DNA from: an archaeon
GTDB lineage: Archaea > Nanobdellota > Nanobdellia > Woesearchaeales > GW2011-AR9
Direction of reading: 5' to 3'
Assembly: GCA_020053615.1 (NCBI GenBank)
Contig: JAGVMW010000114.1
Location: 1 to 33,303 of the forward strand
Length of the DNA: 33,303 nucleotides
Shown here: piece after piece, positions 1 to 33,303 of the stretch
Layout: every line of letters begins with the position of its first letter
How positions within the stretch are numbered: position 1 is the stretch's first letter
The notes under the pieces: model-generated
What the model was told of the DNA's origin: nothing
The model's database searches: none
What the model saw: the letters and a program-made list of their open reading frames with translations, nothing else
Program-made: the position numbers and the translations under genes

Positions 1-117
1 ACTTTGCTAGCGCTAAAGAAAGTGATTCGTACAATATAAAAGAATTATCCGCTTACATCCCCTACCTGCGAGGTAGAGGATTTACGCGGGTTATTTAATG
101 CTACTCTCGGTCGCTAT

Positions 118-286
118 GGTCGGGTCGGCAAACAGGGGTTTACAGGAATTTTACTCGGCTCGTAAAATTCCCAAATGTCAATCCAGCTCTCAAAAATTTC
201 TCAGCTCTGATTTTTCATGGGTTGCCGAAAAATCGAGGAGAAATTTTTGGAGGGATTGCCACTTCTGTAAACCCCATACGTTATAC
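118..286 (+). repeat. Junction element copy A1: 166-nt structured repeat plus core CATAC-GTTATAC (candidate structured ncRNA or attC-like recombination site)
   Basis: By eye, 118-283 matches 19227-19392 at every position except the 12 nt at 216-227. It contains nested inverted repeats: 135-145 GGGGTTTACAG with 265-275 CTGTAAACCCC; 145-154 GGAATTTTAC with 162-171 GTAAAATTCC; and a long imperfect palindrome at 179-258. It starts with CGGGTCGGCAAAC, a motif shared by the other junctions. Confidence 0.8.
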
Positions 287-315
287 GCAATTGCTAATTT
301 GCCCTTGCCGATACA

Positions 316-324
316 TTTATAAAA
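316..324 (+). promoter_or_regulatory. TATA-box-like element (TTTATAAAA) upstream of the NUDIX gene
   Basis: An A/T box lies about 25-30 nt upstream of the ATG at 348, with no Shine-Dalgarno between them. The same spacing recurs at 1034, 15686 and 19478. Confidence 0.45.
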
Positions 325-347
325 ATAAAGAACCCTCATAATTTACT

Positions 348-851
348 ATGGAACTATTACACGAGGTAAAAGACAAAGAGTGGCCCAAAGATGAATCAAC
401 TTTGGAAATCAGAGAAGCTTCCAGGGCTGTGCTTTTTGACGAGAATGGCTTAATTCCTCTTCTATTTGTTTCAAATTATAATTATCACAAACTGCCCGGC
501 GGTGGAATTGATGATGGCGAAGATAAAGCTCAAGCGTTAATTCGCGAAGTGATGGAAGAAGTTGGCAGTAAGATTGAAGTTACTGGCGAAGTTGGAAAAA
601 TTATTGAATATCGCTCGCAATTTAATTTGAAACAAATATCATATTGTTATGTCGGCAAAATAATTTCAAAAGGATTGCCGACTTTCACGGAAGAGGAATT
701 AAGCCAAAACTTTAAACTAGTTTGGTTGCCATTAAATGAAGCGATTTCCAAAGTTGAAAACGATAAGCCAACGAATTATGAGGGTTCTTTTATTCAGCAA
801 AGGGATATTGTGTTTTTAAAAAAAGTTCAGCAGATGAAACGGGCAAATTAG
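348..851 (+). CDS. NUDIX hydrolase
   Basis: A full Nudix box is present: GGGIDDGE-DKAQALI-REVMEEVGS fits Gx5Ex7REUxEExGU. Confidence 0.9.
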   Translation: MELLHEVKDKEWPKDESTLEIREASRAVLFDENGLIPLLFVSNYNYHKLPGGGIDDGEDKAQALIREVMEEVGSKIEVTGEVGKIIEYRSQFNLKQISYCYVGKIISKGLPTFTEEELSQNFKLVWLPLNEAISKVENDKPTNYEGSFIQQRDIVFLKKVQQMKRAN

Positions 852-934
852 CAACTTGCTCCGCTACGCTCCGCACCACGCTACGCTCTCGCTACACTGC
901 GTTTCGCTCGGGGCGTATAACACATACGTTATAC
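852..934 (+). repeat. Junction element J2: GC-rich block (CGCTACGCTC variants) plus core GTATAAC-ACATAC-GTTATAC
   Basis: GCTCGGGGCGTATAAC aligns with the CGGGTCG-N3-AAC motif of the other junctions. The 8-nt arms CGTATAAC (914-921) and GTTATACG (928-935) are perfectly inverted around a 6-nt spacer. Confidence 0.7.
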
Positions 935-936
935 GA

Positions 937-986
937 CATATGACTCAGGACACTTTTTTACTTTTAACGAAGGAGCCCCATTTCCC
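937..986. repeat. Left arm of the inverted repeat flanking the AbiE/GrpB block (pairs with 3401-3476)
   Basis: GGACACTTTTTT (948-959), TTTTAACG (962-969) and GAGCCCCATTTCCC (973-986) recur in the same order as the reverse complement of 3401-3464. Confidence 0.75.
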
Positions 987-1033
987 GTAACTACGCTTTA
1001 TGAATTACCAGATAAGCTTACATGTAAGTAACA

Positions 1034-1044
1034 TTTATATATAA
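1034..1044 (+). promoter_or_regulatory. TATA-box-like element (TTTATATATAA)
   Basis: It lies about 25 nt upstream of the ATG at 1064 with no SD, consistent with a leaderless archaeal transcript. Confidence 0.45.
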
Positions 1045-1063
1045 GTTCAATTACCTACATCCT

Positions 1064-1648
1064 ATGCGCGGACTTAAAAGAGAAATGATCCTACGAGTAC
1101 TCCTCGCAGAATCTAAATCATTAAGCAAGAATGAACTTTCTAAAAGAGCTAACTGTAGCAGGCAGTGGGTTATTCTCTTCTTACGAGAACTAGAAAAAAA
1201 GAAACTCGTCAAAAAAACAAAAGTTGTTGATCCTGCTGGACTTATTAAATTTTGGCTAACAATCCATAAAAAACCTAAGAAATACCAAGAATACATGATT
1301 AAAGAGCCTCTAAAATTACTGAAAAAGACAAAATCAGACTATGCTCTCACCACTTATCAAGCCGAAAATATTGTACAACGCCATCTTTTCCCATCAAGAA
1401 TAGATATTTACATTAAAGAAGAAGATTTACAAGCGTGGCATTCCTTTCTACTAAAAGAAGGCTTATACGGAAAGGGTAATGTTCGTACCATCGTAACAGA
1501 AGAACAGACTTTTTATGGAAAACGAAAGCTAAACGGCCTTTCTGTTGTTTCCCTACCACAGCTCATTATCGATTTATTCACCGAGGGAGGACCAGCAGCA
1601 GAAGCCGCGGAGATACTTCTTGCTCAATTGAGGAAACATGTATCTTGA
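1064..1648 (+). CDS. Putative winged-helix regulator, AbiEi-like antitoxin partner
   Basis: The N-terminal region is wHTH-like (ILRVLLAESKSLSKNELSKRANCSRQWVILFLRELEKKKLV). The gene overlaps the downstream AbiEii-like nucleotidyltransferase gene by 11 nt. Confidence 0.45.
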   Translation: MRGLKREMILRVLLAESKSLSKNELSKRANCSRQWVILFLRELEKKKLVKKTKVVDPAGLIKFWLTIHKKPKKYQEYMIKEPLKLLKKTKSDYALTTYQAENIVQRHLFPSRIDIYIKEEDLQAWHSFLLKEGLYGKGNVRTIVTEEQTFYGKRKLNGLSVVSLPQLIIDLFTEGGPAAEAAEILLAQLRKHVS

Positions 1649-2423
1649 ATTTGAAACGAGAACCTCGTACAAATATCTCAAACAAGTAATCTCTGCCTTA
1701 GAGGAACCTATTTGCATTCTCGGGGGATGGGCAGTATTTCTTCACGTAAACAAGAACTTTCAAAAGGCACAGGGCAGACCATATCTTGGAAGTAGAGATA
1801 TTGATTTAGGATTCAACCTGGATAAAAATGCAACCGTAGAGCAAATGAAAAATTCTGCACTTGCAAAGTCACTTGATGTTCTTCAAAATAAGCTTAAATT
1901 TAAGTCCGTGTCCTTTCGACTACTCAAAGAAATCCATACTGAAACGGAGGAGGAAATCGAGGAAGGAAAGATTATTCCAGCGCATTTTATCTTTCCGATG
2001 TATGTTGATGTGCTTGTTGACAACATCCCTGCAAAATTCAAAGAGGTTTTCCGTTTTCAACCAGCAGACGAGCCATTATTACGTTTTGCGTTTGAGGATG
2101 GAAAATATAGAAAAGAATTAAAAGAGTTCAACAAGAGATTGTTGCTACCAAAACCAGAGTTATTACTTGCTACAAAATTTAATGCTTTAAAGCACAGAGA
2201 TAAAGAGCACAAGAAAATAAAAGACATCTGTGATATTTTCGCGTTACTTTGGTATACAGAAGAAAAACCAGAAGCTTTGAGAGAAAAAATAAGAAGTTTT
2301 ATTAGTCATCAATCTCTTTCAAAATCGATCAAATCTATTGATGGAAGCGATTATCAAAAAGCAGCAAACCAACTAAATCACTCACCGATAGAAATTAGAC
2401 GAGTGGTAGAAATACTACTATGA
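1638..2423 (+). CDS. Nucleotidyltransferase, AbiEii/AbiGii (DUF1814)-like toxin
   Basis: It has a GGWAVFLH...GSRDIDLGF NTase motif and a C-terminal KFNALKHRDKEHKKIKDICDIFAL helix, both typical of the AbiEii family. Confidence 0.55.
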   Translation: MYLEFETRTSYKYLKQVISALEEPICILGGWAVFLHVNKNFQKAQGRPYLGSRDIDLGFNLDKNATVEQMKNSALAKSLDVLQNKLKFKSVSFRLLKEIHTETEEEIEEGKIIPAHFIFPMYVDVLVDNIPAKFKEVFRFQPADEPLLRFAFEDGKYRKELKEFNKRLLLPKPELLLATKFNALKHRDKEHKKIKDICDIFALLWYTEEKPEALREKIRSFISHQSLSKSIKSIDGSDYQKAANQLNHSPIEIRRVVEILL

Positions 2424-3391
2424 TAAAAATGGAAAAGTACCGATTCAGAGAATATAATTCAAAGTACAAGAAGTTCTTTTTGAAAGAGAAGAACACCATA
2501 ACAAAAGCGCTTGGGGACAATTGCTTCATAGAACATGTGGGAAGCACATCCATTCCAAGCCTCGGCGGAAAAGGTATTGTTGATGTTTTAGTAGGCGTTA
2601 AATCCAAGAATCACCCTAAATTTATCAAAACGCTGAAATCTACAGGTTATGAATTCAGAGAAAAAGCAAGTACATCAGACCGACTCTTTTTCAGGAGAGA
2701 TTACAACTCAGGTAAAGAAACAAGAAGAGTACACATTCATTTAACCAAATTTGACGGTAAAGACTGGAATGAGATGATCGCTTTCCGAGATTACTTGTTA
2801 AAACATCCAGAAGATGTAAAGAAATACGTAAAAATCAAGAAAGAAGCAGTGGAAAAAGCAAAAGGTGAAGGAGAGATTTACCGAGAATTTAAACAATCAT
2901 TCATGGAAGAAATTACCAGAAAACAGTTAGCTATTAACGAACTCAGAAGAAAAGTTCAAGAGATAGTTAAAATTGCTACTACTCTCAAAAATAAGCACAT
3001 CAGCAATAAAAATGCACCCGTAAACTATGCCTGTATCTTCTCCCATAGCCAAAAAGAATATGAAGAGTCAATAAGAATTACACAGAGCATAGGAAAAATA
3101 GTAAAAGAAACACCAACAGGTTTACTATTCCAAGTTGAACCGTTAAAAACCGTTTCTGGTATTCTGAAATTACTCAAAATTCGTATTCCTGATGCTACAC
3201 GGCCGGAACTGGGTGATGCCGATTTTACAATCACAAATTTTCAAAGCTTCAAGAAAAAACATCTTCAAAAAAGAGGATTCAAGCTAATTCCACGTGAACA
3301 TTTTGAAATGATTGAACTTGTAGATTCTAAGTTTAATGTGAGAGCATATTTTTCAAATCCGCCACTGGATAAACAATTAAAAATAAAGTAA
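2420..3391 (+). CDS. GrpB (UPF0157) nucleotidyltransferase-fold domain fused to an unknown C-terminal domain of about 150 aa
   Basis: EHVGSTSIPSLGGKGIVDVLVGV, RRVHIHL and FRDYLLKHPEDVKKYVKIKKE match GrpB signatures. The start overlaps the upstream stop as ATGA. Confidence 0.7.
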   Translation: MIKMEKYRFREYNSKYKKFFLKEKNTITKALGDNCFIEHVGSTSIPSLGGKGIVDVLVGVKSKNHPKFIKTLKSTGYEFREKASTSDRLFFRRDYNSGKETRRVHIHLTKFDGKDWNEMIAFRDYLLKHPEDVKKYVKIKKEAVEKAKGEGEIYREFKQSFMEEITRKQLAINELRRKVQEIVKIATTLKNKHISNKNAPVNYACIFSHSQKEYEESIRITQSIGKIVKETPTGLLFQVEPLKTVSGILKLLKIRIPDATRPELGDADFTITNFQSFKKKHLQKRGFKLIPREHFEMIELVDSKFNVRAYFSNPPLDKQLKIK

Positions 3392-3400
3392 CACAACCTT

Positions 3401-3476
3401 GGGAAATGGGGCTCTATGACGTTAAAAACCGATGGCTCGCTGTGCTCGCCCGAAAAAAGTGTCCTTGCGTCATACG
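3401..3476. repeat. Right arm of the inverted repeat flanking the AbiE/GrpB block
   Basis: GGGAAATGGGGCTC (3401-3414), CGTTAAAA (3420-3427) and AAAAAAGTGTCC (3453-3464) are reverse complements of the left-arm blocks. A GC-rich insert of about 25 nt sits between them. Confidence 0.75.
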
Positions 3477-3565
3477 CCTCCGCTCCTCGACTGCGGTCTG
3501 CGGTGCTCTGGGACGTTGCACTTTCGCTTCGCTCACCTCGTATAACAGCAACTGCGACGTTAAAC
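3477..3565 (+). repeat. Junction element J3: GC-rich block plus core GTATAAC...GTTAAAC
   Basis: ACGTTGCACTTTCGCTTCGCTCACCTCGTATAAC-AGCAACTGCGAC-GTTAAAC aligns with J2 and J4. It has the same orientation as all other junctions. Confidence 0.7.
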
Positions 3566-3800
3566 AAAATTTTCTTACTGCCTAGTAGGTTCACTTCGTT
3601 CCCGAAAATCCTTAAAGTTAGTGCCTTCGTTAAATCTGGTAAAACGGAAACTCAAACAATCACTTCGTGACTATTTCTAACATTGATTTAACGACTACAT
3701 TTCATTCGACCCAAATTTTTACTTACTTTAAACGACTGGGGGGAATTCCGTAACGATAACTAAACGAAAAACGAACCGAAAAGAGGGGGGGCGAGAAAAC
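3566..3800 (-). repeat. Inverted copy of the leader-type (S2) repeat, abutting the hsdR stop codon
   Basis: The reverse complement contains GTTTTCTCGCC (3790-3800), ACGGAATTCCCCCC (3738-3751), TTAAAGTAAGTAAAAA (3716-3731) and GGCAGTAAGAAAA (3570-3582). These are in the same order as 13712-13904. Confidence 0.75.
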
Positions 3801-6800
3801 TTATTTACTAACCCAACCTTTAGCAATTAATTCTGCTTGCTTCAAAACTGTTTCTATTGCGTTCTTTTCCTTATCTGGAGGATAACCATATCTCCTTAAA
3901 ATCTTCTTGACTTTCAAACGCATTCCTGCTTGCACGCTTTCTCTTTGAGTCCAATCTATGGTTACACTATTTCTAATCATTTCAGTTAGTTCTAATGCGA
4001 TTTTTCTAAGAGCATCATCACCTAAAACTTTAACTGCACTATCATTGACTTCAAGAGCATCGTAAAATGCAACTTCATCATCATTCATATTAAGCTCTTT
4101 GCCTCTGCCTTTCTCATCTCTGACTTTTCTTGCTAATTCAATTAACTCTTCTATAACTTGGGTAGCTTCTATACTCCTATTTGTATATTTCTTGATGGTT
4201 TTATCAAGCAAATCCATAAATGATTTAGCTTGAACCATATTTTTCTTTGACATAATTCTTATTTCATCGTTGAGCAATTTCTTCAATGCTTCAAATGCGA
4301 GATTTTTCTGAGGCATTTCCTTGACTTCTGCTAAGAAACCTTCGGATAAAATTGAGAGTTCTGGCTTTTGAATTCCTGCTGCTTCAAAAATATCTATAAT
4401 TCTATCAGAGATAACCGCTTTTGACAAAATCTGCTTAATCGCTGAATCAAATTTATCCTGTAATTCTCTCTTTGTTTCTGTTGTTTTGGTGATAGCAGAT
4501 TTTATTGCTTGAAAAAGTCCCACTTCATCCTTTATTTTCATTGCTTTATCATGCGGAACAGCTAAAGAAAACGCTTTTAGAAGAGCAGTTACTTCTCTGG
4601 CAAATCTTTCTTTTTTATCTTTTTCTTTGAGAATATGCTCCATCGCAGACGGAACAAACGACACTCTCTCCTCTGGTCTAAGTTGGAAGAATTTTTTATA
4701 ATTGAAGCCATAGAACATATCTTTTACAACTTCGTACTTTTCCATCATTAGCTTAACTGCTTGCTCTTGGTCAAAAGTCGGTTTTCCTTTTCCGCCACTT
4801 TCAGTATAATTCATTAATGCTTTTTTTAGTTCAACACCAACGCCCATATAATCAACTATCAAACCGCCTTCTTTTCCAGGATAAACTCGGTTTACTCTGG
4901 CAATTGCCTGCATTAAAGTATGCCCTTTAATCGGCTTGTCTAAATACATGGTATGAAGAGAGGGAGCATCAAAACCTGTCAAAAACATATCCCTGACAAT
5001 CATTAATTTAAGCTCATGTTTGTCATCTTTCAGGTTGTCGCCTATCTGCTTTCTTCTTTTTCTGTTTCTTATGTGCTGTTGCCATTCTTTTGGATCAGAA
5101 GCTGAACCAGTCATAACAACTTTTATGAAACCTTTATCATCGTCTTCATTATGCCATTCTGGCTTTAATCTGATTATTTCATTGTAGAGTTCTACGCAGA
5201 TTCTTCTGCTCATGCCAACAATAATTCCTTTTCCTTCTAAAACAGACAATCTCTCCTCAAAATGCTTAACTATATCTTTGGAAATTCTTGCTATTCTTCT
5301 TGGAGAACCCGCAACTTTTTCTAATCTTGCCCACTTACTTTTGAGTATGTCCTTGCATTCAATTTCTTCTCCTTCGGTTGCTTCCTCGAAATCTGTGTCT
5401 ATCTTTGGTCTTTCTTCTGGTTTTAATTCAAGTTTTGCTAATCTGCTTTCATAATAAATTCTTACAGTAGCTCCATCTTCAACTGCCTGCTCAATATCAT
5501 AAACATCAACATATTTTCCGAATACTGCTGGCGTGCTTCTATCTGATTTCTCAATCGGAGTTCCTGTAAATCCAATAAAAGAGGCATTTGGAAGAGCATC
5601 TCTTAGATATTTTGCATATCCGTACGTGATTAATGCCTTGTCTTTCTTGTCTAATATCTTCGCAGAAAAACCATATTGGCTTCTGTGAGCTTCATCAGCT
5701 ATAACTATAATATTGTCTCTTTCTGAAAGAATCGGATACGTTTCTCTGTTCTCTTCTGGGAAAAATTTTTGTATTGTGGTGAAAACAACTCCGCCAGAAG
5801 ACACTTTGAGAAGTTTTTGCAGTTCTTTTCTGTCTTCTGCCTGTGTTGGTTTTTGCCTTAGAACATCTTGGCACTTTCCAAAAGTCCCAAAAAGCTGGTC
5901 GTCTAAATCATTTCTATCAGTTAAGACTATAATTGTAGGATTGTCAAATTCTCTTATCAATTTGCCGGTATAGAAAACCATTGTCAGCGATTTTCCAGAA
6001 CCTTGCGTATGCCAGACAACTCCTGCTTTTTTATCGCCTTTTGGCTGTTCTTTAACTGATGAAAGTCCGTAAGATTCTGGGGCTTCTCTTACTTGCATAA
6101 TTGATTTTGCGCTGGCTCTTCTGGTTGATTCTATTGCTTTAATTACAGCCCAATATTGATGATAAGCAGCTACTTTCTTTTTTGTCTCTTTATCTTTCTC
6201 AAAAACAATGAAATTTCTGATAATGTCTAATATTCTTTTCTTATCGCACATTCCTCTGAGTAGGATTTCTATTTCAGTAAATCCTTTCTTTGGCTTTTCT
6301 CCGTTGATAGTTTTCCACTGCATAAACCTCTCTCTTTCAGAGGTTATTGTTCCTGCTCTTGCTTCAATTCCATCACTGATAATTAAGATTTCATTAAATC
6401 TGAATAATGATGGTAGCTGTTGCATGTACGTCTGAAATTGGTCGTAAGCTGTCCAAATATCAGCTTTTTCGTCTGCCAAATTTTTTAATTCCAAAACTAC
6501 CAATGGCAAGCCATTTATGAAAAGAATAACATCTGGTCTTCTTTCAACATTATTTTCAATAATTGTAAACTGATTAACTGCTGAAAACTCATTATTCTCA
6601 AGATTTTCAAAATCAAATAATTTTACTATGATGTGTCTTTCTTCTCCACCTTTTGAGATTGGAATACTAACGCCATCAACGAGCAGTTTATGGAAACTTT
6701 CATTGTCTGCTATTAGCTTCTGGCTTTCGCTTCTGAGAATTTGCTTTAAAGCTAACTCTCTGGCTTCTTCTGATATGCTTGGATTGATTTTTCTGAGAGC

Positions 6801-6968
6801 ATATCTTAATTTATCAACAAGAACAACATCTTTATAGTCTGATCTTAAAGCAGAGCTTCCGCCAGGCAGATATTCCTCATTGCTTCCTCTTATTATATCA
6901 TAGTCTAAAGCCTTGAGAATATTCAAAACATTCTCTTCAACGTGTTCTTCAGTTATGAGGTGTTTCAT
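3801..6968 (-). CDS. hsdR: Type I restriction enzyme R subunit
   Basis: The N-terminal PD-(D/E)xK region reads [19 protein letters not shown]. Helicase motifs are HTQGSGKS and ADEAH. The C-terminal [12 protein letters not shown] matches a DUF3387-type tail. Confidence 0.95.
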
Positions 6969-6981
6969 CTTTATTCTTCCA

Positions 6982-7338
6982 TTATACTATTTTTAGTCTC
7001 TTTGCTTCTTTAATAAATCTTTTCTGTATATCAAGAATCATAGAGGGATTTTTACTATATTTTTCATTAATTCTATTTACATCGTCTTCGTGATCCACTA
7101 TACGACCACATTGAGAGCAAATCCACTTGGGAGTGCCCATTGGAGATGAAAAAAGAGATTCGAAACTTATCTGATTGCCATTTATATCAATAATTCTTCC
7201 ATGTGGGCAAATATTCTTCAGCTGATCAAGTTTTATTTTTCTTCTGTTTTCTAAAAATTTATTTATATCAAATTTAAAGCTAAATCTAATTGCAAAAGCA
7301 GCCACAATTATTAAAATCAGTGTTTCTAAAAATGCCAT
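6982..7338 (-). CDS. Small hypothetical protein with an N-terminal TM helix and a Cys/His cluster (CPHG...CSQCG)
   Basis: The ORF is packed between hsdS and hsdR and overlaps the hsdS end by 13 nt. It has a hydrophobic N-terminus and a zinc-ribbon-like CxH...CxxC pattern. Confidence 0.45.
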
Positions 7339-8645
7339 GCTCTAACCTCAACAGGAACTCTGATTTTTCCTGATATTAATCTTGGAAGCAGGGAATCTCG
7401 GATTTGTGAGAGTATATTTTGAGTATTGATATTATCTTCACATTTAAGCATTATTTTAATGATCGAATCTTCAAATTTTGAAATAACTTCTTTACTCGGA
7501 ACTATTATGGACATATCCAATATATCGCTGGCAGATATCCTTTGGTGACTGCCACTCGTTCCCCTGGCCATCTGTACCAACTCACCTAACACGGAATGTT
7601 CTTTAAACAGAAGATATAAGTAGCAAAAAAAGGATTTATTTGGTTTGAAAACTAAAAATTCAGTTGAGCATATTGATTTTTCTTTAGCATTTATGACTGG
7701 CCAGATTCTGGGAATTCTTGGATTCAATTTAGAGAATAAGACAGACATATTAGTGACAATAAATTTGTTGCTTAATATTTCAGAACCCCTTTGATCAAAT
7801 GATGTTTTCCCGCCATCGTATGCTTCAATACTCAAGTGACTAAATATCTCTTCAGGAGAACTAACTGGATTTATTTGTTCCTTATTTTGCGTAGCAATAT
7901 TATGAATCATTCCAATTTTCCATCCTTTCGGTATCTTTCCTAACTCAGAATCAACCATTTCTCCGCCAGTAGACTTATATGGCTTTCCTTTCTCGTTTTG
8001 AAATTCAAAGTCTATAAACCATCTTTTGAAGATTGCTCGGCTTAACTCCTCCAAAACTTTATTTATCTTCTGATTAAGTTCTATTTTTAAATCTAAATCT
8101 GAGAGGATTTTAGCGATGGCAATTTGTTCAGGAAAAGAGGGGATATTGATTTCATAGCTCATAATCGAATTTTTATCTCCACGTGGCATTTTGGTTCCTT
8201 TAGAAGTCAAAACAGTAAATTCAAAAAAGTTATCTTGAGATAAATAGTAGTAAAGATATTTGTTGTTTATGCTTGATTTTTTCCTTATAACCAATACATC
8301 ATTAGAACAACCACCGGAAAATTTTGCCAACCAAAATTTCTTAAAATATGTCCTAATATTTGAGAATAAAATATCTCCTTCTCTGAATTGAGTTACCTTC
8401 CCAACTTTAGGTAATGAAGAAGCCACAGTAATCCCGCCTTTTTCAGGCAGCATATTTTCGGTTGAAATAAAATTATTCAGATTTATTTCAACAAGACTAA
8501 TCTTTTCAGTAATATATGAAGCAGTTTCTTTTAACTCTTTAACTTCCCAATCTTCAGGAATCATTCCTATTTCAGTTTGCTTCATCTTTGATGAATGCTC
8601 AGAAAACTTGTTTTCTGTTGGTTTTAATTTAGTTTGTTGTTTCAT
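7326..8645 (-). CDS. hsdS: Type I restriction enzyme specificity subunit (two target recognition domains)
   Basis: The TRD-start motif is duplicated (IPEDWEVKELKE and IPKGWKIGMIHNI). Conserved spacer helices are present (AIAKILSDLDLKIELNQK and SQIRDSLLPRLISGKI). Confidence 0.9.
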   Translation of the reverse strand: MKQQTKLKPTENKFSEHSSKMKQTEIGMIPEDWEVKELKETASYITEKISLVEINLNNFISTENMLPEKGGITVASSLPKVGKVTQFREGDILFSNIRTYFKKFWLAKFSGGCSNDVLVIRKKSSINNKYLYYYLSQDNFFEFTVLTSKGTKMPRGDKNSIMSYEINIPSFPEQIAIAKILSDLDLKIELNQKINKVLEELSRAIFKRWFIDFEFQNEKGKPYKSTGGEMVDSELGKIPKGWKIGMIHNIATQNKEQINPVSSPEEIFSHLSIEAYDGGKTSFDQRGSEILSNKFIVTNMSVLFSKLNPRIPRIWPVINAKEKSICSTEFLVFKPNKSFFCYLYLLFKEHSVLGELVQMARGTSGSHQRISASDILDMSIIVPSKEVISKFEDSIIKIMLKCEDNINTQNILSQIRDSLLPRLISGKIRVPVEVRAWHF

Positions 8646-9007
8646 TTCTTTTTTGCCTTCTTAGCCCAAAATGTAGATTTATCTCCTGCATGAAATCGTA
8701 TCTCGCCTTCTGCGACCTCATCAGGGTTAATCTTCATCCATCCGTCACCATTTGCAGAGTCGCATTCATCACTGCCCTCAAAGGTGAAATCATAAATCAA
8801 GTCCCCATCACATTTCTTAAAATCCCCATACATTGAACCTTGCACCAATCCAAAATGAAACTCCCCACTGCCTATTTGTTCTATTCTGATGAATGCCTGC
8901 ACTTCTTCATTGACATAATCATTATCCCATTCACTCATTTTTGTAATGTGCCATGTTCCAATGAAATCTTTTTTTCCTATTTTCGTTCGTTTTATTTTAG
9001 TTTTCAT
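8642..9007 (-). CDS. Hypothetical protein embedded in the Type I R-M operon
   Basis: It has 4-nt overlaps with both neighbours. I recognise no motif. Confidence 0.55.
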   Translation of the reverse strand: MKTKIKRTKIGKKDFIGTWHITKMSEWDNDYVNEEVQAFIRIEQIGSGEFHFGLVQGSMYGDFKKCDGDLIYDFTFEGSDECDSANGDGWMKINPDEVAEGEIRFHAGDKSTFWAKKAKKK

Positions 9008-10038
9008 CCTAAATCATTAAGCCTCTTTTCTATATCTTCTTTAGATGGCAGATACTTCATGAGTTCTTTAGGAAGCAATTGCGTTATTTTATATGTAGCA
9101 ACTCCAATTGGCTTTTTGGCATCGCGCAAAGCGTACTCTACTGTTGTTCTTCTCTTTTCTTTGCAGATAATAATACCTATAGAAGCATTCTCCTCATCTA
9201 ATTTAATCCGGCTATCCAATGCCGAAAGATAGAACTGCATTTTTCCGGCATATTCCGGTTTGAACTTACCCACTTTTAATTCAATAGCGACCAAACTTCT
9301 TAATTTTCGATGATATAATAACAAATCAATAAAGTATTCTTCATCATCTACTTCCATCCTATATTGGCTTCCAACGAAACAGAAATAGTTGCCCATCTCT
9401 GATAGGAAATTTTTGATTCTACTAACAAGGGCATTTTCCATTTCTTTTTCAGAGTGTTCTTCTCCCAACTCCAAAAAATCAAAAGTATACTCGTCTTTGA
9501 CCGCTAATTTAGCTTGATTTTGATATTTAACCGGAACAGTTTGGTCAAAGTTTGTTTGGTTGAGAAGATATTTTTCATAAGACTTGTTCTCAATTTGATG
9601 GATTAGGACATCTTTAGTCCAGCCAAACTTTCTGGTCATCTTAATATAAAACTCCCGCTCTAAATCATCTTTGCATTTCTCCATAATGATTATGTTTTTT
9701 ACCCAGCTTATTTCTCGCACCAATGGTGCGAGTTTTTCACTAGCTTTGTAATTTAGGTAAAAATTTCTCATTCTCCAAAGGTTTGCTGAAGAAAAACCTC
9801 CTACGCTAGGATATTCCGCTTGTAAATCTTTAGCTAAAGTTTCTACGATAGATTTACCCCAATCCTGCTTCTCAACTATTTTCTTACCAATATCCCAATA
9901 CAAACCAATGAGTTCTTTATTTACGGCTTTGAGTGCGGAATATTGGGCTTCTCTGATTCTTTGTTTTATTTCAATAAGAAAATGCCGATAATCATCTTTG
10001 GTTAGGTTTTTATTCATGATTTTACCTCCACTTCCCAA
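9004..10038 (-). CDS. DUF1016/YhcG-family PD-(D/E)xK nuclease
   Basis: The N-terminal region reads IREAQYSALKAVNKELIGLYWDIGKKIVEKQ...GFSSANLWRMRNFY. The C-terminal FIDLLLYH...VAIELKVGKF is a D...ExK nuclease core. Confidence 0.85.
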   Translation of the reverse strand: MGSGGKIMNKNLTKDDYRHFLIEIKQRIREAQYSALKAVNKELIGLYWDIGKKIVEKQDWGKSIVETLAKDLQAEYPSVGGFSSANLWRMRNFYLNYKASEKLAPLVREISWVKNIIIMEKCKDDLEREFYIKMTRKFGWTKDVLIHQIENKSYEKYLLNQTNFDQTVPVKYQNQAKLAVKDEYTFDFLELGEEHSEKEMENALVSRIKNFLSEMGNYFCFVGSQYRMEVDDEEYFIDLLLYHRKLRSLVAIELKVGKFKPEYAGKMQFYLSALDSRIKLDEENASIGIIICKEKRRTTVEYALRDAKKPIGVATYKITQLLPKELMKYLPSKEDIEKRLNDLG

Positions 10039-10041
10039 TCT

Positions 10042-10497
10042 TCAGGAATCATTCCTTTCCAGAAGCTTTTCATGGCTCTGGAATTTTTTGGCAAAATAAT
10101 CTTTTTTTGCGCAGGCTTCCCGAATTTCATCAATATGCGCTATATGTTTGTTTTCGTTAAGCCATTCATAAAATAAATATACGCTGAAAATAGTAGAAAG
10201 CAGTTCTGATACTGTGTTAAATATCCACTTATCAATGCACCACCTGAAAAAAGTCTCTAAAGTATACCTATCAATATCCTGCGGGCTTTCTTCTTCATCT
10301 ATTGCTAGATAGTCGTTAATATACAATTCTACATTGTTAAGGTGCTTTTTTATTGTTTTTTTGCTGAGGTTCTTTCGTAATAAGTACTCTTCAAATTGGT
10401 GGAGCAGTGCGATATTTTCTTTTTGAATTTTTTCGTATTTTTCCATTGTCCTACCTTCATCCCTTCTTTCCCCAGTAATATGTATTTCTCTCATCAA
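10042..10497 (-). CDS. Hypothetical protein with weak resemblance to the tyrosine-recombinase N-terminal SAM-like (core-binding) domain
   Basis: FEEYLLRKNLSKKTIKKHLNNVELYINDYL has the pattern of a core-binding domain. The true start may be the ATG at 10446 (MEKYEKIQ). Confidence 0.4.
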   Translation of the reverse strand: MMREIHITGERRDEGRTMEKYEKIQKENIALLHQFEEYLLRKNLSKKTIKKHLNNVELYINDYLAIDEEESPQDIDRYTLETFFRWCIDKWIFNTVSELLSTIFSVYLFYEWLNENKHIAHIDEIREACAKKDYFAKKFQSHEKLLERNDS

Positions 10498-10498
10498 A

Positions 10499-11989
10499 CT
10501 ACTTCCTTACACGCCCCCGATGTTTTAATCTCCCTCTCTGAATTACAACATATCCCCCGGTTTTCTTAGAGCCTACTTTTGTAATCCTTCCTTGATGTAT
10601 TAATTCTTGCAAGTAGCGCTTTAATGTTCCAAGGGGCATCTTTGTATCCTGTTCAATATCTGCCCGTTTACAGTTAGGATTTAGCTCGATAAAGTGAAAG
10701 ATTGTCTCAGATTTTATCGGCTCACTTATCGGCTCACTTATCGGCTCATTTAGTGGCTCAAATTTAGGATGAATCTTCAATCTTGTAATAAACTGGACTC
10801 TATCATCATCCGTAATAAATACTGGTGCAGGTGAACCATTATTTTGCATAGCACTTCTTATTTTCCTAAATCCGGTATTCTTTCCCTCTGTGAGCTTTAA
10901 TTCTTTTAAAAAATCACCAATTCTCCTATTTCTATACCGTTTAGAGATTACGATAGCATCATTAATATTATCTTTATTCAATGGAGGAAGAGGCCCAGGA
11001 TAACTGATTATATCAATTCGGTCAAGTTCGATTCTTACTTCAATCGGTGCGTCTATCTCATAGCTTTTATGATAAACAGCATTAACTAATGCTTCTTCAA
11101 TTGCAGTATAAGGATATGAAAAAAATCTTATTGCCTCTGCTTTAGTTGGCACTTTTATTACTTGTTCTTGTATTGCCGAATTTTTTATGTACTGTAAAGC
11201 AGAAATGATTTGATTTTGGAGGGGCCCGCTAAATCTTTCTTCTCTGAATTTATCACCGATTTTATCTTGGAATATGGTAACCTCAATCCAAGGGGTTTTA
11301 ATATATTTTTCTGGCTCATTGGAAAAAAATAATAGCCCTACGTTTTTAGGCTTCATCATTTCGTTAGGTCCTTCAATAATATTGAGGCTCTTGCAAAGCT
11401 CTTCAAAACTTAATGCTTTTGCACTTAATCCTGAATGAATATTCTGCAAATATGATTTAATCAACTCTACATTCAAGTCATTTAGCGATGCTTTCTGGTT
11501 TATTTGATCATCATAAGGGATCTGGTTAGACATTCCAATTAATTCTTTTTCTTCTTCTTTATTTGCAACAACTGTTGATGACGAATGACGAATATAGTAT
11601 TTATATTCTGATGCAACCCCAAACGATTTTGGTGCTTTGTACGGTCTTGCAGGGCCACCGGGGCAATATAAAATTATGAGGTTTTTAGAATTATATTTTG
11701 TGGGCTCAACAATGGGATAATAAGGCCATTGAATTTTGTTAGATAATTCTACTATTTTTTTCAAGATAAAATCTATCTGATTTTCGGCAATTCCAATTAT
11801 TCTTTTTTTATCGTCAACACCGATTATAATGTAGCCCCCTCCCCAATTATTAAAATCATTTGCAAAAGCACACATAGTATGAACTATTGATTCAGGATTA
11901 AACCCTTCTTTTAATTCAATTCTTTCTGATTCAATTAAATGTTCTTCAATTAATCGTTTGGCGTTTATTGGCAGCAGCATTTTATTCAT
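10499..11989 (-). CDS. AlbA_2 (Schlafen-like) + HATPase_c_4 + C-terminal wHTH protein, often annotated as a RecG-like putative DNA-binding regulator
   Basis: The AlbA_2 region reads ESERIELKEGFN...CAFANDFNNWGGGYIIIGVDD. The ATPase-like region reads EEALVNAVYHKSYE...RNRRIGDFLKELKLTEGKNTGFRKI. The C-terminal wHTH reads LGTLKRYLQELIHQGRITKVG. Confidence 0.8.
   Translation of the reverse strand: MNKMLLPINAKRLIEEHLIESERIELKEGFNPESIVHTMCAFANDFNNWGGGYIIIGVDDKKRIIGIAENQIDFILKKIVELSNKIQWPYYPIVEPTKYNSKNLIILYCPGGPARPYKAPKSFGVASEYKYYIRHSSSTVVANKEEEKELIGMSNQIPYDDQINQKASLNDLNVELIKSYLQNIHSGLSAKALSFEELCKSLNIIEGPNEMMKPKNVGLLFFSNEPEKYIKTPWIEVTIFQDKIGDKFREERFSGPLQNQIISALQYIKNSAIQEQVIKVPTKAEAIRFFSYPYTAIEEALVNAVYHKSYEIDAPIEVRIELDRIDIISYPGPLPPLNKDNINDAIVISKRYRNRRIGDFLKELKLTEGKNTGFRKIRSAMQNNGSPAPVFITDDDRVQFITRLKIHPKFEPLNEPISEPISEPIKSETIFHFIELNPNCKRADIEQDTKMPLGTLKRYLQELIHQGRITKVGSKKTGGYVVIQRGRLKHRGRVRK
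10714..10761. repeat. In-frame 12-bp tandem repeat: two perfect and two degenerate units of TTATCGGCTCAC
   Basis: Units lie at 10714-10725, 10726-10737, 10738-10749 and 10750-10761. They encode the EPISEPISEPI linker of the AlbA_2 protein. Confidence 0.85.
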
Positions 11990-11997
11990 TCCTTTTT

Positions 11998-13521
11998 TTA
12001 TATCTTAAACCCAATCCCTTCCAGATTCTTCTTTATTTCAACATCCAACTTCTGCCCTTCTTTCATCTGTTCAGATAATTCAGCAGTTAATCGTTTCATC
12101 TTCTCTTCAAATGCTTCGTCGTCTTCTACTTCTTCTTGGATTCCAACATATCTTCCAGGAGTCAGGATAAAATTATTCTTCTCAACCTCTTCCAATTTAG
12201 CGGATTTGCAAAGGCCAGTAACATCTTCATATTTGAGCTTGTTTTCTCCTCTCCATGCGTGATAAGTGGAAGATATTTTCTTAACATCCTCATCAGTTAG
12301 TTCTCTATGTCTTCGGTCAATCATCACACCCATATTTCTGGCATCAATAAACAAGATTTGCCCTCTTCTGTCCCTAAACGAATGGTCTTTTTTATCTCGT
12401 GTAACAAACCACAAGCAGGCAGGAATTCCAGTATTGTAGAATAACTGGGCAGGTAATGCTACCATGCAATCAACAATATCAGAAGTAATCATATCCTTCC
12501 TTATTTCGCCCTCATTAGAAGTATTTGATGACATTGAGCCATTTGCCAGAACAAAGCCAGCTACGCCAGTAGGATTCAAATGATGAATAAAATGCTGAAC
12601 CCAGGCAAAATTGGCATTATTTTTTGGAGGCACTCCAAACTTCCATCTTACATCTTCCTGCAATAATTCGCCATTCCAATCTGAATCATTAAACGGAGGA
12701 TTGGCAAGAATAAAATCTGCTTTCAAATCTTTATGCTGGTCATCATGGAAAGCATCGCCCCATTTGATATTTGAGTCAATCCCTCTGATAGCCATATTCA
12801 TCTTACAAAGCTTCCATGTTGTCTGGTTGCTTTCTTGTCCATAAACCGAAATGTCTTTTATTTTTCCGCCATGAGCCTCTACAAACTTTTCGGATTGAAC
12901 AAACATTCCACCTGAACCACAGCAGGGATCAAATATTCTTCCTTTGTATGGCTCTAACATCTCAGTTAATAGTTTTACAATAGAACGAGGAGTATAGAAC
13001 TGCCCGCCTTTCTTTCCTTCAGCAGAGGCAAATTCACCTAAAAAATATTCATAGACTCTTCCAAGAATGTCTTTACTACGATTCTCTTTATCACCAAGTC
13101 CAATCGTTCCGATTAAATCAATCAATTCCCCTAATCTTTGCTTGTTCAATCCTGGACGAGCATAATTCTTTGGCAAAACTCCTTTAAGTGAGGGATTGTC
13201 TCTTTCAATAATATCCATAGCTTCATCAAGAAATTTTCCAACTTCTGGCTTTTTTGCATTGGCTTGAAGATGCTCCCATCTTGCTACTTTTGGGACAAAG
13301 AAAATTCTCCGCGAAACATACTCATCAACATCTTCTGGATCTGAATCTTTCTCTTTTTTCAGTTTTTCATAAACTTCAGTAAAAGCATCAGAAATATACT
13401 TTAAGAAAATCAAACCTAAAACAACGTGCTTATATTCAGCAGCATCCATATTGCTTCTTAGCTTATCAGCAGAAGACCATAATTTTTGTTCAAACCCTAA
13501 ATTAGCACCGTTATTTGACAT
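11998..13521 (-). CDS. hsdM: Type I R-M N6-adenine DNA methyltransferase subunit
   Basis: It has motif [12 protein letters not shown], motif [10 protein letters not shown] and an HsdM N-terminal domain ([33 protein letters not shown]). Confidence 0.95.
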
Positions 13522-13663
13522 TTTCTCGCCCCCTCTTATCTAACTCTGCTTCCATGCACTTCTCAAACTGACGAGATACTATCCAGCCTTCTTTCTTGCA
13601 TATCTCTCTATACTTATCGTAAAGTTCAGAGTTTACTTTCAATGTGATGTTTTTTGTTTTCAT
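13511..13663 (-). CDS. Ribbon-helix-helix (CopG/Arc-like) small protein RHH-1, translationally coupled to hsdM
   Basis: [41 protein letters not shown] has a beta-strand plus two-helix pattern. The ATG at 13663 is preceded by GGTGGGGTGA. The track ORF (to 13693) begins at a GTG and is probably over-extended. A paralog lies at 32630-32779. Confidence 0.7.
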
Positions 13664-13711
13664 TTCACCCCACCTGATAAGAAATACTTGCACATACTTA
13701 TAAATATTACT

Positions 13712-13904
13712 GTTTTCTCGCCACTAACTACTGAATACTGAAACTCCCACCCTACCCACCCAAAGCGTCTTCTTTTTGTAAAAAGAAGCAAAAACAAAAC
13801 GGAATTCCCCCCTACGAACGACTAAACTAATGTCTGCTTCGCAGTAATTGATGTTAAAGTAAGTAAAAACTACGGCACCTATCTGATTTTCGGCAGTAAG
13901 AAAA
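13712..13904 (+). repeat. Leader-type (S2) repeat upstream of RHH-1/hsdM; the inverted partner of 3566-3800
   Basis: It contains GTTTTCTCGCC (13712-13722), ACGGAATTCCCCCC (13799-13812), TTAAAGTAAGTAAAAA (13854-13869) and GGCAGTAAGAAAA (13892-13904). In addition, 13799-13853 is near-identical to 32898-32953. Confidence 0.8.
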
Positions 13905-13934
13905 CTTCTCCGCTTTTTTTCTGCGGAAAAAAAT

Positions 13935-13984
13935 GCTCGACCCCGTTGCACTCTCGCTACGCTCGGGTCGGCTAACAGCGGAAG
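13935..13984 (+). repeat. Junction element J4, left half (GC-rich block plus CGGGTCGGCTAACAGCGGAAG), interrupted by the IS
   Basis: CCGTTGCACTCTCGCTACGCTCGGGTCGGCTAACAG aligns with J1, J3 and J9. The expected CATAY-GTTAWAY half is found only on the far side of the IS. Confidence 0.7.
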
Positions 13985-15541
13985 CCGTCCCGCAATCCCC
14001 TCCCAAAACACAATTTAAATCTTCATTCTTCTCAGAAAAAAATAAAATCCCTCATTTAACACTCCACTGCTCCTTTCATCCTCCAAATCTTCATTAAATT
14101 ATGAGCAATACAGGCCAAATTAAACTCAATCTTCACCTTTTCCTTGCCTCGAAGCAGGAATTCCCTGAATCCCAAGTTCTGCTTGATATTCCCATACACC
14201 GGCTCGACCGTAATTTTCCGCAAAGAATACACTTTCTTTGCTTCATCTGTTTTCATCTTGTCTCTCATCCTCAGCCGTTCACGGAAGTAGAACGGCACAT
14301 CTTTTTTCTTCCCTAATTTATCATTATAATAACTCAATATCTTCATGCCGTTTTTCCTCGTGTACTGAAACTTGAAGTAAAATCGATGTTTTCCGACGAT
14401 TAATTCATCTCTCTTGGCATCATACTCATACTGGTCGTGATTCAAACTTTGCTCCTTGCCGTCAAACTCTTGTGCTTGTGCACGAGAAGGCACATATAAA
14501 TCAATCTTATTTTCCTCCGCAAATTTAATGTTCCCCGCGTCACTATAACCGCAGTCAACTCCCACCTTTGTGTCATCTTTCAAAGTTATATTCTCTTTAA
14601 CATTCTTCATCTGCGGGATGAACTGGTGAACATCATGCTTGTCCTGGCAGATCTCATTGGCAATAATTATCTGATTCCTGTCGACAGTTAGCTGAGCATT
14701 GTAGCTCAGCTCGGAATGCCTTTTCTTGGTCTGCATGGCTCTGGCTTCAGGATCAGAAAGGGAGACTTTCTTCAACCCATACTTTTCCAGTTCATTTTTA
14801 GCTTGTTCAATATTCTTTTTGACCTTCTTCTTATCTTCTGCCTCATGGAATTCCCTAACTATTTTCTTAAGGTCTCTTTTGTCAATTCCAGTAAGCCCTT
14901 CTTCCCTATCGTCGAAGAGTTGGTCTTCCAGTTCATCCAGAGCTATATCTTCTTTGATCATCTTTTCGATAGCTTGGTCCAGTTTGTCCAACCCTTTCTT
15001 ATCCATATATCTCTTGCTACCAGCGTAGGCCTTTAAGGTTGTTCCATCGATGCTGATAAAGCTGAGGTCAGTAAGGTTGTGCCTGGCGGCGATTTCCACC
15101 GTTTTTTTGAATGCATCTTTGACAAATTCAGGATGTTCCATCCTGAAGCGGTTTATCGTCCTGAAATCTGGATGGACTTTCTCTGCCAGATACATGAAAA
15201 TAAAGTTTTCTCTGGTTGCCCTGGCCAATCTTCTGGAAGATCTGGTTTTGCAAAGCATCCCGTAAACCAAGATTTTCATGATAATTCTCGGGTGATAGGC
15301 AGGATGCCCTGCGCCTTCGTAGATCAAATCAAAGTCGGAGAAATCTAACTCATCAACATAGTTTTCCACTAGGAAACAGATGTGGTCTTTAGGAATGATT
15401 TCTGTTATCGACGGTGGCAGAAGCCAATTCTGGTCTTGGTAAGAATTTATGTATGCCATATTGCACCTCATTTTATTGATGATAAGATTATAACTTGTCG
15501 ACGGGAGAACTAGTATTTATATTTTGTGAATTATGGGACGG
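13985..15541 (-). mobile_element. IS element (IS1182/IS5-like) inserted into a junction element
   Basis: It encodes a single DDE transposase. The ends are imperfectly inverted: CCGTCCCGCAATCC...AAAACACAATTTAAAT at 13985 onward, and the reverse complement of 15500-15541 reads CCGTCCCATAATTC..AAAATATAAATAC. The boundaries could instead be 13992/15534 if CCGTCCC/GGGACGG belongs to the target hairpin. No clear target-site duplication was seen. Confidence 0.6.
14056..15471 (-). CDS. DDE transposase, IS1182/IS5 superfamily
   Basis: The N-terminal DUF772-type region reads HPAYHPRIIMKILVYGMLCKTRSSRRLARATRENFIFMYLA. The C-terminal region reads VEPVYGNIKQNLGFREFLLRGKEKVKIEFNLACIAHNLMKI. Confidence 0.85.
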   Translation of the reverse strand: MRCNMAYINSYQDQNWLLPPSITEIIPKDHICFLVENYVDELDFSDFDLIYEGAGHPAYHPRIIMKILVYGMLCKTRSSRRLARATRENFIFMYLAEKVHPDFRTINRFRMEHPEFVKDAFKKTVEIAARHNLTDLSFISIDGTTLKAYAGSKRYMDKKGLDKLDQAIEKMIKEDIALDELEDQLFDDREEGLTGIDKRDLKKIVREFHEAEDKKKVKKNIEQAKNELEKYGLKKVSLSDPEARAMQTKKRHSELSYNAQLTVDRNQIIIANEICQDKHDVHQFIPQMKNVKENITLKDDTKVGVDCGYSDAGNIKFAEENKIDLYVPSRAQAQEFDGKEQSLNHDQYEYDAKRDELIVGKHRFYFKFQYTRKNGMKILSYYNDKLGKKKDVPFYFRERLRMRDKMKTDEAKKVYSLRKITVEPVYGNIKQNLGFREFLLRGKEKVKIEFNLACIAHNLMKIWRMKGAVEC

Positions 15542-15565
15542 TCTGAGGGGTCCCATATGTTATAT
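15542..15565 (+). repeat. Junction element J4, right half (TCTGAGGGGTCCCATAT-GTTATAT)
   Basis: The core CATATGTTATAT at 15554-15565 completes the junction whose left half ends at 13984. Confidence 0.65.
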
Positions 15566-15685
15566 GACATTTTCTGTCGTTGTAACTGTACTCTACGCTA
15601 ACGCTAAACTCTAAGGACTTTATGATTGACGCTTCCGTGACAGCTAACTTTAAAACTACGAGTGGGGGCTAACTTAACGGAAAGA

Positions 15686-15695
15686 TTTATATACA
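15686..15695 (+). promoter_or_regulatory. TATA-box-like element (TTTATATACA)
   Basis: It lies about 25-30 nt upstream of the ATG at 15720, with no SD. Confidence 0.45.
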
Positions 15696-15719
15696 TAATA
15701 TGATGTATCTAAGTACATA

Positions 15720-16295
15720 ATGAAAACTGAACTCAAAATCCTTAAGAACTTTATAGAAACTAAAAAACCAAAAACGATTAGAGAGATCGCTCAACAAATT
15801 AAATCTGATTACAGAATAACCCATATTGCCGTGCAAAGACTTATTGAAAAAAATGCTCTTAAAGTCCAAACTGTGGGGAAAAGTTCTTTATGCTCGCTGA
15901 ATGAGAAATACTTTGGAAGTTATATCTACGAAACTGAAAACGAAAGAAAAGAAGAGATTCTCAAAAATAAGAATATAAACCAACTTTACAAAGAAATTAT
16001 GTCCAAAGTAAAAACAGGTTCTTTTATCCTGCTTTTATTTGGTTCTTACGCAAAAAACAAGCAGACAAAAGTGTCAGATATTGATCTTCTATTCATCTCA
16101 AATGAAAGTGGCTTTGAAAATAGAATTTCAGACATTCTTTCATTACTCCCATTAAAGACTCATGCTCTGGTATTTACAGAAGAAGAATTTATCCGGATGA
16201 AAGACTCAAAAAAGTCAAATGTAATCCAAGAAGCAATAGAAAGTAATATAATACTGTATGGGATTGAAGCTTATTATAGGATAAAAAATGCTTGA
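15720..16295 (+). CDS. wHTH + minimal nucleotidyltransferase (MNT) protein
   Basis: It carries the GSYAKNKQTKVSDIDLLF NTase signature (GS...DxD). The N-terminal wHTH reads IREIAQQIKSDYRITHIAVQRLIEKNAL. Confidence 0.75.
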   Translation: MKTELKILKNFIETKKPKTIREIAQQIKSDYRITHIAVQRLIEKNALKVQTVGKSSLCSLNEKYFGSYIYETENERKEEILKNKNINQLYKEIMSKVKTGSFILLLFGSYAKNKQTKVSDIDLLFISNESGFENRISDILSLLPLKTHALVFTEEEFIRMKDSKKSNVIQEAIESNIILYGIEAYYRIKNA

Positions 16296-16824
16296 CGAAA
16301 AACGAATTAAAGAAGCGGAATCAAACGTGAGGCAGTATCTACAAGATAATCTGCTTAAGAAACAGACAGATGAGACGGCTAGAGCAATGTATATTGAAAA
16401 TGCTGATCTTTCACTGGAGACGGCTAAGAGACTTCTTGCTTTAGAAAGTAAAGATTATCAGCCTTATCTCTGGGTAATTGTCCCCTCTTACTATTCAATG
16501 TATTATATTGCCAATGCCATCCTTTTAAAATTAGGGTATAAAGTAGGAGATAAAATAAGTCATAAAGTAACTGCCGATGCCATTATTGTTTTTGTCAGAA
16601 ATAAACTCAAGAAAAGCCTCCTAGAAGAATATGAGAATGCTCAGGCAGACGCACTGGAATTAATGTCACAGCGAGCCGATGTTTTATTGAAATCCCTTGA
16701 CGAAGAACGACAAAAACGGTCAAAATTTCAATATCAAATGGATGAGCAGGTGAAACGAGGAAAAGCAATAACTTCTCTGGAACGGGCTAAAGAATTTGTG
16801 TTTGAGATGAAGAAGTTGTTATAG
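16288..16824 (+). CDS. HEPN-like (UPF0332-type) partner of the MNT
   Basis: It overlaps the MNT gene by 8 nt. The protein looks all-helical, and YYSMYYIANAILLKLGYKVGDKISHKVT resembles archaeal HEPN/UPF0332 proteins. I did not see a clean Rx4-6H motif. Confidence 0.5.
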   Translation: MLDEKRIKEAESNVRQYLQDNLLKKQTDETARAMYIENADLSLETAKRLLALESKDYQPYLWVIVPSYYSMYYIANAILLKLGYKVGDKISHKVTADAIIVFVRNKLKKSLLEEYENAQADALELMSQRADVLLKSLDEERQKRSKFQYQMDEQVKRGKAITSLERAKEFVFEMKKLL

Positions 16825-17394
16825 GTAAATTTTTTTATTTTAAAGAGATTTCCCACAGTTCAGGCTCATGATCCAGGAACGCCAAACGCCGTTGGCGCGA
16901 TTTCCATCGCCAAAGCCACTGAAGTATTAGAATCAATTGGTTATGATCGTATTCACAAATATGAATCTGAATTAGTTAGAACTGCATTCAGAGGATTAAA
17001 GCAAACTGATGGCGTAACAGTTTATGTTTCTGAATCAGAATTAGGTAGCGTCATTCCTTTTGATATTACAGGGACAGATAGCCGATTAACTGCTGAAATC
17101 CTAAGAGATGATTATGGGATTGGCGTACGAGCAGGTTCATTCTGTACTTATGAATTCATGAGAAAAATCAAAAATATTTCTGATGAACAAGACAAAAAAA
17201 TCTTAGAAGAAATTGATAGAGGCATCACAAGAAGTATTCCCGGAGTTGTTAGGGCTAGTTTTGGCTTAGTGAATAATCAAGAAGATGTTACAAGATTAAT
17301 TTCTGCTGTTAATGAAATCGCTCACAATGGAATAGAACATTATTTCGAAATATACAACCAAGACAATACCACCGGATTGTGGACAAAGAGGTAA
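16825..17394 (+). pseudogene. 5'-truncated class V aminotransferase / cysteine desulfurase-like gene (C-terminal third only)
   Basis: The frame is open from the stop at 16822-16824. From about 16861 it reads QAHDPGTPNAVGAISIAKATEVL... The xxGTPN motif normally sits about two thirds of the way into SufS/NifS-type enzymes. The PLP-lysine region is absent, and there is no ATG before 17158. Confidence 0.65.
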
Positions 17395-17397
17395 AAA

Positions 17398-18096
17398 ATG
17401 GCAACAAACGTTAAACCTAATGAATTGAATTACGACCATTACGAAACAAAAAAATATGACGATGATATTGTTCGCTCTATTCCAGGACATGAGGAACTTC
17501 ATAGACACATAGACCAAATTATTCAAAGAGATTATATTTCAAGAGGAAAAGTTAAAGTCTTAGAATTAGGAGTTGGAACGGGATTAACAGCAGAAAGAAT
17601 ATTAGGACAAATGCCAAATGCGGAATATACAGCCGTTGATTTCTCTGAGCAAATGCTCGCAGGAGCAAGAAGACGTTTATCTCAATATAATGTAACATTT
17701 GTAAATGGTGATTATTCACAAATTGATCTTCCAAATGATAACGACCTCGTAGTTTCTATTGTAGGAATACACCACCAAAAGACCAATAAAGATAAAAAAT
17801 CTCTTTTTCAAAAAATATACCATTCCATAGCTGAAGATGGTTCTTTCATTTTTGGAGATTTGGTTACATATAAAGACAGAACAGAAGCAGCTTTAAATGA
17901 AGCAAGACATTACCATCATCTTGTTGAACACGCAGAAAATGAAGAATCATTAAGAGAATGGGCGCACCATCACAAATTCTTAAACAAACTTGCTCCTTTA
18001 GAAAACCAAGTAAAATGGCTTAGAGAAGTTGGTTTTAAAAAAGTAAAATTAGTCTACCAGAAATTCAATACTGCTTTAATCTATGCAACAAAATAA
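17398..18096 (+). CDS. Class I SAM-dependent methyltransferase
   Basis: Motif I is VLELGVGTGLTAERIL. The N-terminal YDDDIVRSIPGHEELHRHI resembles CmoA-like enzymes. VVSIVGIHH is post-motif II. Confidence 0.8.
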   Translation: MATNVKPNELNYDHYETKKYDDDIVRSIPGHEELHRHIDQIIQRDYISRGKVKVLELGVGTGLTAERILGQMPNAEYTAVDFSEQMLAGARRRLSQYNVTFVNGDYSQIDLPNDNDLVVSIVGIHHQKTNKDKKSLFQKIYHSIAEDGSFIFGDLVTYKDRTEAALNEARHYHHLVEHAENEESLREWAHHHKFLNKLAPLENQVKWLREVGFKKVKLVYQKFNTALIYATK

Positions 18097-18098
18097 TG

Positions 18099-18950
18099 TC
18101 AATTCTCTTGTTTTGATTTCTTCTTTTCCAATCTTTTAACTGATTCAGCTTGCTCTACATAATTTTCAGAAGTAATAACTCTTCTGCCACTTTTTGTTTC
18201 CAAATCTCTTCTGGCTCTTCCGGCAACAGCTCCACCTTCTTGAGCAGCTTTTTTGCCCTCATCAAATCCCTCTACATTTTTATTCTTTGTAATTTCTGTT
18301 GTAGCTGCCTCACCAAGCATGGAAAAGATAAGCTCCAAGTCTGTCATGTGGTCGCGTAAATTTTCCCGTTTCAGTCCCTTTAACTCTTTGTACTCGGACG
18401 GCGTTAAACCAAAAGTCGCTTTGGATATTTCTGCGGTGAGAATTGCATATTCCCTTTCAGTCTTTATAGCTCGCTTATCCCATTCGCCGGTTAATTCATC
18501 CCTTATTGCTATCCCCCTTACCCTTCGCTCAATCCATTCATCAGAGTATCCTTTCTTTTTGTACAATTCCCTCATCCTTTTTTGAGCAAGCTCCGGGTTT
18601 TCTATCTCTTGTACTCGTTCATAGCCAACCTTTGCCAGCCATCTCTTAAATGGTTCTGCTTTCGGAGAGGGAATGGATTGAACAATCCTCAAGAGAGTTT
18701 CAGTATTGGCACAGTCCGTTTCATAAAACTTACCATCGGAAGACGGTAACTTCAGTTGTACGATTTTTTCGTACAACTCAAATCCTTCATCTTTGAGCTT
18801 AATTTTTAGATCAGACCAATATCTTCTAGGAATAGAGCTGCCAGTTAAGACTGTTACAATATCTATTATGGAGAAGAACCATTCTTCATTATGCCACAAT
18901 CTTCGTATGCCTTTTCCCTGAAAAACAATTAATGATGTTTCCGGATCCAT
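18099..18950 (-). CDS. Bro-N domain / DinD-like (DNA-damage-inducible protein D family) protein
   Basis: The N-terminal region reads FQGKGIRRLWHNEEWFFSIIDIVTVLTGS (Bro-N pattern). The C-terminal ENLRDHMTDLELIFSMLGEAATTEI resembles DinD. Confidence 0.65.
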   Translation of the reverse strand: MDPETSLIVFQGKGIRRLWHNEEWFFSIIDIVTVLTGSSIPRRYWSDLKIKLKDEGFELYEKIVQLKLPSSDGKFYETDCANTETLLRIVQSIPSPKAEPFKRWLAKVGYERVQEIENPELAQKRMRELYKKKGYSDEWIERRVRGIAIRDELTGEWDKRAIKTEREYAILTAEISKATFGLTPSEYKELKGLKRENLRDHMTDLELIFSMLGEAATTEITKNKNVEGFDEGKKAAQEGGAVAGRARRDLETKSGRRVITSENYVEQAESVKRLEKKKSKQEN

Positions 18951-19226
18951 TCTAATAGTTATTAAATAGACATTTCTTTAAATACTTTGTCCAAACCTGT
19001 CCAGTGACCAGTGGCTCTCTAAATGGAAACAACGGCTCTTAAATCCCCCTAACTTTTGTCTCTCTTCTCTCATATTCAAATAATCGAACTTTTGACGAAC
19101 TACGGTGGCACCTAAAGTCTCGGGAATGTTAAAACTTCTTCGGTTTAATGTCCTTCGGACTTAAACCTCGACCACGCTGCGCTTTCCCTACGATTTTTAT
19201 ATTCCCTTCGGTCATTAAAAATCTTC

Positions 19227-19395
19227 GGTCGGGTCGGCAAACAGGGGTTTACAGGAATTTTACTCGGCTCGTAAAATTCCCAAATGTCAATCCAGCTCTC
19301 AAAAATTTCTCAGCTCTGATTTTTGTGGGCTACCTCAAAAATCGAGGAGAAATTTTTGGAGGGATTGCCACTTCTGTAAACCCCATACGTTAAAC
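19227..19395 (+). repeat. Junction element copy A2: 166-nt structured repeat plus core CATAC-GTTAAAC
   Basis: It matches 118-283 except at 19325-19336. The closing base pair of the apical hairpin is swapped relative to copy A1 (G19325/C19336 versus C216/G227). A TTTTTATATT box at 19193-19202 lies about 25-30 nt upstream. Confidence 0.8.
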
Positions 19396-19399
19396 TCAA

Positions 19400-19434
19400 T
19401 AAAATTTCTGTTAGACTAAACTTAAGGGGTGCTT
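19400..19434. repeat. Left arm of the inverted repeat flanking the GIY-YIG/Mrr/Zn-ribbon block
   Basis: TAAAATTTCTGTTAG (19400-19414) and GGGGTGCTT (19426-19434) are exact reverse complements of 20913-20927 and 20900-20908. Confidence 0.85.
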
Positions 19435-19477
19435 ATTTTCTAATGGTTTGTAAGATAGCTTTGTAAAGGTCGAAAGA

Positions 19478-19487
19478 TTTTTATAGG
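19478..19487 (+). promoter_or_regulatory. TATA-box-like element (TTTTTATAGG)
   Basis: It lies about 25-30 nt upstream of the ATG at 19510. Confidence 0.4.
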
Positions 19488-19509
19488 TAGTTAAGAGTTA
19501 ATATATAAA

Positions 19510-20052
19510 ATGGAAATTAAACAAATATTAGATAAAATTGAATCAAATAAAAGCATACAACAATTTCCAAAAACCTCTGGAATTTATGTAATGTATGCAA
19601 AAAATAACATTATTTTTGATTTTATTACAATTAATAAAGGAGAAATAATATATATTGGCAAAAGTGAAAGTTCATTATCTGATAGAAAAACAAAACAACA
19701 TTTTAGTTCTGAAAGTACTGGTCGGTCAACTGTGAGAAGAAGTTTAGGTGCTATCCTAAAAAAAGAATTTGATATAAAATGTTTTTTAAGAGGTAAAGGA
19801 AAATCTAAAAATGATTCTAATTGTTATATATTTGATAAGGAAAGTGAAATCAGATTAACTAATTGGATGAATGAAAATATTTCCATGTCTTTTTTTGTCA
19901 CAAATAATCCAGAAGAAATAGAAGTTAGGTTAATTGCAAAATATAATCCTATTCTAAATCTAAAAGAAGCAGAACATAATTTTATAACACATATCAAAGA
20001 TTTAAGAACTAAATGTAAAGATGAAGCTGAACAAAATGGTGTCTTGAAATGA
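19510..20052 (+). CDS. GIY-YIG nuclease-domain protein
   Basis: SGIYVMYAKNN...EIIYIGKSESSLSDR fits GIY-x(n)-YIG, followed by a conserved Arg region (RSTVRRSLG). Confidence 0.6.
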   Translation: MEIKQILDKIESNKSIQQFPKTSGIYVMYAKNNIIFDFITINKGEIIYIGKSESSLSDRKTKQHFSSESTGRSTVRRSLGAILKKEFDIKCFLRGKGKSKNDSNCYIFDKESEIRLTNWMNENISMSFFVTNNPEEIEVRLIAKYNPILNLKEAEHNFITHIKDLRTKCKDEAEQNGVLK

Positions 20053-20723
20053 ATCCTAAAGAATATGAAGAATATATTGGCGAATATTTCAAAAATAAAG
20101 GGTATGATATTAAAGTAACTTCTTTTACAAATGATTATGGTGTTGATTGTTTTGCTTCAAAAGGAAAAGAAAAGATTGCAGTACAAGTAAAAATGTATGG
20201 TGAGGGTATTAGACCTGTAAATAGAAAAATGATGATGGAATTATATGGTGCAATGCACTATTTTGACTGCAATAAAGCAAAACTTGTAACAAATGGCAGA
20301 ATATTAGATGATGCCAAAGAAGTTGCAGATAAGTTAGGTATTGAAATATTATATGTCGAAGCAGTTGAAAATCATAATTCTAAAACGAAAATAGATGAAA
20401 CTTCTTTTGAATTTATCTGGGAAAGATATATCTTGCCATTAAAAGGAAAAACATTAACTAGAACTAATGGAGATACAAATATAATAAAAGATGTGGATTG
20501 GAGCGGAATAAAAAGAATAACTTCAAATGGCAACACTGCAAAAATAGATATTGAGATTTTCAAACAAGTTATTAACCACTTAAGGAAAAATGGAGAAATT
20601 TCTCGCAAAGAAATCAATGATGATTATTCAGGTAGAGCTTCATCTGGAATATGCTTAATATTATCACAAGTTCCTTTTATTCAATATCACAATAGTCCTT
20701 CAAAATTAATTTGGAGAAAATAA
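20049..20723 (+). CDS. Mrr-cat type restriction endonuclease domain protein with an unknown C-terminal domain
   Basis: YEEYIGEYFKNKGYDIKVTSFTNDYGVDCFASKGKEKIAVQVKMY fits the D...(Q/E)xK PD-(D/E)xK core of Mrr_cat. The start overlaps the upstream stop as ATGA. Confidence 0.65.
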   Translation: MNPKEYEEYIGEYFKNKGYDIKVTSFTNDYGVDCFASKGKEKIAVQVKMYGEGIRPVNRKMMMELYGAMHYFDCNKAKLVTNGRILDDAKEVADKLGIEILYVEAVENHNSKTKIDETSFEFIWERYILPLKGKTLTRTNGDTNIIKDVDWSGIKRITSNGNTAKIDIEIFKQVINHLRKNGEISRKEINDDYSGRASSGICLILSQVPFIQYHNSPSKLIWRK

Positions 20724-20724
20724 A

Positions 20725-20901
20725 ATGGTTCAAATTCCTTGTCAAAATTGCGGAAAGATGTATCCTGAAGAATGGTCTTGGTATAGCTGTAATAAATGTG
20801 ATTATAGAATTTGTCAATCTTGCATTTCCAAACATAAAGGTAAATATGGAAGCGGTTTCAAATGTAGTCAATGTACATTTGGACAAATGAAACGAAAATA
20901 A
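20725..20901 (+). CDS. 58-aa double zinc-ribbon protein (four CxxC pairs); not in the supplied ORF track
   Basis: My manual translation gives MVQIPCQNCGKMYPEEWSWYSCNKCDYRICQSCISKHKGKYGSGFKCSQCTFGQMKRK. The ATG lies 1 nt after the upstream stop. Confidence 0.5.
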   Translation: MVQIPCQNCGKMYPEEWSWYSCNKCDYRICQSCISKHKGKYGSGFKCSQCTFGQMKRK

Positions 20902-20927
20902 GCACCCCACGACTAACAGAAATTTTA
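20900..20927. repeat. Right arm of the inverted repeat flanking the GIY-YIG/Mrr/Zn-ribbon block
   Basis: AAGCACCCC (20900-20908) and CTAACAGAAATTTTA (20913-20927) pair with the left arm. The arm overlaps the Zn-ribbon stop codon. Confidence 0.85.
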
Positions 20928-20950
20928 CTTTGAATTTTTGCCTTCGACAT

Positions 20951-21000
20951 CGTTGCACTAAAATTCAATCCTAACGGAGAGTTTAACAGCGATGTTATAC
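20951..21000 (+). repeat. Junction element J7 (CGTTGCACT ... TTTAACAGCGAT-GTTATAC)
   Basis: CGTTGCACT (20951-20959) matches the S1 block of J3 and J4. AACAGCG plus GTTATAC (20985-21000) match the core. It has the same orientation as the other junctions. Confidence 0.6.
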
Positions 21001-21175
21001 TCAATATTTTAATCACCTTTTCAGGCACGCTGTCGCTTCCGTAAATCTTACGCATTGGCACCTTCGCTAAATCGGCAACGACGACAAAACGAAATTCAAT
21101 TACTTCGTAACTAAACCTAACGATGATTTAGCGGTTCACTCCATTCTCCCAAATTTTCGCTAACATAAACTAATA

Positions 21176-21238
21176 GGGGGAGTTCTAAACTTTCTGACAA
21201 CTAACTTTGACGAGGGGGGAGTTCCGTGACGACGAGAA
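21176..21238 (+). repeat. S2-type block (GGGGGAGTTCTAAAC ... GGGGGGAGTTCCGTGACGACGAGAA) next to the 3' end of the large minus-strand block
   Basis: It resembles 3738-3800 (GGGGGGAATTCCGTAACGA...GCGAGAAAAC). It is also the inverse, with one mismatch, of ACGGAATTCCCCC at 32898-32910. Confidence 0.55.
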
Positions 21239-21257
21239 TAAGTGCTTTTCAGATTGA

Positions 21258-21509
21258 CTAAATGCTTCCTTGATGCACAAGAATTACAGCACCACCAGAT
21301 ACTATAGTTCTAAGATTTCCCACCTGACGCTGGAAGATTTCACTGCCATTAAAAAATGCAGCGTGTCCGTGAGGGCTACCAATATTTGGATAACCATAGA
21401 TTACATCAGTCCTTACACCACTAGCTGAACCACGATCATTCCAATTGAACCAACCGTCGTTTGTGCGAATACTATTATTTTGGTACATATCTGAACTCTT
21501 TATGAGCAT
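21258..21509 (-). CDS. Hypothetical 83-aa Gly/Asn-rich protein
   Basis: Its start overlaps the stop of the Cas4-like gene as TAATG. I recognise no motif. Confidence 0.4.
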   Translation of the reverse strand: MLIKSSDMYQNNSIRTNDGWFNWNDRGSASGVRTDVIYGYPNIGSPHGHAAFFNGSEIFQRQVGNLRTIVSGGAVILVHQGSI

Positions 21510-22183
21510 TACTTTTTAATTATTTCGCAAGAATTCTGAACCCATTCACAAAACCCACATTCTTCAGAGGGAGCGGGAATTTCAGCTTCTAAAACTTGAA
21601 CAACTTTCTTAAAAATATTCTCGGCGTTCTTGATATTAACTTTAATCTTGATTAAATCCTTATGGAAGTCTACATCACCATTCTCATGGACTTTGCTAGG
21701 ATGGTAAAATAATAGATAAGTATAATCCTCTGTCTCATAGCCATTCTTTCGTAAGAGAAAATTGTAGATATCCATCTGGTCTTGATAATGCTCGTGCGTA
21801 TCTTCTTTTAATGGGTAGCCTCTGGTTTTATAATCTAAAACAATCAGTTTCTTTCCCTTTTGGAGCAGATTATCAATAGCTCCATGAAAGAGATTACCTT
21901 TTTTATCAGTCCATGGTATTCCTTTGAAATTGCTTCTCCAAACTTTGAGGAGTTCTTCATTGTCAAAGAGCTTTACTTCACCTTTTAATTGTTGAAGTTC
22001 TGGAGGCAATTCTCCTCTTTTCATAAAGCGGTCAAAATGTTCTTTGAGAATTTTATCCATTCCACTCGGAAGAGATGGGAAAATGGAATCTGGACGTTTA
22101 ATGTTCTTGTTTAAAGCAAGCCAGAAACATCTAGGGCAATCTTTCAGTAAGCTTAGGCTTGATGGGCTGAATTTGTAGGTCAT
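21509..22183 (-). CDS. Cas4/RecB-like PD-(D/E)xK nuclease with a Cys cluster
   Basis: Motifs are GAIDNL, VLDYKT and QDQMDIY (QxxxY). Cysteines occur at CPRC (N-terminal) and CGFCEWVQNSC (C-terminal), as in Fe-S Cas4/AddB-type nucleases. Confidence 0.75.
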   Translation of the reverse strand: MTYKFSPSSLSLLKDCPRCFWLALNKNIKRPDSIFPSLPSGMDKILKEHFDRFMKRGELPPELQQLKGEVKLFDNEELLKVWRSNFKGIPWTDKKGNLFHGAIDNLLQKGKKLIVLDYKTRGYPLKEDTHEHYQDQMDIYNFLLRKNGYETEDYTYLLFYHPSKVHENGDVDFHKDLIKIKVNIKNAENIFKKVVQVLEAEIPAPSEECGFCEWVQNSCEIIKK

Positions 22184-22184
22184 T

Positions 22185-25100
22185 TTACGAAATAAAATCT
22201 AAAGTTATTAATCTTAATTTCTTCTCATCAAACTCGTCTAAGCCTTCTTTTTCATAAACCAGCTTATCCGAAACAAAATTAGTAACATCTACAATTAGTT
22301 TTTTCCAATTTTTATGTCCTTTTCTATAATTATTCCAAACTTTTCTAATAATTTGAATCCTCTTCTTAGTTAAACTAATGTTAACTAATTTCTTTCTAGT
22401 CTCTTCCCATTGTTTTTCTAATGCATTATCTTCCGGAAAATCTAAAATGTAATCCTCTATATCTCTCTCTATTTCGATAATTAATTGGCTCAGAAACTTT
22501 TTACTTCTTTCCTTACTCCAATCCTGTTGTTTTGTATCTGCTTCTTCCTTTACTCGTATTGAATTATATGTTTCTTTAATATCTTTAAGAATATTGGTGT
22601 TAATATCATATACTTCCTCGAAAAATTTAGGAATAACTCTTTTTTCGCTCTCTTTACAAGAAATAAATTGAAGTATTTCGGTTTTGTTCTTAATTGATTT
22701 TCTCGATTCTAAATCATGCAAATACCAGAAATGGAAATCTTCTCCATATTCATAATAAAAGAAAATTCCCCTAATACTTTTTTTAATCAAACCACTATGA
22801 ATCCCATCAGGCAGGTTTTCTAATTCTTTCATTGAACTTTTCTTGAGGTAAGTTTTCAATGGCTGATAAAAAACTTCTCCTCCACCAAATACGTCAGCTT
22901 CCAATTCATCTAAAACTGAAGATTCTTTATCTTTTATCCTCCTGATTACTCCAAAAACTTTAGGATGGATTTTTTCACCCAAAACAGTCTGATCTAATCC
23001 TACTGACTTATCTATATTGATTATTTTGTTTTGAAGAATGTTAACTAATTTTAATAATTCTTCTAATTCATCTTCTGGGAAGAAATTGTAAATATATATT
23101 TTATCATATAATGAGCCAATCCTGTCAATTCTACCTGCCCGCTGAATCATTCTTGTTGGATTCCAATGCAAATCATAATTTATTAAAATTTGTGCGGTCT
23201 GTAAGTTTTGTCCTTCTGATAATACATCAGTGCTTAGAAGAATGTCTATTTCTTTGTTTTTAAATCGTTCTATAATTTTTTGTCTGTCTTTTGGTGTAAA
23301 ACTGCCAGAACCAGAGATTTTTTGAAGCTTGATGTTTTTGAATTCTTTTTGTTTAGAAAGATAATCATAAACATAATCTAAAGTATCTTTGTAATAAGTA
23401 AAAACTACAATTTGGCTTTTTTCGTGTAATTTCAATAATTTATCTTTAAATTCAAGTAATTTTGCATCTTTATCAGGAGTTAAGTTCTTTATTTTTTCTA
23501 ATATACTCCCTAATAGTTGAATATCAATTTTAATGTCTTTAAACATCTCTTCTTTATTGTAATTATTTATGTTGAATTTATCTAATTGTGCTAGTATCTC
23601 CTGTTCAATTTCTTCTGAATCTTCCTCAAAGTCTTCATCTTCGGCAAGTATATATTTTATTAGTTTAGTATAAGCTTGTTTAGATAAGAATTTTCCTTCT
23701 TCTAAACAATTCATCATTGTCTTTAAGAACTTGATATGACGACTAACGCTAATCCTGAATGCCTCAATACTGCTTTCTAGTCTTTTTAGAAGAATTGTTT
23801 TGAAAATACCGCCTATGGCAATCATACGATTTAAAGCCAAGATTTCTTCTTGCGTTTGCAAATTTTCTTTTTTATATCTAAGAATATTATAATAAGCCAT
23901 AGTCAGCTTTTCGGATATTATGTCCGCAATTTCGCGATACATCCCTTGGTAAGTTTGATTCAGTTTGTAATTGATTGTTTCTAGCTTCCTATCTGGAAAT
24001 GTTATTTTCTGCCCATTAACTGTTGCATTAGGATACTCTTTTTTAATATAATCTCTGGTTCTTCTGATAGAAATTTCATTTAGTAAGTCGTTTAATAATG
24101 CAGGATTGCCTCTCTTATCAATTTCTTTAAAATGGACAAATAAATCAGGAATGTTCTCTTTTATGAATGTTGCATTATCATTTCCAACAAGAAGAAGAAT
24201 CTGTGAATACAAATCCCAAATAGAATTATTGATGGGTGTGGCAGTCATAAAGAGAATTTTAGGTTTTTCACCGTTTTCTTTTGTGATAAACTCAATTAAT
24301 GTGTTCATGTTCTCCCACCTGTTAGAGAGTTGATTTCTAAGATTATGGCTTTCATCAACAATTATTAATTCTACTTCTTCTAAATGCCCGCCAGTGGCAG
24401 TTTTTGCTTTATCTAAGAAGTCTTTAGAAGCTAAATTTTCTTGTGAAAGAATATTTTCAGTAAGTTGCTTATCTTTCAATGCGGGAAGCCACATTGTTTC
24501 CTTTAATTGTGCCGGACAGATAACTAAGCATCTCTTTCTTCTAAAAAAACCAAATTCTTCTAATACTTTAAGCGCAATATATGTTTTACCTAAACCAACC
24601 GAATCAGCAACCATGACTGCCCCATATTTTTTTAAACGTGAGAAGACTCTTTGAACAGCATCACTTTGAAATTCGGTTAATTCAACATTTGAAATACCAC
24701 TTTTGTCTTTCTTTTTTTCTTCTTCCTCTGATTCTGCGGCTATTTCATCTTTTTGCAGTTCATAAAGTGATTTTATATAAATTTGAAATGGAGTGTATTC
24801 TGTAGTTCCAAATCTTGAATTTTTGAGTAAAGTGATTAATTGCTCTTTAAATTCTAAAGATTCTTTCCAGAATTTATTGAACCAGTTTTCTCTACTATAT
24901 TCAACAAACATTTTACCCTGCTGAACAGTGTTATATTCTCCTTCTCTTGTAAGCCCAGCATAAGTAAAATTGGAAGAGCCACTAACCACTAATTTATCAA
25001 AAATATAAGTTTTTCCATGCAATAGGTTTTTGTCATAAATTCTGATTTCCACATTATGTTTTTCTAAAAAAGTAATTAAATCAGTAACATGGTCTTTCTT

Positions 25101-25391
25101 TTCTTTTGTAAGACCTAACTCTGCAATTTCTGTTTCTACTACTTTCAGCAGGGCTTTTCCTAAAGTCTGATTGTTATCCGTAAGTTCGGGGGATTTTCCA
25201 AGAAGCAAGCGAAATTTAGTAACTCCTTCTAATTTTTCTTTAACCAAAGCATACCCCTCCACGTTAAAGAATGCGGTAGCAATATCTAAATTAGTATTGG
25301 GATCTAAATGGAGAACTTTGTTTAGGAAAACAGACAGTTTTATGTTGTTGTTATCAACAATGTTTTCGTCAATCATCATTTGAATACCCAT
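22185..25391 (-). CDS. PLD-nuclease domain fused to an SNF2-family helicase
   Basis: The N-terminal LLHGKTYIFDKLVVSGSSN is an HxK..D..GSxN PLD motif. SNF2 motifs are GLGKT, IVDESHNLRN, TATPINN, LSEGQNLQ and QRAGRIDRIG. The likely start is the ATG at 25379, in an ATGA overlap with the upstream stop. Confidence 0.9.
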   Translation of the reverse strand: MGIQMMIDENIVDNNNIKLSVFLNKVLHLDPNTNLDIATAFFNVEGYALVKEKLEGVTKFRLLLGKSPELTDNNQTLGKALLKVVETEIAELGLTKEKKDHVTDLITFLEKHNVEIRIYDKNLLHGKTYIFDKLVVSGSSNFTYAGLTREGEYNTVQQGKMFVEYSRENWFNKFWKESLEFKEQLITLLKNSRFGTTEYTPFQIYIKSLYELQKDEIAAESEEEEKKKDKSGISNVELTEFQSDAVQRVFSRLKKYGAVMVADSVGLGKTYIALKVLEEFGFFRRKRCLVICPAQLKETMWLPALKDKQLTENILSQENLASKDFLDKAKTATGGHLEEVELIIVDESHNLRNQLSNRWENMNTLIEFITKENGEKPKILFMTATPINNSIWDLYSQILLLVGNDNATFIKENIPDLFVHFKEIDKRGNPALLNDLLNEISIRRTRDYIKKEYPNATVNGQKITFPDRKLETINYKLNQTYQGMYREIADIISEKLTMAYYNILRYKKENLQTQEEILALNRMIAIGGIFKTILLKRLESSIEAFRISVSRHIKFLKTMMNCLEEGKFLSKQAYTKLIKYILAEDEDFEEDSEEIEQEILAQLDKFNINNYNKEEMFKDIKIDIQLLGSILEKIKNLTPDKDAKLLEFKDKLLKLHEKSQIVVFTYYKDTLDYVYDYLSKQKEFKNIKLQKISGSGSFTPKDRQKIIERFKNKEIDILLSTDVLSEGQNLQTAQILINYDLHWNPTRMIQRAGRIDRIGSLYDKIYIYNFFPEDELEELLKLVNILQNKIINIDKSVGLDQTVLGEKIHPKVFGVIRRIKDKESSVLDELEADVFGGGEVFYQPLKTYLKKSSMKELENLPDGIHSGLIKKSIRGIFFYYEYGEDFHFWYLHDLESRKSIKNKTEILQFISCKESEKRVIPKFFEEVYDINTNILKDIKETYNSIRVKEEADTKQQDWSKERSKKFLSQLIIEIERDIEDYILDFPEDNALEKQWEETRKKLVNISLTKKRIQIIRKVWNNYRKGHKNWKKLIVDVTNFVSDKLVYEKEGLDEFDEKKLRLITLDFIS

Positions 25392-25882
25392 CCCTCTTTT
25401 CTAAACATTTCAATCAAGAATATGCATTCAATACCATATTCTTGGCATACATAAGGAACTTTAGTTTTTTTACCACTTATTCTTTCTTCTGAAACAACTA
25501 TTCTTTTTTTTATTGTTTCAATTAATGTTTTTTGAGCGTCTGCCTCCATCTCAATAGCAAGCGCAATAACAAAAGGATCTGCAATAGGAACCATACTATC
25601 TTCATTTAACCATTTAGGATATTTGGCTAATAATTCTTGAACAATTTGGATCTGTCTAGGTGTTAAATCTTTAAACAGCTTTGTCTGTTTTTTAGACCAT
25701 TCTTTCAGGTGGTCGTCTCCCCTTTCAATTTCTTTTAAAACTTCTTTTGGTGAAACTAAAAATCCACTTTCAATTAACGATTCTATTTTTTGCCAAACAG
25801 GAGGAAAAATATCTATGGGATACTTTCTATTTAACTCTATCAGTGAACATGAATCTATCACATAGTAATTTATGGATGTCAT
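25376..25882 (-). CDS. DUF4411 (PIN-like) protein
   Basis: YVIDSCSLIELNRKYPIDIFPPVWQKIESLIESGFLVSPKEVLKEIERGDDHLKEW matches the DUF4411 pattern. It has a 4-nt overlap with the upstream ImmA gene. Confidence 0.75.
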   Translation of the reverse strand: MTSINYYVIDSCSLIELNRKYPIDIFPPVWQKIESLIESGFLVSPKEVLKEIERGDDHLKEWSKKQTKLFKDLTPRQIQIVQELLAKYPKWLNEDSMVPIADPFVIALAIEMEADAQKTLIETIKKRIVVSEERISGKKTKVPYVCQEYGIECIFLIEMFRKEGWVFK

Positions 25883-27018
25883 TTGGAAGTCCTTTTTATT
25901 ACTTTTTCAAAATATTTGGTTTTTATTGATAGATAACTCAATGCATCGCTGTATGTGATAAATCCTTTATCCATGTTATCAGCAACCAAAGAAGGTAGTT
26001 TATGCCCTAATTCTGCAATGCATTTCTGGTCTTGAGTTCGCGGATCAACGATTTTGTGTTTTCCTTCAGCTTTAACGGGTATAGGTCTCTCCAGAATTGA
26101 TTTGTAGATTGATTGAGTAATAAAATTAAGATTAAACATATTATAAACAAGCATCGCTTTACTGACTTTGTATTTTCTTTTTAGTGTATTTAACGTATTT
26201 GTTTCTGTTAATGATTCTTTTTTCTGTGAAAATACTGAATTTGCCAATTCTGCTGGAAGTAAGAAATTTGACGCAAACAGGTTACACCATTTCTCAATCT
26301 TATCCTGTGTTTGAAATTCCGTTAAAGAGATTGCAGTCTCTCCAAGTAAAACATGCCCAAACTCGTGCATCAATGTAAATATTCTAGCTTCAATCTCATC
26401 CTGAGAGTTGGTCACTACAATTTTAGGATCTTTATCTGATAACGCAAAACCTCTTGCATCTTCTATGGGCATCGATATTTGAAATGAATAAATGTTTTTC
26501 TCTTCAAGCATTTCTCTTAAATAAGAATATACTTTGTAGGCATCTTTTAATTCAGTGGTTTGCTTTTCTACTGAAAAAAATAATAGTTCCCTATACTTAG
26601 TTGCTATCTGCTGCGGGTTATCCGTAATTTTATGTAATGTGATTTTAGGTTTCAAATCATTTTCAATATTTATGGCAAGCTCTTGGATGATTCCCTGTAA
26701 ATATCTTGCTTTTCTAATTGCCAAAATTGTCTTTTTGTTAAATTTTCCTTCTTTTCCTGGAAGCATACGGTAATCTTTTGGTTTTGGCTTCTCTTCAGGC
26801 GCTTTGGGCAGGAAGAATACAGCTAAAGGTCTTTTTAATTTATCTGCAAGAGCTTCTAATTGTTTTATGGTAATATTTCCTTTTAACCAATCTTTATATA
26901 TTGCTTCAGAAATATTTAGTTTTGAAATTAGTTCAGACTCATCCCAACCGGAAGTACTGATTGCCCATTTGATGACTTCAGGCTTTATTTGTATTTTTAC
27001 GGGTTTAGTTTTTGGCAT
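25879..27018 (-). CDS. XRE-type HTH fused to an ImmA/IrrE (M78, COG2856) metallopeptidase
   Basis: The zinc site HEFGH occurs in LMHEFGHVLL. The N-terminal HTH region reads ELISKLNISEAIYKDWLKG. Confidence 0.8.
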   Translation of the reverse strand: MPKTKPVKIQIKPEVIKWAISTSGWDESELISKLNISEAIYKDWLKGNITIKQLEALADKLKRPLAVFFLPKAPEEKPKPKDYRMLPGKEGKFNKKTILAIRKARYLQGIIQELAINIENDLKPKITLHKITDNPQQIATKYRELLFFSVEKQTTELKDAYKVYSYLREMLEEKNIYSFQISMPIEDARGFALSDKDPKIVVTNSQDEIEARIFTLMHEFGHVLLGETAISLTEFQTQDKIEKWCNLFASNFLLPAELANSVFSQKKESLTETNTLNTLKRKYKVSKAMLVYNMFNLNFITQSIYKSILERPIPVKAEGKHKIVDPRTQDQKCIAELGHKLPSLVADNMDKGFITYSDALSYLSIKTKYFEKVIKRTSK

Positions 27019-27075
27019 TTTGTACCTTGTAAATGTAATATTCTTTATGGTTATCTGTACTTTGTATATTAAAGT

Positions 27076-27570
27076 TTATATTGTTTTTCTTATCAAAGCG
27101 ATTAAGTAAGTATAAACCATATGTCCTGACTCAGCCACTTTTATCTTTAGTTCTTGTAACTTAGTTCTATCTGCAATTAAATCAATTTTAAATCTATTAT
27201 CTGACTTATTATTTATTCTTCTTAATTTTATTTCGATAATAACATAGGGATTATTAAAGCCATATCCTTTTGAGGGTAGAGGAAAATGCCCGCCCTTCTT
27301 TGTTATGAGTTGGGAGACATCAAAAATAACAATATCTGATCTGCACTTTAACTTTTTAGAGCGACCATACCACCTAACTTCACAATGCACCGGAATTGAT
27401 TGCTGATTATCTTCTGTTTGTTCCAAACCGTTAAAATCAGCAAGAAGTAAATGATAAAGATAGGCTCTAACATCTTCTTCAGTTAAGAATTTATCAGGAG
27501 TAGCTTTAAATTCATCTATTAAAGTATTAATCTTTTGTTCTACTTTTACTTTGATTTGTTGATTTTCCAT
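27076..27570 (-). CDS. Hypothetical protein with a PD-(D/E)xK nuclease-like motif
   Basis: HCEVR...RSDIVIFD...PYVIIEIKLRR fits E...D...ExK spacing. The call rests on the motif alone. Confidence 0.4.
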   Translation of the reverse strand: MENQQIKVKVEQKINTLIDEFKATPDKFLTEEDVRAYLYHLLLADFNGLEQTEDNQQSIPVHCEVRWYGRSKKLKCRSDIVIFDVSQLITKKGGHFPLPSKGYGFNNPYVIIEIKLRRINNKSDNRFKIDLIADRTKLQELKIKVAESGHMVYTYLIALIRKTI

Positions 27571-27572
27571 CT

Positions 27573-28112
27573 TTAACTCAATAGCCCAAAAAACAATGGT
27601 ACGTATTTTAGGGATATACCTGCCACTATTTTCAGTAGTTCAAGAGCATTTTCTCCGCTTTCTTTTAGGGTATTAAATTTTTCTAGTATATTAAATAAGC
27701 CCTTTTTCTTTTCTGAGTCTAATTCAGAGTCTTGCTCTATCATCTGTTTTAAAATGTAATGTTTTGAGTTGTTAATTACAATGGTATTACCGTCTCCTGC
27801 GGATTGAACTACATTCCCAATTGAAGAGTTTATTATCTGTTGAGATATGTTCTGGTCAATATCAACTAACGGTCTTTTGCCACAGGCGATTTCTAAACCT
27901 TTGGCAGTAACTTTATTCCAAATCATGCCTACAAGACCTCTTGCCAGAGTTTCTGTGTATTGAACCGCTCCAATTTCTTTAAGATATTCAAGAACATCAC
28001 ACACTTCTTCTTCATTAATCTTTAATTTTTCAGGAAGTTCTTCTACTTTGATTCTATCATCAGCTAATAATTTCAATACCGGTTCAGCTAAATGTATGGT
28101 TTTGGCATTCAT
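27573..28112 (-). CDS. Hypothetical protein with a possible N-terminal wHTH and a hydrophobic C-terminus
   Basis: EEVCDVLEYLKEIGAVQY is wHTH-like. The C-terminal IVAGISLKYVPLFFGLLS is hydrophobic. The gene is tightly packed in the operon, with 1-2 nt gaps. Confidence 0.45.
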   Translation of the reverse strand: MNAKTIHLAEPVLKLLADDRIKVEELPEKLKINEEEVCDVLEYLKEIGAVQYTETLARGLVGMIWNKVTAKGLEIACGKRPLVDIDQNISQQIINSSIGNVVQSAGDGNTIVINNSKHYILKQMIEQDSELDSEKKKGLFNILEKFNTLKESGENALELLKIVAGISLKYVPLFFGLLS

Positions 28113-28113
28113 T

Positions 28114-28938
28114 TTATTTTTTAAACAGTTCTCTTATATCTTTACTTCCAACTAGCTTTACGTTGTTAAAATGTTGGGGGTATTCTTCTCTAGTTAAAGT
28201 TATTAAATAATTAACCATGTACCATTTCAATCCATTATTCTCACTTTTCGCATTTGCTAAATGAATATAAGCATTTCTTGATTCCCTAATAATGTCTAAA
28301 CAATTATGTTTGTTAATATAACTATACTTTTTTAAGTATCTTTTGCCTTTTGTACCAACTAAAGCCGGAGTTTTATCGATTTTATATTTTTGAATAAAAG
28401 AAAGATAACCTTCCTTAAGAGATTTATTAGACGCATGGAATAGTTTAATACATTCATGAAATTTGAATGTTTCTGAGGAGAAATTTGAACTAATATCTTT
28501 CTTTGCATCATAATAAATCTTATTTAATTTGGATTGGGTTAATTGTGAGATTTTATTTAATTTATCCAATTTCATGGTGTATTTCTGAGAAAATTTGTTT
28601 GACAACATTTTGTTCAAACCAGTAAAAACACCATTTTTTCTGTCAAGCCCAACACACCTATCGGTTTTGTTTATAATGAAATTTCTTTTAAGTAAGATGA
28701 GTTTGACTAAGTGTTCTGCAGTTGAACCAATTAAATTCATTTTCTGAAGATGATAAGCTCTTGATTGGTAAAATTTCTGTTTTTGTCCTTGATTATAGGA
28801 AACAACTTTTTTATTTAACAAAATTTTGACTAATTTAAGATTTTCTTTGATTAAAGCTATATAAGTATCTACTACTATTGGTTGATATAAAAGTATATCA
28901 AATTTATCTTTCGAAATTTCCCATTGTTTTAGTTTCAT
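28114..28938 (-). CDS. Hypothetical helical protein with an RNxxxH motif, possibly HEPN (Abi_2/AbiD-F-like)
   Basis: IIRESRNAYIHLANA contains Rx4H in the RNxxxH form seen in several HEPN RNases. An upstream helix reads GSTAEHLVKLILLK. The call rests on the motif alone. Confidence 0.4.
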   Translation of the reverse strand: MKLKQWEISKDKFDILLYQPIVVDTYIALIKENLKLVKILLNKKVVSYNQGQKQKFYQSRAYHLQKMNLIGSTAEHLVKLILLKRNFIINKTDRCVGLDRKNGVFTGLNKMLSNKFSQKYTMKLDKLNKISQLTQSKLNKIYYDAKKDISSNFSSETFKFHECIKLFHASNKSLKEGYLSFIQKYKIDKTPALVGTKGKRYLKKYSYINKHNCLDIIRESRNAYIHLANAKSENNGLKWYMVNYLITLTREEYPQHFNNVKLVGSKDIRELFKK

Positions 28939-31900
28939 TTTTTCAAACTCGTCGCTTTGTTTAATCTTTGCTGTACTAACTCACAGACAGCCCAATATAC
29001 TTCTTTTCTTTCTTCTTTGGTTAATCCCAATTCATCAAAGATGATATTGTCAAGTTCTGCTCGGTCTGGAAGAGGCTTTGGCTCTTGTTCACGGATGGGT
29101 TTGGTGGGGTCGATGCCGAGTTCTTCAAATATTGATTTTACTTCTCTTGTAAAAAATTTATTAATATTATATTTTGAAAAATTCAATTTTTGGAGCGATA
29201 CCATTGGGATTTTATTAGCATCCATTGTAGCTAAATCCAGAGCACCCTGACCTAAATTTGAACGTCCATAAATTTCAATAAATAAAGCAGTAAATGTAGA
29301 GTTAAGAAGTAATGAAAAGTACTTTGGATTTACTTCTTTTTTTAGTTTTATCATGTGAAAGCGACGGTCACTTAATGCTTTCTTTTCCGAATATGGATGA
29401 ATAAACCGGTCATTATACCCATATAACATAAAGCAATTTGTGAACTCAACATTAGAAATAGACCACCAGCCCGGTTTTCTATTTACTACGGTTGGAACTT
29501 CTGGCCATGGGATTCCTGCTTTGACTTTACCTTTCTCTTTTGTCTCTTGTCTCTCTCCCCATTCTATATACTTTAAAGCATTGTTATGGTCCTTTGATTT
29601 CAGCGAGTTCTTAGATTCATTACAAATAAAAACAAATTTTTTGTTGATATATTTATTTAAACTAATGCACTTAACATCCTGAGGAGATTTAATCAATGGG
29701 ATAAGATAATCAGTCTCAATTTTCCATTTTTTTACTTGTTCTTCGTTCAAATAAAAGAAATCATTTATCCCGCTGTAAAGTCCCGTATCCACTTTACCGT
29801 ATAATTCTTTTAATACTCCAACATCCTTCTTACTGAGTATACTAAAAACTATGTCTGGAGAACGCAAGAACTTACTCCCCCACTTATTTCCTTCATAACT
29901 CCCTTTGCCAAACCTTCCATTTTCATACCCTTCTGGATATTCCCAACCATCTTCCAGCAAATCTTCCTGATTAATGGGATAAACCCTAAACTCATTTGTT
30001 TTCAGTATCTTCTCTGCTTTCTCAATCTTAACCAGATTAGCCGCATTAACCACTTCCTCAAATGGCTTCTTGAACATCACAAAGCGAGCAGTTTGACTAA
30101 ATCCAGAATATGTCGCTTTTCCATTGCCATTATACTCAGCGCCATACTCAAATAATGATTTTTGCTTGCCAATTACCGGCGCACCCAAAAGTGCAATAAT
30201 TGTATTTACATCAGCATGCTCAAAGCTTCGTTTGGCTTGATTGTCATAAATTCCAATAACGTGCGAATATCTTAACAAAAACTCCTGCAACCCCTTCCCA
30301 TAACCCACATCCAGCCAAGAATTAGAGGTAATAAAACAAAACACTCCACCAGAATTAAGCAAACTCAATCCGTGAAAGTAAAAATAGACATACAAATCGC
30401 TTTTCTTATCCCAATCAATAACGACAGGAAACCTATTTTGAACGGATTTAATCAATTTCTCTTTATATCCTCGTCTATCTTCAAGTGTAACCTCTTCTTT
30501 AAGCTTATTTGGCGGAGCAATCTTCTCCTGCCGCACATACGGCGGATTGCCAATCACAATATCAAACCCGCCTTCATCTGCAAATACTTCCGCAAAATCA
30601 ATATCCCAAACAAATGGTTTCTTGGCAGGATCTTTCAATAACTCTTTTACTTTCTTTAATTTCTCAATTTCATCAGCACATTCTTTTATCCGGTTTTCAA
30701 GCTCAATTAAATTCTTCTTCTCTTTTTTGATATTCTCCGCATCAATATTAACTGAAGCGCCAAATAAGCCCGTTTGCTTCTCTTTCTTACTTGAAGAATG
30801 GGTTAAGACTTGAATATCAGTCTCTAATGATTCTATCCGTTCATTCAAAATCTCTTCAAATAATCTAACCTCTTGCACTTTAAACTCTTCTGGAGTCTTA
30901 TATTTTGCTGAGGGAGAATTTTCAAAATATCTTCTTTTCTCATTTTTCAACTCTTCCAGTTTTTTCTTTAAATGCGGCTTCAGATTATTGCTTCGCACAT
31001 TAAAGCTGATTCCACCAATTTCCTGCACTAATGAATCACCAACACGCAGATTCATGTTTAAATTTGGTAATAACGGATGTTTCCTTAATTCTTCATCTTT
31101 AAATTGTGTTTCCACAATCAACTGAAGCCATAATCTTAATTCTGAGGCATGAATTGCCCAGGGCATGACATCTACCCCATATAGAGAACGTTGGATTATC
31201 CTATACTTTAATTGGAAGTCGCTTAAGCTAGAACCAATATGCTTAAACACAATTTTATACAATTCTACCAAGACATTAAGCATCCCTACTAAAAATGCCC
31301 CCGAACCACAGGCAGGATCAACAATAGAAAGATTATCCAACGCTTCCTCTATTTTACCCCAGCATTTACGCTGATTGAACTTCTTCTCAATTTTCTCTTT
31401 ATCTTCATCAAATACAAACTCGTATAATTCCTCTTTAGGTATCTCTAAATTCTTTCCTAGATACTCTACTAAAGACCTTCGACACATAAAATCTACTTCT
31501 ACTTTAGCAGTATAGAATATACCCCAATCCCCACGCAAATCTTCTTCATTTTCATAAACATCCTCTGTAATATTAGCCAGAGACTCATAAACATAACCAA
31601 TCATTTGAGGATCAACGGAGACTTCTACATCTAATACAGAATCTTCTTTGATGGTAAAATTGTAGCTTTCGAAGAAGTCAAATATCTCTTTAAAGAGATT
31701 ATCAGATATGTTTATCTTTAAGTCGTCTAACCCTATTTTTTTAGTAAATAAGCCGCCATTAAGATAGGGACTATTTGACAATATTTTATTTACTTCCTCG
31801 GGAAGTTCAGGATGATAACTGGATTTATTATTAAAAGCCTCAAAGAACAGAGGTTTTAACCATTTATCATAAAATTCATTATTTCCATATTTACTAATTC

Positions 31901-32672
31901 GTTTATATAAATCCCAATATGCCTGCATAAATTTTCTATCTTTATTCAGCCATTCTTTCTTAGCTATAAAATAAATGAACATAATTCTATTCATAAATTG
32001 TAATGTAAATTCATGGGCTATTTTCGGGTCTACCTTCTGTTTTTTGAGTTCTTTTCTCACCACTAAAAATAGTCTTTGATAATCCTCAAAAAATTTCTTA
32101 GTAACTTTCTGAACATCAAACGCCTCTTTCCATAACCGCCAGAGTTCTCGCCATGTTTTCTTTTGGTCTTCCAGAAATATATTGCAAATTATCTCAATAT
32201 CTGTATAATAAAGCTCATCTTTTTTCAATATTAATGTGGTTGTTTTAAGTTTATGTTTTCCTACCTCCTGCTTTTCGTAATCTGGAAACACAATATGTAT
32301 CTCTTTATAATCGATTGTAATAATTAAGAGACATCGCGTGTACATTTCAGCGAATTTGTTTGCGATATATCGCATAAGAGGCTTACTAAGAGAGTTAGTT
32401 TCAATTAAGAAGACATTGAGTTTATCATAACTCATAACTGTGTAAATTGTTTTAATTTTGTCTCGTTCTTCACTGGCAAAAGAAAATTCTTTTATCTTTT
32501 TAACATAAGATGAATCAAAAATTGCTTCTTTTGGATAATTTAGACTCTTAAACAAACCATATATATCCTCTGAATTCTTTATGAAAGAGATATAATCTTT
32601 AACTTTCTTTCGGAGATCTGAATTATTATTCACTTTTCCCGCCCCCTCTTCTCTAACTCTGCTTCCATGCAT
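28935..32672 (-). CDS. Large N6-adenine DNA methyltransferase, Eco57I/type IIG- or PglX-like
   Basis: Motif I is IVDPACGSGAFLVGML and motif IV is VIGNPPYV, with a coiled-coil insert between them and a long C-terminal region. I could not identify a clear N-terminal nuclease motif. The more likely start is the GTG at 32633, in a GTGA overlap with the RHH-2 stop, rather than the ATG at 32672. Confidence 0.8.
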   Translation of the reverse strand: MHGSRVREEGAGKVNNNSDLRKKVKDYISFIKNSEDIYGLFKSLNYPKEAIFDSSYVKKIKEFSFASEERDKIKTIYTVMSYDKLNVFLIETNSLSKPLMRYIANKFAEMYTRCLLIITIDYKEIHIVFPDYEKQEVGKHKLKTTTLILKKDELYYTDIEIICNIFLEDQKKTWRELWRLWKEAFDVQKVTKKFFEDYQRLFLVVRKELKKQKVDPKIAHEFTLQFMNRIMFIYFIAKKEWLNKDRKFMQAYWDLYKRISKYGNNEFYDKWLKPLFFEAFNNKSSYHPELPEEVNKILSNSPYLNGGLFTKKIGLDDLKINISDNLFKEIFDFFESYNFTIKEDSVLDVEVSVDPQMIGYVYESLANITEDVYENEEDLRGDWGIFYTAKVEVDFMCRRSLVEYLGKNLEIPKEELYEFVFDEDKEKIEKKFNQRKCWGKIEEALDNLSIVDPACGSGAFLVGMLNVLVELYKIVFKHIGSSLSDFQLKYRIIQRSLYGVDVMPWAIHASELRLWLQLIVETQFKDEELRKHPLLPNLNMNLRVGDSLVQEIGGISFNVRSNNLKPHLKKKLEELKNEKRRYFENSPSAKYKTPEEFKVQEVRLFEEILNERIESLETDIQVLTHSSSKKEKQTGLFGASVNIDAENIKKEKKNLIELENRIKECADEIEKLKKVKELLKDPAKKPFVWDIDFAEVFADEGGFDIVIGNPPYVRQEKIAPPNKLKEEVTLEDRRGYKEKLIKSVQNRFPVVIDWDKKSDLYVYFYFHGLSLLNSGGVFCFITSNSWLDVGYGKGLQEFLLRYSHVIGIYDNQAKRSFEHADVNTIIALLGAPVIGKQKSLFEYGAEYNGNGKATYSGFSQTARFVMFKKPFEEVVNAANLVKIEKAEKILKTNEFRVYPINQEDLLEDGWEYPEGYENGRFGKGSYEGNKWGSKFLRSPDIVFSILSKKDVGVLKELYGKVDTGLYSGINDFFYLNEEQVKKWKIETDYLIPLIKSPQDVKCISLNKYINKKFVFICNESKNSLKSKDHNNALKYIEWGERQETKEKGKVKAGIPWPEVPTVVNRKPGWWSISNVEFTNCFMLYGYNDRFIHPYSEKKALSDRRFHMIKLKKEVNPKYFSLLLNSTFTALFIEIYGRSNLGQGALDLATMDANKIPMVSLQKLNFSKYNINKFFTREVKSIFEELGIDPTKPIREQEPKPLPDRAELDNIIFDELGLTKEERKEVYWAVCELVQQRLNKATSLKK

Positions 32673-32779
32673 TTCTCAAACTGACGAGAAACTATCCAGC
32701 CTTCTTTTTTGCATAACTCCCTATAGGTATCATACAATTTTGAATTAACTTTCAAAGTGATATTCTTACTCTCTTCCAT
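32630..32779 (-). CDS. Ribbon-helix-helix small protein RHH-2, a paralog of 13511-13663; not in the supplied ORF track
   Basis: My manual translation gives [49 protein letters not shown]. In my alignment 40 of 44 core residues are identical to RHH-1. The gene is preceded by GAGGGAATGA. Confidence 0.7.
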   Translation of the reverse strand: MEESKNITLKVNSKLYDTYRELCKKEGWIVSRQFEKCMEAELEKRGREK

Positions 32780-32849
32780 TATCATTCCCTCTAACTAGAT
32801 TAATAATAAATAACTGCACATACTTATAAAGATTACTATGCTGAAACTC

Positions 32850-32953
32850 TTCTCGCCCCCAACGACTTAAACTGAACTCCCTACTAACAACAAAACTACG
32901 GAATTCCCCCACGACGAACGACTAAAATAATGTCTGCTTCGCAGTAATTGATT
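32850..32953 (+). repeat. Leader-type (S2) repeat upstream of RHH-2 and the methyltransferase
   Basis: TTCTCGCCCCC (32850-32860) and ACGGAATTCCCCC...CGAACGACTAAAATAATGTCTGCTTCGCAGTAATTGAT (32898-32953) are near-identical to 13799-13853. Confidence 0.8.
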
Positions 32954-33060
32954 GATGATTCATTAAAAAACTACGGTAGCCCCTAACTCGCTCAGAAACA
33001 AAGTTTCTGGCGTGCAAGAAAAATCGCTGTTTTTCTTCGCATCTCAGCGCTGAAAAAACT

Positions 33061-33165
33061 CTGCGCACTGCGGTGCTTGCCCCGCTGCGCTCTCACTCCA
33101 TTTTTATGTCCTGCGGGACTAAAAATTCCGTTCGGGTCGAGAAACAGCGCACGCATATGTTATAT
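33061..33165 (+). repeat. Junction element J9 (GC-rich block, CGGGTCGAGAAACAGCG, core CATAT-GTTATAT)
   Basis: GCGCTCTCACTCCATTTTTATGTCCTGCGGGACTAAAAATTCCGTTCGGGTCGAG aligns with 19176-19236. The core lies at 33154-33165. Confidence 0.7.
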
Positions 33166-33276
33166 TCAATCGTGCGTGGCGCCTTTTTCGGTAAAATAAA
33201 CGGACTAATAGCATATCTCTTTAATTTAGGAACTTTTATATAGTAGTTCTCCTTTCTTTCAGTTGAGGTGATTATT

Positions 33277-33303
33277 ATGTGGAAACTAACTAAAGGGAAT
33301 ACA
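33277..33303 (+). CDS. Start of an unidentified gene, truncated by the window end
   Basis: The ATG at 33277 is preceded by GAGGTGA (33264-33270) and a TTTTATATA box (33235-33243). Only 9 codons are visible. Confidence 0.3.

Follow-up and report, generated by a model that had tools for sequence, protein, structure and literature searches.

Canonical integron integrases need the IntI-specific additional domain to handle folded attC sites. CTX-phi integrates via a folded single-stranded hairpin with a single strand exchange by XerC, and thereby provides a precedent for an Xer enzyme with a hairpin substrate. In Acinetobacter, Xer-type sites flank the pdif modules, which carry resistance genes and toxin-antitoxin (TA) pairs and occur in varied contexts; the two flanking sites are inverted (XerC-XerD then XerD-XerC). 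The dif sites of Thermococcales do not adjoin xerA (PMC2958812). Archaeal integrons were described by Ghaly et al. (2022, Sci Adv) on the basis of bacterial attC models and IntIs with the additional domain, with 6 IntIs in 75 of 6718 genomes; the cassette ORFs were short and mostly in one orientation, and the attC sequences tested had the bacterial box spacing R''-5 nt-L''...L'-6 nt-R' (PMC9668308). No description of an integron-like archaeal system with a short Xer-like recombinase was found in the literature searched.

The stretch of DNA analyzed here (the window; 33,303 nt) is probably an internal part of the cassette array of an archaeal integron-like gene-capture platform. Its blocks of mostly anti-virus genes are set apart by hairpin recombination sites, and the evidence supports an array that is integron-like but no canonical integron. 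Neither a recombinase nor an attI is present in the window, in agreement with the preliminary description, which had noted no integrase. The recombinase was found only in relatives, and the window array would therefore be tied to it only through the homology of its junctions to those of arrays on other contigs. The comparison set (contigs labeled L) consisted of related archaeal contigs from DPANN and Thermoplasmatota MAGs, whose taxon labels are as annotated and may be unreliable.

The seven plus-strand, intergenic junctions proposed in the preliminary description were all confirmed on reading the sequence, with R''-type AAC halves ending at 133, 921, 3546, 13976, 19242, 20987, and 33145 and GTTAWAY cores at 280-286, 928-934, 3559-3565, 15559-15565, 19389-19395, 20994-21000, and 33159-33165. 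The chance level for each motif was set by 100 dinucleotide-preserving shuffles of the window. The motif CGGGTCGNNNAACAG (≤2 mismatches) has 6 matches against 0.37 expected, a count reached in 0 of 100 shuffles, while CATAYGTTAWAY and CGYTGCRCTYTC (≤1 mismatch each) have 7 matches in the window against 1.5 expected and 5 against 0.3, respectively. The shuffled controls are thus far below the observed counts, which excludes co-occurrence of the junction motifs by chance. The reported richness in GC and CG also held: within 110 nt 5' of the AAC halves, GC content is 0.48 against 0.34 for the window, whose host genome is AT-rich, the CpG observed/expected ratio is 1.47 against 0.74 for the window, and the density of CGCT is 26 per kb, compared with 1.6 per kb. 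The complement AGCGA is absent from these 110 nt, and the bias is therefore strand-specific. The module itself is real and co-oriented as described, but had been drawn too small, as its conserved part begins at AAAACTACGG, about 115 nt 5' of the AAC half, and each site is preceded, 5' of R'', by 60-110 nt of conserved, strand-specific CGCT-rich sequence.

Of the seven junctions, only J1 (127-286) and J5 (19236-19395) retain an intact 160-nt hairpin site. The left CGCT-rich module of J1 (40-126), truncated by the window start, aligns with the left modules of L019, L032, and L042 (GTTACTCTCGGTCGCTAYGGTCGGGTCG). The J1 site consists of R'' GGCAAAC (127-133), one unpaired A, the 11-bp stem of a Y-shaped hairpin with CCCAAAT at its center, and, 3' of the stem, an unpaired ATAC followed by R' GTTATAC (280-286). 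The DNA fold of its bottom strand has an energy of -41.7 kcal/mol (z = -9.9), and the site is 92-98% identical to copies in L042, L116, L119, L134, and others. J5 (19100-19395) combines a left module (19100-19235) with a site bounded by R'' GGCAAAC and R' GTTAAAC, and both sites lie within a 174-nt repeat (118-291 and 19227-19400) with copies that are 94-95% identical. J4 (13900-15565), with a GC block, R'' GGCTAAC (13970-13976), and R' GTTATAT (15559-15565), is the one IS-bearing site, split by an insertion of ~1.5 kb that encodes a DDE transposase on the minus strand (14056-15471). The J4 hairpin arms flanking the insertion (13985-13996 and 15530-15541) are complementary, and the 85 nt 3' of its R'' are common to L042, L062, and L131, all without the IS.

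The remaining four of the seven sites look like hairpin-deleted relics, with only 6-13 nt from AAC to GTT; they are too short for a functional attC-like hairpin, as had been suspected for several junctions. J2 (852-934) has a CGCT-rich block (852-914) and a relic site (915-934; GTATAAC-ACATAC-GTTATAC) in which the hairpin is missing and AAC and GTT are just 6 nt apart. In J3 (3434-3565), a GC-rich block precedes the relic GTATAAC-AGCAACTGCGAC-GTTAAAC (3540-3565), and the region spanning the block (3466-3551) has 96% identity to L116 and L131. J6 (20937-21000) has a short block (CGTTGCACTAAAATTCAATCCT), which recurs at positions 5700-5760 of L053, and the relic GTTTAAC-AGCGAT-GTTATAC (20981-21000). 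J7 (32965-33165) has a left module, a GC block, and the relic GAGAAAC-AGCGCACGCATAT-GTTATAT (33139-33165), with 86-95% identity to L097, L123, and L132 over 33042-33149.

The cargo between these junctions is mostly related to defense, including type I and type IIG restriction-modification (R-M), a DISARM-like helicase, AbiE, MNT/HEPN, and nucleases. The first cassette, C1 (281-921, plus strand), encodes a NUDIX hydrolase (348-851; Pfam NUDIX) with its own TATA-like box at -32. It starts with TTATAC and ends with the cognate GTATAAC; the R' at its start and its R'' are reverse complements of each other, and the inverted repeat between start and end scores 35 (≤18 for non-cognate pairs). C2 (929-3546, plus) has a winged-HTH and AbiEii-like pair (1064-2423) and GrpB (2420-3391; Pfam), cognate ends (GTTATAC, GTATAAC), and an inverted repeat (962-987 and 3401-3427) scoring 33. 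C3 (3560-13976, minus; 10.4 kb) carries a type I R-M operon (Pfam, PADLOC) with HsdR (3801-6968), HsdS (7326-8645), and HsdM (11998-13521), together with DUF1016/PDC-S02 and Schlafen/AlbA genes, and is led by a small ribbon-helix-helix (RHH)-like gene (13511-13693) with its promoter. Its start carries a conserved module of ~230 nt (3566-3800) and its termini a cognate inverted repeat (3567-3583 and 13892-13907), although between its R'' (GGCTAAC) and the reverse complement of R' just 5 of 7 positions agree; in L096, the start and end modules of C3 are both present, 3.3 kb apart. C4 (15560-19242) is a composite, decayed block of genes on both strands (Pfam), namely MNT/HEPN (15720-16824, plus), a truncated class-V aminotransferase fragment (16861-17391), a methyltransferase (17398-18096, plus), and Bro-N (18099-18950, minus). 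Its R'' and R' are non-cognate, and a search for a cognate end repeat found none.

C5 (19390-20987, plus) encodes a GIY-YIG nuclease (19510-20052) and an Mrr-like endonuclease (20049-20723; Pfam) between cognate ends (GTTAAAC, GTTTAAC), with a 45-nt terminal inverted repeat (19392-19441 and 20894-20937) scoring 44. Thus, inverted repeats link start with end in C1, C2, C3, and C5. C6 (20995-33145, minus; 12.2 kb) encodes a Cas4-like PD-(D/E)XK nuclease, an HKD+Snf2 helicase (22185-25391), DUF4411, an M78/RmrA-like protein, a type IIG-like methyltransferase (28935-32672), and an RHH-like protein (32630-32785) (Pfam, PADLOC). A 230-nt start module is located at 21001-21257, and R'' and R' are non-cognate (4 of 7 positions). 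The RHH-like genes of C6 and C3 are 86% identical and a leader stretch ~90%. The array runs on past the right end of the window, where the start of the next cassette (33160-33303, plus) has a TATA-like box, a Shine-Dalgarno sequence, and an ATG at 33278. TATA-like boxes lie ~-30 to -45 before the first gene in cassettes with an assessable lead gene. The block features first described as non-canonical were all recovered: cassettes are large (0.6-12 kb), lie in both orientations, and have TATA-like promoters. They are also often multi-gene.

The junction motif recurs outside the window in related archaeal genomes and metagenomes, and block content switches exactly at the GTT cores in the relatives compared, as the cassette shuffling suggested in the preliminary description anticipates. 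Among 11 distinct copies of the 160-nt site, identity is 99% over 40 nt through GTT and 36% beyond. L049 and L050 share an identical recombinase and are identical in sequence up to ...CTACGTTA; the first cassette differs from GTTA onward (SIR2 versus ORC/CDC6-like). Cassettes in relatives sit one after another behind an attI-like core, each beginning with TTNNNN and ending in a strand-specific CGCT-rich block and an attC-like site. The layout of this site is NNNNAAC (R''), one unpaired base, a 12-13 bp stem, and a Y-shaped interior, followed 3' of the stem by four unpaired bases and then G, and the 3' arm of the stem resembles the left arm (L box) of attI. A scan for AAC-N1-stem-...-stem-N4-GTT recovered 37 sites in 317 kb, compared with 0-5 after shuffling, and stem positions 10-12, which are outside the pattern imposed by the scan, are paired in 20-21 of the 24 distinct stem sequences. 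Hairpin sites fold better than shuffles (z of -2.2 to -9.9), and the AAC-to-GTT spacing varies from 6 to 211 nt across sites.

The cassette-end NNNNAAC is the exact reverse complement of the cassette-start GTTNNNN in 17 of 23 junction pairs, whereas 100,000 permutation trials averaged 1.96 and never exceeded 9. Cognate pairs include the first cassette behind attI in L032, L049, L053, L054, L154, and L155, as well as C1, C2, and C5 in the window; three of the six window blocks (C3, C4, and C6) break the rule. Judged from sequence, this rule appears to be the signature of a circular cassette. Alternatively, the junctions would be non-recombinational repeats (REP- or MITE-like elements, bidirectional terminators, or a small RNA gene), or the blocks transposons with terminal inverted repeats and target-site duplications. 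Such a reading accommodates the terminal inverted repeats on cassettes, the CATACG 5' of both C1 and C2, and hairpins that are strong (z = -9.9) and, like MITEs, well conserved between genomes, but it leaves the cognate rule (17/23), the GTT breakpoints, and the attI-like site beside a recombinase unexplained. Moreover, an Rfam search of the junction modules gave no family match, no consistent target-site duplication was found at the blocks, and the N4 bases belong to the upstream site, with the two sides differing for C2, C5, and the L054 cassettes. Repeats or transposons are thus a most improbable explanation, largely refuted already by the comparative data.

All ten relatives examined for a recombinase (L032, L048-L054, L154, and L155, annotated as Woese-, Pace-, Aenigmat-, and Nanoarchaeota and Thermoplasmatales) have a site-specific tyrosine recombinase (255-271 aa) with an attI-like site linked to such arrays, the kind of enzyme that the earlier proposal of an integron-like platform calls for. 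The sequence TCG(G)CTTAAT-N4-GTT lies ~85-100 nt upstream of the recombinase start codon in 10/10 loci. This attI-like core is double-stranded and conserved and ends in GTT, where the arrays begin, with the recombinase gene divergent from it; the native core is likely CGCTTAA-TAGTTG-TTAGGCG. The recombinase is about equally related to archaeal XerA and integron integrases, its C-terminal catalytic region matching VchIntIA with 82 bits over 68 residues. At E ≤ 1e-20 it has 7224 Xer-like homologues, the 120 closest listed being ~58-88% identical.

Another possibility is that the array depends on a canonical IntI, complete with the additional domain, whose gene lies elsewhere in the genome. The AAC...GTT inverted cores that bracket hairpins, the canonical cores GTTAGGC or GTTGGGC in some relatives, and the occurrence of CALINs without IntI in Nanoarchaeota and Thermoplasmatota (Ghaly et al., 2022; PMC9668308) are consistent with this. 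It is nevertheless very unlikely: all ten array-adjoining recombinases are of the short type without the IntI-specific domain, with ~25 residues where IntI4 has ~70, and the window cores GTTATAC and GTTATAT violate the RRRY rule, the first of them as noted in the preliminary description. The sites are also built as R''-1 nt-stem...stem-4 nt-R' rather than R''-5 nt-L''...L'-6 nt-R', and the cassettes of Ghaly et al. (2022) are short ORFs that are generally co-oriented.

A reading in which blocks accrete at Xer/dif sites, as in IMEX, is given some chance, although we consider it unlikely. The recombinase would be the housekeeping XerA and the adjoining site the chromosomal dif, with the blocks as integrase-less elements exploiting XerA without a dedicated gene-capture platform; the substrate would be a double-stranded 7-6-7 core, or a folded hairpin as with CTX-phi and XerCD. 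The XerA equivalog is indeed the best NCBIfam match of the recombinase (200-214 bits), which is of XerA length without the IntI insertion, its gene neighbors are housekeeping (FEN1, topoisomerase VI, ribosomal protein S10, and DnaJ), and the native attI and the relics J2 and J6 resemble 7-6-7 double-stranded cores. However, every family member examined is below the equivalog cut-off of 220 bits, and those annotated as Thermoplasmatales score no higher with Thermoplasma XerA (130.5 bits) than with Vibrio IntI (130.8 bits). Canonical archaeal dif is away from xerA (PMC2958812), whereas the site here is always ~90 bp upstream. The 6-211 nt spacing is beyond any fixed-spacer double-stranded core, and the N4 bases beside GTT differ between partner sites, therefore leaving little overlap homology for a two-strand exchange. 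This explanation overlaps with the gene-capture platform, the main difference being whether the enzyme is dedicated to cassette capture.

In the favored platform, the recombinase would act on attI and the site carried by a circular cassette, exchanging strands at G|TT, so that new cassettes would enter beside the recombinase, each bringing its own right half-site. The cassette site would probably take the form of folded single-stranded DNA or of an extruded cruciform; this folded-DNA mechanism is one that we only infer, because the recombinase has no IntI domain and the stems of the attC-like sites show no evident extrahelical bases. Expression of cassette genes may be independent of array position, because each cassette comes with an archaeal promoter of its own and many contain complete operons, in either orientation. 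Sites that lost the interior of the hairpin (J2, J3, J6, and J7) or received an IS (J4) would be disabled, with blocks frozen or fused as a result.

The archaeal arrays share with bacterial integrons a recombinase gene divergent from the attI simple site, cassettes stacked behind attI with a probable G|TT crossover, a cassette 5' end TTNNNN with complementary NNNNAAC in its 3' site, imperfect hairpin sites of variable length with R- and L-type boxes, cargo rich in TA, R-M, and nuclease genes, and a catalytic C-terminus highly similar to VchIntIA. They differ in the missing IntI-specific domain, the R''-1 nt-stem and stem-4 nt-R' geometry without evident extrahelical bases, the conserved 60-110 nt strand-specific CGCT-rich block before R'', the conserved CCCAAAT junction inside hairpins, and the cassettes (0.6-12 kb, often operons, in either orientation, with their own promoters). 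Four variable core positions are free in the archaeal sites, and the RRRY rule is therefore inapplicable. AAC/GTT-bounded hairpin cassette arrays in archaeal MAGs, hosts among Nanoarchaeota and Thermoplasmatota, and much TA/R-M cargo are common to the integrons of Ghaly et al. (2022), whereas the recombinase here belongs to a large Xer-like set and its sites are built differently. The recombinase has the size and architecture of Xer, with a near-threshold XerA match, and two inverted arms surround a 6-bp center in the core site, as in archaeal XerA/dif; however, the site is always ~90 bp upstream of the recombinase gene, and many tandem co-oriented sites with exchangeable cargo set the arrays apart from both XerA/dif and IMEX. 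In contrast to IMEX, the elements are integrase-less gene blocks, neither phages nor plasmids. Discrete gene modules bounded by Xer-type sites are shared with Acinetobacter pdif, although the archaeal sites are all co-oriented and the arrays anchored to the recombinase gene.

The 33.3-kb window has a GC content of ~34% and, according to Pfam and PADLOC, is dense in defence-type genes. The cargo includes a NUDIX hydrolase, a winged-HTH and AbiEii-like pair followed by GrpB, a type I R-M operon that also houses DUF1016/PDC-S02 and Schlafen/AlbA genes, a DDE transposase (14056-15471, minus strand), an MNT/HEPN pair, a methyltransferase and Bro-N, GIY-YIG and Mrr nucleases, and a 12-kb operon for a Cas4-like nuclease, an HKD+Snf2 helicase, DUF4411, an M78/RmrA-like protein, and a type IIG-like methyltransferase. 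Seven junctions (J1 to J7) delimit the blocks C1 (281-921), C2 (929-3546), C3 (3560-13976), C4 (15560-19242), C5 (19390-20987), and C6 (20995-33145). The blocks measure 0.6-12.2 kb, carry up to ~10 genes each and lie on either strand, with TATA-like boxes at -30 to -45 before the cassette lead genes, and are thus unlike the mostly single, promoterless, co-oriented, Pc-expressed ORFs of integrons. Promoters of their own would make expression independent of position in the array. No tRNA or tmRNA gene was found in the window, and the junctions are therefore not tRNA-fragment att sites. A search of the window against Rfam returned zero families at gathering thresholds, and the single miRNA match at E <= 1, within the J1 hairpin, was judged to be due to chance. 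A megablast of 25 kb against plasmid and phage collections gave no match, and exact look-ups of two window proteins found no record of either.

The positions assigned to the junctions in the preliminary description all proved correct when the sequence was re-read, and every copy lies on the + strand. Compared with shuffles of the window, CGGGTCGNNNAACAG was found 6 times with up to two mismatches (0.37 expected), CATAYGTTAWAY 7 times with up to one mismatch (1.5 expected), and CGYTGCRCTYTC 5 times at the same tolerance (0.3 expected). The junctions had also been described as GC- and CG-rich, which the 110 nt before each AAC half bear out (GC of 0.48 versus 0.34; CpG observed/expected of 1.47 versus 0.74). 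The word CGCT reaches 26 per kb in these stretches versus 1.6 per kb, and the bias is strand-specific because the complementary word is absent. Intact 160-nt sites occur at J1 (127-286) and J5 (19236-19395), each embedded in one copy of a 174-nt repeat (118-291 and 19227-19400; copies 94-95% identical), and the 160-nt site folds as DNA with -41.7 kcal/mol (z = -9.9). The distance from AAC to GTT is only 6-13 nt in J2, J3, J6, and J7, and four of the seven window sites have no stem at all. In J4, ~1.5 kb with a transposase lies between the complementary arms. All seven window sites, as well as all sites of the related arrays, are co-oriented.

The element interrupting the J4 hairpin spans 13997-15529 and encodes a DDE (DUF772 / DDE_Tnp_1_6) transposase. 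In the related contig L019, an 85%-identical piece of this transposase gene (2658-3044) begins right after the AACAGGGG of a truncated site. By analogy with the IS1111-attC elements of bacterial integrons, IS of this type may target the hairpin sites.

The intact sites follow a common plan, which runs NNNNAAC, a single unpaired base (mostly A), 12-13 bp of stem, an interior of two sub-hairpins linked by CCCAAAT, the returning stem, four unpaired bases, and GTTNNNN. A 1 x 4 nt asymmetric loop takes the place of the central spacer, and the stems of intact sites show no evident extrahelical or bulged bases. Because the hairpin interior varies from 0 to ~190 nt in length, a grammar scan for this plan, with shuffled and anchor-swapped controls, was used in place of a covariance model. 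The scan identified 37 sites in 317 kb compared to 0-5 in shuffles, and stem positions 10-12, which were not imposed by the scan, are paired in 20-21 of the 24 distinct stem sequences. AAC and GTT do not vary between sites. In the window, the four remaining positions depart from the YYY/RRR rule (GTTATAC, GTTATAT, GGCAAAC), and some relatives carry GTTAGGC or GTTGGGC cores. Read directly from the sequence, the 3' arm of the stem (CGCTTAAT, CTCTTAAT, CGTAAAAC, CTGTAAAC) resembles the left arm of attI, TCGCTTAAT, and this resemblance suggests that the arm may behave as an L box; CGCTTAAT, CGTAAAAC, and CTGTAAAC are also similar to an R'' box, the AAC half that ends a cassette. The short sites can be read as deletions of the hairpin interior since they retain the base of the stem, as in AGGGG-T-CCCCATAC of the related contig L070 and AGCG-CA-CGCATAT of J7.

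The linker CCCAAAT (TTTGGG on the other strand) occurs at 165-175 and 19274-19284 of the window and in the hairpin interiors of the related loci L003, L049, L053, and L054, where it occupies the single-stranded joint of the inner sub-hairpins in otherwise dissimilar sites. Conservation of the motif in a part that, in an attC, would form the variable terminal structure suggests a contact or signal. One hairpin interior is also paired with different R'' cores, GCCTAAC and GGCAAAC (contigs L062 and L131 versus J1 and J5). Hairpins seem to be exchanged or homogenized independently of the cassette-specific core, and such exchange may account for C3, C4, and C6 lacking a cognate start and ending in the common GGCWAAC type.

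In 17 of 23 junction pairs, a cassette ends in a 7-mer whose exact reverse complement is the GTTNNNN at its own start, whereas permutation gave 1.96 such cognate pairs on average and at most 9 in 100,000 trials. These cassettes carry the right part of their own core, which is the signature of a circular cassette. Among relatives, such pairs include GTTATCT/AGATAAC and GTTGTCC/GGACAAC in L049; GTTAGGC/GCCTAAC, GTTATAT/ATATAAC, and GTTAGTT/AACTAAC in L054; and GTTCATT/AATGAAC in L053, which spans a 4.3-kb R-M plus Shedu block. Three of the six window blocks (C1, C2, and C5) are cognate and look like clean cassettes. The end repeats of C3 are cognate, yet its core matches at only 5 of 7 positions. 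C4, which contains the last third of an aminotransferase gene, is a decayed composite block, and no cognate signal was found for C6. The aminotransferase remnant (16861-17391) is a startless open frame matching only positions 251-371 of the 371 in the class-V aminotransferase profile.

In C1, C2, C3, and C5, cognate inverted repeats connect the start of the block with a position shortly before the CGCT block (scores of 27-44 versus at most 22 for non-cognate pairs). Once the cassette is circular, the site would therefore be enclosed by a longer palindrome that the CGCT block interrupts on one side only. CTCGCT-like words occur in the CGCT block and three times in the attI region, and we propose them as putative accessory binding sites. 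An IS or MITE transposon would account for the cognate inverted repeats, but the blocks are not consistently flanked by direct repeats, and a transposon with target-site duplication was rejected. The candidate duplication, CATACG in front of C1 and C2, belongs to the upstream site and has no duplicate elsewhere.

Recombination at the GTT core is supported by eleven distinct copies of the 160-nt site, whose identity is 99% over the 40 nt leading up to GTT and 36% over the following 40 nt; the tails behind GTT are ATAC, AAAC, AGGC, TGCC, AAGT, AGTT, TTCC, and AAAT. The loci L049 and L050 encode an identical recombinase and share their sequence up to ...CTACGTTA, after which their first cassettes differ. 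Segments of the window recur with other neighbours, as in contig L143, where a J5-like site is followed by a different cassette. In contig L096, the start and end modules of C3 lie only 3.3 kb apart and surround far shorter cargo.

A scan of species-representative genomes with TCGGGTCGGCWAACAGSGG identified true whole-module copies in Woesearchaeota/Nanoarchaeia MAGs (L019, L032, and L042) and Thermoplasmatota MAGs (L003 and L031), and the pattern was found in ~20 more AT-rich metagenome contigs. Most of the 47 hits that the 19-mer gave in this genome scan were chance matches in GC-rich bacteria, and only those in the five MAGs were real. Judging from these nearest DNA relatives, the window most likely belongs to an archaeon of DPANN type. 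Viral contigs gave no match to the attI pattern and one hit to the junction pattern, at 60% GC, that was judged to be chance. In L032, a gene for a 271-aa tyrosine recombinase is separated from the first module by 2.7 kb. Right before the recombinase start, the sequence ends in CGGCTAATAGGG-GTTTGCC and, from GTTTGCC on, repeats the sequence following the first hairpin site 2.8 kb off. This recombinase has 7224 homologues at E <= 1e-20, and the closest 120 listed are ~58-88% identical and labelled Woese-, Pace-, Aenigmat-, and Nanoarchaeota or Thermoplasmatota.

The recombinase neighbourhoods of L032 and nine more loci were read. In all ten, TCG(G)CTTAAT-N4-GTT is located 85-100 nt upstream of the recombinase start codon. 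The site lies beside the recombinase gene and divergent from it, as attI does from an integrase gene, and insertion occurs at G|TT, with L049 and L050 diverging right after GTTA. Housekeeping genes occupy the far side of the recombinase, and variable genes, often for defence, lie behind the site, including SIR2, a weak HATPase_c_3 match, HicAB, MmeI-like R-M, Shedu SduA-like, and methyltransferase genes. Judging from the sequence, the native attI is likely a 7-6-7 core (CGCTTAA-TAGTTG-TTAGGCG), and the observed crossover falls at the right edge of its 6-bp centre. GTTAGGCGTAATT is found at attI and again at distal array ends. The link between the recombinase and the window, which itself has no recombinase, is drawn from these relatives. 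The L048, L051, and L052 contigs stop at or just past the attI-like site, as assemblies do at a hypervariable or repeated region.

The metagenome contigs L048, L051, L052, L134, and L139 break off in the attI-like site, shortly beyond it, or in the 160-nt hairpin. With ends so frequent at the sites, the platforms are probably under-assembled and under-counted in MAGs.

Several further features concern the cargo. The type I R-M operon contains an insertion (ORFs at 8642-10497) of a 121-aa ORF, a DUF1016/PDC-S02 nuclease, and a 151-aa ORF, flanked by an exact 27-nt direct repeat (8542-8568 and 10030-10056) from the 5' region of hsdS. The 151-aa ORF (10042-10497) has only a weak SAM-like integrase N-terminal domain; it is unrelated to the array recombinase and was ruled out for that role. 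The 12-nt unit TTATCGGCTCAC occurs in three tandem copies (10714-10760) in the Schlafen/AlbA-HATPase gene. C3 and C6, both large minus-strand operons with unrelated cargo, share a small RHH-like lead gene (13521-13654 and 32634-32767, 86% identical) and a leader/promoter stretch (13790-13852 and 32886-32952, ~90% identical), which together resemble an expression chassis that can be reused. In cassettes with genes pointing at it, the GTT core is followed by a conserved ~230-nt module (window 3566-3800 and 21001-21257; L032 3247-3400 and 6054-6240), which includes GCCTTCGCTAAATC and CTCCCAAATTTT and has no Rfam match. The two large operons were also considered as a transposon or invertible segment bounded by ~230-nt terminal inverted repeats; this was rejected, since a four-way alignment showed only the shared palindromic GGGGGAATTCC and a few short matches.

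The architecture, linkage in relatives, crossover position, and cassette signature are direct observations, and the following steps are proposed to connect them. The recombinase would act at G|TT and link attI with the site carried by a circular cassette; the hairpin would be folded or extruded, and probably only one strand would be exchanged. A single exchange is favoured because the AAC-to-GTT spacing varies from 6 to 211 nt, because the bases flanking GTT differ between partner sites, and because integrons and CTX-phi/XerCD, the latter a case of single strand exchange on a folded hairpin, give precedents. Loss of the hairpin and IS insertion would then freeze blocks in place.

The recombinase is about as close to archaeal XerA as to integron integrases. 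Its best NCBIfam match is the archaeal XerA equivalog NF040815, with 200-214 bits against a cut-off of 220 (below it in all six proteins tested), followed by the integron-integrase TIGR02249, with 180-195 bits (cut-off 265) and no match to profile positions ~175-236. Among solved structures, the top match of the L032 protein is Vibrio IntI4 (133 bits), in a two-piece alignment in which residues 168-193 face IntI4 172-242 (VchIntIA alignment), or 25 residues versus 70; the additional domain of IntI is therefore missing. The match to Pyrococcus XerA (120 bits) is ungapped, and a Thermoplasmatales member is equidistant from Pyrococcus XerA (132.5 bits), IntI4 (130.8 bits), and Thermoplasma XerA (130.5 bits).

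We lean, by a modest margin over even, towards a broad reading in which DPANN and Thermoplasmatota widely carry an undescribed integron analogue, with an Xer-like recombinase without the IntI domain, large self-expressed and mostly defensive cassettes, and distinct hairpin sites with a CGCT block, as a living intermediate from Xer/dif to the integron and the principal means by which these small genomes assemble their defence islands. If confirmed, the platform would account for the exchange and stockpiling of anti-virus systems among ultra-small DPANN archaea and Thermoplasmatota, imply that the IntI additional domain is not needed for cassette capture at hairpin sites, offer a testable model of integron origin from Xer/dif, and provide a compact recombinase and site pair for inserting multi-kilobase cargo. 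Genome surveys would be affected as well, as contigs often break at the sites and integron finders demanding the IntI domain would miss the platform.

Compared with known systems, XerA/dif and IMEX appear to share the enzyme type with the array, but not the position or multiplicity of its sites. Canonical dif sites of archaea do not adjoin xerA (PMC2958812), whereas the array site always lies directly beside the recombinase gene, as attI adjoins intI. Instead of a single 11-6-11 dif in the terminus, unlinked to xerA, a site directly upstream of the gene is followed by many related sites. IMEX elements have no recombinase of their own and integrate at the host Xer site, in some cases as a folded single strand; the blocks here lack recombinases, and the sites fold as hairpins. 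Unlike pdif modules, whose Xer sites are in inverted orientation, the array sites are co-oriented. The working principle would be that of the integron, but two defining traits are absent: the IntI-specific additional domain around patch III, which the array-linked recombinase of relatives lacks, and single-gene cassettes that are co-oriented and promoterless. Smyshlyaev et al. note that conservation of the IntI insertion is incomplete in their integron-like subgroup. The archaeal attCs that Ghaly et al. tested follow the bacterial scheme, R''-5 nt-L''...L'-6 nt-R' (PMC9668308), and the sites here are built on a different plan. The literature searched, which was incomplete in coverage, contained no description of an Xer-like-linked cassette platform in Archaea. 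In bacteria, integrons are the classic means of gene capture, and to our knowledge those of archaea have so far been reported only as rare, bacterial-type elements. The evidence points to a separate and apparently common archaeal version, in which a simpler Xer-like enzyme, acting on sites of another plan, moves whole promoter-bearing operons.

Follow-up and report, generated by a model that had tools for sequence, protein, structure and literature searches.

Organization of the Locus

The DNA analyzed here (the window, that is, the whole 33-kb stretch) comes from a DPANN archaeon belonging to Woesearchaeota/Nanoarchaeia and has a G+C content of 34%. It is a defense island that is cut into cassettes by at least eight sites, all of which lie on the plus strand (Table 1). 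The cargo comprises a NUDIX hydrolase, AbiE-like genes together with GrpB, a complete type I restriction-modification (R-M) operon, an IS transposase, an MNT-HEPN pair, a methyltransferase, a Bro-N protein, GIY-YIG and Mrr nucleases, and a large operon encoding a type IIG-like methylase and a PLD/Snf2 helicase.

Table 1. Positions of sites, site components and selected cassettes in the window.
Feature	Position	Strand	Description
Site A, long, copy 1	118-286	+	Three-way junction; candidate cassette recombination site
Site A, boxes		+	R'' GGCAAAC 127-133; spacer ATAC 276-279; R' GTTATAC 280-286
Site A, helices		+	P1 135-145/265-275; P2 145-171; P3 175-262
Site A, P3 tip	216-227	+	Closing pair and apical loop C-ATGGGTTGCC-G; sole block unlike copy 2
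Cassette 1	287-905	+	NUDIX hydrolase gene 348-851
Site B, minimal	906-934	+	Without junction; closes the NUDIX cassette
Site B, parts		+	R'' GTATAAC 915-921; 6-nt spacer ACATAC; R' GTTATAC 928-934
Site F, short	3540-3565	+	GTATAAC-AGCAACTGCGAC-GTTAAAC; closes the AbiE-like and GrpB cassette
Site C, 5' motif	13963-13978	+	TCGGGTCGGCTAACAG; R'' GGCTAAC 13970-13976
Site C', 3' motif	15554-15565	+	CATATGTTATAT; R' 15559-15565; downstream of the IS transposase gene
Site D, long, copy 2	19227-19395	+	R'' 19236-19242; R' GTTAAAC 19389-19395
Site D, loop block	19325-19336	+	G-TGGGCTACCT-C
Cassette downstream of copy 2	19396-20980	+	GIY-YIG nuclease 19510-20052; Mrr-type nuclease 20049-20723; small ORF
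Site G, short	20981-21000	+	GTTTAAC-AGCGAT-GTTATAC; closes the GIY-YIG and Mrr cassette
Site E, short	33132-33165	+	TCGGGTCGAGAAACAG-CGCACG-CATATGTTATAT; after the large methylase/helicase defense operon

Each of the 18 sites catalogued in the window and in related loci contains AAC (in box R'') and GTT (in box R') in inverted orientation. What lies between the two boxes is either a short stretch of 6-16 nt, as in the short sites of the window and of other loci, or a three-way junction, as in sites A and D and their variants. The 3' motif CATAYGTTAWAY occurs seven times in the window against 1.5 expected, and its five exact matches, all on the plus strand, are assigned sites; the 5' motif TCGGGTCGGCAAACAG, which forms the head of the element opposite its tail, occurs four times against 0.05 expected. 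Sites F and G were read directly from the sequence by eye. The 3' half of site C is not recognizable nearby, where an IS transposase gene comes next, and the MNT-HEPN cassette starts at site C'. The transposase gene (14056-15471, minus strand), which is of the IS5/IS1182 DDE type, is thus located between an orphan 5' half-site and a 3' box, and approximately 75 nt following the half-site are shared with another locus (L042:5549), blurring the exact boundary of the IS.

Structure of the Long Sites

A previous sequence-only reading of the window described positions 118-283 and 19227-19392 as identical except for one block (216-227 versus 19325-19336), and both alignment and a repeat search agree with this description. 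The flanks of the two copies are unrelated on either side and the same element is present in at least nine unrelated contigs, which rules out assembly duplication, an explanation that the reading itself had named as fatal to its claims. The three-way junction that it had drawn was also recovered in both copies, whose RNA minimum-free-energy folds match the drawn architecture: P1 (135-144/266-275), P2 (145-154/162-171, 7-nt loop), and P3 (175-262), a long stem with bulges. The RNA fold energies are -62.7 kcal/mol for copy 1 and -65.6 kcal/mol for copy 2 (z = -6.6 and -7.2, respectively; none of 200 shuffles was as stable), and the reverse strand gives an equally good RNA fold. When DNA parameters were used, the energies were -43.0 kcal/mol for the minus strand (z = -9.1) and -39.3 kcal/mol for the plus strand (z = -7.7).

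At the tip of P3, the closing pair is indeed swapped (C216-G227 in copy 1, G-C in copy 2), but the accompanying statement that the 10-nt loop changes completely was mistaken, as a 1-base shift aligns the two copies and leaves a 9-nt core that differs at two positions. In register, the loops read (CA)TGGGTTGCC(G) in copy 1 and (G)TGGGCTACC(TC) in copy 2, and the differences between the tips consist of a 1-nt register shift, two substitutions, and the swap of the closing pair.

Two further features of these sites were observed. P3 is composed of repeats of one bulged-helix module, in which YCC-AG-CTC-T-S is paired with S-GAG-GGR (window 179-258; L104:11889-12028; L120:1640-1765; here and below, L followed by a number denotes a related locus). 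One variant carries this module on the other arm, and L120 has three of them in an element lacking P2 that directly follows the long site. In addition, a sequence-conserved module of approximately 125 nt (AAAACTACGGCAGCCCCTACCTTCTCGGCGCTGAAAAAACTCT...CCCCGCTGCGCTCTCCC...) precedes the AAC box in most sites, such as L120:1355-1480, L032:7217-7351, and window 32997-33131 and 19094-19228. It exists in at least two mosaic versions, and the version differs between the two window copies, which is why they become identical exactly at 118/19227. Neither a consensus structure (consensus energy -0.4 kcal/mol) nor covariation was detected in this upstream module.

Relatives, Covariation and Conserved Loops

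Relatives of the element are confined to metagenome-assembled genomes (MAGs) of Woesearchaeota/Nanoarchaeia and to similar AT-rich metagenome contigs. A scan for the 5' motif in one genome per species revealed real relatives only in three such MAGs (L019, L032, and L042), and a scan of metagenomes added L081, L089, L104, L116, L119, L120, L135, L136, L139, and L143. The long copies (n = 10) are 85-100% identical to one another. A covariance model built from close copies then yielded five divergent full-length variants (L104:11889-12028, L104:10758-10893, L116:496-673, L143:1038-1141, and L119:9848-10022).

Covariation was analyzed in sixteen related sites, representing 14 distinct sequences, by means of a model-guided alignment. 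P1 is present in six different versions, each of which is fully complementary, P2 in at least four, and P3 varies in both length and sequence. In the alignment, which was fitted to the structure, 40 of the 54 pairs show compensatory change on both sides among the 14 distinct sequences, and 96.5% of the 681 cells are paired, compared with 81% in shuffled controls and 31-61% when the partners were slid. Cells with double changes number 77 versus 14.8 in shuffles, a level reached by none of 500 shuffles; only three one-sided changes stand against these 77 two-sided ones, and G-U pairs account for 3 of the 681 cells. Since complete helix swaps are not producible by alignment alone, the covariation stands despite the way in which the alignment was made. 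Selection on a folded structure, as proposed in the sequence-only reading, is therefore upheld by the collected relatives and their covariation, and on this comparative evidence the folded three-way junction is under selection. The covariation record of the family, with its six different P1 helices, is unusually clean.

The idea of a hypervariable loop that determines specificity in an otherwise invariant element did not survive the same comparison: the loops of P2 and P3 are among the most conserved parts, and it is the stems that differ. Of the 14 copies that are readable at this position, 13 have the P3 loop core TGGGYTRCC, variants with unrelated stems among them; the exception is L143:1038. 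Conservation across variants with different stems extends to the P3 loop GTGGGTTGCCTC (core TGGGTTGCC), the P2 loop CTCGGCTCG, the junction strands J2/3 (CCAAAT) and J3/1 (ACTTC), and the GGAA/TTCC base of P2. Independent metagenome contigs contain both tip alleles of the window: L135 (L135:2656) has the copy-1 type, C-A(T/G)GGGTTGCC-G, and eight others, including L143 and L116, have the copy-2 type, G-TGGG(C/T/A)TGCCT-C. Because the loops are conserved while the stems vary, a specificity loop is unsupported, and the attractive notion of a programmable, guide-like loop has to be corrected as wrong. In L032, the tip helix of P3 is flipped from ATTTTT/AAAAAT to AAAAAT/ATTTTT with the loop unchanged. 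Inversion of a loop segment was considered and rejected, as the two loops are not reverse complements and the stem flip in L032 keeps the orientation of the loop.

Cassette Boundaries and Array Behavior

In integrons, the crossover takes place at G|TT, which leaves the tail of a cassette's R' box at the start of that cassette and its R'' box at the end, hence the two ends are complementary. In the present family, similarity among the ten long copies stops exactly after CATACGTT, beyond which different genes are found, and the bases following GTT are complementary to the R'' box of the downstream site of the same cassette. The cassette between sites A and B starts with GTTATACGC and ends with GCGTATAAC, that between B and F starts with GTTATACGA and ends with TCGTATAAC, and that between D and G starts with GTTAAACTC and ends with GAGTTTAAC (9/9 complement). 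Outside the window, the corresponding pairs are GTTAGTTTC ... GAAACTAAC in L116, GTTAGGCGT ... ACGCCTAAC in L119, and GTTTGCC ... GGCAAAC in both L143 and L032. Over 12 cassettes, the start matches its own downstream R'' box at 52 of 84 positions, compared with a mean of 32.2 after permutation (p = 2.5e-5); the same score for adjacent tails is 38/84. Such complementarity is absent from the two largest cassettes (F to C and G to E), for which a search of the plus strand found no matching R'' boxes. Some cassettes are very large and carry operons of 10-12 kb. The orientation of sites is uniform in all seven multi-site contigs, namely the window, L104 (3/3), and L116, L143, L119, L032, and L042 (2/2 each).

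Comparison with Integrons

A complete integron possesses an adjacent intI gene, whose product has an IntI-specific insertion, an attI site, and a Pc promoter. Neither IntI nor attI was found in the 33-kb window or in approximately 130 kb of related loci; as the contigs are incomplete, an intI gene may lie elsewhere. The IntI insertion is missing from the tyrosine recombinases encoded nearby, in L032 and L120 only, which are XerA according to NCBIfam NF040815 (200.5 and 220.7 bits); against an integron-integrase model they yielded only two split pieces below the cut-off. As it stands, no integrase accompanies this cluster of sites. Archaeal integrons and attC clusters, including those of Nanoarchaeota/Woesearchaeales, have been reported by Ghaly et al. 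2022 (PMC9668308), their cargo being toxin-antitoxin and restriction genes.

The resemblance to attC sites is extensive. Shared features include the inverted terminal AAC/GTT boxes, a hairpin whose structure, not its stem sequence, is conserved, a branched terminus, which recalls the "complex branched" terminal structure of large attC sites such as the Vibrio cholerae repeats (VCR) (PMC2727003), co-oriented cassette arrays, the break in similarity at G|TT, a cassette start that complements its own R'' box, and an R''-L'' spacing shorter than the L'-R' spacing. Toxin-antitoxin and restriction/defense cargo and the high identity of sites within a genome are likewise found in integrons.

On the other hand, the sites deviate from attC in several respects. 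The extended consensus is mostly absent, RYYYAAC being found in 3 and GTTRRRY in 5 of the 18 sites; the R' box of copy 2 (GTTAAAC) fits the latter and that of copy 1 (GTTATAC) is one base off. An attC site has an unpaired central spacer and two to three extrahelical bases on the R''-L'' arm (PMC2727003), whereas P1 is perfectly paired in all variants of the element, more bases are unpaired between R box and P1 on the R'-L' than on the R''-L'' side (4-6 nt versus 1-2 nt), opposite to canonical attC, and the 5'-arm bulges (AG and T) occur only in P3, beyond the junction. The terminal structure of attC has no sequence requirement, whereas the loops and junction strands of the element are conserved in sequence. 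The distance from R'' to R' (160 nt) exceeds the usual range of attC, and the conserved, unstructured upstream module of approximately 125 nt is foreign to it. In contrast to integrons, the family includes many companion sites with too little sequence between the boxes for folding (6 nt in site B), and cassettes can be very large.

Probable Folding as DNA and Alternative Explanations

The sequence-only reading had offered RNA or single-stranded DNA as the molecule that folds, and the latter fits better. Structured RNAs usually tolerate many G-U pairs; here the covariation is almost purely Watson-Crick, which favors folded DNA over RNA, and such evolution is expected if one DNA strand, or both, has to fold. 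A structured non-coding RNA, either a stand-alone small RNA of about 165 nt or a cis-acting element at cassette boundaries, is accordingly an unlikely explanation in our assessment. It would be transcribed from near G118, with the P2 and P3 loops binding protein or RNA, and the AAC/GTT boxes would mean that an RNA gene lies within a recombination site. The strong, covarying three-way junction is what such an RNA would display, and conserved loops and junction strands on variable stems are typical of functional RNAs; moreover, an A/T-rich TATA-like box (TTTTTATATT) lies approximately 25 nt upstream of the start of identity at G19227, similar A/T boxes are found at other copies, and several copies are followed by T-runs. 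Against it stand not only the near absence of G-U pairs (3/681) and of one-sided changes, but also the start/end complementarity of cassettes, which is explained by DNA recombination and not by a role as RNA, and the fact that the junction is optional within a larger unit, as sites with the same ends lack it. The last observation implies that the junction is a module within a larger DNA site. There is also no Rfam match: a search of the window with Rfam 15 gave nothing at the gathering threshold and only sub-threshold miRNA-like hairpins at a relaxed E-value, and a tRNA/tmRNA scan of it found none. Among specific RNA classes, retron ncRNA, IS110 bridge RNA, and OMEGA/TnpB guide RNA were rejected because no reverse transcriptase, IS110, or TnpB gene lies beside either copy and the loops are conserved, and a riboswitch or leader because the downstream genes differ in every copy and a separate TATA-like box precedes the ATG of the NUDIX gene by approximately 25 nt. 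With regard to the strand, mismatches read on the plus strand are C.A in eight cases and G.T in three, and since C.A on the plus strand is G.T on the minus strand, the bottom strand is weakly favored, as in integrons. This mismatch bias, the Watson-Crick-only covariation, and the more stable predicted DNA fold of the minus strand are hints that the folded bottom strand may be used in recombination. On the bottom strand of L032, the R boxes (GGCAAAC/GTTTGCC) pair beside P1 across a 4-nt/1-nt internal loop.

A second alternative keeps recombination and dispenses with folding, in that the boxes would be a double-stranded Xer/dif-type site used by integrating elements (IMEX-like or dif-module-like), with the housekeeping recombinase XerA acting on the AAC/GTT arms and the three-way junction being an accessory or passenger insert. 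Site B, which has a near-perfect core of 10-bp inverted arms (GGCGTATAAC/GTTATACGAC) around a 6-nt spacer, suits this proposal well, and its left arm GGGGCGTATAA fits the XerC-arm consensus of bacterial dif. Right flanks of the sites show the pattern TTNNNNNNAAT, a xerA gene lies 2.7 kb from the end of the array in both L032 and L120, and inverted arms would also yield complementary cassette starts and ends. Nevertheless, we regard this possibility as quite unlikely. The arms are 146 nt apart in the 166-nt elements and 13-16 nt apart in other short sites, so that a duplex core site is impossible unless the DNA folds; the dif site of archaeal XerA consists of two inverted arms of approximately 11 bp with a duplex spacer of 6-8 bp (PMC2958812), a geometry that was found only in site B (915-934) and not in the 166-nt elements. 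In addition, P1 covaries and always abuts the boxes, that is, the junction co-evolves with the site. The sites are present in multiple copies and are not unique. The linkage to xerA was not reproduced at three other Woesearchaeota xerA loci (L151-L153), where two covariance models detected no site within 10 kb, and is thus a lead only. Two systems nevertheless connect Xer enzymes with arrangements of this kind. The attP(+) site of the phage CTX-phi (work attributed to Val and colleagues, 2005) is reportedly a folded single-stranded hairpin that the host XerCD recombines at dif; as in the present element, folding of a single strand brings together two inverted arms that lie far apart and thus creates the substrate, tandem arrays arise through repeated use, and a host enzyme of the Xer family could suffice in place of a dedicated integrase. 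In contrast, that system is bacterial and brings a phage genome to a single chromosomal dif target, and here multiple sites are borne on cassettes. The pdif modules of Acinetobacter plasmids and IMEX are small modules, often carrying toxin-antitoxin or resistance genes, that are bounded by Xer-type sites. Small gene modules with similar bounding sites are found here too, but pdif is a 28-bp duplex in alternating orientation, whereas the present sites are co-oriented and the long ones need to fold. Finally, a selfish dispersed repeat (MITE- or REP-like) accumulating in intergenic DNA would account for multi-copy, palindromic, intergenic elements that are nearly identical within a genome; it is very improbable in view of the missing terminal inverted repeats and target-site duplications, the uniform orientation (about 11 independent choices agree, roughly 1 in 2000 by chance), the sharp AAC/GTT boundaries with cassette-specific complementarity, and the covariation of stems around conserved loops. 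Databases of plasmids, phages, and viral contigs contained no real match, and two viral 18-mer matches were dismissed as GC-rich chance hits without a covariance-model match.

Proposed Function

Considering these features together, the 166-nt element is probably an attC-like single-stranded DNA recombination site with a branched terminal structure, located at the 3' end of a mobile defense-gene cassette. In such a site, the DNA, probably the bottom (minus) strand, would fold when single-stranded, R'' would pair with R', and P1 would serve as a second duplex, giving a substrate of the size required by a recombinase. A tyrosine recombinase would cut at G|TT; with this cut, the TTNNNN tail belongs to the next cassette and an excised circle regains an R' box that matches its own R''. 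P2 and P3 would constitute the branched "variable terminal structure" known from large attC sites, and the sequence conservation of loops and junction strands suggests that they are probably bound by protein as well, either the recombinase or an accessory factor. Homogenization of sites within the array, as in chromosomal integrons, may explain why the two window copies are nearly identical, and their sole difference would represent two naturally occurring alleles of the P3 tip.

A bolder proposal is that DPANN archaea (Woesearchaeota/Nanoarchaeia) possess an integrase-less cassette system distinct from classical integrons, in which the host XerA, or another recombinase or accessory protein, recognizes three-way-junction single-stranded DNA sites by the sequence of their conserved loops CTCGGCTCG and TGGGTTGCC, and which moves whole defense operons of up to approximately 12 kb between genomes. 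We consider this version rather doubtful. If the attC-like reading is correct, ultra-small symbiotic archaea would assemble and exchange anti-virus defense islands by way of folded-DNA sites, and the integron principle would extend to a family whose sites would probably receive low scores from standard attC models, as they are longer, have another spacer geometry and conserved loops, and lack a nearby IntI. The complementarity of cassette starts and ends is an internal test built into the family, and the sites are defined well enough for synthesis and for the recombination assays already used on archaeal attC.

Additional Features of the Cassettes and Related Loci

Several other features were noted in the cassettes of the window and in related loci. 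Two homologous small ORFs of approximately 50 aa (13511-13693 and 32630-32785, both on the minus strand) head the two large minus-strand defense operons, that is, the type I R-M operon and the methylase/helicase system, and a conserved promoter-like stretch is located upstream of each (13677-13711 and 32803-32837). Judging from their sequences, the products look like ribbon-helix-helix regulators, and they may be shared controller proteins of the two operons. The arms of an imperfect inverted repeat of approximately 230 bp (3570-3800 versus 13712-13904) lie on either side of the 10-kb type I R-M module and are made up of four collinear inverted blocks, including GGGGGGAATTCCG, a motif that also flanks the second large operon (approximately 21215-21235 and 32900). 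This repeat could delimit a part of the cassette that is able to invert or to move separately.

Within the R-M operon, an exact 27-nt direct repeat (8542-8568 and 10030-10056) brackets a gene for a YhcG-type PD-(D/E)XK nuclease and a 121-aa ORF, and the adjoining 151-aa ORF (10042-10497) contains only an integrase SAM-like N-terminal domain; the region looks like an insertion or duplication at the start of hsdS. The same operon includes a gene with a Schlafen/AlbA_2 domain, in which a 12-nt tandem repeat (TTATCGGCTCAC, approximately 3.9 copies) occupies positions 10714-10760.

Beyond the window, an AsnC-type regulator gene, xerA, and an archaeal Nre repair gene (FEN1 in L032) form a conserved neighborhood in Woesearchaeota (L032:2344-5708, L120:2025-6346, and L153:8486-12645), and in L032 and L120 the array abuts the 3' end of the AsnC gene, in opposite orientations. 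In addition, a segment between two co-oriented sites in L119 (L119:1463-10022; also L042:8-4026) shows perfect 9-nt complementarity between its start and end. On comparison with the near-identical L042, through which its gene content was read, this segment seems to carry genes for an LD-carboxypeptidase, a HIT protein, and two class II aminoacyl-tRNA-synthetase-like proteins, which, if right, would make it a "cassette" of housekeeping-type genes.

Follow-up and report, generated by a model that had tools for sequence, protein, structure and literature searches.

The inverted repeat that encloses the AbiE-like/GrpB gene block of this archaeal DNA is best explained, with a probability that we put at roughly 0.6, as the outer helix (P1) of a structured recombination site whose halves integration separates, the block itself being a mobile cassette in an integron-like array. 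The window, by which we mean the whole stretch of 33,303 nucleotides that was analysed, comes from a DPANN (Woesearchaeota-like) archaeon and consists of gene blocks in an array. These blocks are spaced by ~90-nt junctions, each ending in a dif/attC-like core (…ATAAC-spacer-G/TTAWAY-NNAAT, the slash marking the inferred crossover).

Layout of the cassette, its repeat and its junctions

The block consists of a promoter and three genes enclosed by the arms of the repeat (Table 1). Its TATA-like element is kept in all homologous blocks and is putatively the archaeal promoter of a leaderless operon. AbiE type IV toxin-antitoxin systems pair an AbiEi antitoxin with an AbiEii (PF08843) nucleotidyltransferase. 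The AbiE label given by the first-pass annotation is weak in the window: gene 2 scores 20.2 bits against Pfam AbiEii, under the cut-off of 22.5, and gene 1 has no more than weak HTH matches. Gene 1 is paired with gene 2 in every case, and some of the 522 homologues of gene 2 carry the NCBI name AbiEii/AbiGii. The third gene is less constant; a NUDIX gene takes the place of GrpB in one related contig (L145), and in another (L007) an extra peptidase gene is placed before GrpB.

Table 1. Positions of the features discussed (window coordinates unless a contig is named)
Feature	Position	Strand	Remarks
R''-like box GTATAAC	915-921	+	closes the upstream (NUDIX) cassette; complementary to 928-934 and 280-286
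Left junction core R', GTTATAC (928-934)	928-939	+	with 11-nt dif-like arm TTATACGACAT (929-939)
Left arm, 5' half of proposed helix P1	937-986	+	CATATGAC, (A)GGACACTTTTTT, TTTTAACG, GAGCCCCATTTCCC
Left-arm blocks	937-944, 948-959, 962-969, 973-986	+	CATATGAC, GGACACTTTTTT, TTTTAACG, GAGCCCCATTTCCC, respectively
TATA-box-like element TTTATATATA	1034-1043	+	~25 nt 5' of first ATG; seen in sequence
Gene 1, 194-aa winged-helix protein (antitoxin-like)	1064-1648	+	HTH matches, weak only
Gene 2, 261-aa AbiEii-like nucleotidyltransferase	1638-2423	+	Pfam AbiEii E 6.4e-4; PADLOC AbiEii 0.006
Gene 3, 323-aa, GrpB domain and ~150-aa C-terminal extension	2420-3391	+	Pfam GrpB 3.3e-38
Right arm, 3' half of proposed helix P1	3401-3476	+	includes 25-nt GC-rich insert 3428-3452
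Right-arm blocks	3401-3414, 3420-3427, 3453-3464, 3469-3476	+	GGGAAATGGGGCTC, CGTTAAAA, AAAAAAGTGTCC, GTCATACG, respectively
C-rich junction module (accessory sequence)	3477-3539	+	travels with the cassette
R''-like box GTATAAC of the AbiE-like/GrpB cassette	3540-3546	+	
Right junction core R', GTTAAAC	3559-3565	+	start of next cassette; crossover between G3559 and T3560 inferred
Platform sites, dif-like (two 11-nt inverted arms, 6-nt spacer)	L026 3114-3141; L102 3547-3574; L131		

The eight blocks that the first-pass annotation had read as two arms are all present in mirrored order when checked on the sequence, and a repeat search recovers 973-986/3401-3414 (14 nt, 100%) together with 947-959/3453-3465 (13 nt, 100%). 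Their description as reverse complements holds for the inner pairs; the outermost pair, CATATGAC/GTCATACG, is imperfect, with seven of eight positions complementary. Aligned locally with gaps, the left flank and the reverse-complemented right flank score 50; the highest score was 33 among 500 shuffles and 29.5 when all the rest of the window was compared. Cognate flank pairs in the window score 65.5, 56, 51 and 36.5, and any non-cognate pair 28 or less. The ~50-nt inverted repeat is non-random and far above chance, and the shuffles and non-cognate pairs lead us to reject a chance origin. The insert that had been said to split the right arm does so and is 72% G+C; because it also occurs in the relatives L007 and L145, and partially in L001, it is ancestral. 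As had been proposed too, the TATA-like promoter and the last stop codon (3391) both fall between the arms, and the arms in turn between the two junction cores, so that the promoter and all three genes are enclosed. Less exact was the statement that the repeat is the block's own: the outer ~20 nt (…AATATTACTCAGG / …CTGCGTCATAC) are shared with other cassette ends, and the L148 copy also keeps the inner left block, without a partner. The position of the left arm, upstream of the promoter of the cassette itself, makes an RNA processing stem unlikely.

AbiE-type cassettes in differing contexts share homology that starts at TTAT…, and the crossover, placed where this homology breaks, is inferred to lie between G928 and T929. 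GTTATAC at 280-286, where the upstream NUDIX cassette starts, is complementary to the box that closes this cassette. The NUDIX gene shows 70-96% identity across MAGs of archaea and bacteria. The R''-like box of the AbiE-like/GrpB cassette is likewise perfectly complementary to the core at its own start and not to the adjacent GTTAAAC. Such own-start matching recurs at 20981-20987 versus 19389-19395, making two informative cassettes in total. The distance between R'' and R' is 12 nt at 3540-3565, 6 nt at 915-934 and 3 nt in related arrays, and core spacers measure 5, 8 or 14 nt if the arms are read as in dif, where the spacer is 6 nt. A long hairpin separates R'' from R' at junctions 118-291 and 19225-19400. 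CGTATAAC/GTTATACG occur four times in the window against 0.26 expected.

The first ~45 nt of the junction module are homologous across the window, L001, L007 and L145. In related arrays the module terminates in a hairpin, H1, all seven pairs of which covary, so its structure is under selection in these sites. A junction profile built from L001 and L007 failed to reach the more divergent junctions of the window, whose cores were therefore placed by eye. Rfam at its gathering threshold gave no match in the window and seven related loci. A tRNA search of ten loci found none, and attachment at a tRNA was rejected. Matches of the 17-nt core ACATAACATCGTTATGT to Firmicutes operator-like sites upstream of transporter genes were judged unrelated and set aside.

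Conservation and generality of the arms, and mobility of the cassette

The AbiE-like/GrpB block is found in five different neighbourhoods (the window, L001, L007, L131 and L145), and its mobility is evident from this. Both arms occur in all four lineages with intact ends, including the one with the NUDIX gene: the left arm is kept in L001, L002, L007, L131, L144 and L145, and the right arm in L001, L007 and L145, giving both in L001/L002, L007 and L145. Copies outside arrays, which lie among housekeeping genes without cores (L146 and L150), carry no arms; the arms thus track cassette status, not genes. Of what the first-pass annotation offered as checks, conservation of the arms in homologous blocks is borne out; the block also differs in occupancy, given the differing neighbourhoods and the arm-less copies, but no difference in orientation was seen. 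All six block copies, a small sample, have the same orientation relative to the cores, and within each locus all junction matches fall on one strand. No circle junction, empty site for this position or inverted copy was seen in the sequences examined. An exact look-up of the GrpB protein returned no other contig, and the conserved 21-mer beside the left arm was found in no viral contig and in only one metagenome contig, which ends before the right arm.

Conservation is uneven along the arms. The middle block (TTTTAACG/CGTTAAAA) is not retained in L001 or L007, and the inner block of L001 has one or two changes without compensation. As the inner left block persists without its partner in L148 (and in part in L146), its conservation may partly reflect promoter or operator function. 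Identity in the left non-coding end is 84-90%, versus 53-67% at third codon positions, and on these values the cassette ends are under constraint.

The arrangement is general. We surveyed 38 cassettes at 16 loci (the window and 15 other contigs), and in 23 each end is complementary to its partner end but not to those of other cassettes, a repeat being accepted above the 99th percentile of 1300 non-cognate pairs; the other 15, two of them in the window, have no significant repeat. The geometry is fixed, with the left arm beginning a median of 4 nt past R' and the right arm stopping at the module start, a median of 64 nt ahead of the next R'. Compensatory changes keep the arms paired: the double change at 947/3465 gives A:T in the window and L001 and G:C in L007 and L145, and further cases separate L001 from L030 (3+1) and L030 from L086 (1).

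A proposed recombination site split by integration

The window holds neither a recombinase gene nor a platform site. Related arrays start at a dif-like 11-6-11 site, and beside three of them (L102, L026 and L144) a divergent tyrosine-recombinase gene adjoins the dif-like site. The L102 and L026 recombinases lack the integron-integrase (IntI) insert and score 221 and 215 bits, respectively, against NF040815 (XerA; cut-off 220); with TIGR02249 the related-array recombinases reach 205 bits (cut-off 265), in a match that falls in two stretches. The partial L144 gene has Pfam integrase domains on record and is left untyped, and its site has a conserved right arm and an unresolved spacer. Judged by these profile scores, the genes adjoining the L102 and L026 arrays are of XerA type; that the enzyme acts on the sites is inferred.

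Circularisation in silico bears out the suggestion that arms and junction would form a single hairpin, since arms, module and core fold into one structure (-50.4 kcal/mol, z -7.1) in which the arms and the R''/R' helix both form. The linear junction 3392-3631 does not fold (z +1.9), because the long stem lies outside R''/R' and is split by the cargo. In the mechanism that we propose, a tyrosine recombinase of the XerA/IntI family would exchange strands at G/TTA, so that a cassette would run from TTA… up to the G of the next core and bear a junction module of ~85 nt at its own 3' end. The excised circle, an inferred intermediate, would join 3401-3559 to 929-986; the arms would then flank module and core and pair as P1, and R'' at 3540-3546 would pair with G+TTATAC. 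With its arms flanking the core in this way, the inverted repeat would be one recombination site. Integration would cut this site near its tip and leave one half at each cassette end, the cargo sitting in effect within the hairpin loop. Arm pairing could be maintained by selection or by arm-to-arm copying, and P1 might aid folding or presentation of the core when the DNA is single-stranded or extruded, or join the ends of one cassette; folding in vivo and the contribution of P1 are likewise inferences. The predicted circle junction is …GCAACTGCGACG/TTATACGACATATGAC…, also written …CGTATAACAGCAACTGCGACG/TTATACGACATATGACTCAGG…, and the predicted empty site …GTATAACACATACG/TTAAACAAAATTTTC…, also written …GGGGCGTATAACACATACG/TTAAACAAAATTTTCTTACTG….

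The arms could instead be a historical by-product without a present role, which we consider unlikely but not negligible. Cargo would have been inserted or swapped within the loop of an older hairpin 'frame', or the right end would have arisen as an inverted copy of the left when the cassette formed, occasional hairpin-templated copying then keeping the arms alike. An 81-nt 'empty' cassette whose arms abut as a tetraloop hairpin exactly at the cargo position fits such a history, as do identical frame ends that bear different cargos and the perfect blocks with unequal gaps, of which the NUDIX cassette has five, nested, four of them within coding sequence. The same can be said of L001 and L002, which are identical over 2.3 kb of coding sequence yet differ at three positions within the left arm, one change making a local palindrome. 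Fixed geometry, conservation above the synonymous level and repeated compensatory changes nevertheless suggest a present role, and a by-product origin overlaps with the split-site reading and does not exclude it.

If the arms were outward-facing transcription insulators, the same T-rich archaeal terminator would stand at both ends in opposite orientations and so stop read-through from neighbouring cassettes; left arms are indeed T-rich on the top strand (GGACACTTTTTTACTTTT here; TTTTCTGTCGTTGTA, GTTTTTGTTGTTGTA and TTTTTAGATTTGAGAA elsewhere) and the left arm is directly 5' of the cassette's own promoter, but T runs alone would suffice for this. It leaves unexplained the 14-17-nt perfect, cassette-specific complementarity, the matched changes on both arms and the GC-rich GAGCCCCATTTCCC, and with a terminator scan that found nothing exceeding shuffle expectation we regard it as improbable. 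We give very little credence to the right-end copy of GAGCCCCATTTCCC being a second operator for the winged-helix protein, acting in DNA looping or autoregulation: the left block is promoter-proximal and survives where cassette ends are missing (L148 and partly L146), but an operator would cover one block of one cassette, leaving the other three blocks and the own repeats of 22 unrelated cassettes unaccounted for, and the copies outside arrays have no right-end copy. A non-autonomous transposon and an invertible segment would both classically show inverted repeats on either side of a gene block. Both are nonetheless largely refuted and hardly credible here, as no target site is duplicated, the co-inherited unit is asymmetric (beginning 8 nt outside its left arm and extending at least 45-85 nt past the right arm) and copies are known in a single orientation. 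Arms differ from cassette to cassette, which leaves nothing that a common transposase could recognise, and no invertase gene is present.

Beyond this cassette, it is possible, though doubtful, that DPANN archaea carry an undescribed sister system of integrons, in which XerA exchanges cassettes with an 'inside-out' attC and which may also extend to CPR and Omnitrophota, both co-occurring bacteria. The recombinase would be the housekeeping-type XerA, and the core would sit at the tip of a three-helix structure with the cargo in the loop of the outer helix. If this is true, a cassette-specific helix zips both cassette ends to each other while the DNA is single-stranded, for example after environmental uptake, allowing structure-guided excision and capture across domains. 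The arrays described here bear on two open questions, the origin of integron cassettes and attC and the evolution of IntI from Xer recombinases. They offer a natural intermediate, with a dif-like start beside a xerA-type gene and R boxes common to archaeal attC; the structured part of their site lies outside the core and encloses the cargo, whose position is marked by 'empty' hairpin units and common frames. They also mark a path along which genes for defence and for toxin-antitoxin systems flow in tiny-genome organisms.

Comparison with known systems

We found no description of such arrays in the literature, as far as open-access text goes. With integrons, among them the archaeal ones and CALINs (Ghaly et al. 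2022, PMC9668308), they share tandem arrays of exchangeable gene blocks, a conserved AAC…GTT core with an inferred crossover at G/TT, a 3' inverse core matching the 5' end of its own cassette, and recombination sites kept in structure and not in sequence. An attC site, at the 3' end of its cassette, forms an imperfect hairpin without interruption (R''-L''-loop-L'-R'). This hairpin is absent at the junctions flanking the AbiE-like/GrpB block, where R'' and R' are 6-12 nt apart, and present at 118-291 and 19225-19400; the long stem of the block, in contrast, lies outside R''/R' and is split by the cargo. A tested Nanoarchaeota attC (ACATAAC…GTTATGG) has the same R boxes. Further differences from integrons are that the recombinases beside related arrays are of XerA type without the IntI insert, no integrase being found in the window, and that cassettes have their own promoters, reach up to three or more genes or 12 kb and carry genes in either orientation.

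Integrative mobile elements exploiting Xer (IMEX), such as the CTX phage at Vibrio dif1, are similar in having no integrase of their own, in stacking in tandem at a dif-like site and in being served by chromosomal Xer, the last being an inference for the present arrays; the platform here is likewise dif-like (11-6-11). The CTX attachment site is a folded single-stranded hairpin. The present cassettes differ in being small, non-phage gene cassettes with a common accessory module and a cassette-specific outer helix, and in being archaeal, with a single XerA and core spacers other than 6 nt. Acinetobacter pdif modules are also discrete accessory-gene modules (including toxin-antitoxin genes) with Xer-type bounds that are shuffled between replicons. 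They are bounded by inversely oriented sites, are not excisable and act via cointegrates (PMC11705084), whereas all cores here are directly oriented. XerA binds stem-loop substrates with lower affinity. Extra DNA on one side of an Xer core is shared with the cer/psi accessory sequences, and inverted repeats flank the dif sites of Thermococcales and Methanosphaera (Cortez et al. 2010, PMC2958812). In cer/psi and archaeal dif, however, the repeats around the one site belong to fixed chromosomal sequence and do not make up a cassette-specific helix that is split by its cargo.

The inverted repeat of the AbiE-like/GrpB block

The AbiE-like/GrpB block (winged-helix, AbiEii-like nucleotidyltransferase and GrpB-domain genes) is bracketed by an inverted repeat that the first-pass annotation had described as eight segments in mirrored order, and all eight were recovered at their positions. 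The outermost pair is imperfect, being complementary at 7/8 positions; otherwise the mirrored layout stands. When the left flank is aligned, locally and with gaps, to the right flank's reverse complement, the score is 50; the highest control scores are 33 among 500 shuffles and 29.5 for the remainder of the window. The arms also enclose promoter and genes as proposed, with a TATA-like element at 1034-1043 and the last stop codon (3391) both inside them, and they are located between the cores GTTATAC (928-934) and GTTAAAC (3559-3565).

Close relatives of the GrpB fusion occur in contigs L001 (77% identity) and L007 (71%), whose neighbourhoods differ: HEPN/MNT and a metallo-β-lactamase-fold gene in the former, unknown genes and PIN/RHH beside ribosomal genes in the latter. 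Each has both arms, a homologous C-rich module and a core, bearing out the conservation on which the original claim depended. Homology among copies starts on the left at TTAT… of the core and extends on the right through the arm and ~45 nt of the module. The left non-coding end (135 nt) is 84-90% identical between copies, the genes 71-82%, and third codon positions 53-67%. Conservation covers the outer and inner arm blocks but not the middle one; one or two arm changes in L001 lack compensation, and the pair 947/3465 covaries (A:T in the window and L001, G:C in L007 and L145). The AbiEii-like gene was compared in five more contexts. L145 has both arms though its third gene is NUDIX rather than GrpB, L144 keeps only the left arm, with GrpB truncated and the right end replaced, and L146 and L150 carry both genes amid housekeeping genes without cores or arms. 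The arms therefore follow cassette status, not particular genes. From these comparisons the block is judged to be mobile and to retain its arms. L148 keeps the inner left block without a partner, so this block may additionally be promoter-proximal. Contigs L001 (4848-4895) and L002 (14-60) share 2.3 kb of 100% identical coding sequence, and their three differences all fall within the left arm; one produces a local palindrome, TTTTTA-C-TAAAAA. These arm differences hint at hairpin-templated mutation.

Junctions and cassette frames

The window is an entire 33.3-kb contig, and ~35% G+C, TATA-like elements ~25 nt before start codons and homologues named Woesearchaeota and Nanoarchaeota indicate a DPANN source. 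Besides the AbiE-like/GrpB block it carries a NUDIX gene, a type I restriction system, MNT/HEPN genes, GIY-YIG/Mrr nuclease genes and a large methylase/helicase locus. Junctions between blocks are richer in G+C than the blocks and run in the order C-rich stretch, box ending AAC (GTATAAC, GTTTAAC, GCAAAC…), spacer of 6-14 nt, core GTTAWAY, then NNAAT. The AAC box closing a block complements the core at that block's own start, not the adjacent one: GTATAAC at 3540-3546 matches GTTATAC at 928-934 (adjacent core GTTAAAC), and GTTTAAC at 20981-20987 matches GTTAAAC at 19389-19395 (adjacent core GTTATAC), a classical sign of a former circle closed across G|TT. When circularised in silico (3392-3559 + 929-1000), the AbiE-like/GrpB ends fold as had been suggested (-50.4 kcal/mol, z -7.1), with the arms as outer helix and CGTATAAC…GTTATACG as inner helix; the linear junction of equal length gives z +1.9. 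CGTATAAC/GTTATACG occurs four times in the window versus 0.26 expected.

Cassette-specific repeats are not confined to this block, as the NUDIX and GIY-YIG/Mrr blocks have their own. Cognate flanks (those of one cassette) score 65.5, 56, 51 and 36.5 in the window and non-cognate pairs at most 28. A junction profile built from L001/L007, run on contigs fetched with the 17-nt core, revealed arrays in many DPANN MAG contigs; of 38 cassettes at 16 loci (15 fetched contigs plus the window), 23 have a cognate score above the 99th percentile for 1300 non-cognate pairs. The arms keep a fixed geometry: on the left they begin a median 4 nt past the 7-nt core, directly after an 11-nt arm, TTATGTNNAAT, and on the right they stop at the start of the module (CTCTGCG…/CTTGCTCC…), a median 64 nt before the next core. 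Many arms are perfect 15-16 bp stems. In a set of 40 distinct junctions, a 7-bp hairpin with an RTAAA loop closes the module (86% paired, covariation at 7/7 pairs; none of 500 shuffles attains the value seen, and slid controls lie at 29-46%) and is followed by ACATAAC-N3-GTTATGT, 93% paired. This hairpin is absent from the window junctions beside the AbiE block, which are more divergent.

In the NUDIX cassette, five nested, perfectly complementary segments of 14-17 nt are unequally spaced, 4/5 within coding sequence. They are natural, and homologues retain 75, 66, 61 and 44 of 79 pairs with growing divergence. The 167-aa protein (348-851) has 618 homologues at E<=1e-20, of which the best 120 are 68-96% identical and lie in many different neighbourhoods. 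Hosts among the matches listed are Woese-, Pace- and Nanoarchaeia, Bathyarchaeia, Patescibacteria and Actinomycetia MAGs, and one copy, lacking cassette ends, sits within an ABC-transporter operon of a bacterium; the gene looks like a case of cross-domain transfer.

Several further features were observed. An insertion sequence appears to have entered the junction between the AAC box at 13972-13978 and the core at 15559-15565. The two large minus-strand blocks have a common upstream region, including a small gene that reads by eye as ribbon-helix-helix-like. A segment ACGGAATTCCCCCC…AAAGTAAGTAAAAA recurs inverted as a weaker bracket of the 10-kb block's own. The truncated aminotransferase gene is, on its profile match, a fragment carried in a cassette. 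A left half-frame TTTTCTGTCGTTGTAACTG…GATTGACGCTTCCGTG in the window is also present in L001 and L030, and in those contigs its partner is the right-end TACAACGACAGAAAA; the window lacks that partner, and its 3.8-kb block accordingly looks composite or rearranged. Bacterial MAG contigs from comparable habitats (Omnitrophota, Elusimicrobiota, Patescibacteria and others) contain the 17-nt core too, with a C-rich stretch and either a variable long hairpin or a perfect palindrome ahead of it.

Coordinates of repeats, junction cores and other features (window unless a contig is named)
Feature	Position	Remark
Perfect inverted pairs, AbiE-like/GrpB block	973-986/3401-3414; 947-959/3453-3465	14 nt; 13 nt; repeat search of window
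Junction cores	280-286; 928-934; 3559-3565; 15559-15565; 19389-19395; 20994-21000; 33159-33165	GTTAWAY type
NUDIX nested pairs	291-304/841-854; 327-343/774-790; 396-410/743-757; 446-462/690-706; 463-478/623-638	in the NUDIX cassette; span 291-854
GIY-YIG/Mrr block repeat	19396-19449/20890-20933	
Junction repeat	118-291; 19227-19400	174 nt, 94% identical; junction of two cassettes
Hairpin TTTTTTTC-TGCG-GAAAAAAA	13913-13932	near-identical to L084 hairpin
Empty cassette	L084 20-100; 695-776; 2612-2693	81 nt
Insertion sequence	within 13972-15565	DDE transposase 14056-15471 (-); imperfect terminal repeats 13985-13996/15530-15541
Direct repeat	8542-8568; 10030-10056	perfect, 27 nt; region 8542-10497, inside type I restriction locus
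Common upstream region	13521-13869; 32634-32969	83-89% identical
Small gene	13511-13693	
Inverted ACGGAATTCCCCCC…AAAGTAAGTAAAAA segment	3716-3751	region 3700-3800
Class V aminotransferase gene	16855-17391	5'-truncated, without start codon; Pfam profile positions 251-371 of 371
Left half-frame	15566-15650	
Motif GTTGTCCAGTG(T/C)GGGAGTGGCT	L102 3320-3350; L026 2838-2870; L131 (rc) about 9470; L144 about 215-245	non-coding
17-nt core, bacterial MAG contigs	L036, L041, L043, L045, L052, L053, L080, L117, L128, others	array kind undetermined

Recombinase genes and dif-like sites

The window has no tyrosine recombinase gene except a 151-aa fragment within the restriction locus. This fragment, with only the N-terminal SAM-like domain, adjoins a DUF1016/YhcG nuclease gene flanked by the direct repeat and may be a disrupted recombinase for specificity-subunit shuffling. 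In contigs L102 and L026, the array begins at a dif-like site, and a divergent gene for a 281-291-aa tyrosine recombinase lies ~250-310 nt from it. These recombinases score 221 and 215 bits with NCBIfam XerA (cut-off 220) and 205 bits with the integron-integrase model (cut-off 265), the latter match falling in two stretches, which means that the IntI insert is absent. L144 has the same layout, with an untyped tyrosine-recombinase gene, a site whose right arm is conserved and whose spacer is unclear, and an AbiE-type cassette in its array; in the metagenome contig L131 the left arm lies immediately after a dif-like site. Hef adjoins in L102 and RadA is near in L131, so the loci are chromosomal. 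The sites are AGTGGACATAA-TAAGAG-TTATGTAAATT (L026) and AGTGGATATAA-TAAGAG-TTCTGTTCAAT (L102); dif of E. coli is GGTGCGCATAA-TGTATA-TTATGTTAAAT, and the resemblance is plain. Archaeal dif has an 11-6-11 organization, and XerA binds stem-loops also. The interval that separates the dif-like platform site from the recombinase gene, or from whichever gene neighbours it, contains a conserved non-coding motif, GTTGTCCAGTG(T/C)GGGAGTGGCT, with no Rfam or tRNA match.

Origin of the repeat and comparison with known systems

The suggestions of the first-pass annotation hold and its inverted repeat is confirmed. We read this repeat, with a probability of roughly 0.6, as the outer helix of a structured recombination site that integration would split, belonging to a cassette in an integron-like array probably served by XerA. 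Homologous frames with different cargo differ by compensatory double changes, namely TTTTCTGTCGTTGTA/TACAACGACAGAAAA versus GTTTTTGTTGTTGTA/TACAACAACAAAAAC (three changes, plus one in a second block of the same comparison) and, in a second frame pair, TATTTTCCAACC/GGTTGGAAAATA versus TTTTTTCCAACC/GGTTGGAAAAAA.

A frame without cargo exists: one 8-kb locus of contig L084 contains three identical "empty" cassettes consisting of core, 6-bp tetraloop hairpin, module and core, in which the arms abut as TTTTTC-TGCG-GAAAAA, and the cargo therefore sits in the hairpin loop. The circle fold and the own-start AAC boxes also count for the split-site reading. The main rival, which we hold to be unlikely, makes the repeat a relic of cargo entry into a hairpin frame whose arms are kept alike by hairpin-templated copying. 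Insulator, operator and transposon readings are weak, as is inversion; no copy of the block in the opposite orientation was seen, all copies in a small sample of six sharing one orientation.

A search of open-access text found no description of such arrays. Published archaeal integrons have canonical attCs and an IntI with the extra domain (PMC9668308). Canonical attC layout is also seen here at the 118-291 and 19225-19400 junctions, where a 140-nt structure with a long hairpin (z -9.4) lies between the AAC box (GCAAAC) and the core; the split sites belong to that array too. A tested Nanoarchaeota attC, ACATAAC-stem-loop-stem-GTTATGG, has the same R boxes as the present sites; its stem lies between the R boxes, whereas the present sites have theirs outside, where the cargo splits it. 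Acinetobacter dif modules differ in having inversely oriented sites and in not being excisable (PMC11705084). The present arrays resemble IMEX in stacking in tandem at a dif-like site and, probably, in relying on the Xer recombinase of the host.

Follow-up and report, generated by a model that had tools for sequence, protein, structure and literature searches.

Matched inverted end-modules around a Type I restriction-modification operon in an integron-like cassette array of a woesearchaeal archaeon

A restriction-modification operon in an array of cassettes

The window analysed here covers an entire contig (33.3 kb) from a DPANN archaeon of the Woesearchaeota and consists of gene cassettes arrayed between attC-like recombination sites that share one orientation and have AAC...GTT cores. 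A motif scan of the window for AYGTTAWAY on the + strand gave intergenic copies at 278, 926, 3557, 15557, 19387, 20992 and 33157, and an eighth copy, at 17408, within a methyltransferase ORF; the two copies on the - strand are both within coding regions. Across 13 attC-like sites, the TAAC...GTTA cores are (near-)invariant and the main helix is 93% paired, with compensatory changes in nine of its 14 pairs and a covariation score of 0.39, versus 0.145 in shuffles, none of which (0/500) reached it. Several of the sites in the window have collapsed to R''-6 to 13 nt-R'. No recombinase was found in the window itself, and a tyrosine recombinase (XerA/IntI-like), transcribed away from the cassette, lies directly past the tail in two other loci, L017 and L005. 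The recombinase, at 266 aa, is without the additional domain specific to IntI, and its scores do not reach the NCBIfam cut-offs.

One of these integron-like cassettes (3566-15565), which is reverse-oriented relative to the array, is a Type I restriction-modification (R-M) operon of ~10.4 kb plus a 1.56-kb insertion sequence (IS) inserted in its own attC-like site. Its cargo (3801-13521, - strand), assigned with Pfam, reads by coordinate hsdR (3801-6968), a 118-aa ORF (6982-7338), hsdS (7326-8645), a 121-aa ORF (8642-9007), a YhcG/DUF1016 nuclease (9004-10038), an integrase SAM-like N-terminal fragment (10042-10497), a Schlafen-AlbA_2/HATPase_c_4 protein (10499-11989) and hsdM (11998-13521), all on the - strand. 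The first gene of the unit (13511-13663, - strand) encodes an RHH-like protein of 50 aa, with a second copy in the window at 32630-32785. This protein has 213 homologues (0 annotated), shows weak matches to Arc and CopB-type RHH proteins, and is modelled by AlphaFold2 as an extended N-terminus followed by two helices; its gene was found in 41 genome and 80 metagenome loci, labelled nearly all as Woesearchaeota or Nanoarchaeota. The region ahead of it (13664-13711, - strand) is conserved in the compared loci and is a putative promoter, in which an archaeal TATA-like box (~13697-13706) and a Shine-Dalgarno-like GGTGGGGTGA ahead of the ATG were read by eye. The R-M operon would thus be expressed from its own promoter, downstream of the small RHH-like gene.

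At the low-coordinate side, the R-M cassette is preceded by the G+C-rich CGCT-repeat 3' end of a GrpB cassette (3431-3565, + strand), which contains a collapsed attC-like site (GTATAAC at 3540-3546, 12 nt, GTTAAAC at 3559-3565). This collapsed site, the left 'junction core' of a preliminary description, is not part of the R-M unit, since homology to locus L002 begins only at 3566. At the opposite side, a first portion of the cassette's own attC-like site is found in a region belonging to the R-M unit (13909-13984, + strand) and corresponding to the right 'junction core' of that description, with a hairpin CCGC-T7-CTGCGG, a G+C-rich core GTTGCACTCTCGCTACGCTC (13945-13964) and R'' GGCTAAC (13970-13976). 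The rest (15542-15565, + strand) ends the cassette with R' GTTATAT (15559-15565). Between the two lies the IS (13985-15541, - strand), an IS1182-family element (transposase 14056-15471) that is a later insertion rather than part of the original cassette, and whose ends (CCGTCCCGCAAT / ATTATGGGACGG) are unrelated to the arms described below. In locus L120, a homologous IS interrupts an attC-like site at the equivalent position.

Two interrupted inverted arms and the boundaries of the unit

The left arm (tail, or D-arm; 3566-3800, - strand) is the non-coding start of the cassette, 3' of hsdR; it begins just past the core of the previous attC-like site and abuts the hsdR stop codon (3801), as the preliminary description had proposed. 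The right arm (leader, or A-arm; 13712-13908, + strand), which has a direct repeat at 32803-32969, adjoins the cassette's own attC-like site. That description had placed four inverted blocks in these arms, and all four are present in the orientations it gave: b1 (GTTTTCTCGCC, 13712-13722 / reverse complement 3790-3800), b2 (ACGGAATTCCCCCC, 13799-13812 / 3738-3751), b3 (TTAAAGTAAGTAAAAA, 13854-13869 / 3716-3731) and b4 (GGCAGTAAGAAAA, 13892-13904 / 3570-3582). The blocks are collinear, occurring in the same order outward from the operon on both sides, as are two further ones, GGCAC (13874-13878 / reverse complement 3621-3625) and ATTTTCGG (13886-13893 / 3602-3609). Outward from the stop codon, the left arm thus reads b1, T-runs, b2, b3, a covarying hairpin, GGCAC, ATTTTCGG and b4, while the right arm reads b1, a palindromic T-run hairpin (13769-13788), b2, a small hairpin CTGCTTCGCAG (13834-13844), b3 and the same three outermost blocks.

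Between 13712-13910 and the reverse complement of 3566-3800 there are four exact blocks 10 nt or more in length, against a mean of 0.095 and a maximum of two in 1000 dinucleotide-preserving shuffles, and gapped local alignment of the two arms gives z = 6.1. The inverted repeats of ~200 nt are therefore real but not continuous: inter-block spacing differs between the arms (38/6/133 nt in the left versus 76/41/22 nt in the right), which makes this an interrupted, indel-rich inverted repeat. Since b4 and the core are separated by 4 nt at one end but by 66 nt at the other, the resulting 'stem' is very irregular. The innermost block also has a longer rival partner, 3784-3799 with 13521-13536 (16 nt, 94%), the latter being where the RHH-like gene, at its 3' end, encodes KRGRE, and the GGGGCGAGAAAA motif also occurs at Shine-Dalgarno-like positions of these units. 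Right b1 precedes the TATA-like box of the RHH-like gene by ~8 nt.

The hairpin within the tail (3628-3693, - strand) is conserved, with a 9-bp stem (3628-3636 with 3685-3693; CGTTAAATC/GATTTAACG) and a loop containing a conserved motif AATGTTAGA (reverse complement at 3676-3684) and an inner hairpin (3660-3670). Two-sided compensatory changes occur in six of the nine predicted pairs and eight pairs are never broken, the outermost one being broken or gapped in two of seven tails. The left arm as a whole is homologous to the tails of L002, L006, L031, L097 (89%) and L113, and to window positions 20985-21185.

That operon and arms form a discrete unit, transferable and with co-oriented junction sites at its borders, is supported by L002, which has the R-M unit minus 9 kb of its interior. 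The limits of homology are exactly 3566 and 13980 (window 12953-13980 matching L002 10712-9702 at 92.6%, and 3566-3988 matching 11094-10696 at 82.6%), and the flanks are unrelated. Similarly, sister cassettes in L015 and L017, which share 99.94% identity over 9.3 kb, diverge abruptly straight after ...GGATATAAC (...ATATAAC). An integron-type cassette consists of one or more genes plus their own attC-like site, and this is the geometry found here, since the right-hand core (13936-13979) is the unit's own, kept in L002, while the left-hand core is that of the preceding cassette.

Recurrence of the arms, covariation between them and their possible function

The arms are not special to the R-M operon but are family-wide modules that surround other cargos too. 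Both are present in the window's second defence cassette (leader 32803-32969, tail 20985-21185), the two-arm layout recurs in many other Woesearchaeota loci, with collinear inverted blocks in L015/L017, L019, L020, L029 and L034, and an identical arm type surrounds a single non-RHH gene in L097 (2200-3740, hereafter L097b). The relative orientation of the leader and the adjoining attC-like site is constant in every locus read (about ten). In the first 41 loci (~0.6 Mb), arm-type anchors were found only at unit arms; in the full 1.2-Mb set exact anchor patterns occur elsewhere too. The blocks are not generic promoter or terminator motifs, the finding that would have refuted the preliminary description.

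The outer blocks vary among cassette lineages and match within a cassette, with 10.0/12 identities between cognate arms versus 4.9/12 between non-cognate ones. The tails of WU1 and L097a, for example, are ~97% identical outside b3, and both b3 and b2 differ, each matching its own leader. When circular junctions were simulated, fold-back of cognate arms added -15 to -34 kcal/mol and ~50 inter-arm pairs, versus 0 to -3 kcal/mol for arms of unrelated lineages. Matching is not uniform: the b3 blocks of the window's second cassette are mismatched (7/16), and for the WU1 tail, pairing with an L097a-type leader is more favourable than with the WU1 leader (-20.8 versus -15.4 kcal/mol), which points to mosaicism rather than strict matching.

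We consider it highly probable that the inverted repeats are matched, conserved non-coding end-modules of an unusually large (~10-kb) cassette, one of a family of reverse-oriented cassettes. The A-arm is located between promoter and own attC-like site, and the D-arm occupies the stretch from the crossover point of the preceding site to the last stop codon. Upon excision as a putative circle, the arms would lie on either side of the attC-like site, together making up an interrupted palindrome of ~0.5 kb; neither circular junctions nor excision products nor empty sites were observed. Because the outer blocks (b3, GGCAC, b4) are lineage-specific yet matched within a cassette, they were most likely selected to pair with each other in a single-stranded or fold-back recombination substrate, a function to which we give tentative credence. 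Such pairing might serve to stabilise the site, to present it or to draw together the two ends of so large a cassette; across 10 kb it requires a circular or long single-stranded form, which is assumed here, and matching arms could also be produced by short-tract gene conversion. The inner blocks (b1, b2, T-runs and the palindromic T-run hairpin) would most likely be mirrored insulators/terminators and operators for the RHH-like regulator; the b2 motif occurs 37 times versus 2.5 expected, in mirrored orientation. Taken as a whole, with paired outer blocks and inner insulators/operators, this interpretation is on balance the probable one.

A purely regulatory role, in which the arms are mirrored insulator/operator arrays and their symmetry reflects the same functions being needed at both borders, is unlikely. 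At each end, the RHH-like repressor would bind b2, whose core GGAATTCC is palindromic, or b1, or both, and T-runs and hairpins would block transcription into or out of a toxic operon. This would also fit the strong enrichment of the b2 motif, present in one to three mirror-oriented copies per arm (e.g. L019) and missing from the arms of the non-RHH cassette L097b, as well as the invariant RHH beta-strand KNITLKV, the palindromic T-run hairpin at 13769-13788 and the T4-T7 runs after the stop codon in tails. It leaves unexplained, however, why b3, GGCAC and b4 are arm-matched and lineage-specific when RHH proteins hardly differ between those lineages, and why outer blocks also surround an RHH-free cassette; RHH binding and termination are themselves predictions from sequence.

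Alternatively, the tail might be a functionless, decaying relic of an inverted leader duplication, its identity maintained by arm-to-arm gene conversion or inter-cassette recombination. The 3' flank of the L016 operon is indeed a true inverted leader-type arm (88% to the window leader over 100 nt), tails are mosaic (the outer 170 nt of the WU1 tail being ~97% identical to L097a) and palindrome-centre deletions occur (L031 versus L027). This is nevertheless improbable, because tails are conserved over ~230 nt in diverged genomes, with a covarying hairpin of their own, and because the arm-specific contexts (leader ...AAAACTACGGCAC, tail ...AAAATTTGGGAG) stay constant and the short blocks lying among them vary in concert, which is not the product of decay or long conversion tracts.

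Slightly less probable still is a non-autonomous DNA transposon or composite element, whose multi-site ends would be recognised by a transposase in trans and whose preferred targets would be the attC-like sites. Tn7- and Mu-type ends have several ordered sub-terminal blocks spaced differently at the two ends, which the arms recall; b4 is only 4 nt from the left boundary, and arm blocks change in concert. The transposon-like picture originally drawn, of a unit with terminal inverted repeats inserted between two cores, nonetheless finds no support: there is no target-site duplication at the unit ends, no transposase in the R-M unit or the second unit of the window (the IS1182-like element having unrelated ends), and the right arm stops ~75 nt inside the boundary of the transferred unit, which includes the attC-like core. 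Two independent comparisons both place the boundaries at the AAC/GTT core, and lineage-specific blocks would require lineage-specific transposases, none of which is encoded. Finally, site-specific or homologous inversion of the whole operon between the arms, flipping the cargo relative to the array, is very improbable in spite of the L016 RHH operon lying opposite to its A-arm and attC-like site, since this is the sole reverse case in 121 loci scanned for arm anchors (orientation being constant in the ten or so readable ones), the units lack an invertase, flipping a promoter-bearing segment has no obvious consequence and the matched blocks are only 11-16 bp.

Comparison with known systems

To our knowledge, matched inverted end-modules of cassettes are known from no described integron. 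In the complex attP sites of tyrosine-recombinase integrative elements (lambda-like), arm-type sites are repeats of one protein-binding consensus common to all copies. As in such attP arms, the end-modules we favour comprise elements that would flank the crossover in the circle and come to lie at opposite ends of the integrated element, but here the outer blocks differ among the cassettes of one genome and match within a cassette.

The array otherwise resembles integron cassettes and CALINs, including archaeal ones (Ghaly et al., 2022; PMC9668308), in its co-oriented imperfect-palindrome sites with ...AAC/GTT... cores and covarying stems, its cassette boundaries at the GTT core with one cassette in different array contexts, a tyrosine recombinase at the array start transcribed away from the array, a cargo rich in toxin-antitoxin/defence genes and reverse-oriented cassettes that have their own promoter. 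Data S1 of that study includes Woesearchaeales MAGs that carry attC clusters. Site geometry differs: here the spacer is 1/3 nt, the stem is long and near-perfect and there is a TT bulge, versus a spacer of 5-6 nt in canonical attC. The canonical Nanoarchaeota attC tested by Ghaly et al. (2022) has a spacer of 5 nt. The adjacent recombinase, which unlike IntI has no extra domain, differs too, as does cassette size, since these are multi-gene operons of 10-12 kb. In bacterial sedentary chromosomal integrons, anti-phage systems are found as cassettes, some with their own promoters (Darracq et al., 2024; bioRxiv 10.1101/2024.07.02.601686), whereas in this array one cassette comprises a complete Type I R-M operon and its accessory genes, and another a 12-kb PglX/PLD-helicase operon. 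Lastly, the insertion of a mobile element inside attC-type sites, in the window and in L120, parallels IS1111-attC elements and group IIC-attC introns (PMC3001079), although the IS family is here DDE IS1182-like and the host archaeal.

Inverted arms and the limits of the unit

The preliminary description had the Type I R-M operon flanked by inverted repeats built of four ordered blocks (b1 to b4, counted outward), and these are there as described, collinear when the promoter-side arm, or leader (13712-13908), and the arm 3' of hsdR, or tail (3566-3800), are both read outward from the operon. Comparison of 13712-13910 with the reverse complement of 3566-3800 gives four exact matches of at least 10 nt (mean 0.095 and maximum 2 in 1000 dinucleotide-preserving shuffles), and the arm-to-arm gapped local score has a z of 6.1. 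Two further blocks, GGCAC and ATTTTCGG, are collinear between the arms. Since the spacing between blocks is strongly unequal in the two arms, this is an interrupted inverted repeat, and block chaining with gapped local alignment was used because three-way MAFFT aligned the left arm poorly. Block b1 has a rival partner, 3784-3799 also pairing with 13521-13536 at the 3' end of the coding sequence of the small first gene, and the motif GGGGCGAGAAAA is seen again at Shine-Dalgarno-like positions. A BRE element was excluded for b1, as its distance to the TATA box ranges from 8 to 50 nt depending on the locus.

The operon and its arms were also held to form a discrete unit, which is borne out by L002 (another locus with a homologue of the RHH-like first gene), where the same unit occurs minus 9 kb internally. 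Homology between the window and L002 is confined to 3566-13980, starts right after GTTAAAC and takes in what had been called the right-hand 'junction core'. Similarly, loci L015 and L017 have in common a 9.3-kb cassette, 99.94% identical, and diverge right after a sequence ending in GGATATAAC. In both comparisons, it is thus the cassette that moves, with its boundary at a GTT core. What did not survive is the reading of the arms as transposon-like terminal inverted repeats: no direct repeat indicative of a target-site duplication flanks the arms, neither unit has a cognate transposase (that of the IS1182-like element goes with unrelated ends), and the right boundary lies 75 nt beyond b4, so the arms are not the very ends of the mobile unit, whose boundaries are at AAC/GTT cores.

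An array of attC-like sites and its cassettes

Between cassettes lie attC-like sites, imperfect palindromes with R'' (...AAC) and R' (GTT...) cores. On the + strand of the window, AYGTTAWAY occurs between genes at seven co-oriented sites (278, 926, 3557, 15557, 19387, 20992 and 33157), each preceded by G+C-rich CGCT repeats and ...WAACAG, and four co-oriented sites are found in L034. An eighth + strand match, at 17408 within a methyltransferase ORF, is probably due to chance. Two sites are full hairpins (128-286 and 19237-19395) of 159 nt each, which are 94% identical and have a dG of about -40 kcal/mol. Others are reduced to R'' and R' separated by 6 to 13 nt. Three of these (914-934, 3540-3565 and 20980-21000, with 6 to 12 nt) look like sites from which the palindrome interior has been deleted, a collapsed form seen again in L097 (CGCAAC|TTGC).

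The junction motif CATAYGTTAWAY is specific to the window's genome, being found elsewhere at a unit boundary only in L002 (isolated matches away from boundaries occur in L005, L014, L023 and L034), and the general hairpin form was therefore searched instead. Across loci, the site reads nnnTAAC-A-[11-bp stem]...AAC-TT-[stem']-GAT-GTTAnnn on the top strand and spans 80-160 nt. Among 13 such sites, the main helix is 93% paired, compensatory pairs number 9 of 14, the TAAC and GTTA cores are invariant or nearly so, and the covariation score is above that of all 500 shuffles, i.e. the structure of the stem is kept rather than its sequence. The two sides of the spacer measure 1 and 3 nt, and the 11-bp stem leads on to the conserved TT bulge; canonical attC geometry comprises R and L boxes, the latter with extrahelical bases, a central spacer of about 5-6 unpaired nt and a variable loop. 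The site adjoining the leader has the same relative orientation in all loci read, which makes the RHH-led operons reverse-oriented cassettes. Two loci are exceptional, L016, in which the operon has the opposite orientation relative to the leader arm and site, and L031, which compared with L027 has lost the palindrome centre. Relative to L027, L031 has a deletion of the attC-like site and of one b4 copy, and in this part of L031 (130-250) a leader is joined to an orphan tail, with an apparent tRNA-like gene some 200 nt away.

The R-M cassette runs from 3566 to 15565 (about 10.4 kb without the IS inserted in it, nine genes, own promoter), and a second giant cassette, reverse-oriented, occupies 21001-33165 (about 12.2 kb) and has an RHH-like gene (32630-32785), a leader and a tail of its own. 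Neither fits the small cassette, usually one promoterless ORF. In the former, a 50-aa RHH-like gene (13511-13663) precedes an operon in which HsdR (HSDR_N, SWI2_SNF2 and T1RH-like_C domain matches), HsdM (HsdM_N and N6_Mtase) and HsdS (Methylase_S) are encoded together, along with a YhcG/DUF1016 nuclease, a Schlafen-AlbA_2 protein and an integrase N-terminal fragment. A perfect 27-nt direct repeat, ACTTCCCAATCTTCAGGAATCATTCCT (8542-8568 and 10030-10056), brackets 1488 bp between hsdS and the integrase-fragment gene, holding a 121-aa ORF and the YhcG/DUF1016 nuclease gene, which looks like a module inserted or duplicated inside the operon; the Schlafen-AlbA_2 gene contains about four copies of a 12-nt tandem repeat, TTATCGGCTCAC (10714-10760). 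Genes of the second cassette include those for a 1245-aa methylase of the PglX/Eco57I-like type, a 1068-aa PLD-SNF2 helicase, DUF4411 plus an M78 peptidase, and a PD-(D/E)XK nuclease; with this methylase/helicase/peptidase/nuclease cargo, it resembles a BREX- or DISARM-like system. Elsewhere in the window are genes for NUDIX, HTH and GrpB proteins, the IS1182-like transposase, a nucleotidyltransferase/HEPN pair, a methyltransferase, and Bro-N, GIY-YIG and Mrr proteins, with a weak AbiEii-like match below threshold. The window has no Rfam match at the gathering threshold, and searches for tRNA and tmRNA found none. Looking up HsdM by exact match in the assembly index likewise gave no entry.

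The IS1182-like element (about 13985-15541) sits inside the attC-like site of the R-M cassette, and a homologous IS in L120 (569-2131) has the same relative position and orientation in its attC-like site. In both, the flanks read ...CCTCAG(A/CC) on one side and CTTCC(G/C)CTGTTAG on the other. This suggests that these elements target attC-like sites site-specifically, as bacterial IS1111-attC elements do. The segments 13985-13996 and 15530-15541, considered as attC stems, were excluded since the homologous L120 element shows them to be IS ends.

Leader, tail and the RHH-like gene

The leader region (13521-13900) has a direct-repeat copy, 83-89% identical, upstream of the second operon at 32634-33000, and its promoter-proximal part is kept in nearly all loci. 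Likewise, the tail region (3550-3748) is similar to 20985-21185 (E 3e-17), a segment immediately 3' of the second operon, and RHH-led operons in L002, L005, L006, L015/17, L023, L060, L076, L086 and L097 are followed by tails of this kind, with homology extending over about 230 nt. In the window, the tail folds into a hairpin (3628-3636 paired with 3685-3693) with the conserved motif AATGTTAGA in its loop; six of nine predicted pairs show compensatory changes and eight of nine are never broken, the outermost being broken or gapped in two of seven tails. A convergent ORF that the tail might drive adjoins it in L015 but in none of six other loci checked. The conserved leader and the RHH-like gene are probably a portable control module common to unrelated defence systems. 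A partial leader-like segment (ACTACGGTGGCACC...) with a G+C-rich region lies at 19090-19236, before the attC-like site of the cassette ending at 19395 and upstream of the reverse-oriented Bro-N gene (18099-18950); with the outer parts of L015-type leaders it shares 76-83% identity in L066, L074, L084 and L104, and 79% in L097.

Ribbon-helix-helix (Arc/MetJ/CopG) regulators have a beta-alpha-alpha fold and form dimers by way of the N-terminal strand. The RHH-like protein has 213 homologues, all without annotation (one is on an NCBI contig of 33,303 bp, so that the window is a contig in full), no Pfam match, and weak matches to pArc (E 0.0026) and to the CopB/YbfE families (E 0.07-0.09). Its AlphaFold2 monomer (pLDDT 71) has an extended N-terminus and helices at 12-25 and 31-47, and a Foldseek search with this model returned nothing significant. 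The gene is present at 41 loci from genomes and 80 from metagenomes, nearly all of them in Woesearchaeota or Nanoarchaeota. It also occurs, with its leader, on contigs of bacterial MAGs (L003, i.e. LCFP01000021, labelled Gottesmanbacteria; L037, Bacillota; L041, Opitutia), which may reflect mis-binning or cross-domain cassette transfer.

Collinear inverted blocks between leader and post-operon region recur in L015/17 (six), L019 (five), L034 (three), L020 and L029 (two each). While the continuations of the arms are constant (leaders going on to ...AAAACTACGGCAC, tails to ...AAAATTTGGGAG), the 12 nt before these anchors vary between lineages (AAAGTAAGTA, AAAGTAATAA, ACAGTTAGTG, GTCGGCA, TTCAATTGGA, GAAATGGAAATTTTA and GTGAAAATTTAA) and match within a cassette, leader-tail identity being 10.0/12 for cognate against 4.9/12 for non-cognate pairs. 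The same within-cassette matching holds for b2, GGCAC and b4. The tails of WU1 (a cassette in the window) and L097a are about 97% identical over the outer 170 nt and differ at b3 and b2, where each matches its own leader. Exceptions are mosaic tails and the mismatched b3 blocks of the second cassette (leader ATTCATTAA, tail GTTAGCG). The RHH proteins hardly differ from one b3 class to another, and a single non-RHH gene is the cargo of one cassette whose arms match, which excludes RHH as the b3 specificity factor and makes the outer blocks a feature of the cassette rather than RHH sites. Block b2, which is enriched 15-fold, mirror-oriented and missing from the non-RHH cassette, is a better operator candidate than the outer blocks.

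A possible integron-like system

The arms are best read, as far as we infer their function, as the halves of an interrupted palindrome around the attC-like site of a circular cassette. Once the cassette was circular, the two halves would come to lie on either side of that site; selection would keep the outer blocks complementary, and the inner ones would act as insulators or operators. When circular junctions are simulated, cognate arms contribute -15 to -34 kcal/mol and some 50 pairs between the arms, against 0 to -3 kcal/mol for unrelated lineages, energies that restate arm complementarity and are not independent evidence.

The window holds no catalytic tyrosine recombinase. In L017 (9624-10424) and L005 (19580-20149, partial), a XerA/IntI-like tyrosine recombinase gene is next beyond the tail of an RHH-led cassette, after a short palindromic site, and is transcribed away from the cassette. 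These were found by tblastn with an approximate IntI1 query, used only to find tyrosine recombinases that were then re-tested with NCBIfam. The L017 protein (266 aa) reaches 204 bits with XerA_Arch, for a cut-off of 220, and 168 bits with TIGR02249 (in two stretches, cut-off 265), and as the latter match is split it lacks the IntI extra domain; no adjacent IntI with that domain was found in the window or in L017. We advance, as a speculative and on balance unlikely scenario, that Woesearchaeota have an integron-like system working with a XerA-like recombinase without the IntI extra domain, in which co-evolving arms form a fold-back or panhandle by base-pairing round the attC-like site, so that 10-12 kb defence operons fit as cassettes. 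Paired arms would extend the recombination substrate, or draw distant sites close to one another, and in this way lift the size limit of bacterial integrons.

Integron cassettes are held to be limited to small sizes, which lends interest to complete multi-gene defence operons that act as single cassettes in an archaeal array. If the arms pair, (i) the recombination substrate would include structure that the cassette encodes outside attC and (ii) there would be a testable route for the exchange of large immune operons among DPANN archaea.

Archaeal integrons, some of them in Woesearchaeales, have already been reported (PMC9668308), but the attC tested there has canonical spacing, from which the sites in the window and in our loci differ. 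Integron-type arrays in Archaea and defence cassettes are thus already known. What is new is (i) single 10-12 kb cassettes with whole defence operons, as opposed to the bacterial 'small size constraint', and (ii) a shared RHH-led leader together with covarying cassette-end arms. To our knowledge, paired end-modules with blocks that change in step occur in no integron described so far.

Follow-up and report, generated by a model that had tools for sequence, protein, structure and literature searches.

Five genes nested in a Type I restriction-modification operon: guarded effectors or cassettes taken in at its junctions?

Type I restriction-modification (R-M), BREX and DISARM loci often hold embedded genes, and such genes were the source of 145 candidate systems (PDCs; Payne et al., 2024, bioRxiv 10.1101/2024.01.29.577857). 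The same survey already presents the idea as "guilt-by-embedding", with the anticodon nuclease PrrC as its example. What, then, are five genes doing between the subunit genes of a Type I R-M operon in a window of 33,303 nucleotides (the whole stretch of DNA analysed; contig JAGVMW010000114.1, assembly GCA_020053615.1) that probably comes from a DPANN (Woesearchaeota/Nanoarchaeota-like) archaeon? A preliminary description of this DNA had suggested R-M-guarded effectors, by analogy with PrrC in EcoprrI. That precedent is real, and embedding as such is published and catalogued; a coherent guarded set found no support. We consider it rather probable that the two inter-subunit junctions of this operon have served as insertion and exchange sites for unrelated cassettes.

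Layout of the operon

An ORF check of the window found all nine genes on the minus strand (Table 1), in the order RHH, hsdM, AlbA_2/GHKL/wHTH, p151, DUF1016/YhcG, p121, hsdS, p118 and hsdR from position 13663 down to 3801. The gene order and the nesting of five genes given earlier were thus confirmed, in an apparently intact Type I R-M operon that sits in a defence island. As in the guilt-by-embedding systems (R-M, BREX, DISARM, Hma) described by Payne et al. (2024), the extra genes lie on the same strand between hsdM, hsdS and hsdR; that survey drew on RefSeq genomes and admitted only small numbers of embedded genes, whereas here the lineage is one of uncultured archaea, with up to eight genes per gap.

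Neighbouring genes overlap or stand at most 52 nt apart. The gene first described as encoding 151 aa almost certainly starts at ATG 10446, judging from its homologues, all 22 of which, when aligned, measure 121-148 aa and begin with MEKYE; the 52-nt gap that had been mentioned as possible is therefore real. For DUF1016, the ORF call spans 9004-10038, and ATG 10017, with GGAGGT in front, is the more likely start, leaving a 24-nt spacer that is a piece of the hsdS 5' end. All other spacings fall between -13 and +13 nt. This is compatible with the single transcription unit proposed earlier, and spacing together with one archaeal-type, TATA-like site upstream of the RHH gene suggests that the whole operon would be transcribed from a single promoter. 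A scan of the region for terminator-like sites gave no excess (7 found versus 5.8 expected).

Table 1. Coordinates of the operon, its embedded genes and associated features (positions in the window)
Feature	Position	Strand	Evidence or remark
IS transposase (DUF772 + DDE_Tnp_1), outside the operon, immediately upstream of its head	14056..15471	-	Domain content
Putative archaeal promoter, TATA-like TTTATAA within AGTAATATTTATAAGTATGTGC	13696..13711	-	Sequence reading; ~35-45 nt upstream of RHH start
RHH/Arc-like protein, ~50 aa, first operon gene	13511..13663	-	ORF; weak Arc-like repressor PHROG matches
hsdM, Type I methyltransferase subunit, 507 aa	11998..13521	-	HsdM_N + N6_Mtase E 1.6e-114; PADLOC MTase_I E 2e-231
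Embedded gene 1, stand-alone "Schlatpase", 496 aa: SLFN_AlbA_2 + HATPase_c_4 (GHKL) + C-terminal wHTH	10499..11989	-	Pfam
Embedded gene 2 (p151), stand-alone SAM-like (core-binding-type) domain protein, 134 aa	10042..10446	-	PF02899, PF13495; homologue lengths
27-nt perfect direct repeat AGGAATGATTCCTGAAGATTGGGAAGT, copy 1, orphan piece of hsdS 5' end	10030..10056	-	Repeat search; hsdS-leader nhmmer E 2e-6
Embedded gene 3, DUF1016_N + YhcG_C PD-(D/E)xK nuclease, ~337 aa from ATG 10017	9004..10017	-	Pfam E 5e-61, 2e-45
Embedded gene 4 (p121), 121-aa beta-barrel protein	8642..9007	-	AF2 model
27-nt repeat, copy 2, in hsdS 5' end, codons I-G-M-I-P-E-D-W-E-V	8542..8568	-	Leader profile E 2e-18
hsdS, specificity subunit, 439 aa, two target-recognition domains	7326..8645	-	Two Methylase_S stretches; PADLOC Specificity_I E 3e-72
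Embedded gene 5 (p118), 118 aa	6982..7338	-	Overlaps hsdS end by 13 nt
hsdR, restriction/translocase subunit, 1055 aa	3801..6968	-	HSDR_N, SWI2_SNF2/ResIII, T1R_D3-like, T1RH-like_C; TIGR00348 E 3e-183

Related operons and recombination scars

The comparison set comprised 15 dereplicated related operons, mostly from DPANN archaea, retrieved through homologues of p118, p121 and p151 and not through the hsd genes, which biases this sample of contexts. In it the five genes do not co-vary as a set. The gap between hsdM and hsdS holds one to eight genes and that between hsdS and hsdR one to five, drawn from about 45 families (DUF3800, Bro-N, PRiA4_ORF3, DUF6398, HTH_40 and Fic among them). Only one close relative, L044 (77-89% identity), has four of the five, as AlbA2-p151-p121...hsdS-p118, without DUF1016. 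Outside hsd loci, p151, p121 and both enzyme families are widespread.

The new element of this analysis is a series of recombination scars, copies of the hsdS 5' "leader" and of the hsdM end; we did not find duplicated scars of this kind described in the part of Payne et al. (2024) available to us. In the window, DUF1016 and p121 are bracketed by the two copies of the 27-nt repeat, whose chance expectation is 4e-9 to 2e-7. The orphan copy encodes the very end of p151 (four codons and the stop) and lies 12 nt ahead of the DUF1016 ATG. Because the window carries these scars, DUF1016 and p121 at least arrived as an insertion. Elsewhere, a 69-nt repeat of the hsdM 3' end (94% identical) flanks a 294-aa gene and p121 in L046, L044 keeps an orphan hsdM 3' fragment, and in L027/L028 hsdM breaks off after codon 55 (98% identical to the window), where p151 and a cargo array take over. 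A profile of the hsdS leader (nhmmer) recovered 38 distinct copies, 16 of them away from any hsdS gene and a few more heading short hsdS stubs. The non-hsdS copies lie at or just 5' of the starts of p121, DUF3800, AlbA2, DUF1016 and three further families (c13, c27, c115), and the AlbA2 gene of L062 begins with the leader itself. Nearly all profile hits (86/88) have the orientation of the hsd strand, and break points cluster in the roughly 25 nt that follow TEIG, at no fixed position.

The five genes look like independently acquired cassettes in a known recombination hot spot, not like a matched effector set. The cassettes would enter by recombination at conserved junction ends, namely the hsdM 3' end and the hsdS leader (MK..KFKQTEIGMIPEDWEV), and a stub copied from the junction end can stay behind each time. 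The route may differ between cassettes, since a recognisable leader scar is present in only a quarter of embedded genes (15 of the 59 between hsdM and hsdS). TgvAB (Vibrio cholerae VPI-2) and DarTG2 (EPEC), both proven defences nested in Type I R-M loci, are likewise independent modules, located between hsdS and hsdR at a junction proposed as a recombination hot spot. They differ in protein families, bacterial hosts and number, with one module each, whereas five genes in two gaps are found here. Each cassette most likely works alone, and the gain would be transfer and expression together with the R-M genes. The preliminary description had named unrelated insertions with their own promoters and terminators among the findings that would count against its proposal, and about half of this was borne out: the genes do appear to be unrelated insertions, but none has a promoter of its own.

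Could the capture be dedicated? The hsdS leader, with its 13-nt palindrome AGGAATGATTCCT, might be a site-specific recombination site akin to integron attI/attC, from which cassettes are excised and inserted as units, with p151 as a DNA-binding accessory. The strict co-orientation of the leader copies, their position at cassette 5' boundaries, the clustered break points and the direct repeats around DUF1016 and p121, as integration of a circle would give, are in keeping with this. So is the place of p151 at the head of cargo arrays in the window and in three other loci (L023, L027, L030). The protein matches the SAM-like N-terminal domains of phage integrases (PF02899, 24.0 bits against a cut-off of 22.3; PF13495, E 4e-5; best PDB sequence match the XerA N-terminal domain, weak at E 0.087). 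The earlier statement that the 151-aa protein shows no recognisable motif thus falls; the 121-aa protein matched no family. The p151 family counts 557 representatives, mostly of 130-150 aa. Yet p151 has no catalytic domain, and its fusions are to DUF7309, DUF6930 and SEC-C, with none to integrase catalytic domains. Moreover, the window contains no tyrosine or serine recombinase gene, most cassettes show no leader copy, and the break points vary. We regard such a system as very unlikely; homology-driven or illegitimate recombination at conserved flanks fits better, because hsdM 3' fragments serve as junctions too. Phase-variable hsdS shufflons and epigenetic invertons likewise involve recombination at conserved stretches of hsdS in the hsd locus, but they do so through inverted repeats among several hsdS copies and a dedicated invertase, swapping specificity domains, whereas the window shows direct repeats, a single hsdS and no recombinase, and the outcome is the insertion of unrelated genes.

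The embedded enzymes and the possibility of a guard

Two of the five genes encode defence-type enzymes, as first proposed. The DUF1016 protein, with a D...ELK motif in its translation, would act as a DNA nuclease of PD-(D/E)xK type. It matches PDC-S02 (PADLOC E 1.9e-145; phrog_22762 E 8e-94), a candidate-defence family derived from embedded genes (Payne et al., 2024, bioRxiv 10.1101/2024.01.29.577857). The family had been noted within or beside R-M loci before, E. coli YhcG being an example outside hsd. Three of the five embedded families are absent from PADLOC.

The Schlafen-like call for the 496-aa protein proved good. Compared with published descriptions, its translation keeps the E-x4-E...D triad (E20, E25, D59/D60) and a C40-AFAN motif; the SLFN+GHKL part matches the N-terminal portion of the PADLOC SLFN-pAgo model (E 2.7e-27), and MarR-type PHROG matches at residues 426-483 support the wHTH. 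It shares the two-domain core, the acidic triad and a SAFAN-like motif with the Schlatpase modules of SLFN-pAgo and of Poribacteria R-M operons. Unlike SLFN-pAgo and Cash it has no Argonaute or Csx15 sensor, carrying instead the wHTH behind a tandem-repeat linker (EPIS x3, 10714-10760). That such modules accompany Type I R-M genes, either alone or as HsdS fusions, is already published (bioRxiv 10.64898/2026.05.29.728809). Related Schlafen domains cleave tRNA (Cash tRNases, PMC13462974), and prokaryotic ones are latent tRNases that require an activating signal. The protein would then be an ATP-switched Schlafen nuclease, a tRNase by analogy, with the wHTH as sensor or regulator domain.

This latency brings us back to the guard proposed for PrrC-type systems, in which HsdMSR would hold one or more embedded proteins inactive until a viral anti-restriction protein disables R-M and frees an abortive-infection nuclease. 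The guarded protein would most plausibly be the Schlafen-ATPase or the DUF1016 nuclease and, for a single gene, foremost the former. In favour of a guard, the 496-aa protein keeps the acidic triad and the (S/C)AFAN motif, Schlatpase modules can be HsdS-fused, and the hsdS leader opens the AlbA2 gene of L062. As in EcoprrI (hsdM-hsdS-prrC-hsdR), a gene for a potential tRNase occupies an equivalent place, and PrrC itself is almost always hsd-embedded. However, the Schlatpase and DUF1016 families occur overwhelmingly outside hsd; no sequence or domain similarity to PrrC is seen, the PADLOC search found no PrrC-like ABC ATPase or anticodon-nuclease domain, and the embedded sets vary among operons. 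A guard seems to us a rather unlikely explanation.

Insertion of unrelated cassettes also suits the two small neighbours. Outside intact hsd operons p151 occurs in three of five distinct contexts (L023, L027, L030), and inside them in the window and L044. The AF2 model of p121 (pLDDT 85) has eight antiparallel strands and a disordered tail at its N terminus that looks like the hsdS leader; the structure searches advised earlier gave it weak calycin/FABP-like matches (TM about 0.45) and found no PDB fold for p118. p121 has 55 homologue clusters and also lies in non-hsd arrays, and its distant homologues, found in 32 loci of a metagenome scan directly downstream of an IS5-family transposase, are IS5 transposon passengers. 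Both proteins would come from a pool of small cargo genes common to non-hsd arrays and, in bacteria, to IS5 elements.

p118, the operon head and gene adjacency

Some embedded proteins might nevertheless belong to the R-M machine, with p118 as an HsdS-bound membrane anchor or modulator and the RHH protein, possibly also the 496-aa wHTH, as controllers. p118 is the sole embedded protein strongly tied by position to hsdS and the best candidate for an R-M accessory. It combines an N-terminal hydrophobic helix, a C-x-H...C-x2-C zinc ribbon (C44, H46, C74 and C77 are invariant across 47 sequences) and two C-terminal helices (AF2 pLDDT 87). Like p121, it matched no Pfam, NCBIfam, PADLOC or PHROG family. 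Its gene lies directly or one gene 3' of hsdS in 11 of 13 distinct loci, among them one in a Methanosarcinales MAG and one on a contig assigned by binning to a CPR bacterium, mostly with a 4-nt overlap, and the pairing persists where other genes part it from hsdR. Non-homologous small TM and zinc-ribbon proteins (c20, c21, c301) take the same position in other operons. On the other side, homologues are also found behind the gene for a PolD large subunit (L033) and behind one of topoisomerase-like type (L040), p118 is absent from five of the six p121-retrieved hsd operons that cover the region downstream of hsdS, and it lacks a structural match.

At the operon head, ATG 13663, behind a GGTG-rich site, is the most likely start of the RHH gene, which overlaps the hsdM start by 11 nt. 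Its product is a probable operon repressor, the RHH assignment coming solely from weak Arc-like PHROG matches (E about 1e-3). An RHH-hsdM pair is also found in L027. A paralogue with 85% identity (32630-32785) stands first in another defence operon, preceded by a 35-nt block, 89% conserved (32803-32837), that corresponds to the putative promoter. Such reuse recalls RptR-type regulators; RptR heads the DarTG2 operon as the small repressor gene does here, although the latter is of RHH type. Taken together, we judge accessory subunits or controllers to be an unlikely account of the embedded genes.

Two observations concern adjacency itself. The AlbA2-p121 pair recurs in L050, L057, L060 and L074, with the two genes nearby in L053 and L077; together with hsdS-p118 it hints at real partnerships that insertion of unrelated cassettes leaves unexplained. 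The overlaps along DUF1016/p121/hsdS/p118, with p121 sharing 4 nt with each neighbour, could mean selected translational coupling, and thereby functional integration rather than mere hitch-hiking.

The Type I R-M operon and its predicted embedded nucleases

Nine consecutive minus-strand ORFs between 13693 and 3801, exactly where the preliminary description had placed them, encode in this order an RHH protein, HsdM, a Schlatpase (a 496-aa protein with SLFN AlbA_2 and GHKL ATPase domains; such genes are called AlbA2 below), p151, a DUF1016/YhcG protein, p121, HsdS, p118 and HsdR. The RHH gene probably starts at 13663. HsdM carries both its N6-adenine methyltransferase domain and HsdM_N (Pfam), HsdS has two target-recognition domains (Pfam, PADLOC), and the N-terminal nuclease, SF2 motor and C-terminal domain are all present in HsdR (Pfam, NCBIfam); an apparently intact Type I R-M system is the best-supported reading of these assignments. 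Neighboring genes overlap by 4-13 nt or are separated by 8-52 nt. A TATA-like block precedes the RHH gene, and a scan for sigma-70 promoters and intrinsic terminators gave nothing above shuffled expectation, using bacterial-type models that are unsuited to an archaeon. Because such a scan, at background, does not apply here and the TATA-like block is present, we infer a single transcription unit as plausible only. The idea that the operon as a whole could be a transposon with terminal inverted repeats arose from short inverted matches between 3567-3799 and 13521-13907; we rejected it, as alignment of the flanks gives only a 14-nt core, GGGGGGAATTCCGT, and scattered identity.

Positions and annotation of the operon genes, the repeat copies and the neighboring loci
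Feature	Position	Strand	Annotation
AbiEi/AbiEii-like pair	1064-2423		wHTH protein and weak AbiEii match
hsdR	3801-6968	minus	PF04313, PF18766/PF04851, PF22679, PF11867; TIGR00348 at 611 bits (cut-off 285)
hsdS	7326-8645	minus	PF01420 in two stretches; PADLOC Specificity_I, E 3e-72 over 158-431, and a second stretch
27-nt repeat, copy in hsdS 5' end	8568-8542	minus	codons IGMIPEDWEV
DUF1016_N + YhcG_C (ORF)	9004-10038	minus	Pfam; PADLOC PDLC04831, E 1.9e-145 over 9-342
27-nt repeat, copy before DUF1016	10056-10030	minus	forms the 3' end of p151 (four codons and the stop); the DUF1016 ATG follows after 12 nt
Schlatpase	10499-11989	minus	PF04326, 68.3 bits (cut-off 25.3) at 20-141; PF13749, 47.9 bits (cut-off 26) at 314-399
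hsdM	11998-13521	minus	PF02384, E 1.6e-114; PF12161, E 7e-27
TATA-like block, AGTAATATTTATAAGTATGTGC	about 13696-13711		35-45 nt upstream of the RHH start
IS transposase (DUF772/DDE)	14056-15471		between operon head and MNT-HEPN pair
MNT-HEPN pair	15720-16824		
Second large operon	21509-32785	minus	headed by an RHH paralogue

In the Schlatpase, SLFN_AlbA_2 and HATPase_c_4 both score above their gathering thresholds, in Schlatpase order (Pfam), and MarR-type PHROG matches at residues 426-483 support a C-terminal wHTH. Residues E20, E25, D59/D60 and C40-AFAN44 were seen by eye in the translation and compared with published descriptions; at that level, the spacing of the acidic residues agrees with the mutated pair E17/D22 of CbCash and with the triad and SAFAN motif of RzAgo. 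About 60,000 prokaryotic proteins carry this AlbA_2 and GHKL supradomain, which occurs in R-M operons either alone or fused to HsdS, and the Schlafen domain of SLFN-pAgo and Cash proteins is a regulated tRNase. The DUF1016 ORF was confirmed but its start was moved, probably to ATG 10017, behind a GGAGGT site. Its product matches PDC-S02 profiles over its full length (PADLOC), a family that, in the parts of Payne et al. (bioRxiv 10.1101/2024.01.29.577857) available to us, is a candidate defense only. The D...E-L-K of a PD-(D/E)xK motif was read by eye in YFIDLLLYHRKLRSLVAIELK. A YhcG homologue was noted in a Methanosarcina Type I R-M cluster in 2005, and DUF1016 is statistically enriched beside invertible R-M genes. 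The best-supported reading is that both embedded genes encode predicted defense-type nucleases whose families have known links to R-M loci.

The linker before the Schlatpase wHTH is a 12-nt tandem repeat (window 10714-10760) encoding EPIS three times. Among our comparison loci (L-numbers), the linker repeat of L044 (111-152) encodes KTRE three times and the L050 homologue appears to hold three copies of an 11-nt unit; the linker looks like a variable repeat whose unit differs between operons.

Three small protein families

The gene to which 151 aa had been assigned (p151) almost certainly starts at ATG 10446 and encodes 134 aa; its homologues are 121-148 aa long and begin with MEKYE. Nor is it free of motifs, as had been stated: it passes the gathering threshold of PF02899, the SAM-like family at the N terminus of phage integrases (24.0 bits, cut-off 22.3), matches PF13495 with E 4e-5 (Pfam) and, in a profile search of PDB sequences, aligns to residues 38-120 of XerA (5hxy) with E 0.087. 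These weak but consistent matches suggest an N-terminal SAM-like core-binding domain of tyrosine recombinases. That p151 is part of an integrase was considered and rejected, because the protein ends at 134 aa with no C-terminal catalytic domain bearing R-H-R-Y, and none of the ten longer relatives checked has an integrase catalytic domain (five are DUF7309, DUF6930 or SEC-C fusions, and the others are without a recognized second domain). The family has 557 representatives in a library of 1.84 billion proteins, mostly stand-alone and of 130-150 aa. In three of its five distinct contexts (L023, L027 and L030) p151 lies outside an intact hsd operon, heading arrays of small unknown genes.

The 121-aa protein (p121), in contrast to p151, proved as motif-free as described, matching no family in Pfam, NCBIfam, PADLOC or PHROG. 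Its AF2 model is an eight-stranded antiparallel barrel (pLDDT 85), whose top Foldseek matches, CRABP2 and NanoLuc, amount to a weak calycin-like likeness (E 3e-3, TM 0.42-0.50 only), and a sequence-profile search of the PDB returned no meaningful match. Close homologues (at least 57% identity) lie mostly between hsdM and hsdS, often directly 5' of hsdS, and are also found in the non-hsd arrays of L001 and L004. Homologues of 108 aa that are 40-45% identical, which rank among the most distant in a metagenome scan of which 80 loci were retained, directly follow an IS5-family transposase gene in 32 loci of that scan.

In these 32 contigs (L086-L122, e.g. L114:8889-10312) the p121 homologue lies 0-10 nt 3' of, or overlaps, a DUF772 and DDE_Tnp_1 transposase. 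The two genes diverge in step, with 55-100% identity, and for this reason the p121 homologue looks like an integral transposon passenger. At least four distinct loci (L050, L057, L060 and L074), with p121 identities of 47-79%, have an AlbA2-type gene directly ahead of the p121 homologue, and in L053 and L077 one gene stands between the two; this adjacency could reflect a two-gene module or a hot-spot effect.

For the 118-aa protein (p118), the make-up described as transmembrane and zinc-binding is consistent with a model that has a long N-terminal hydrophobic helix, a zinc ribbon and two helices, while no family in Pfam, NCBIfam, PADLOC or PHROG includes it. C44, H46, C74 and C77 are invariant among the aligned homologues. 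A fold search of the PDB gave no match below E = 1, and a profile search of PDB sequences gave weak zinc-finger noise at most. In 11 of 13 distinct loci it comes right after hsdS or one gene further on, the two exceptions following a PolD large-subunit gene and a topoisomerase-like gene. Among the embedded genes, p118 alone has a distribution suggestive of a true association with the R-M enzyme.

Two of the 11 hsdS-linked loci come from a Candidatus Staskawiczbacteria MAG (L036, a CPR bacterium) and a Methanosarcinales MAG (L039, a methanogen), and their hsdS-p118-hsdR blocks, with p118 43-54% and HsdR 45-49% identical to the window's, suggest cross-domain transfer of the operon, or mis-binning. 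Other operons carry, at the position after hsdS, small transmembrane proteins with a CxxC...CxxC zinc ribbon that are not homologous to p118: the protein clusters c20, c21 and c301, seen at L007:9790-10265, L039:10364-10797 and L021:9408-10167, with no detectable homology between families.

Variable gap content and probable recombination scars

Gene embedding in Type I R-M operons is an already described and catalogued phenomenon: the available parts of Payne et al. (bioRxiv 10.1101/2024.01.29.577857) derive 145 'PDC' candidates from a non-redundant set of 17,432 genes lying inside BREX, DISARM and Type I R-M systems and give PrrC as the guard example, and TgvAB and DarTG2 are embedded defenses proven experimentally. 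The preliminary description had suggested that the five genes are possibly R-M-guarded effectors, with PrrC as the precedent, and we tested whether they form a coherent set. We compared 122 loci retrieved through homologues of p118, p121 and p151 and annotated by tblastn, phmmer and clustering, a sample of contexts biased by its retrieval through the small proteins and in which many contigs are short. It contains 15 dereplicated related operons, whose HsdM is mostly 65-78% identical to the window's (about 30% in a few). Their hsdM-hsdS (M-S) gap holds one to eight genes and their hsdS-hsdR gap one to five, together about 45 families, including DUF3800, Bro-N, PRiA4_ORF3, DUF6398, RQC/KilA-N-HTH_40, Fic, small zinc-ribbon proteins, AlbA2 and DUF1016. 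With gap content so variable, the five genes do not hold together as a set, and their combination recurs in none of these operons; the nearest, L044 (77-89% identity), reads AlbA2, p151, p121, an hsdM 3' stub, a 455-aa gene, hsdS and p118, without DUF1016. Named carriers of the small-protein homologues, all metagenomic, are Woesearchaeota, Nanoarchaeota, Pacearchaeota or 'archaeon' MAGs, and on the strength of these names the window probably belongs to a DPANN archaeon. A viral origin of p118, p121 and p151 was considered and rejected, none of the three families having relatives in IMG/VR (alignment-based scans) or PHROGs.

We found nothing in support of PrrC-like guarding of all five genes, given that four of their families are widespread outside hsd loci and that the sets vary. 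While PrrC belongs to a family found almost only in hsd operons, the p151, p121, DUF1016 and AlbA2 families are common elsewhere, and p118 alone is mostly linked to hsdS. Models of PrrC and RloC (ABC-type ATPase N-domain and anticodon-nuclease domain) matched none of the nine proteins at E <= 0.01 in PADLOC. Guarding, a legitimate and already published hypothesis, may still apply, to the Schlatpase in particular, and a Schlafen-ATPase inside an R-M operon makes a compact archaeal test case for its generality.

We propose instead that the inter-subunit junctions of the Type I R-M operon would be a hot spot for independently acquired cassettes, co-transcribed with the hsd genes and co-transferred by them, and that p118, p121 and p151 would be small proteins drawn from a cargo pool common to other arrays and IS elements. 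A perfect 27-nt direct repeat, AGGAATGATTCCTGAAGATTGGGAAGT, with a chance expectation of 4e-9 to 2e-7, occurs twice in the window; DUF1016, p121 and the hsdS start, 1,488 nt in all, thus lie between two copies of the hsdS 5' end. The hsdM end behaves likewise: in L046 a 69-nt hsdM 3' end is repeated, with 94% identity, around a 294-aa gene and p121, and an orphan hsdM 3' fragment follows p121 in L044. In L027 and L028 hsdM breaks off after 55 codons, with 98% identity to the window's up to there, and runs into p151 and a cargo array without hsdS or hsdR.

All loci were scanned with a profile of the hsdS leader, its conserved 5' end (ATG AAA CAA ... AAA TTC AAA CAA ACT GAA ATA GGA ATG ATT CCT GAA GAT TGG GAA GT), and 38 distinct copies were found, sixteen of them away from any hsdS gene and a few others at the start of short hsdS stubs. 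The copies outside hsdS stand at or just before the starts of p121, DUF3800, AlbA2, DUF1016 and clusters c13, c27, c115 and c146; the disordered N-terminal tail of p121 is itself leader-like. Matches fall on the hsd strand in 86 of 88 cases. As only 15 of the 59 embedded M-S genes, in seven or eight of the 15 operons, have a leader copy, and as break points vary within about 25 nt, we read these copies and those of the hsdM end as probable scars of recombination, homology-assisted or illegitimate, that has occurred repeatedly at the conserved ends of the junctions; a site of att type common to all cassettes is less likely.

The leader contains a palindrome, AGGAATGATTCCT, and a site-specific mechanism is possible, at low probability. 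In its boldest form, the leader and the hsdM 3' end would be dedicated capture sites in mostly DPANN archaeal operons, building arrays in which as many as eight cargo genes are co-transcribed and each receives the translation start of hsdS, as an integron-like platform possibly assisted by the SAM-like protein, with p118 as an unrecognized Type I accessory subunit; we consider this combination improbable. Integrons have an adjacent site-specific integrase gene, whereas no recombinase domain was found among the scanned ORFs of the 33-kb window, which comprised most ORFs of 84 aa or more. They also have a conserved recombination site at each cassette boundary; here 15 of 59 embedded genes have leader copies, strictly co-oriented and with variable break points. 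An hsdS inverton or shufflon, for its part, has several hsdS genes, inverted repeats and an invertase, and the window has one hsdS, direct repeats and no invertase that we could find. Scars of recombination remain our reading, and the hsdS 5' and hsdM 3' stubs that bracket inserts offer what appears to be new, sequence-level evidence on how embedding happens; the accessible part of the literature on genes embedded in R-M operons makes no mention of such duplicated stubs.

This locus from an uncultured archaeon joins a described class of defense operons with embedded genes, a placement that cautions against taking it for a new guarded-effector system. It also defines three small protein families absent from every library, one of them (p118) positionally tied to hsdS and another (p121) common to R-M operons in DPANN-type contigs and to IS5 elements on distantly related metagenome contigs.

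L027 (8694-11835, a Woesearchaeota MAG) and L028 represent a relative of the window's operon that has decayed or been rearranged: an RHH gene 88% identical precedes the hsdM stub, and the p151 homologue follows directly, beyond which lie the stub of an hsdS leader, a TPR-protein gene and an array with a 49%-identical p121 homologue.

The surrounding island and the predicted RHH regulator

By its predicted gene content the whole 33 kb is a defense island. The hsd operon is flanked by the AbiEi/AbiEii-like and MNT-HEPN pairs; a domain scan also found GrpB, and further genes encode a Bro-N protein, GIY-YIG and Mrr nucleases and a PDDEXK_1 protein. The second large operon encodes an Eco57I/MmeI-like (PglX-like) methylase of 1245 aa, three unknown proteins (274, 179 and 164 aa), a Peptidase_M78 protein (379 aa) with a DUF4411 protein (168 aa), a PLD and SNF2 helicase (1068 aa) and a PDDEXK_1 protein (224 aa). 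In make-up this operon resembles a BREX/DISARM-like system, itself with an embedded M78-DUF4411 pair.

At the head of this second operon the RHH gene and about 350 nt upstream are duplicated with 82-89% identity, TATA block included (13521-13869 versus 32634-32969), which supports the prediction that the RHH protein is an operon-head regulator. It would be an analogue, though no homologue, of the RptR-type regulators known from R-M islands. Likewise duplicated, with 94% identity, are 174 nt of a 74-aa ORF (118-291 versus 19227-19400). All four repeat pairs are spaced by 19,100-19,126 nt, and the two anchor pairs consequently enclose segments of near-equal length (13,403 and 13,407 nt), whose gene content is wholly different. 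The equal spacing may be due to chance, may go back to an old segmental duplication whose contents have been replaced, or may have arisen in the assembly.

Follow-up and report, generated by a model that had tools for sequence, protein, structure and literature searches.

Analysis of a 33,303-nt stretch of archaeal DNA (hereafter the window, meaning this stretch at its full length) uncovered an insertion sequence (IS) that is very probably an autonomous IS1182-family element, encoding a DDE transposase, which jumped into the central part of a site marking the boundary between cassettes. Comparison with related copies indicates that this IS lineage of Woesearchaeota/Nanoarchaeota-type DPANN archaea targets the junction core TAAC-AGSR-RTTA almost exclusively.

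An IS1182-family element parts the halves of a cassette junction

The window contains seven junctions, all on the + strand and arranged as direct arrays between cassettes, with AAC and GTT arms. The left motif CGGGTCGNNNAACAG occurs four times (0.02 expected) and the right motif CATAYGTTAWAY five times (0.03 expected), again always on the + strand. At three of the left-motif sites the right half follows 13 or 146 nt downstream; only at junction Jd are the halves spaced by ~1.58 kb. The left half of Jd, CGGGTCGGCTAACAG, lies at 13964–13978 and the right half, CATATGTTATAT, at 15554–15565, with the TAAC half (13973–13976) and the GTTA half (15559–15562) parted by the IS. The earlier note had placed an IS inside a junction, with the AAC half on one side and the GTTA half on the other, and the open reading frame, the family match and the aligned ends all bear this out. 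It had also put the edges of the element at the heptamers CCGTCCC (13985–13991) and GGGACGG (15535–15541); the split of the junction halves stands, whereas the true ends are 13981 and 15545. The neighbours of Jd are a type I restriction-modification operon on the left and a nucleotidyltransferase/HEPN cassette on the right.

The element (13981–15545, 1565 bp) is intact, with its transposase gene on the minus strand. Its ends were set by nucleotide alignment with three related copies, L008, L001 and L004 (93%, 86% and 72% nucleotide identity, respectively), whose similarity to the window IS begins and ends at these positions; GAAG (13981–13984) and TCTG (15542–15545) therefore belong to the IS and not to the junction. 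The copy with 93% DNA identity comes from another sample and occupies a different junction, which indicates that the lineage moved recently. A single open reading frame of 467 aa fills the element (14056–15459, minus strand; ATG at 15459, preceded by GAGGTG), and contains Pfam hits to DUF772 in the N-terminal part and to DDE_Tnp_1 and DDE_Tnp_1_6 in the C-terminal part. The protein matches the NCBIfam model NF033551 (transpos_IS1182) over residues 7–460 with a score of 330.1 bits (cutoff 270), while the IS5, IS4 and ISNCY models score far under their cutoffs. More than 100 transposase homologues of 465–470 aa were recovered, one of which (P0004) carries the NCBI name IS1182 family transposase. 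Members of the IS1182 family have terminal inverted repeats and lengths of ~1.3–1.95 kb (ISfinder), and the window IS fits the family in its length and its imperfect inverted repeats. Exact-protein look-ups of the window transposase (with two start codons), a NUDIX protein and a 1245-aa methylase returned no match, and neither relatives of the IS nor the IS-junction pattern were found in viral contigs.

On the left, the Jd module GCTCGACCCCGTTGCACTCTCGCTACGCTCGGGTCGGC (13935–13972, + strand) carries the conserved CGTTGCAC motif and CGGGTCG and forms the repeat D8 with Jc; modules of this type also adjoin IS-occupied junctions at other loci. It is followed on the + strand by TAAC, which serves as the left (R''-like) arm both of the junction core and of the IS target (target logo positions −8 to −5), and by AGCG (13977–13980), where the 4-bp target position (AGSR, logo −4 to −1) has its left copy. 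Beyond the element, also on the + strand, AGGG (15546–15549) is the right copy of this position (A G S R at +1 to +4 of the right-flank logo), GTCCCATAT (15550–15558) is probably the remainder of the junction centre by comparison with AACAGGGGTTTACAG...CTGTAAACCCCATACGTTA of Ja and Je, and GTTATAT (15559–15565) is, from the counts of the right motif and the point where identity between cassette copies begins, the right (R'-like) arm and left boundary of the nucleotidyltransferase/HEPN cassette. Joined without the IS, the flanks read CGGGTCGGCTAAC AGCG/AGGG GTCCCATAT GTTATAT. GGG plus GTCCCATAT may correspond to the outer edge of a P1 stem of the 166-nt type (GGGGT...CCCC) with an ATAT spacer after it.

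Heptamers belong to the terminal repeats of the IS

The two inverted repeats of ~20 bp are imperfect and have CCGTCCC..AAT in common. The repeat at the 3′ end of the transposase gene, GAAGCCGTCCCGCAATCCCC (13981–14000, + strand), includes CCGTCCC, and its end GA(A/C)GCYGTCYCRYAAT is kept in all relatives; the repeat at the 5′ end, GTGAATTATGGGACGGTCTG (15526–15545, + strand; reverse complement CAGACCGTCCCATAATTCAC), includes GGGACGG. The heptamers thus lie inside the terminal repeats, in agreement with one of two readings proposed earlier. The other took them for the two halves of the junction hairpin stem, in which case the DNA between them would be cargo; a separate proposal was that the P3 palindrome of the 166-nt element is a MITE left by the IS at the same position. 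The heptamers are indeed perfectly complementary, and a 16/17-nt gapped similarity links the IS subterminal sequence to a P3 arm (GCAATCCCCTCCCAAAA vs. GCAATCCCTCCAAAAA). However, every related IS elsewhere has the heptamers within its terminal repeats, with the consensus CAGRCYGTCCCAYAATTC kept in all relatives whatever the flank, which argues against a junction stem. The similarity to P3 is weak (p ~0.017, uncorrected for two ends and two strands) and lineage-specific: the P3-like subterminal stretch is not conserved in other IS copies, other 166-like elements either lack the corresponding stretch of P3 or have another sequence there, and P3 is without CAGRCYGTCCC termini. A genuine MITE of 131 bp, which retains both IS termini, was found at L001:3778-3908, inside the junction TAAC AGGA/../AGCA GTTAATG. 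Derivation of either the heptamers or P3 in the way proposed is therefore extremely unlikely.

Related copies share a fixed target

Loci were gathered by transposase search alone, so that their flanks represent an unbiased sample. Related copies (64–96% amino acid identity) were found on Woesearchaeota/Nanoarchaeota contigs, in 26 independent insertions at loci that are mostly short metagenome contigs, possibly chimeric at repeats. Nearly all 26 insertions share one position and one orientation, with the IS central in the palindromic TAAC-[AGSR]-RTTA and the transposase gene antisense to the junction. Among 24 independent left flanks, T at −8 (23/24), A at −7 (24/24), A at −6 (22/24), C at −5 (20/24), A at −4 (24/24) and G at −3 (19/24) are conserved, and in 21 right flanks T occupies +6 in all and +7 in 19. 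The hexamer TAACAG at −8 to −3 is present in 14 of the 24 left flanks, against a chance of ~3e-4 per site (binomial P ~5e-43), and the relaxed form TAAYAN in 21. The right target arm (RTTWA) is supplied in some cases by the GTTA half of the junction itself and in others by the opening bases of a structured 166-nt-type insert, which many junctions carry.

Two additional copies (L050 and L052) match the target pattern and, together with the target logo and the conservation of T-A-A at −8 to −6 in 23–24 of 24 left flanks, establish the site-specific insertion that the earlier note had suggested. As for its question of whether other copies also sit in junction cores, nearly all do: three of ~27 flanks are not junction-like (the left flanks of L023, L025 and L028). 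At L004 the same two junction halves flank the IS, which there points the other way.

The central tetramer is duplicated upon insertion

The central tetramer of the target is cut on both sides and duplicated, giving a 4-bp target duplication. An empty site at L041 reads CTAAC AGGA ATTTAACGG, and its filled counterpart at L013 reads CTAAC AGGA/IS/AGGA ATTTAACGG, with a right flank identical to that of L041 over 72 nt. The copies on 409-kb and 622-kb contigs have perfect duplications as well (AGGG/IS/AGGG at L050 and AGCG/IS/AGCG at L052), as do L012, L013, L018 and L020. Identical tetramers occur in just 4 of 18 of the first flank pairs. A duplication of 2 bp (AG), or none, was considered as most tetramer pairs differ, and was ruled out by the copies on long contigs and by the comparison of empty and filled sites. 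Flank shuffling is seen on two short contigs, L049 and L056, which combine the flanks of L050 and L052 in a reciprocal manner.

At the window locus the tetramers are unequal (AGCG on the left vs. AGGG on the right), which probably reflects IS-IS recombination or an assembly join across the repeat; given this mismatch, the two flanks of the window IS probably come from different junctions. No empty-site allele of the exact window locus was found.

Sequence, rather than structure, probably accounts for target choice

One alternative is that the TAAC...RTTA flanks, perhaps with an adjacent 166-like element, belong to a larger mobile unit and that pre-existing junctions are not targeted. Almost all copies do have the conserved flanks and several adjoin a 166-like element, as this would predict. 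However, junctions that have identical halves and no IS are common, both in the window and at other loci, and similarity among IS copies stops at CAG.../...GGCTTC, beyond which the outer flanks differ; for these two reasons we assign the flanks to the junction and not to the IS. In addition, the empty site L041 consists of core and 166-like element with no IS, the window IS lacks a 166-like element, Ja and Je carry such an element but no IS, and the IS at L004 is reversed between the same two halves. A larger unit is thus very improbable.

Structure-directed insertion deserves more weight. IS1272 and TnSha1 of staphylococci, members of the same IS1182 family, are a precedent for palindrome or hairpin targeting, and IS1272 targets stem-loops of unrelated sequence (PMC5678879, PMC4923244). 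By analogy, any hairpin or cruciform might be recognised, with junctions being the commonest hairpins and the conserved flanks a property of the junction family. Many occupied sites do lie next to a P1 stem belonging to a 166-like element, strong folding is found for the 166-nt element in single-stranded form (z = −8.4) and for Ja and Je, and the minimal cores Jb and Jf give small hairpins (z = −3.1 and −4.2). Against this, the insertion point is nucleotide-exact relative to TAAC in ~24 events, including minimal cores that have no additional stem (L003/27, L016, L012 and the MITE), and the strong orientation bias favours the reading of an asymmetric sequence. No strong fold was found for Jc, Jg or the reconstructed Jd, and the Jd core folds no better than shuffled sequence (z = 0.1), so that no hairpin target is demonstrated for Jd. 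Finally, a 4-bp duplication is generated here, while IS1272 duplicates nothing and removes some of the stem. Taken together, recognition of structure alone is unlikely.

We therefore favour transposition of an autonomous IS1182-family element into the junction core. The transposase would read the core sequence, probably as a dimer on double-stranded DNA, as suggested by the symmetry of the target and the position of the duplication at its centre. Insertion parts the junction arms by 1.57 kb, with a predicted loss of the junction as a recombination site, and the disabled junction would fuse its neighbours, here the restriction-modification operon and the nucleotidyltransferase/HEPN cassette. 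For the IS, a junction may represent a repeated, intergenic and harmless landing site that is carried along with the cassettes.

Junctions as recombination-type cassette boundaries

Comparison of loci shows that the junctions are real cassette boundaries of the recombination type. An identical nucleotidyltransferase/HEPN cassette (P0135) is found with two different upstream neighbours. L041 and L042 are identical from ATGTTAGGCG on and carry different upstream cassettes, and the identity starts at ATGTTA, at the GTTA half; L013 agrees fully with L041 from CTAACAGGA on, pointing to exchange at the TAAC arm too. No junction lies upstream of the nucleotidyltransferase homologue in context P0123.

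Like integron attC sites, the junctions stand in direct orientation between cassettes, with a left arm ending in AAC, a right arm starting with GTTA and a variable, often stem-forming centre, and cassettes exchange at the GTTA arm. Unlike attC sites, they have centres of 6–146 nt, they include plain 8-bp inverted arms separated by a 6-bp spacer (Jb, Jf and the L012 target; centres are longer elsewhere), and exchange occurs at the TAAC arm as well. The arms match RYYYAAC/GTTRRRY in part only. An attC site is an imperfect hairpin of 55–140 nt with an L''/L' stem and extrahelical bases; of the junctions, Ja and Je give strong folds and Jc, Jg and the reconstructed Jd give none. No integron integrase was found in the window or among ORFs of at least 200 aa from ~120 kb of loci, beyond which the arrays may extend; the sole match was an AEP-primase that has a partial Xer-like domain fused to it. 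The same material (window plus ~120 kb of loci) yielded no recombinase acting on the junctions. Rfam searches with the junction, the 166-nt element and the IS ends identified no family, with sub-threshold miRNA-like hairpin matches only, and tRNA genes were likewise absent. Reports of attC clusters in archaea include Woesearchaeales (Ghaly et al. 2022); the supplement of that study lists Woesearchaeales genomes, but none of the junction motifs or accessions met here.

The minimal cores also look like Xer/dif sites, in which XerA binds two ~11-bp inverted arms around a 6-bp spacer: Jb, CGTATAAC-ACATAC-GTTATACG, compares with the P. abyssi dif site, ATTGGATATAA-TCGGCC-TTATATCTAAA, as would suit a tyrosine-recombinase-like minimal core, and presumably bacterial dif is similar too. 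Unlike dif, which is single-copy at the terminus, the junctions form arrays and have variable spacers and long left modules. It is about evenly balanced whether these are sites of an undescribed DPANN cassette-array system, with an integron-like layout, a dif-like minimal core and structured non-coding "mini-cassettes" (the 166-nt family), in which the IS1182 lineage and its MITE would be a dedicated parasite reading the recombinase core TAAC-N4-RTTA, and the first counterpart of the IS1111-attC group to be of DDE type and to come from archaea.

A distinct route to a known strategy

The archaeal lineage shares with IS1272 and TnSha1 membership of NF033551, DUF772 and DDE domains, a single ORF, terminal inverted repeats, a preference for palindromic or inverted-repeat intergenic targets and the possibility of both orientations. 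IS1272 inserts into stem-loops that have no sequence consensus, with no target duplication and with part of the stem deleted or replaced (PMC5678879, PMC4923244). The archaeal lineage instead uses the fixed target TAAC-AGSR-RTTA, duplicates 4 bp and leaves the target intact.

The precedents raised in the earlier note, IS1111-attC elements and group IIC-attC introns, apply as a strategy, since the junctions are of the recombination type, and not as a mechanism. Like the IS1111-attC group, this is an IS lineage dedicated to cassette-separating recombination sites, where it keeps to one position and favours one orientation, and in both cases the landing site is repeated, harmless and mobile. IS1111-attC elements (IS110/IS1111 family) use a DEDD transposase and an IS-encoded seekRNA guide, have no such terminal inverted repeats and occur in bacteria (PMC11187229), whereas the element described here has a DDE_Tnp_1-type transposase, inverted repeats, a 4-bp duplication, a DPANN archaeal host and a target site other than a canonical attC. 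Group IIC-attC introns likewise home to cassette recombination sites beside a stem; they are retroelements (ribozyme and reverse transcriptase) with strand-specific insertion into folded attC (PMC3001079), machinery which the archaeal IS lacks.

Insertion should freeze a junction and fuse its cassettes, and multiple IS copies in direct orientation promote cassette loss and cause assembly mis-joins, so that contigs crossing the IS, the window included, need checking. The sharp target and 4-bp duplication mark the functional core of otherwise variable junctions, and the target motif provides a simple sequence handle to find such arrays in DPANN genomes. The lineage points to convergence: after two other kinds of mobile element, a third that works by an unrelated mechanism, with a DDE transposase and in another domain of life, has come to live in cassette recombination sites.

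An IS1182-family element splits one junction

The window carries a row of defence and accessory modules (NUDIX; AbiE-like proteins with GrpB; a type I restriction-modification operon; nucleotidyltransferase/HEPN; a methyltransferase; Bro-N; GIY-YIG with Mrr; and a PLD-helicase/Eco57I-methylase operon), with a junction between modules. All window junctions, the cassette-boundary sites Ja to Jg, point the same way. The window has four copies of their left half-motif, CGGGTCGNNNAACAG, and five of the right one, CATAYGTTAWAY, on the + strand every time, against chance expectations of 0.02 and 0.03. Ja (121-291), Je (19230-19400) and Jg (33133-33165), all on the + strand, contain both halves with gaps of 13 or 146 nt, and Jb (~910-938), Jc (~3535-3565) and Jf (~20976-21003) have a variant left half. 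At Jd the + strand reads ...GCTCGGGTCGGC TAAC AGCG, then GAAGCCGTCCCGCAATCCCC, 1565 bp to GTGAATTATGGGACGGTCTG, then AGGG GTCCCATAT GTTATAT GAC... The earlier proposal of a junction split by an IS therefore stands, since the halves lie far above chance and are 1.58 kb apart at Jd alone.

The insert is filled by a single transposase ORF (14056-15459, minus strand, 467 aa) with GAGGTG before its ATG; the automatic ORF list starts it four codons earlier. The protein contains DUF772, DDE_Tnp_1 and DDE_Tnp_1_6 domains and scores 330 bits, over a cutoff of 270, against NF033551, the NCBIfam model for 'IS1182 family transposase', and the IS5, IS4 and ISNCY models all score far under their cutoffs. 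The protein has over 1,300 homologues. The best 120 are 447-487 aa long, and most of these lie on contigs of 1.5-2 kb, as would be the case for a repeat present in many copies; one homologue, from a Bathyarchaeota MAG, carries the annotation 'IS1182 family transposase'. Genome contigs with IS relatives are labelled Woesearchaeota, Nanoarchaeota/Nanoarchaeia or Bathyarchaeota, and eIF2-gamma is encoded near one IS locus, indicating a DPANN-type archaeal host.

Among loci fetched from genome and metagenome contigs (L numbers), nucleotide identity to the window IS is 93% at L008, 86% at L001 and 72% at L004. Similarity between the window IS and these copies, which lie at other sites, starts at CAGAC(C/T)GTC and stops at GGGACGGC(TTC/CTG), which delimits the IS to 13981-15545 (1565 bp). 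Its terminal repeats are imperfect and ~20 bp long. On the side of the transposase 5′ end their consensus is CAGRCYGTCCCAYAATTC; on the 3′ side, read inward, it is GA(A/C)GCYGTCYCRYAAT. The heptamers suggested earlier as possible IS termini form the conserved middle of these repeats and are thus indeed IS termini. GAAG and TCTG, taken for junction bases, both fall within the IS. By every feature tested the element is an IS1182-family member, and confidence in its identity and boundaries is very high.

Target specificity and duplication

Loci were fetched by transposase similarity only (6 genome and 28 metagenome loci, with 9 more added afterwards for another variant), so their flanks represent an unbiased sample, comprising 24 left and 21 right flanks after duplicate removal. 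In junction orientation the target logo is T23 A24 A22 C20 A24 G19 S R, IS, A19 G16 S R R T21 T19 W A (left out of 24, right out of 21), which defines the target core as TAAC-[AGSR]-RTTA, a palindrome whose centre the IS occupies. TAACAG is found at the fixed position in 14/24 left flanks (chance ~3e-4 per flank; P ~5e-43), so that other IS copies do sit inside junction cores, as the earlier note had proposed checking; three left flanks, those of L023, L025 and L028, are unlike junctions. The right arm of the target is the junction GTTA half in some cases, for example at L003/27 (ACATGTTAAAT) and at a MITE site (AGCAGTTAATG), and in the others the start of a structured insert (GTTTTAC..., ATTAAG..., ATTTAAC...). 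The transposase is antisense to the junction in all copies except L004. The MITE (131 bp; L001:3778-3908, also L009 and L010) has both IS terminal repeats and occupies another junction, of minimal core TAAC AGGA, MITE, AGCA GTTAATG, ~1 kb from a full-length IS. At L005:5000-5485, a ~440-bp internal transposase fragment (residues 234-380) lies directly against a junction left half (CGGGTCGGCAAACAGGGGTC; 93% identity to the Ja left flank) with unrelated DNA on its other side, and is a decayed or rearranged insertion at an array edge.

A 4-bp target duplication is proven by an empty site at L041 (...GGGAGAAACTAAC AGGA ATTTAACGGTTCCG...) and a filled site at L013 (...CGACGCAACTAAC AGGA, IS, AGGA ATTTAACGGTTCCG...), whose right flanks are identical over 72 nt. 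Because of this pair, and of IS-free junctions with the same halves and left modules in the window and other loci, the flanks can be assigned to the junction and not to the IS. Two copies of one IS variant, at L050 (AGGG/AGGG) and L052 (AGCG/AGCG) on 409-kb and 622-kb contigs, also have perfect duplications, as do L012, L013, L018 and L020; in the first set, tetramers were identical in only 4/18 flank pairs. The variant on the two long contigs (P0043) accounts for this: these contigs show A-IS-Y and B-IS-X with matching tetramers, and short contigs of other samples show A-IS-X and B-IS-Y with mismatched ones. Flank exchange among IS copies, through real recombination or assembly across the repeat, thus gives mismatches of the AGCG/AGGG type. 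The window tetramers are unequal, AGCG on the left and AGGG on the right; the 'reconstructed' Jd may never have been one single site, and positions 1-13980 and 15546-33303 may have been joined by an IS-mediated event or a mis-join. We consider it highly probable that the IS targets TAAC-AGSR-RTTA site-specifically, with a 4-bp duplication.

Hairpin or sequence recognition

Folded as single-stranded DNA and compared with shuffles, a junction bearing the 166-nt element (a structured insert in Ja and Je with stems P1, P2 and P3) gives z = -8.4, and Jb and Jf form small hairpins (z = -3.1 and -4.2); Jc (z = 1.0), Jg (1.35) and the reconstructed Jd (0.1) fold no better than shuffles. IS1272, of the IS1182 family, targets stem-loops of any sequence, with no duplication and with partial stem deletion (PMC5678879, PMC4923244). 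The archaeal lineage differs in all three features, target sequence, duplication and stem deletion, and recognition of the core sequence is therefore favoured, although the adjacent stem may contribute.

The palindrome P3 had been suggested to be a MITE-like derivative of the IS. The best local alignment pairs GCAATCCCCTCCCAAAA in the IS left end with GCAAT-CCCTCCAAAAA in the 166-nt element (score 22, null 14.9 +/- 2.4; p = 0.017 for one end, before correction for two ends and two strands), and the other end gives p = 0.2. The matching IS stretch is subterminal, within the terminal repeat, and varies between copies (e.g., GGGAAAAGAATTATGGGAC, TTTTGGAATTGTGAGAC), and the matching part of P3 is an outer extension specific to the window. 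Other 166-like elements have different, co-varying arms (GCAAAGATTTTC/GAAAATCTTTGC in L004 vs. CAAAAATTTCT/AGAAATTTTTG in the window). With a weak, uncorrected p-value, no CAGRCYGTCCC terminus in P3 and a stretch variable in both IS and P3, this origin is not borne out.

Elements of the 166 type were located in the window (134-279, 19243-19388) and at L004:4100-4245, L001 ~4790-4915 (minus), L024 ~800-920 (minus), L041:3745-3885 and L042 ~2300-2480, with no Rfam match. They share the unpaired motifs CCAAAT, GGGTTGCC, CAGCTCT and CGAGG, a P2 loop of TCGGCTC or YTGCAS, and co-varying stems. Elements of the window, L004 and L042 have the order CAGCTCT-hairpin-CGAGG, and those of L001, L024 and L041 the order CGAGG-hairpin-CAGCTCT, two arrangements that look circularly permuted. 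Neighbours of the element are swapped on both sides.

Junctions as probable cassette-exchange sites

In L041 the nucleotidyltransferase/HEPN cassette comes after a glycosyltransferase and in L042 after a peptidase. Both copies encode an identical protein (P0135), and the two DNAs turn identical exactly at ATGTTAGGCG; the window copy is homologous from CATATGTTA on. L041 and L013 have a 166-like element in common and differ upstream of CTAACAGGA, so the TAAC arm is a point of exchange too, and the element acts like a non-coding mini-cassette. These sequence comparisons provide good support for the junctions being probable cassette-exchange sites; the recombinase, the recognition mode and the insertion's effect on junction function are inferred.

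The window HEPN gene is followed directly by a class-V aminotransferase gene that lacks its 5′ part and is reduced to the C-terminal third (16867-17394; Aminotran_5 251-371 of 371, E = 6e-21), so the nucleotidyltransferase/HEPN module abuts a truncated gene; in other Nanoarchaeia contigs (L035-L040) the module follows ATP-citrate-lyase genes without a junction. Both of the large defence operons on the minus strand (type I restriction-modification; PLD-helicase/Eco57I-methylase) are enclosed by conserved ~230-250-nt frames (3566-3800 and 13700-13935; 21000-21250 and 32790-32990; related L004:2280-2400), with inverted motifs GGGGGGAATTCCG / CGGAATTCCCCCC at the two ends and a common promoter-side module (...ACGACTAAA.TAATGTCTGCTTCGCAGTAATTGAT...AAAAACTACGG), also present in a Nanoarchaeota contig. 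Motifs like GGGGGAGTTC recur beside junctions at several loci. Four repeat pairs (118-291/19227-19400, 13521-13654/32634-32767, 13677-13711/32803-32837 and 13807-13869/32907-32969) are each spaced ~19.1 kb apart (19100-19126), and the window thus consists of two near-equal-length units with unrelated genes between common modules. Chance, an old duplication followed by replacement of cassettes, or the assembly itself could account for this spacing.

Comparison with known systems

The junction layout resembles that of integron attC sites, clusters of which have been reported in Woesearchaeales (PMC9668308). Unlike attC, junction centres span 6-146 nt, and some cores consist simply of inverted repeats around a 6-bp spacer. 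Such cores, exemplified by Jb (CGTATAAC-ACATAC-GTTATACG), are similar to tyrosine-recombinase cores such as archaeal dif (ATTGGATATAA-TCGGCC-TTATATCTAAA in P. abyssi). No integron integrase was found in the window or in the other loci DNA examined. Given the integron-like layout, the dif-like cores and this result, we call the junctions cassette-boundary recombination sites, with no assigned type. At L008:4609-5676 (minus in the locus), a cassette gene beside an IS-occupied junction encodes an AEP-TOTE primase domain fused to a partial Xer-like tyrosine-recombinase domain, with weak matches (XerA/integron-integrase model, 39.7 bits; cutoff 220). A 151-aa ORF in the type I restriction-modification operon (10042-10497, minus) matches only the phage-integrase N-terminal SAM-like domain (E ~4e-5, at or under Pfam cutoffs), with no catalytic domain after it.

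We found no published link between IS1182-family elements and cassette recombination sites. The precedents named in the earlier note, IS1111-attC elements and group IIC-attC introns, hold as functional parallels, being parasites of cassette recombination sites, but not for the enzyme: the archaeal IS has a DDE transposase, inverted repeats and a 4-bp duplication, and belongs to another domain of life. The parasitised junction system may be more novel than the IS.

Follow-up and report, generated by a model that had tools for sequence, protein, structure and literature searches.

A GIY-YIG/Mrr/zinc-ribbon block in a DPANN archaeon as a probable cassette of an integron-like array with private, pairing ends

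A block of three genes on a contig from a Woesearchaeota-type DPANN archaeon is bracketed by exact inverted repeats, raising the question of what kind of unit this is and what its repeats are for. An earlier reading of the same DNA, made from the letters alone, had treated the repeats as private termini of the block. We examined the block within the entire 33,303-nucleotide stretch of DNA (hereafter the window), and we compared it with related loci (designated L001 onward) from other contigs. Our analysis indicates that the block is probably one cassette of an integron-like array, and that its repeats probably represent the split halves of a recombination module private to this cassette. The repeats, hereafter called arms, are paired halves rather than transposon termini.

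A probable cassette between GTT-containing junctions

The cargo consists of three genes on the forward strand. The first codes for a 180-amino-acid protein of the GIY-YIG nuclease family (19510-20052; PF20815 GIY_YIG_2, E=3.5e-25), and the second for a 224-amino-acid protein of the Mrr-type restriction endonuclease family (20049-20723; PF04471 Mrr_cat, E=5e-21) that also has PDC-S02 and the nuclease domain of ZorD as weak PADLOC matches. The third is a Cys-rich, zinc-ribbon-like ORF of 58 codons (20725-20901) with a weak C1_2 match below the curated cut-off, and it is conserved in L002. This is the gene content that the sequence-only reading had assigned. A putative BRE/TATA-like promoter, GAAAGATTTTTATAGG (19472-19487, forward strand), precedes the first ATG by approximately 25 nucleotides, and a homologous stretch is present in L003-L005.

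Pfam and PADLOC searches depict the window as a cellular defence island. Neither the GIY-YIG nor the Mrr protein gave a match in exact-protein look-ups, and no relatives of the Mrr protein were found among viral contigs. A phage origin, suggested by PHROG matches, was rejected when megablast and blastn searches of 50,697 phage records recovered nothing relevant. We also rejected a free-standing GIY-YIG homing endonuclease cassette, because deletion of the block in four ways restored no ORF and the flanks are non-coding junction modules. Likewise, a structured RNA gene or intron hosting the ORFs was rejected, as there is no Rfam match at gathering thresholds and there are no tRNAs. Scans for sigma-70 promoters and intrinsic terminators, which are unsuited to an archaeon, remained at background.

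The boundaries of the unit are given by short junction cores, which occur in the window at positions 280, 928, 3559, 15559, 19389, 20994 and 33159. Only the GTT of these cores is invariant: GTTATAC departs from the consensus GTTRRRY, and cores at related loci read GTTAGGC, GTTTGCC, GTTAAGT and GTTAGTT. Considered as a mobile unit, the GIY-YIG cassette extends from TTAAAC to a final G (19390-20994, forward strand, 1605 nucleotides), and the cargo has a G+C content of 25-30% versus 40-45% for the junction modules. Its upstream core is GTTAAAC (19389-19395). Its downstream core, GTTATAC (20994-21000), is a hybrid in which the G derives from this cassette and TTATAC from the next unit. A direct repeat (GTTAAACTCAATA/GTTATACTCAATA) that was first taken for chance corresponds to these two cores.

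The upstream core terminates copy B (19227-19395, forward strand), a junction element of attC type that belongs to the preceding unit and carries an inverse core, GGCAAAC (19236-19242), a stem formed by GGGGTTTACAG and CTGTAAACCCC (19244-19254/19374-19384), then ATAC and the core itself. Copy B is 96% identical to positions 118-283 of the window (copy A), which precede another cassette, and the same element is found in Woesearchaeota/Nanoarchaeia MAG contigs. Homology between copies A and B stops inside the core GTTAAAC. Similarly, among five NUDIX cassettes that reside in unrelated flanks, homology starts exactly at the TT of the core. These boundaries suggest that crossover takes place at or next to G|TT.

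Near its 3′ end the GIY-YIG cassette carries an inverse core (R''), GAGTTTAAC (20979-20987, forward strand), which is the exact complement of GTTAAACTC, a G followed by the first eight bases of the cassette. Its GTTTAAC portion (20981-20987) occurs only once in the window and pairs with the cassette's own start, TTAAAC (19390-19395). Because the inverse core complements the first bases of its own cassette, the unit can circularise, with the crossover falling at G|TT or directly beside it. The same relationship to the unit's own 5′ core is seen in seven of ten cassettes, and those 7-mers are found nowhere else in the window. In L124 a compensatory change has preserved it, such that TTATGC is accompanied by GCATAAC instead of TTATAC by GTATAAC.

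The distance between inverse core and core varies from junction to junction (6, 6, 12, 12, 14 and approximately 150 nucleotides), as does the sequence of the central region, and this stretch differs even among copies of the same NUDIX cassette. In the GIY-YIG cassette the two cores are separated by only 6 nucleotides, which leaves no room for an L box, and the attC-type hairpin of R box and L box is absent there. The long junction elements A and B do have inner stems. A local hairpin, TTGAATTTT...AAAATTCAA (20931-20970, forward strand), lies within a conserved 3′ module that is homologous to that of L080 and in part to that of L002.

Three other units of the array illustrate its range. A NUDIX cassette (281-928, forward strand) has an inverse core, GTATAAC (915-921), that matches its own start, TTATAC, and the inverse core of an adjoining three-gene cassette (929-3559, forward strand), GTATAAC at 3540-3546, likewise matches its own start. 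A type I restriction-modification (R-M) cassette on the reverse strand (3560-15559) contains hsdR, hsdS and hsdM together with DUF1016 and Schlafen-like genes, and an insertion sequence (ORF 14056-15471) interrupts its attC hairpin. Overall, the units span 0.65-12 kb, contain one to seven genes on either strand and carry BRE/TATA-like boxes, whereas integron cassettes are mostly short and consist of single ORFs that lack promoters and share one orientation. The window encodes no recombinase, and neither an attI site nor an excised circle was seen for this contig.

Arms that pair only with their own cassette

The GIY-YIG cassette has two colinear pairs of exact arms. The outer pair is TAAAATTTCTGTTAG (19400-19414) and its perfect reverse complement CTAACAGAAATTTTA (20913-20927), as had been noted from the letters. 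The inner pair, previously given as the 9-nucleotide match GGGGTGCTT, is real but had been drawn too short: these are the first nine nucleotides of an exact 15-mer, GGGGTGCTTATTTTC (19426-19440), complementary to GAAAATAAGCACCCC (20894-20908). All four arms are given on the forward strand. The left outer arm directly follows TCAA and begins at the fifth base past the core, both left arms lie upstream of the promoter-like box, and the right inner arm takes in the final two codons of the zinc-ribbon ORF together with its TAA stop (20899-20901), placements that agree with the sequence-only reading. Spacers between the arms are unequal (11 nucleotides on the left, 4 on the right), and weaker complementarity continues both outward (AAACTCAA versus TTGAATTT) and inward (81% over 26 nucleotides). 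The arms are sub-terminal, 5 nucleotides (left) and 67 nucleotides (right) inside the core-defined unit. They are private to the cassette, as had been proposed, but they are not its termini.

Local alignment of the left end with the reverse complement of the right end gives a score of 49, whereas 2000 shuffles average 17.5 and never exceed 30, and this bears out the earlier judgement that chance is an unlikely cause. Across the entire window there are 52 exact inverted 13-mers at any distance compared to a background of approximately 24. Given that this excess is only about twofold, a single isolated 13- or 14-mer carries little meaning, and a third, 14-nucleotide copy of the outer arm (28768-28781) was dropped for this reason. 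Chance is far from sufficient to explain two colinear 15-mers at both ends of a single unit.

The same architecture of two to five nested exact arm pairs is present in four of the six units in the window. The NUDIX cassette has five such pairs (291-304/841-854, 327-343/774-790, 396-410/743-757, 446-462/690-706 and 463-478/623-638), the three-gene cassette has two (947-959/3453-3465 and 973-986/3401-3414), and the type I R-M cassette has four (3570-3582/13892-13904, 3716-3731/13854-13869, 3738-3751/13799-12 and 3787-3799/13521-13533). Exact arms are absent from the two remaining units. A DISARM-like unit has one arm pair only, with a mismatch, and for the MNT/HEPN ('AbiE') block we found only 15709-15723 versus approximately 17139-17153, a pair that has one mismatch and scores no higher than noise. 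The suggestion that each cassette carries private ends consequently holds for only four of the six units. Our detection relied on exact matches of at least 12-13 nucleotides and so overstates the perfection of the arms; mismatches are present in arm 2 of L083 and in arm 3 of the DISARM-like unit.

Nested arms also occur in ten related DPANN contigs (L010, L053, L068, L080, L083, L084, L107, L117, L119/L120), and at least 12 independent cassettes, whose arm sequences are unrelated, share the architecture. The left outer arm of the GIY-YIG cassette sits at the same anchor as an unrelated arm, TTGAGAAAAAGACC, in L080, and its left inner arm appears to be the positional homologue of arm 3 (GGGG...) in other cassettes. 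The first-cassette arm of L085, TCGCGGGGGCGCC, has no exact partner. A search of metagenomes with GGTCGGGTCGGCAAACAG gave 103 matches, of which 11 are true elements and most are chance matches in G+C-rich genes.

Three observations test the arms more strongly than their co-occurrence with the cargo does, and they favour cassette-specific paired ends. First, in a six-by-six matrix of unit ends, left ends pair only with their own right ends (over 79, 27, 54 and 30 nucleotides), and neighbours across a junction share no pairing (0 nucleotides).

Second, arms covary. The pair TTGCT-AATTT-GCCC/GGGC-AAATT-AGCAA in the window corresponds to TTGCT-GAACT-GCCC/GGGC-AGTTC-AGCAA in L107, which carries unrelated cargo. 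Anchored arm 2 complements its own partner at 14-16 of 16 positions in five of six cassettes and the partners of other cassettes at a mean of 5.7 of 16, and the arm 2 sequences are only approximately 29% identical to one another.

Third, arms evolve slowly. Within the NUDIX cassette family, changed positions amount to 5.7% in arms versus 14.1% elsewhere (p=3e-9), a 2.5-fold slower rate that holds at third codon positions too, and the changes in arms include one compensatory replacement of C-G by T-A. In the literature that we searched, we found no account of cassette-private arms whose sequence changes more slowly than that of the DNA around them and does so even within genes.

The earlier reading had also asked whether the arms travel with the three-gene unit, and had stated that homologous units elsewhere without any terminal inverted repeat would refute the idea. 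Arms and cargo are indeed sometimes found apart: L001/L002 retain the three genes at 90% identity over 19505-20969 with no left arm and a diverged right arm, and no such arms were found in L003-L005. As a standard for refutation this is too strict, because these copies reside outside arrays and have neither core nor inverse core.

Predicted folding of the cassette ends and competing explanations

When the two ends of the GIY-YIG cassette are joined as they would be in a circle, the computed folding energy is −41.3 kcal/mol (z=−11.7), and two other cassettes give −50.4 kcal/mol (z=−7.9) and −25.9 kcal/mol (z=−4.8). Right ends joined to the next unit, as they are in the array, fold at background. 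In the predicted fold of the GIY-YIG circle, inverse core and core form a hairpin of 9-10 base pairs that carries the crossover point, and the arms form a 30-base-pair stem beneath it.

These characteristics suggest to us that the most likely function of the arms is to fold single-stranded cassette DNA for recombination. When a cassette becomes single-stranded, its arms would pair. In the excised circle they could serve as the long stem that closes a multi-branch loop and presents the inverse-core/core hairpin, and in the integrated array their pairing would extrude the cargo as a loop, so that the crossover points on either side come to lie next to each other. Either way, arm pairing would favour precise excision and re-insertion of a cassette's own DNA. 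For the GIY-YIG cassette we predict the circular junction ...GAGTTTAACAGCGATG|TTAAACTCAATAAAATTTCTG and, following excision, the empty site ...CCCCATACG|TTATACTCAAT.

One competing explanation, to which we assign a low probability, is that the arms act in RNA, such that read-through transcripts of the array fold into 13-18-base-pair helices for processing, stabilisation or circularisation. Complementarity with covariation is the mark of an RNA helix, NUDIX arms c-e lie inside the NUDIX mRNA, and in diverged NUDIX arms G.T/T.G mismatches outnumber A.C/C.A mismatches on the forward strand (13 versus 6), a bias that forward-strand RNA structure would fit as well. However, the modules keep a single orientation while cargo genes face either way, and the forward strand is antisense in the type I R-M unit and in the second unit of L010. 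The left arms of the GIY-YIG cassette and NUDIX arms a and b lie upstream of promoter-like boxes, there is no bulge-helix-bulge geometry (the internal loop has 11 versus 4 nucleotides), and our Rfam search found nothing. Moreover, the arms go together with core and inverse core, which constitute a grammar of DNA recombination. Pairing in DNA would seem to be the better account.

We grant the same small likelihood to the proposal that the units are Xer-exploiting modules, similar to IMEX or pdif modules, that build up at a dif-like site beside the xerA gene of the lineage. According to this proposal, conventional double-strand exchange would occur at a 9-6-9 palindromic site, and the arms would be accessory or have no role in recombination. 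In circular form, the GIY-YIG block (GAGTTTAAC-AGCGAT-GTTAAACTC) and the NUDIX unit (GCGTATAAC-ACATAC-GTTATACGC) would carry perfect sites of this type.

The recombinases beside related arrays also bear on this proposal. A protein of approximately 269 amino acids is encoded at the array edge in L010, L085, L117 and L119/L120, approximately 90-150 nucleotides from the first core and arm, where housekeeping genes give way to variable cargo. Its best family is NCBIfam XerA_Arch, it lacks the IntI additional domain, and it has more than 1000 close homologs across DPANN. Against the proposal, among solved structures it is the integron integrase IntI4, not XerA, that the protein matches best. Matches of the L010, L085 and L084 recombinases to TIGR02249 and IntI4 (2a3v) are split into two segments, and approximately 24 amino acids stand in place of IntI4 residues 173-241. 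In addition, the spacers, ranging from 6 to approximately 150 nucleotides, vary more than a rigid duplex core site would accept, the central regions differ between junctions, and the arms are under selection yet are unable to pair in duplex DNA. Our candidate for the enzyme is this IntI/XerA-like recombinase, which would act on folded single strands.

A third explanation is considerably less probable. The arms could be a functionless by-product, derived from a one-off inverted duplication of the 3′ end or left over from a palindromic junction repeat that was split by recombination. In L002 the region of the right arm is present with the cargo, and is ancestral to it, while the left arm is missing, so the left copy could be secondary. 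This scenario does not sit well with the recurrence of the same architecture and unrelated sequences in so many independent cassettes or with the compensatory changes, and the slow evolution of arm positions, third codon positions included, contradicts it.

Finally, the least probable explanation, which we regard as largely refuted, holds that the arms are terminal inverted repeats of a MITE- or MIC-like transposon mobilised in trans, as exact repeats around a 1.5-kb unit without its own recombinase, a DDE transposase nearby (14056-15471) and an ISL3 fragment beside the L001/L002 copy might suggest, or repeats of an invertible segment; arm sequences private to each cassette could not be recognised by any single transposase or invertase, the arms are nested inside the core-defined unit and in some cases within ORFs, no target site is duplicated (the sequences outside the arms, ...CTCAA|arm and arm|CTTTGA..., are weakly complementary), and conserved blocks between arms 1 and 2 have one orientation in all six cassettes compared and hence show no sign of inversion.

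Implications and relation to known systems

If the reading of the arms as halves of a private recombination module is right, then integron-type mobility of cassettes in the ultra-small DPANN archaea uses a site that departs from the textbook attC, wherein a tiny crossover hairpin is clamped by long-range stems specific to each cassette. Own-end complementarity and a self-matching inverse core would provide a simple sequence signature for delimiting mobile cassettes, including 10-12-kb restriction-modification and DISARM-like systems in genomes for which standard integron finders would show no more than scattered attC sites. Purifying selection at the nucleotide level on those parts of ORFs that pair would mean that the single-strand structure of a mobile element constrains its coding sequence. 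The recombinase would do without the additional domain that reportedly enabled single-strand recombination by integron integrases (Escudero et al., 2016, PMC4792948), a point with direct bearing on how cassettes acquire recombination sites and on the origin of integrons from Xer-like systems.

A broader proposal, which we offer tentatively and consider somewhat less likely to be true than false, is that these arrays represent a distinct integron-like system that is widespread in DPANN. Such a system would combine an XerA/IntI-like recombinase devoid of the additional domain, large self-expressed cassettes devoted mostly to defence, and minimal hairpin sites with private, nested 'zipper' arms through which the entire single-stranded cassette would fold. 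It could then stand between Xer/dif recombination and integrons, as an evolutionary intermediate or as a parallel, and would be a case of selection on the DNA secondary structure of a mobile element inside protein-coding sequence.

Integrons are the closest comparison. As in integrons, cassettes are joined in tandem at GTT-containing cores, the inverse core complements the cassette's own first bases with the same logic of circle formation and G|TT crossover, the cargo includes defence and toxin-antitoxin genes, and in L010 and L085 a tyrosine recombinase gene is oriented away from the leading cassette. The sites resemble attC in being conserved in structure rather than sequence, and in elements A and B inverse core and core are separated by a stem with a variable loop. 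There are also differences. The canonical attC model includes only 6 nucleotides on the 5′ side of the cassette, whereas complementarity in DPANN cassettes runs 15-50 nucleotides or more past the crossover, with nested pairs deep inside the cassette and even within ORFs. Many DPANN sites have only 6-14 nucleotides between inverse core and core and no L box. Unlike integron cassettes, DPANN cassettes reach 12 kb, contain multiple genes with their own promoter-like boxes and occur in either orientation. Clusters of attC have already been reported in Nanoarchaeota/DPANN as archaeal integrons and CALINs, and the published archaeal IntIs carry the additional domain (Ghaly et al., 2022, PMC9668308), unlike the recombinases associated with the arrays described here.

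The arrays also share with IMEX and pdif modules a Xer-family recombinase, tandem stacking at one locus and, in the circular form of two units, short palindromic sites with arms of approximately 9-11 base pairs around a 6-nucleotide centre. IMEX arrays form at dif, as with CTX, whose single-stranded genome folds into a hairpin attP, and we propose that DPANN cassettes likewise create their site by folding of a single strand. The pdif modules of Acinetobacter plasmids have sites that alternate in orientation, whereas DPANN cores are directly oriented, have variable spacers and are accompanied by private long-range arms; the dif-like 9-6-9 arrangement is that of the circular GIY-YIG block and NUDIX unit, and other cassettes have 12, 14 or approximately 150 nucleotides between the arms of the site.

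Two further systems are similar in outline only. MITEs and mobile insertion cassettes likewise have inverted repeats near both ends of a cargo unit without a transposase, but the DPANN repeats are private, nested and sub-terminal, create no target duplication and accompany a GTT core with its inverse core. The processing stems of archaeal rRNA operons (bulge-helix-bulge, EndA) similarly bracket a kilobase-scale unit by long-range pairing in an archaeon. In contrast to those stems, the cassette arms lack the bulge-helix-bulge motif, lie partly outside predicted transcripts and have an orientation independent of the genes that they enclose.

Paired arms and cores of the GIY-YIG/Mrr cassette

The sequence-only reading held that the GIY-YIG/Mrr/zinc-ribbon block (19400-20927) is bracketed by exact inverted arms of 15 and 9 nt that are private to it. 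The outer arm is exactly as described, with TAAAATTTCTGTTAG (19400-19414) being the reverse complement of 20913-20927 and beginning 5 nt past the core, a short GTT-containing junction sequence. The inner arm is real but longer than 9 nt: GGGGTGCTTATTTTC (19426-19440) pairs exactly with 20894-20908 along 15 nt, and complementarity in this region extends at 81% over 26 nt. Chance was rightly considered an unlikely source of these matches, because the left end aligns locally with the reverse-complemented right end at a score of 49, compared to a mean of 17.5 and a maximum of 30 for 2000 shuffles. Although the arms lie near both ends of the gene unit, they fall inside the cassette as defined by its cores (19390-20994), and the right outer arm stops 67 nt short of the next core. 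The block codes for a GIY_YIG_2 protein, a Mrr_cat protein and a 58-aa Cys-rich ORF, and is markedly A+T-rich (G+C of 25-30%, versus 40-45% in the immediate flanks).

GTT-containing cores are located at 280, 928, 3559, 15559, 19389, 20994 and 33159. For three window units, the 7-mer just before the downstream core (the inverse core) exactly complements G followed by the unit's own first six bases: GTATAAC in the NUDIX and three-gene units, which both start with TTATAC, and GTTTAAC in the block, which starts with TTAAAC. The 33 kb contains these 7-mers at no other position. The inverse core is the complement of the cassette's own start in 7 of 10 cassettes from the window and related loci, and in circular form the two yield a perfect 9-bp stem. 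Furthermore, the alignment of five homologous NUDIX cassettes with unrelated flanks starts exactly at the TT of the core, and one of the five (L124) has TTATGC with GCATAAC, a compensatory change. Integron cassettes circularise with a crossover between G and TT, and the window cassettes follow the same logic.

The block is flanked by long stretches without coding, and its in-silico deletion restores no ORF. Its left flank (19227-19392) and window 118-283 share 96% identity and are copies of a repeated element of ~170 nt that ends in CATACGTTAWAC; both copies precede a gene unit bearing a BRE/TATA-like box. Contigs from Candidatus Woesearchaeota and Nanoarchaeia MAGs contain a 24-mer of this element, and thus the host is most likely a DPANN archaeon. 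The long attC-type element within it (19244-19384, also 135-275) looks like a short site, GGCAAAC-A-GGGG/CCCC-ATAC-GTT, plus an inserted branched hairpin of ~130 nt with sub-hairpins GGAATTTTAC/GTAAAATTCC and CAAAAATTTCTC/GAGAAATTTTTG; the short site is seen without the insert in locus L045. The middle part of the attC-type element seems exchangeable, since the stretch between inverse core and core differs among copies of the same NUDIX cassette.

A phage origin of the window was rejected in favor of a cellular defence island, which holds a type I R-M system with DUF1016 and Schlafen-like genes (3801-13521), an IS with a DDE transposase (14056-15471), an MNT/HEPN pair, a methyltransferase, a Bro-N gene, a PD-(D/E)XK gene, a PLD-SNF2 helicase and a type IIG methylase. 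The IS, whose ORF codes for a DDE_Tnp_1-type transposase, resides inside the stem-loop of the attC-like site of the type I R-M cassette, splitting the stem into GCCGTCCC on the left and GGGACGGTC on the right (13969-13995 and 15520-15565). In related locus L121, an IS110-family transposase adjoins a cassette junction. Insertion of IS elements into attC sites is known for integrons (the IS1111-attC group). An open frame without a start at 16850-17160 (...DYGIGVRAGSFCTYEF...) resembles, by eye, the C-terminal part of a class V aminotransferase/cysteine desulfurase; it sits inside the unit at 15559-19389, which is without arms and looks decayed or composite.

Cassette-private arms covary and change slowly

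Nested arms recur in other units of the window. The NUDIX unit has five nested exact pairs of 14-17 nt (291-854), four of which reach into its ORF (348-851), while the 12-kb type I R-M unit has four pairs, and the three-gene unit and the block have two each. In a 6x6 matrix of left versus right ends, own pairs alone score (exact matches of 79, 27, 54 and 30 nt) and across-junction neighbours score 0, which bears out the claim that arms are cassette-private. The sole off-diagonal signal stems from paralogy between the right modules of the R-M and DISARM-like units. In blocks, these modules (13522-13852 and 32635-32952) share 92-95% identity, and the similarity takes in a small upstream ORF; consequently the DISARM arm at 32897-32910 pairs exactly with the R-M left arm at 3739-3752; with its own left end (21214-21227) it has one mismatch. 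This resemblance suggests module exchange between cassettes.

Scanning metagenomes for a conserved 18-mer from the junction element yielded 11 true loci. One to three nested exact arm pairs per unit, starting a few nt past a core, are present in L053, L068, L080, L083, L084, L107, the genome locus L010, and the more distant L117 and L119/L120. End modules form families in which variable arms are set into conserved blocks. The block belongs to the family of L080 (left, TCAA and then the arm; right, the partner arm, then CTyGA...ATTTTTNCCTTCG...GGAGA and the inverse core), and yet the arm sequences of the two are unrelated.

Several observations indicate that pairing is selected. An L107 cassette with unrelated HAD-like cargo has termini in common with the window NUDIX cassette, and three compensatory double changes separate the outer arms of the two. 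With the conserved flanks as anchors, arm 2 complements its own partner at 14-16 of 16 positions in five of six cassettes, compared to a mean of 5.7/16 for cross pairs, and these arms are mutually only ~29% identical. Among four NUDIX homologues (84-93% protein identity), 2.5-11.4% of arm positions are changed versus 9.6-20.9% elsewhere (p<0.01 for each comparison). The pooled counts are 35/618 and 264/1869 (p=3e-9, an optimistic value given that the homologues are not phylogenetically independent), such that arm positions change ~2.5 times slower than the rest of the cassette, and third codon positions show this too. A single compensatory pair, C-G to T-A, is also evident among these homologues.

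With DNA energy parameters, the own-end circular junction of the block folds at -41.3 kcal/mol (z=-11.7), and those of two other units at -50.4 (z=-7.9) and -25.9 kcal/mol (z=-4.8). In contrast, the same right ends placed against the following unit, the arrangement of the array, fold no better than shuffles. The predicted block fold proceeds from the inner-arm stem through the outer-arm stem to a three-way junction carrying a local hairpin (20931-20970) and the inverse-core/core hairpin.

Possible roles of the arms and their fate in relatives

The cassette anatomy and circle logic, pairing confined to own ends, its covariation, the slower change of arm positions and the stable circular-junction fold are all shown by the sequence analysis; the role of the arms carries real uncertainty. 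We infer that pairing occurs in single-stranded DNA, because module orientation is fixed while genes face either way, and because left arms lie upstream of promoter-like boxes. In the excised circle, such pairing might clamp the small crossover hairpin; alternatively, in the array, it might bring both crossover points together. Strand exchange could possibly be a conventional Xer-type duplex reaction at a 9-6-9 site, but this would leave the selected arms without explanation, and it fits poorly with inverse core-core spacings of 6 to ~150 nt. It is unlikely that the arms act in + strand RNA, a role that the 13:6 ratio of G.T to A.C mismatches would fit. Transposon repeats are contradicted by the privacy of the arms, invertons by the single orientation of the conserved blocks in all six cassettes compared, and functionless duplication by the slower change at arm positions.

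The arms do not always move with the three genes of the block. L001 and L002 carry these genes at 90% nucleotide identity (window 19505-20969), with homology beginning 5 nt upstream of the first ATG, beside an ISL3 fragment. The left arm, promoter region, inverse core and core are all absent from both loci, and the right-arm region is retained, differing at 5 of 30 positions. At 78% identity, L003-L005 still have the promoter region, but their Mrr gene is truncated and comparable arms are lacking. L001-L005 look like copies that were fixed or decayed away from arrays. Likewise, NUDIX arm a is lost in L124 and L125. The neighbours of the genes in L001/L002 (e.g. L002 2760-4224), namely a Toprim protein, the ISL3 fragment, a SurA-like PPIase, PhoH, and HerA-like and NucS-like proteins, are unlike the window setting. 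Source-given names for NUDIX cargo include DPANN archaea, CPR bacteria, Bathyarchaeia and Actinomycetia, and there are hints of a very wide, perhaps cross-domain, spread of the three-gene and NUDIX cargos.

Candidate recombinase and comparison with integrons

A recombinase gene is absent from the window. In L010 and L085, however, a divergent gene for a 268-269 aa protein lies 90-100 nt from the first core and arm. A homologue is found in L117 and L119/L120 at the boundary of housekeeping genes and defence cargo, where the first unit has a core, four bases and an arm whose exact partner is 3.5-4.1 kb away. The closest solved structure is VchIntIA/IntI4 (2a3v), matched in two pieces, with ~69 IntI4 residues replaced by ~24; the match to the TIGR02249 model is split as well, and archaeal XerA is the top NCBIfam model. 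This replacement and split indicate that the IntI-specific additional domain is missing, whereas published archaeal IntIs possess it (PMC9668308). The family has >1000 close homologues across DPANN, and therefore the recombinase may be the lineage's general Xer-type enzyme.

Beside the recombinase are attI-like sites composed of a 9-bp inverted repeat (e.g. ATTAAGCGA-N9-TCGCTTAAT), 4 nt and a GTT core (L117, flipped upstream region 150-200; L085, oriented, about 2930-2975; L010, 3195-3246), and this shared arrangement may serve as the platform's recombinase binding site. In L010, an exact inverted match of 18 nt (3124-3141 versus 5583-5600) joins the first recombinase codons (minus strand) to the ORF of the first cassette, in its 3' part. 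Both ends encode NAKELQ, and the match spans the attI-like site, breaking the within-cassette rule.

In the literature searched, we found no description of nested long-range arms, private to each cassette, that span the crossover and remain conserved even within ORFs, of minimal sites without room for an L box, of such arrays with recombinases lacking the additional domain, or of large self-expressed defence cassettes. The array itself is an archaeal integron-like cassette cluster, an already known type: archaeal integrons have been described, mostly as attC clusters without an integrase, Nanoarchaeota included (PMC9668308). Similar BRE/TATA-like boxes, GAAAGATTTTTATAGG (19472-19487), GGAAAGATTTATATAC (15681-15696) and GATACATTTATAAAAAT (311-327), occur ~25 nt before the ATG in window cassettes, which suggests leaderless, self-promoted transcription. 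Classical integron cassettes are promoterless, whereas those of the window carry BRE/TATA-like boxes of their own.
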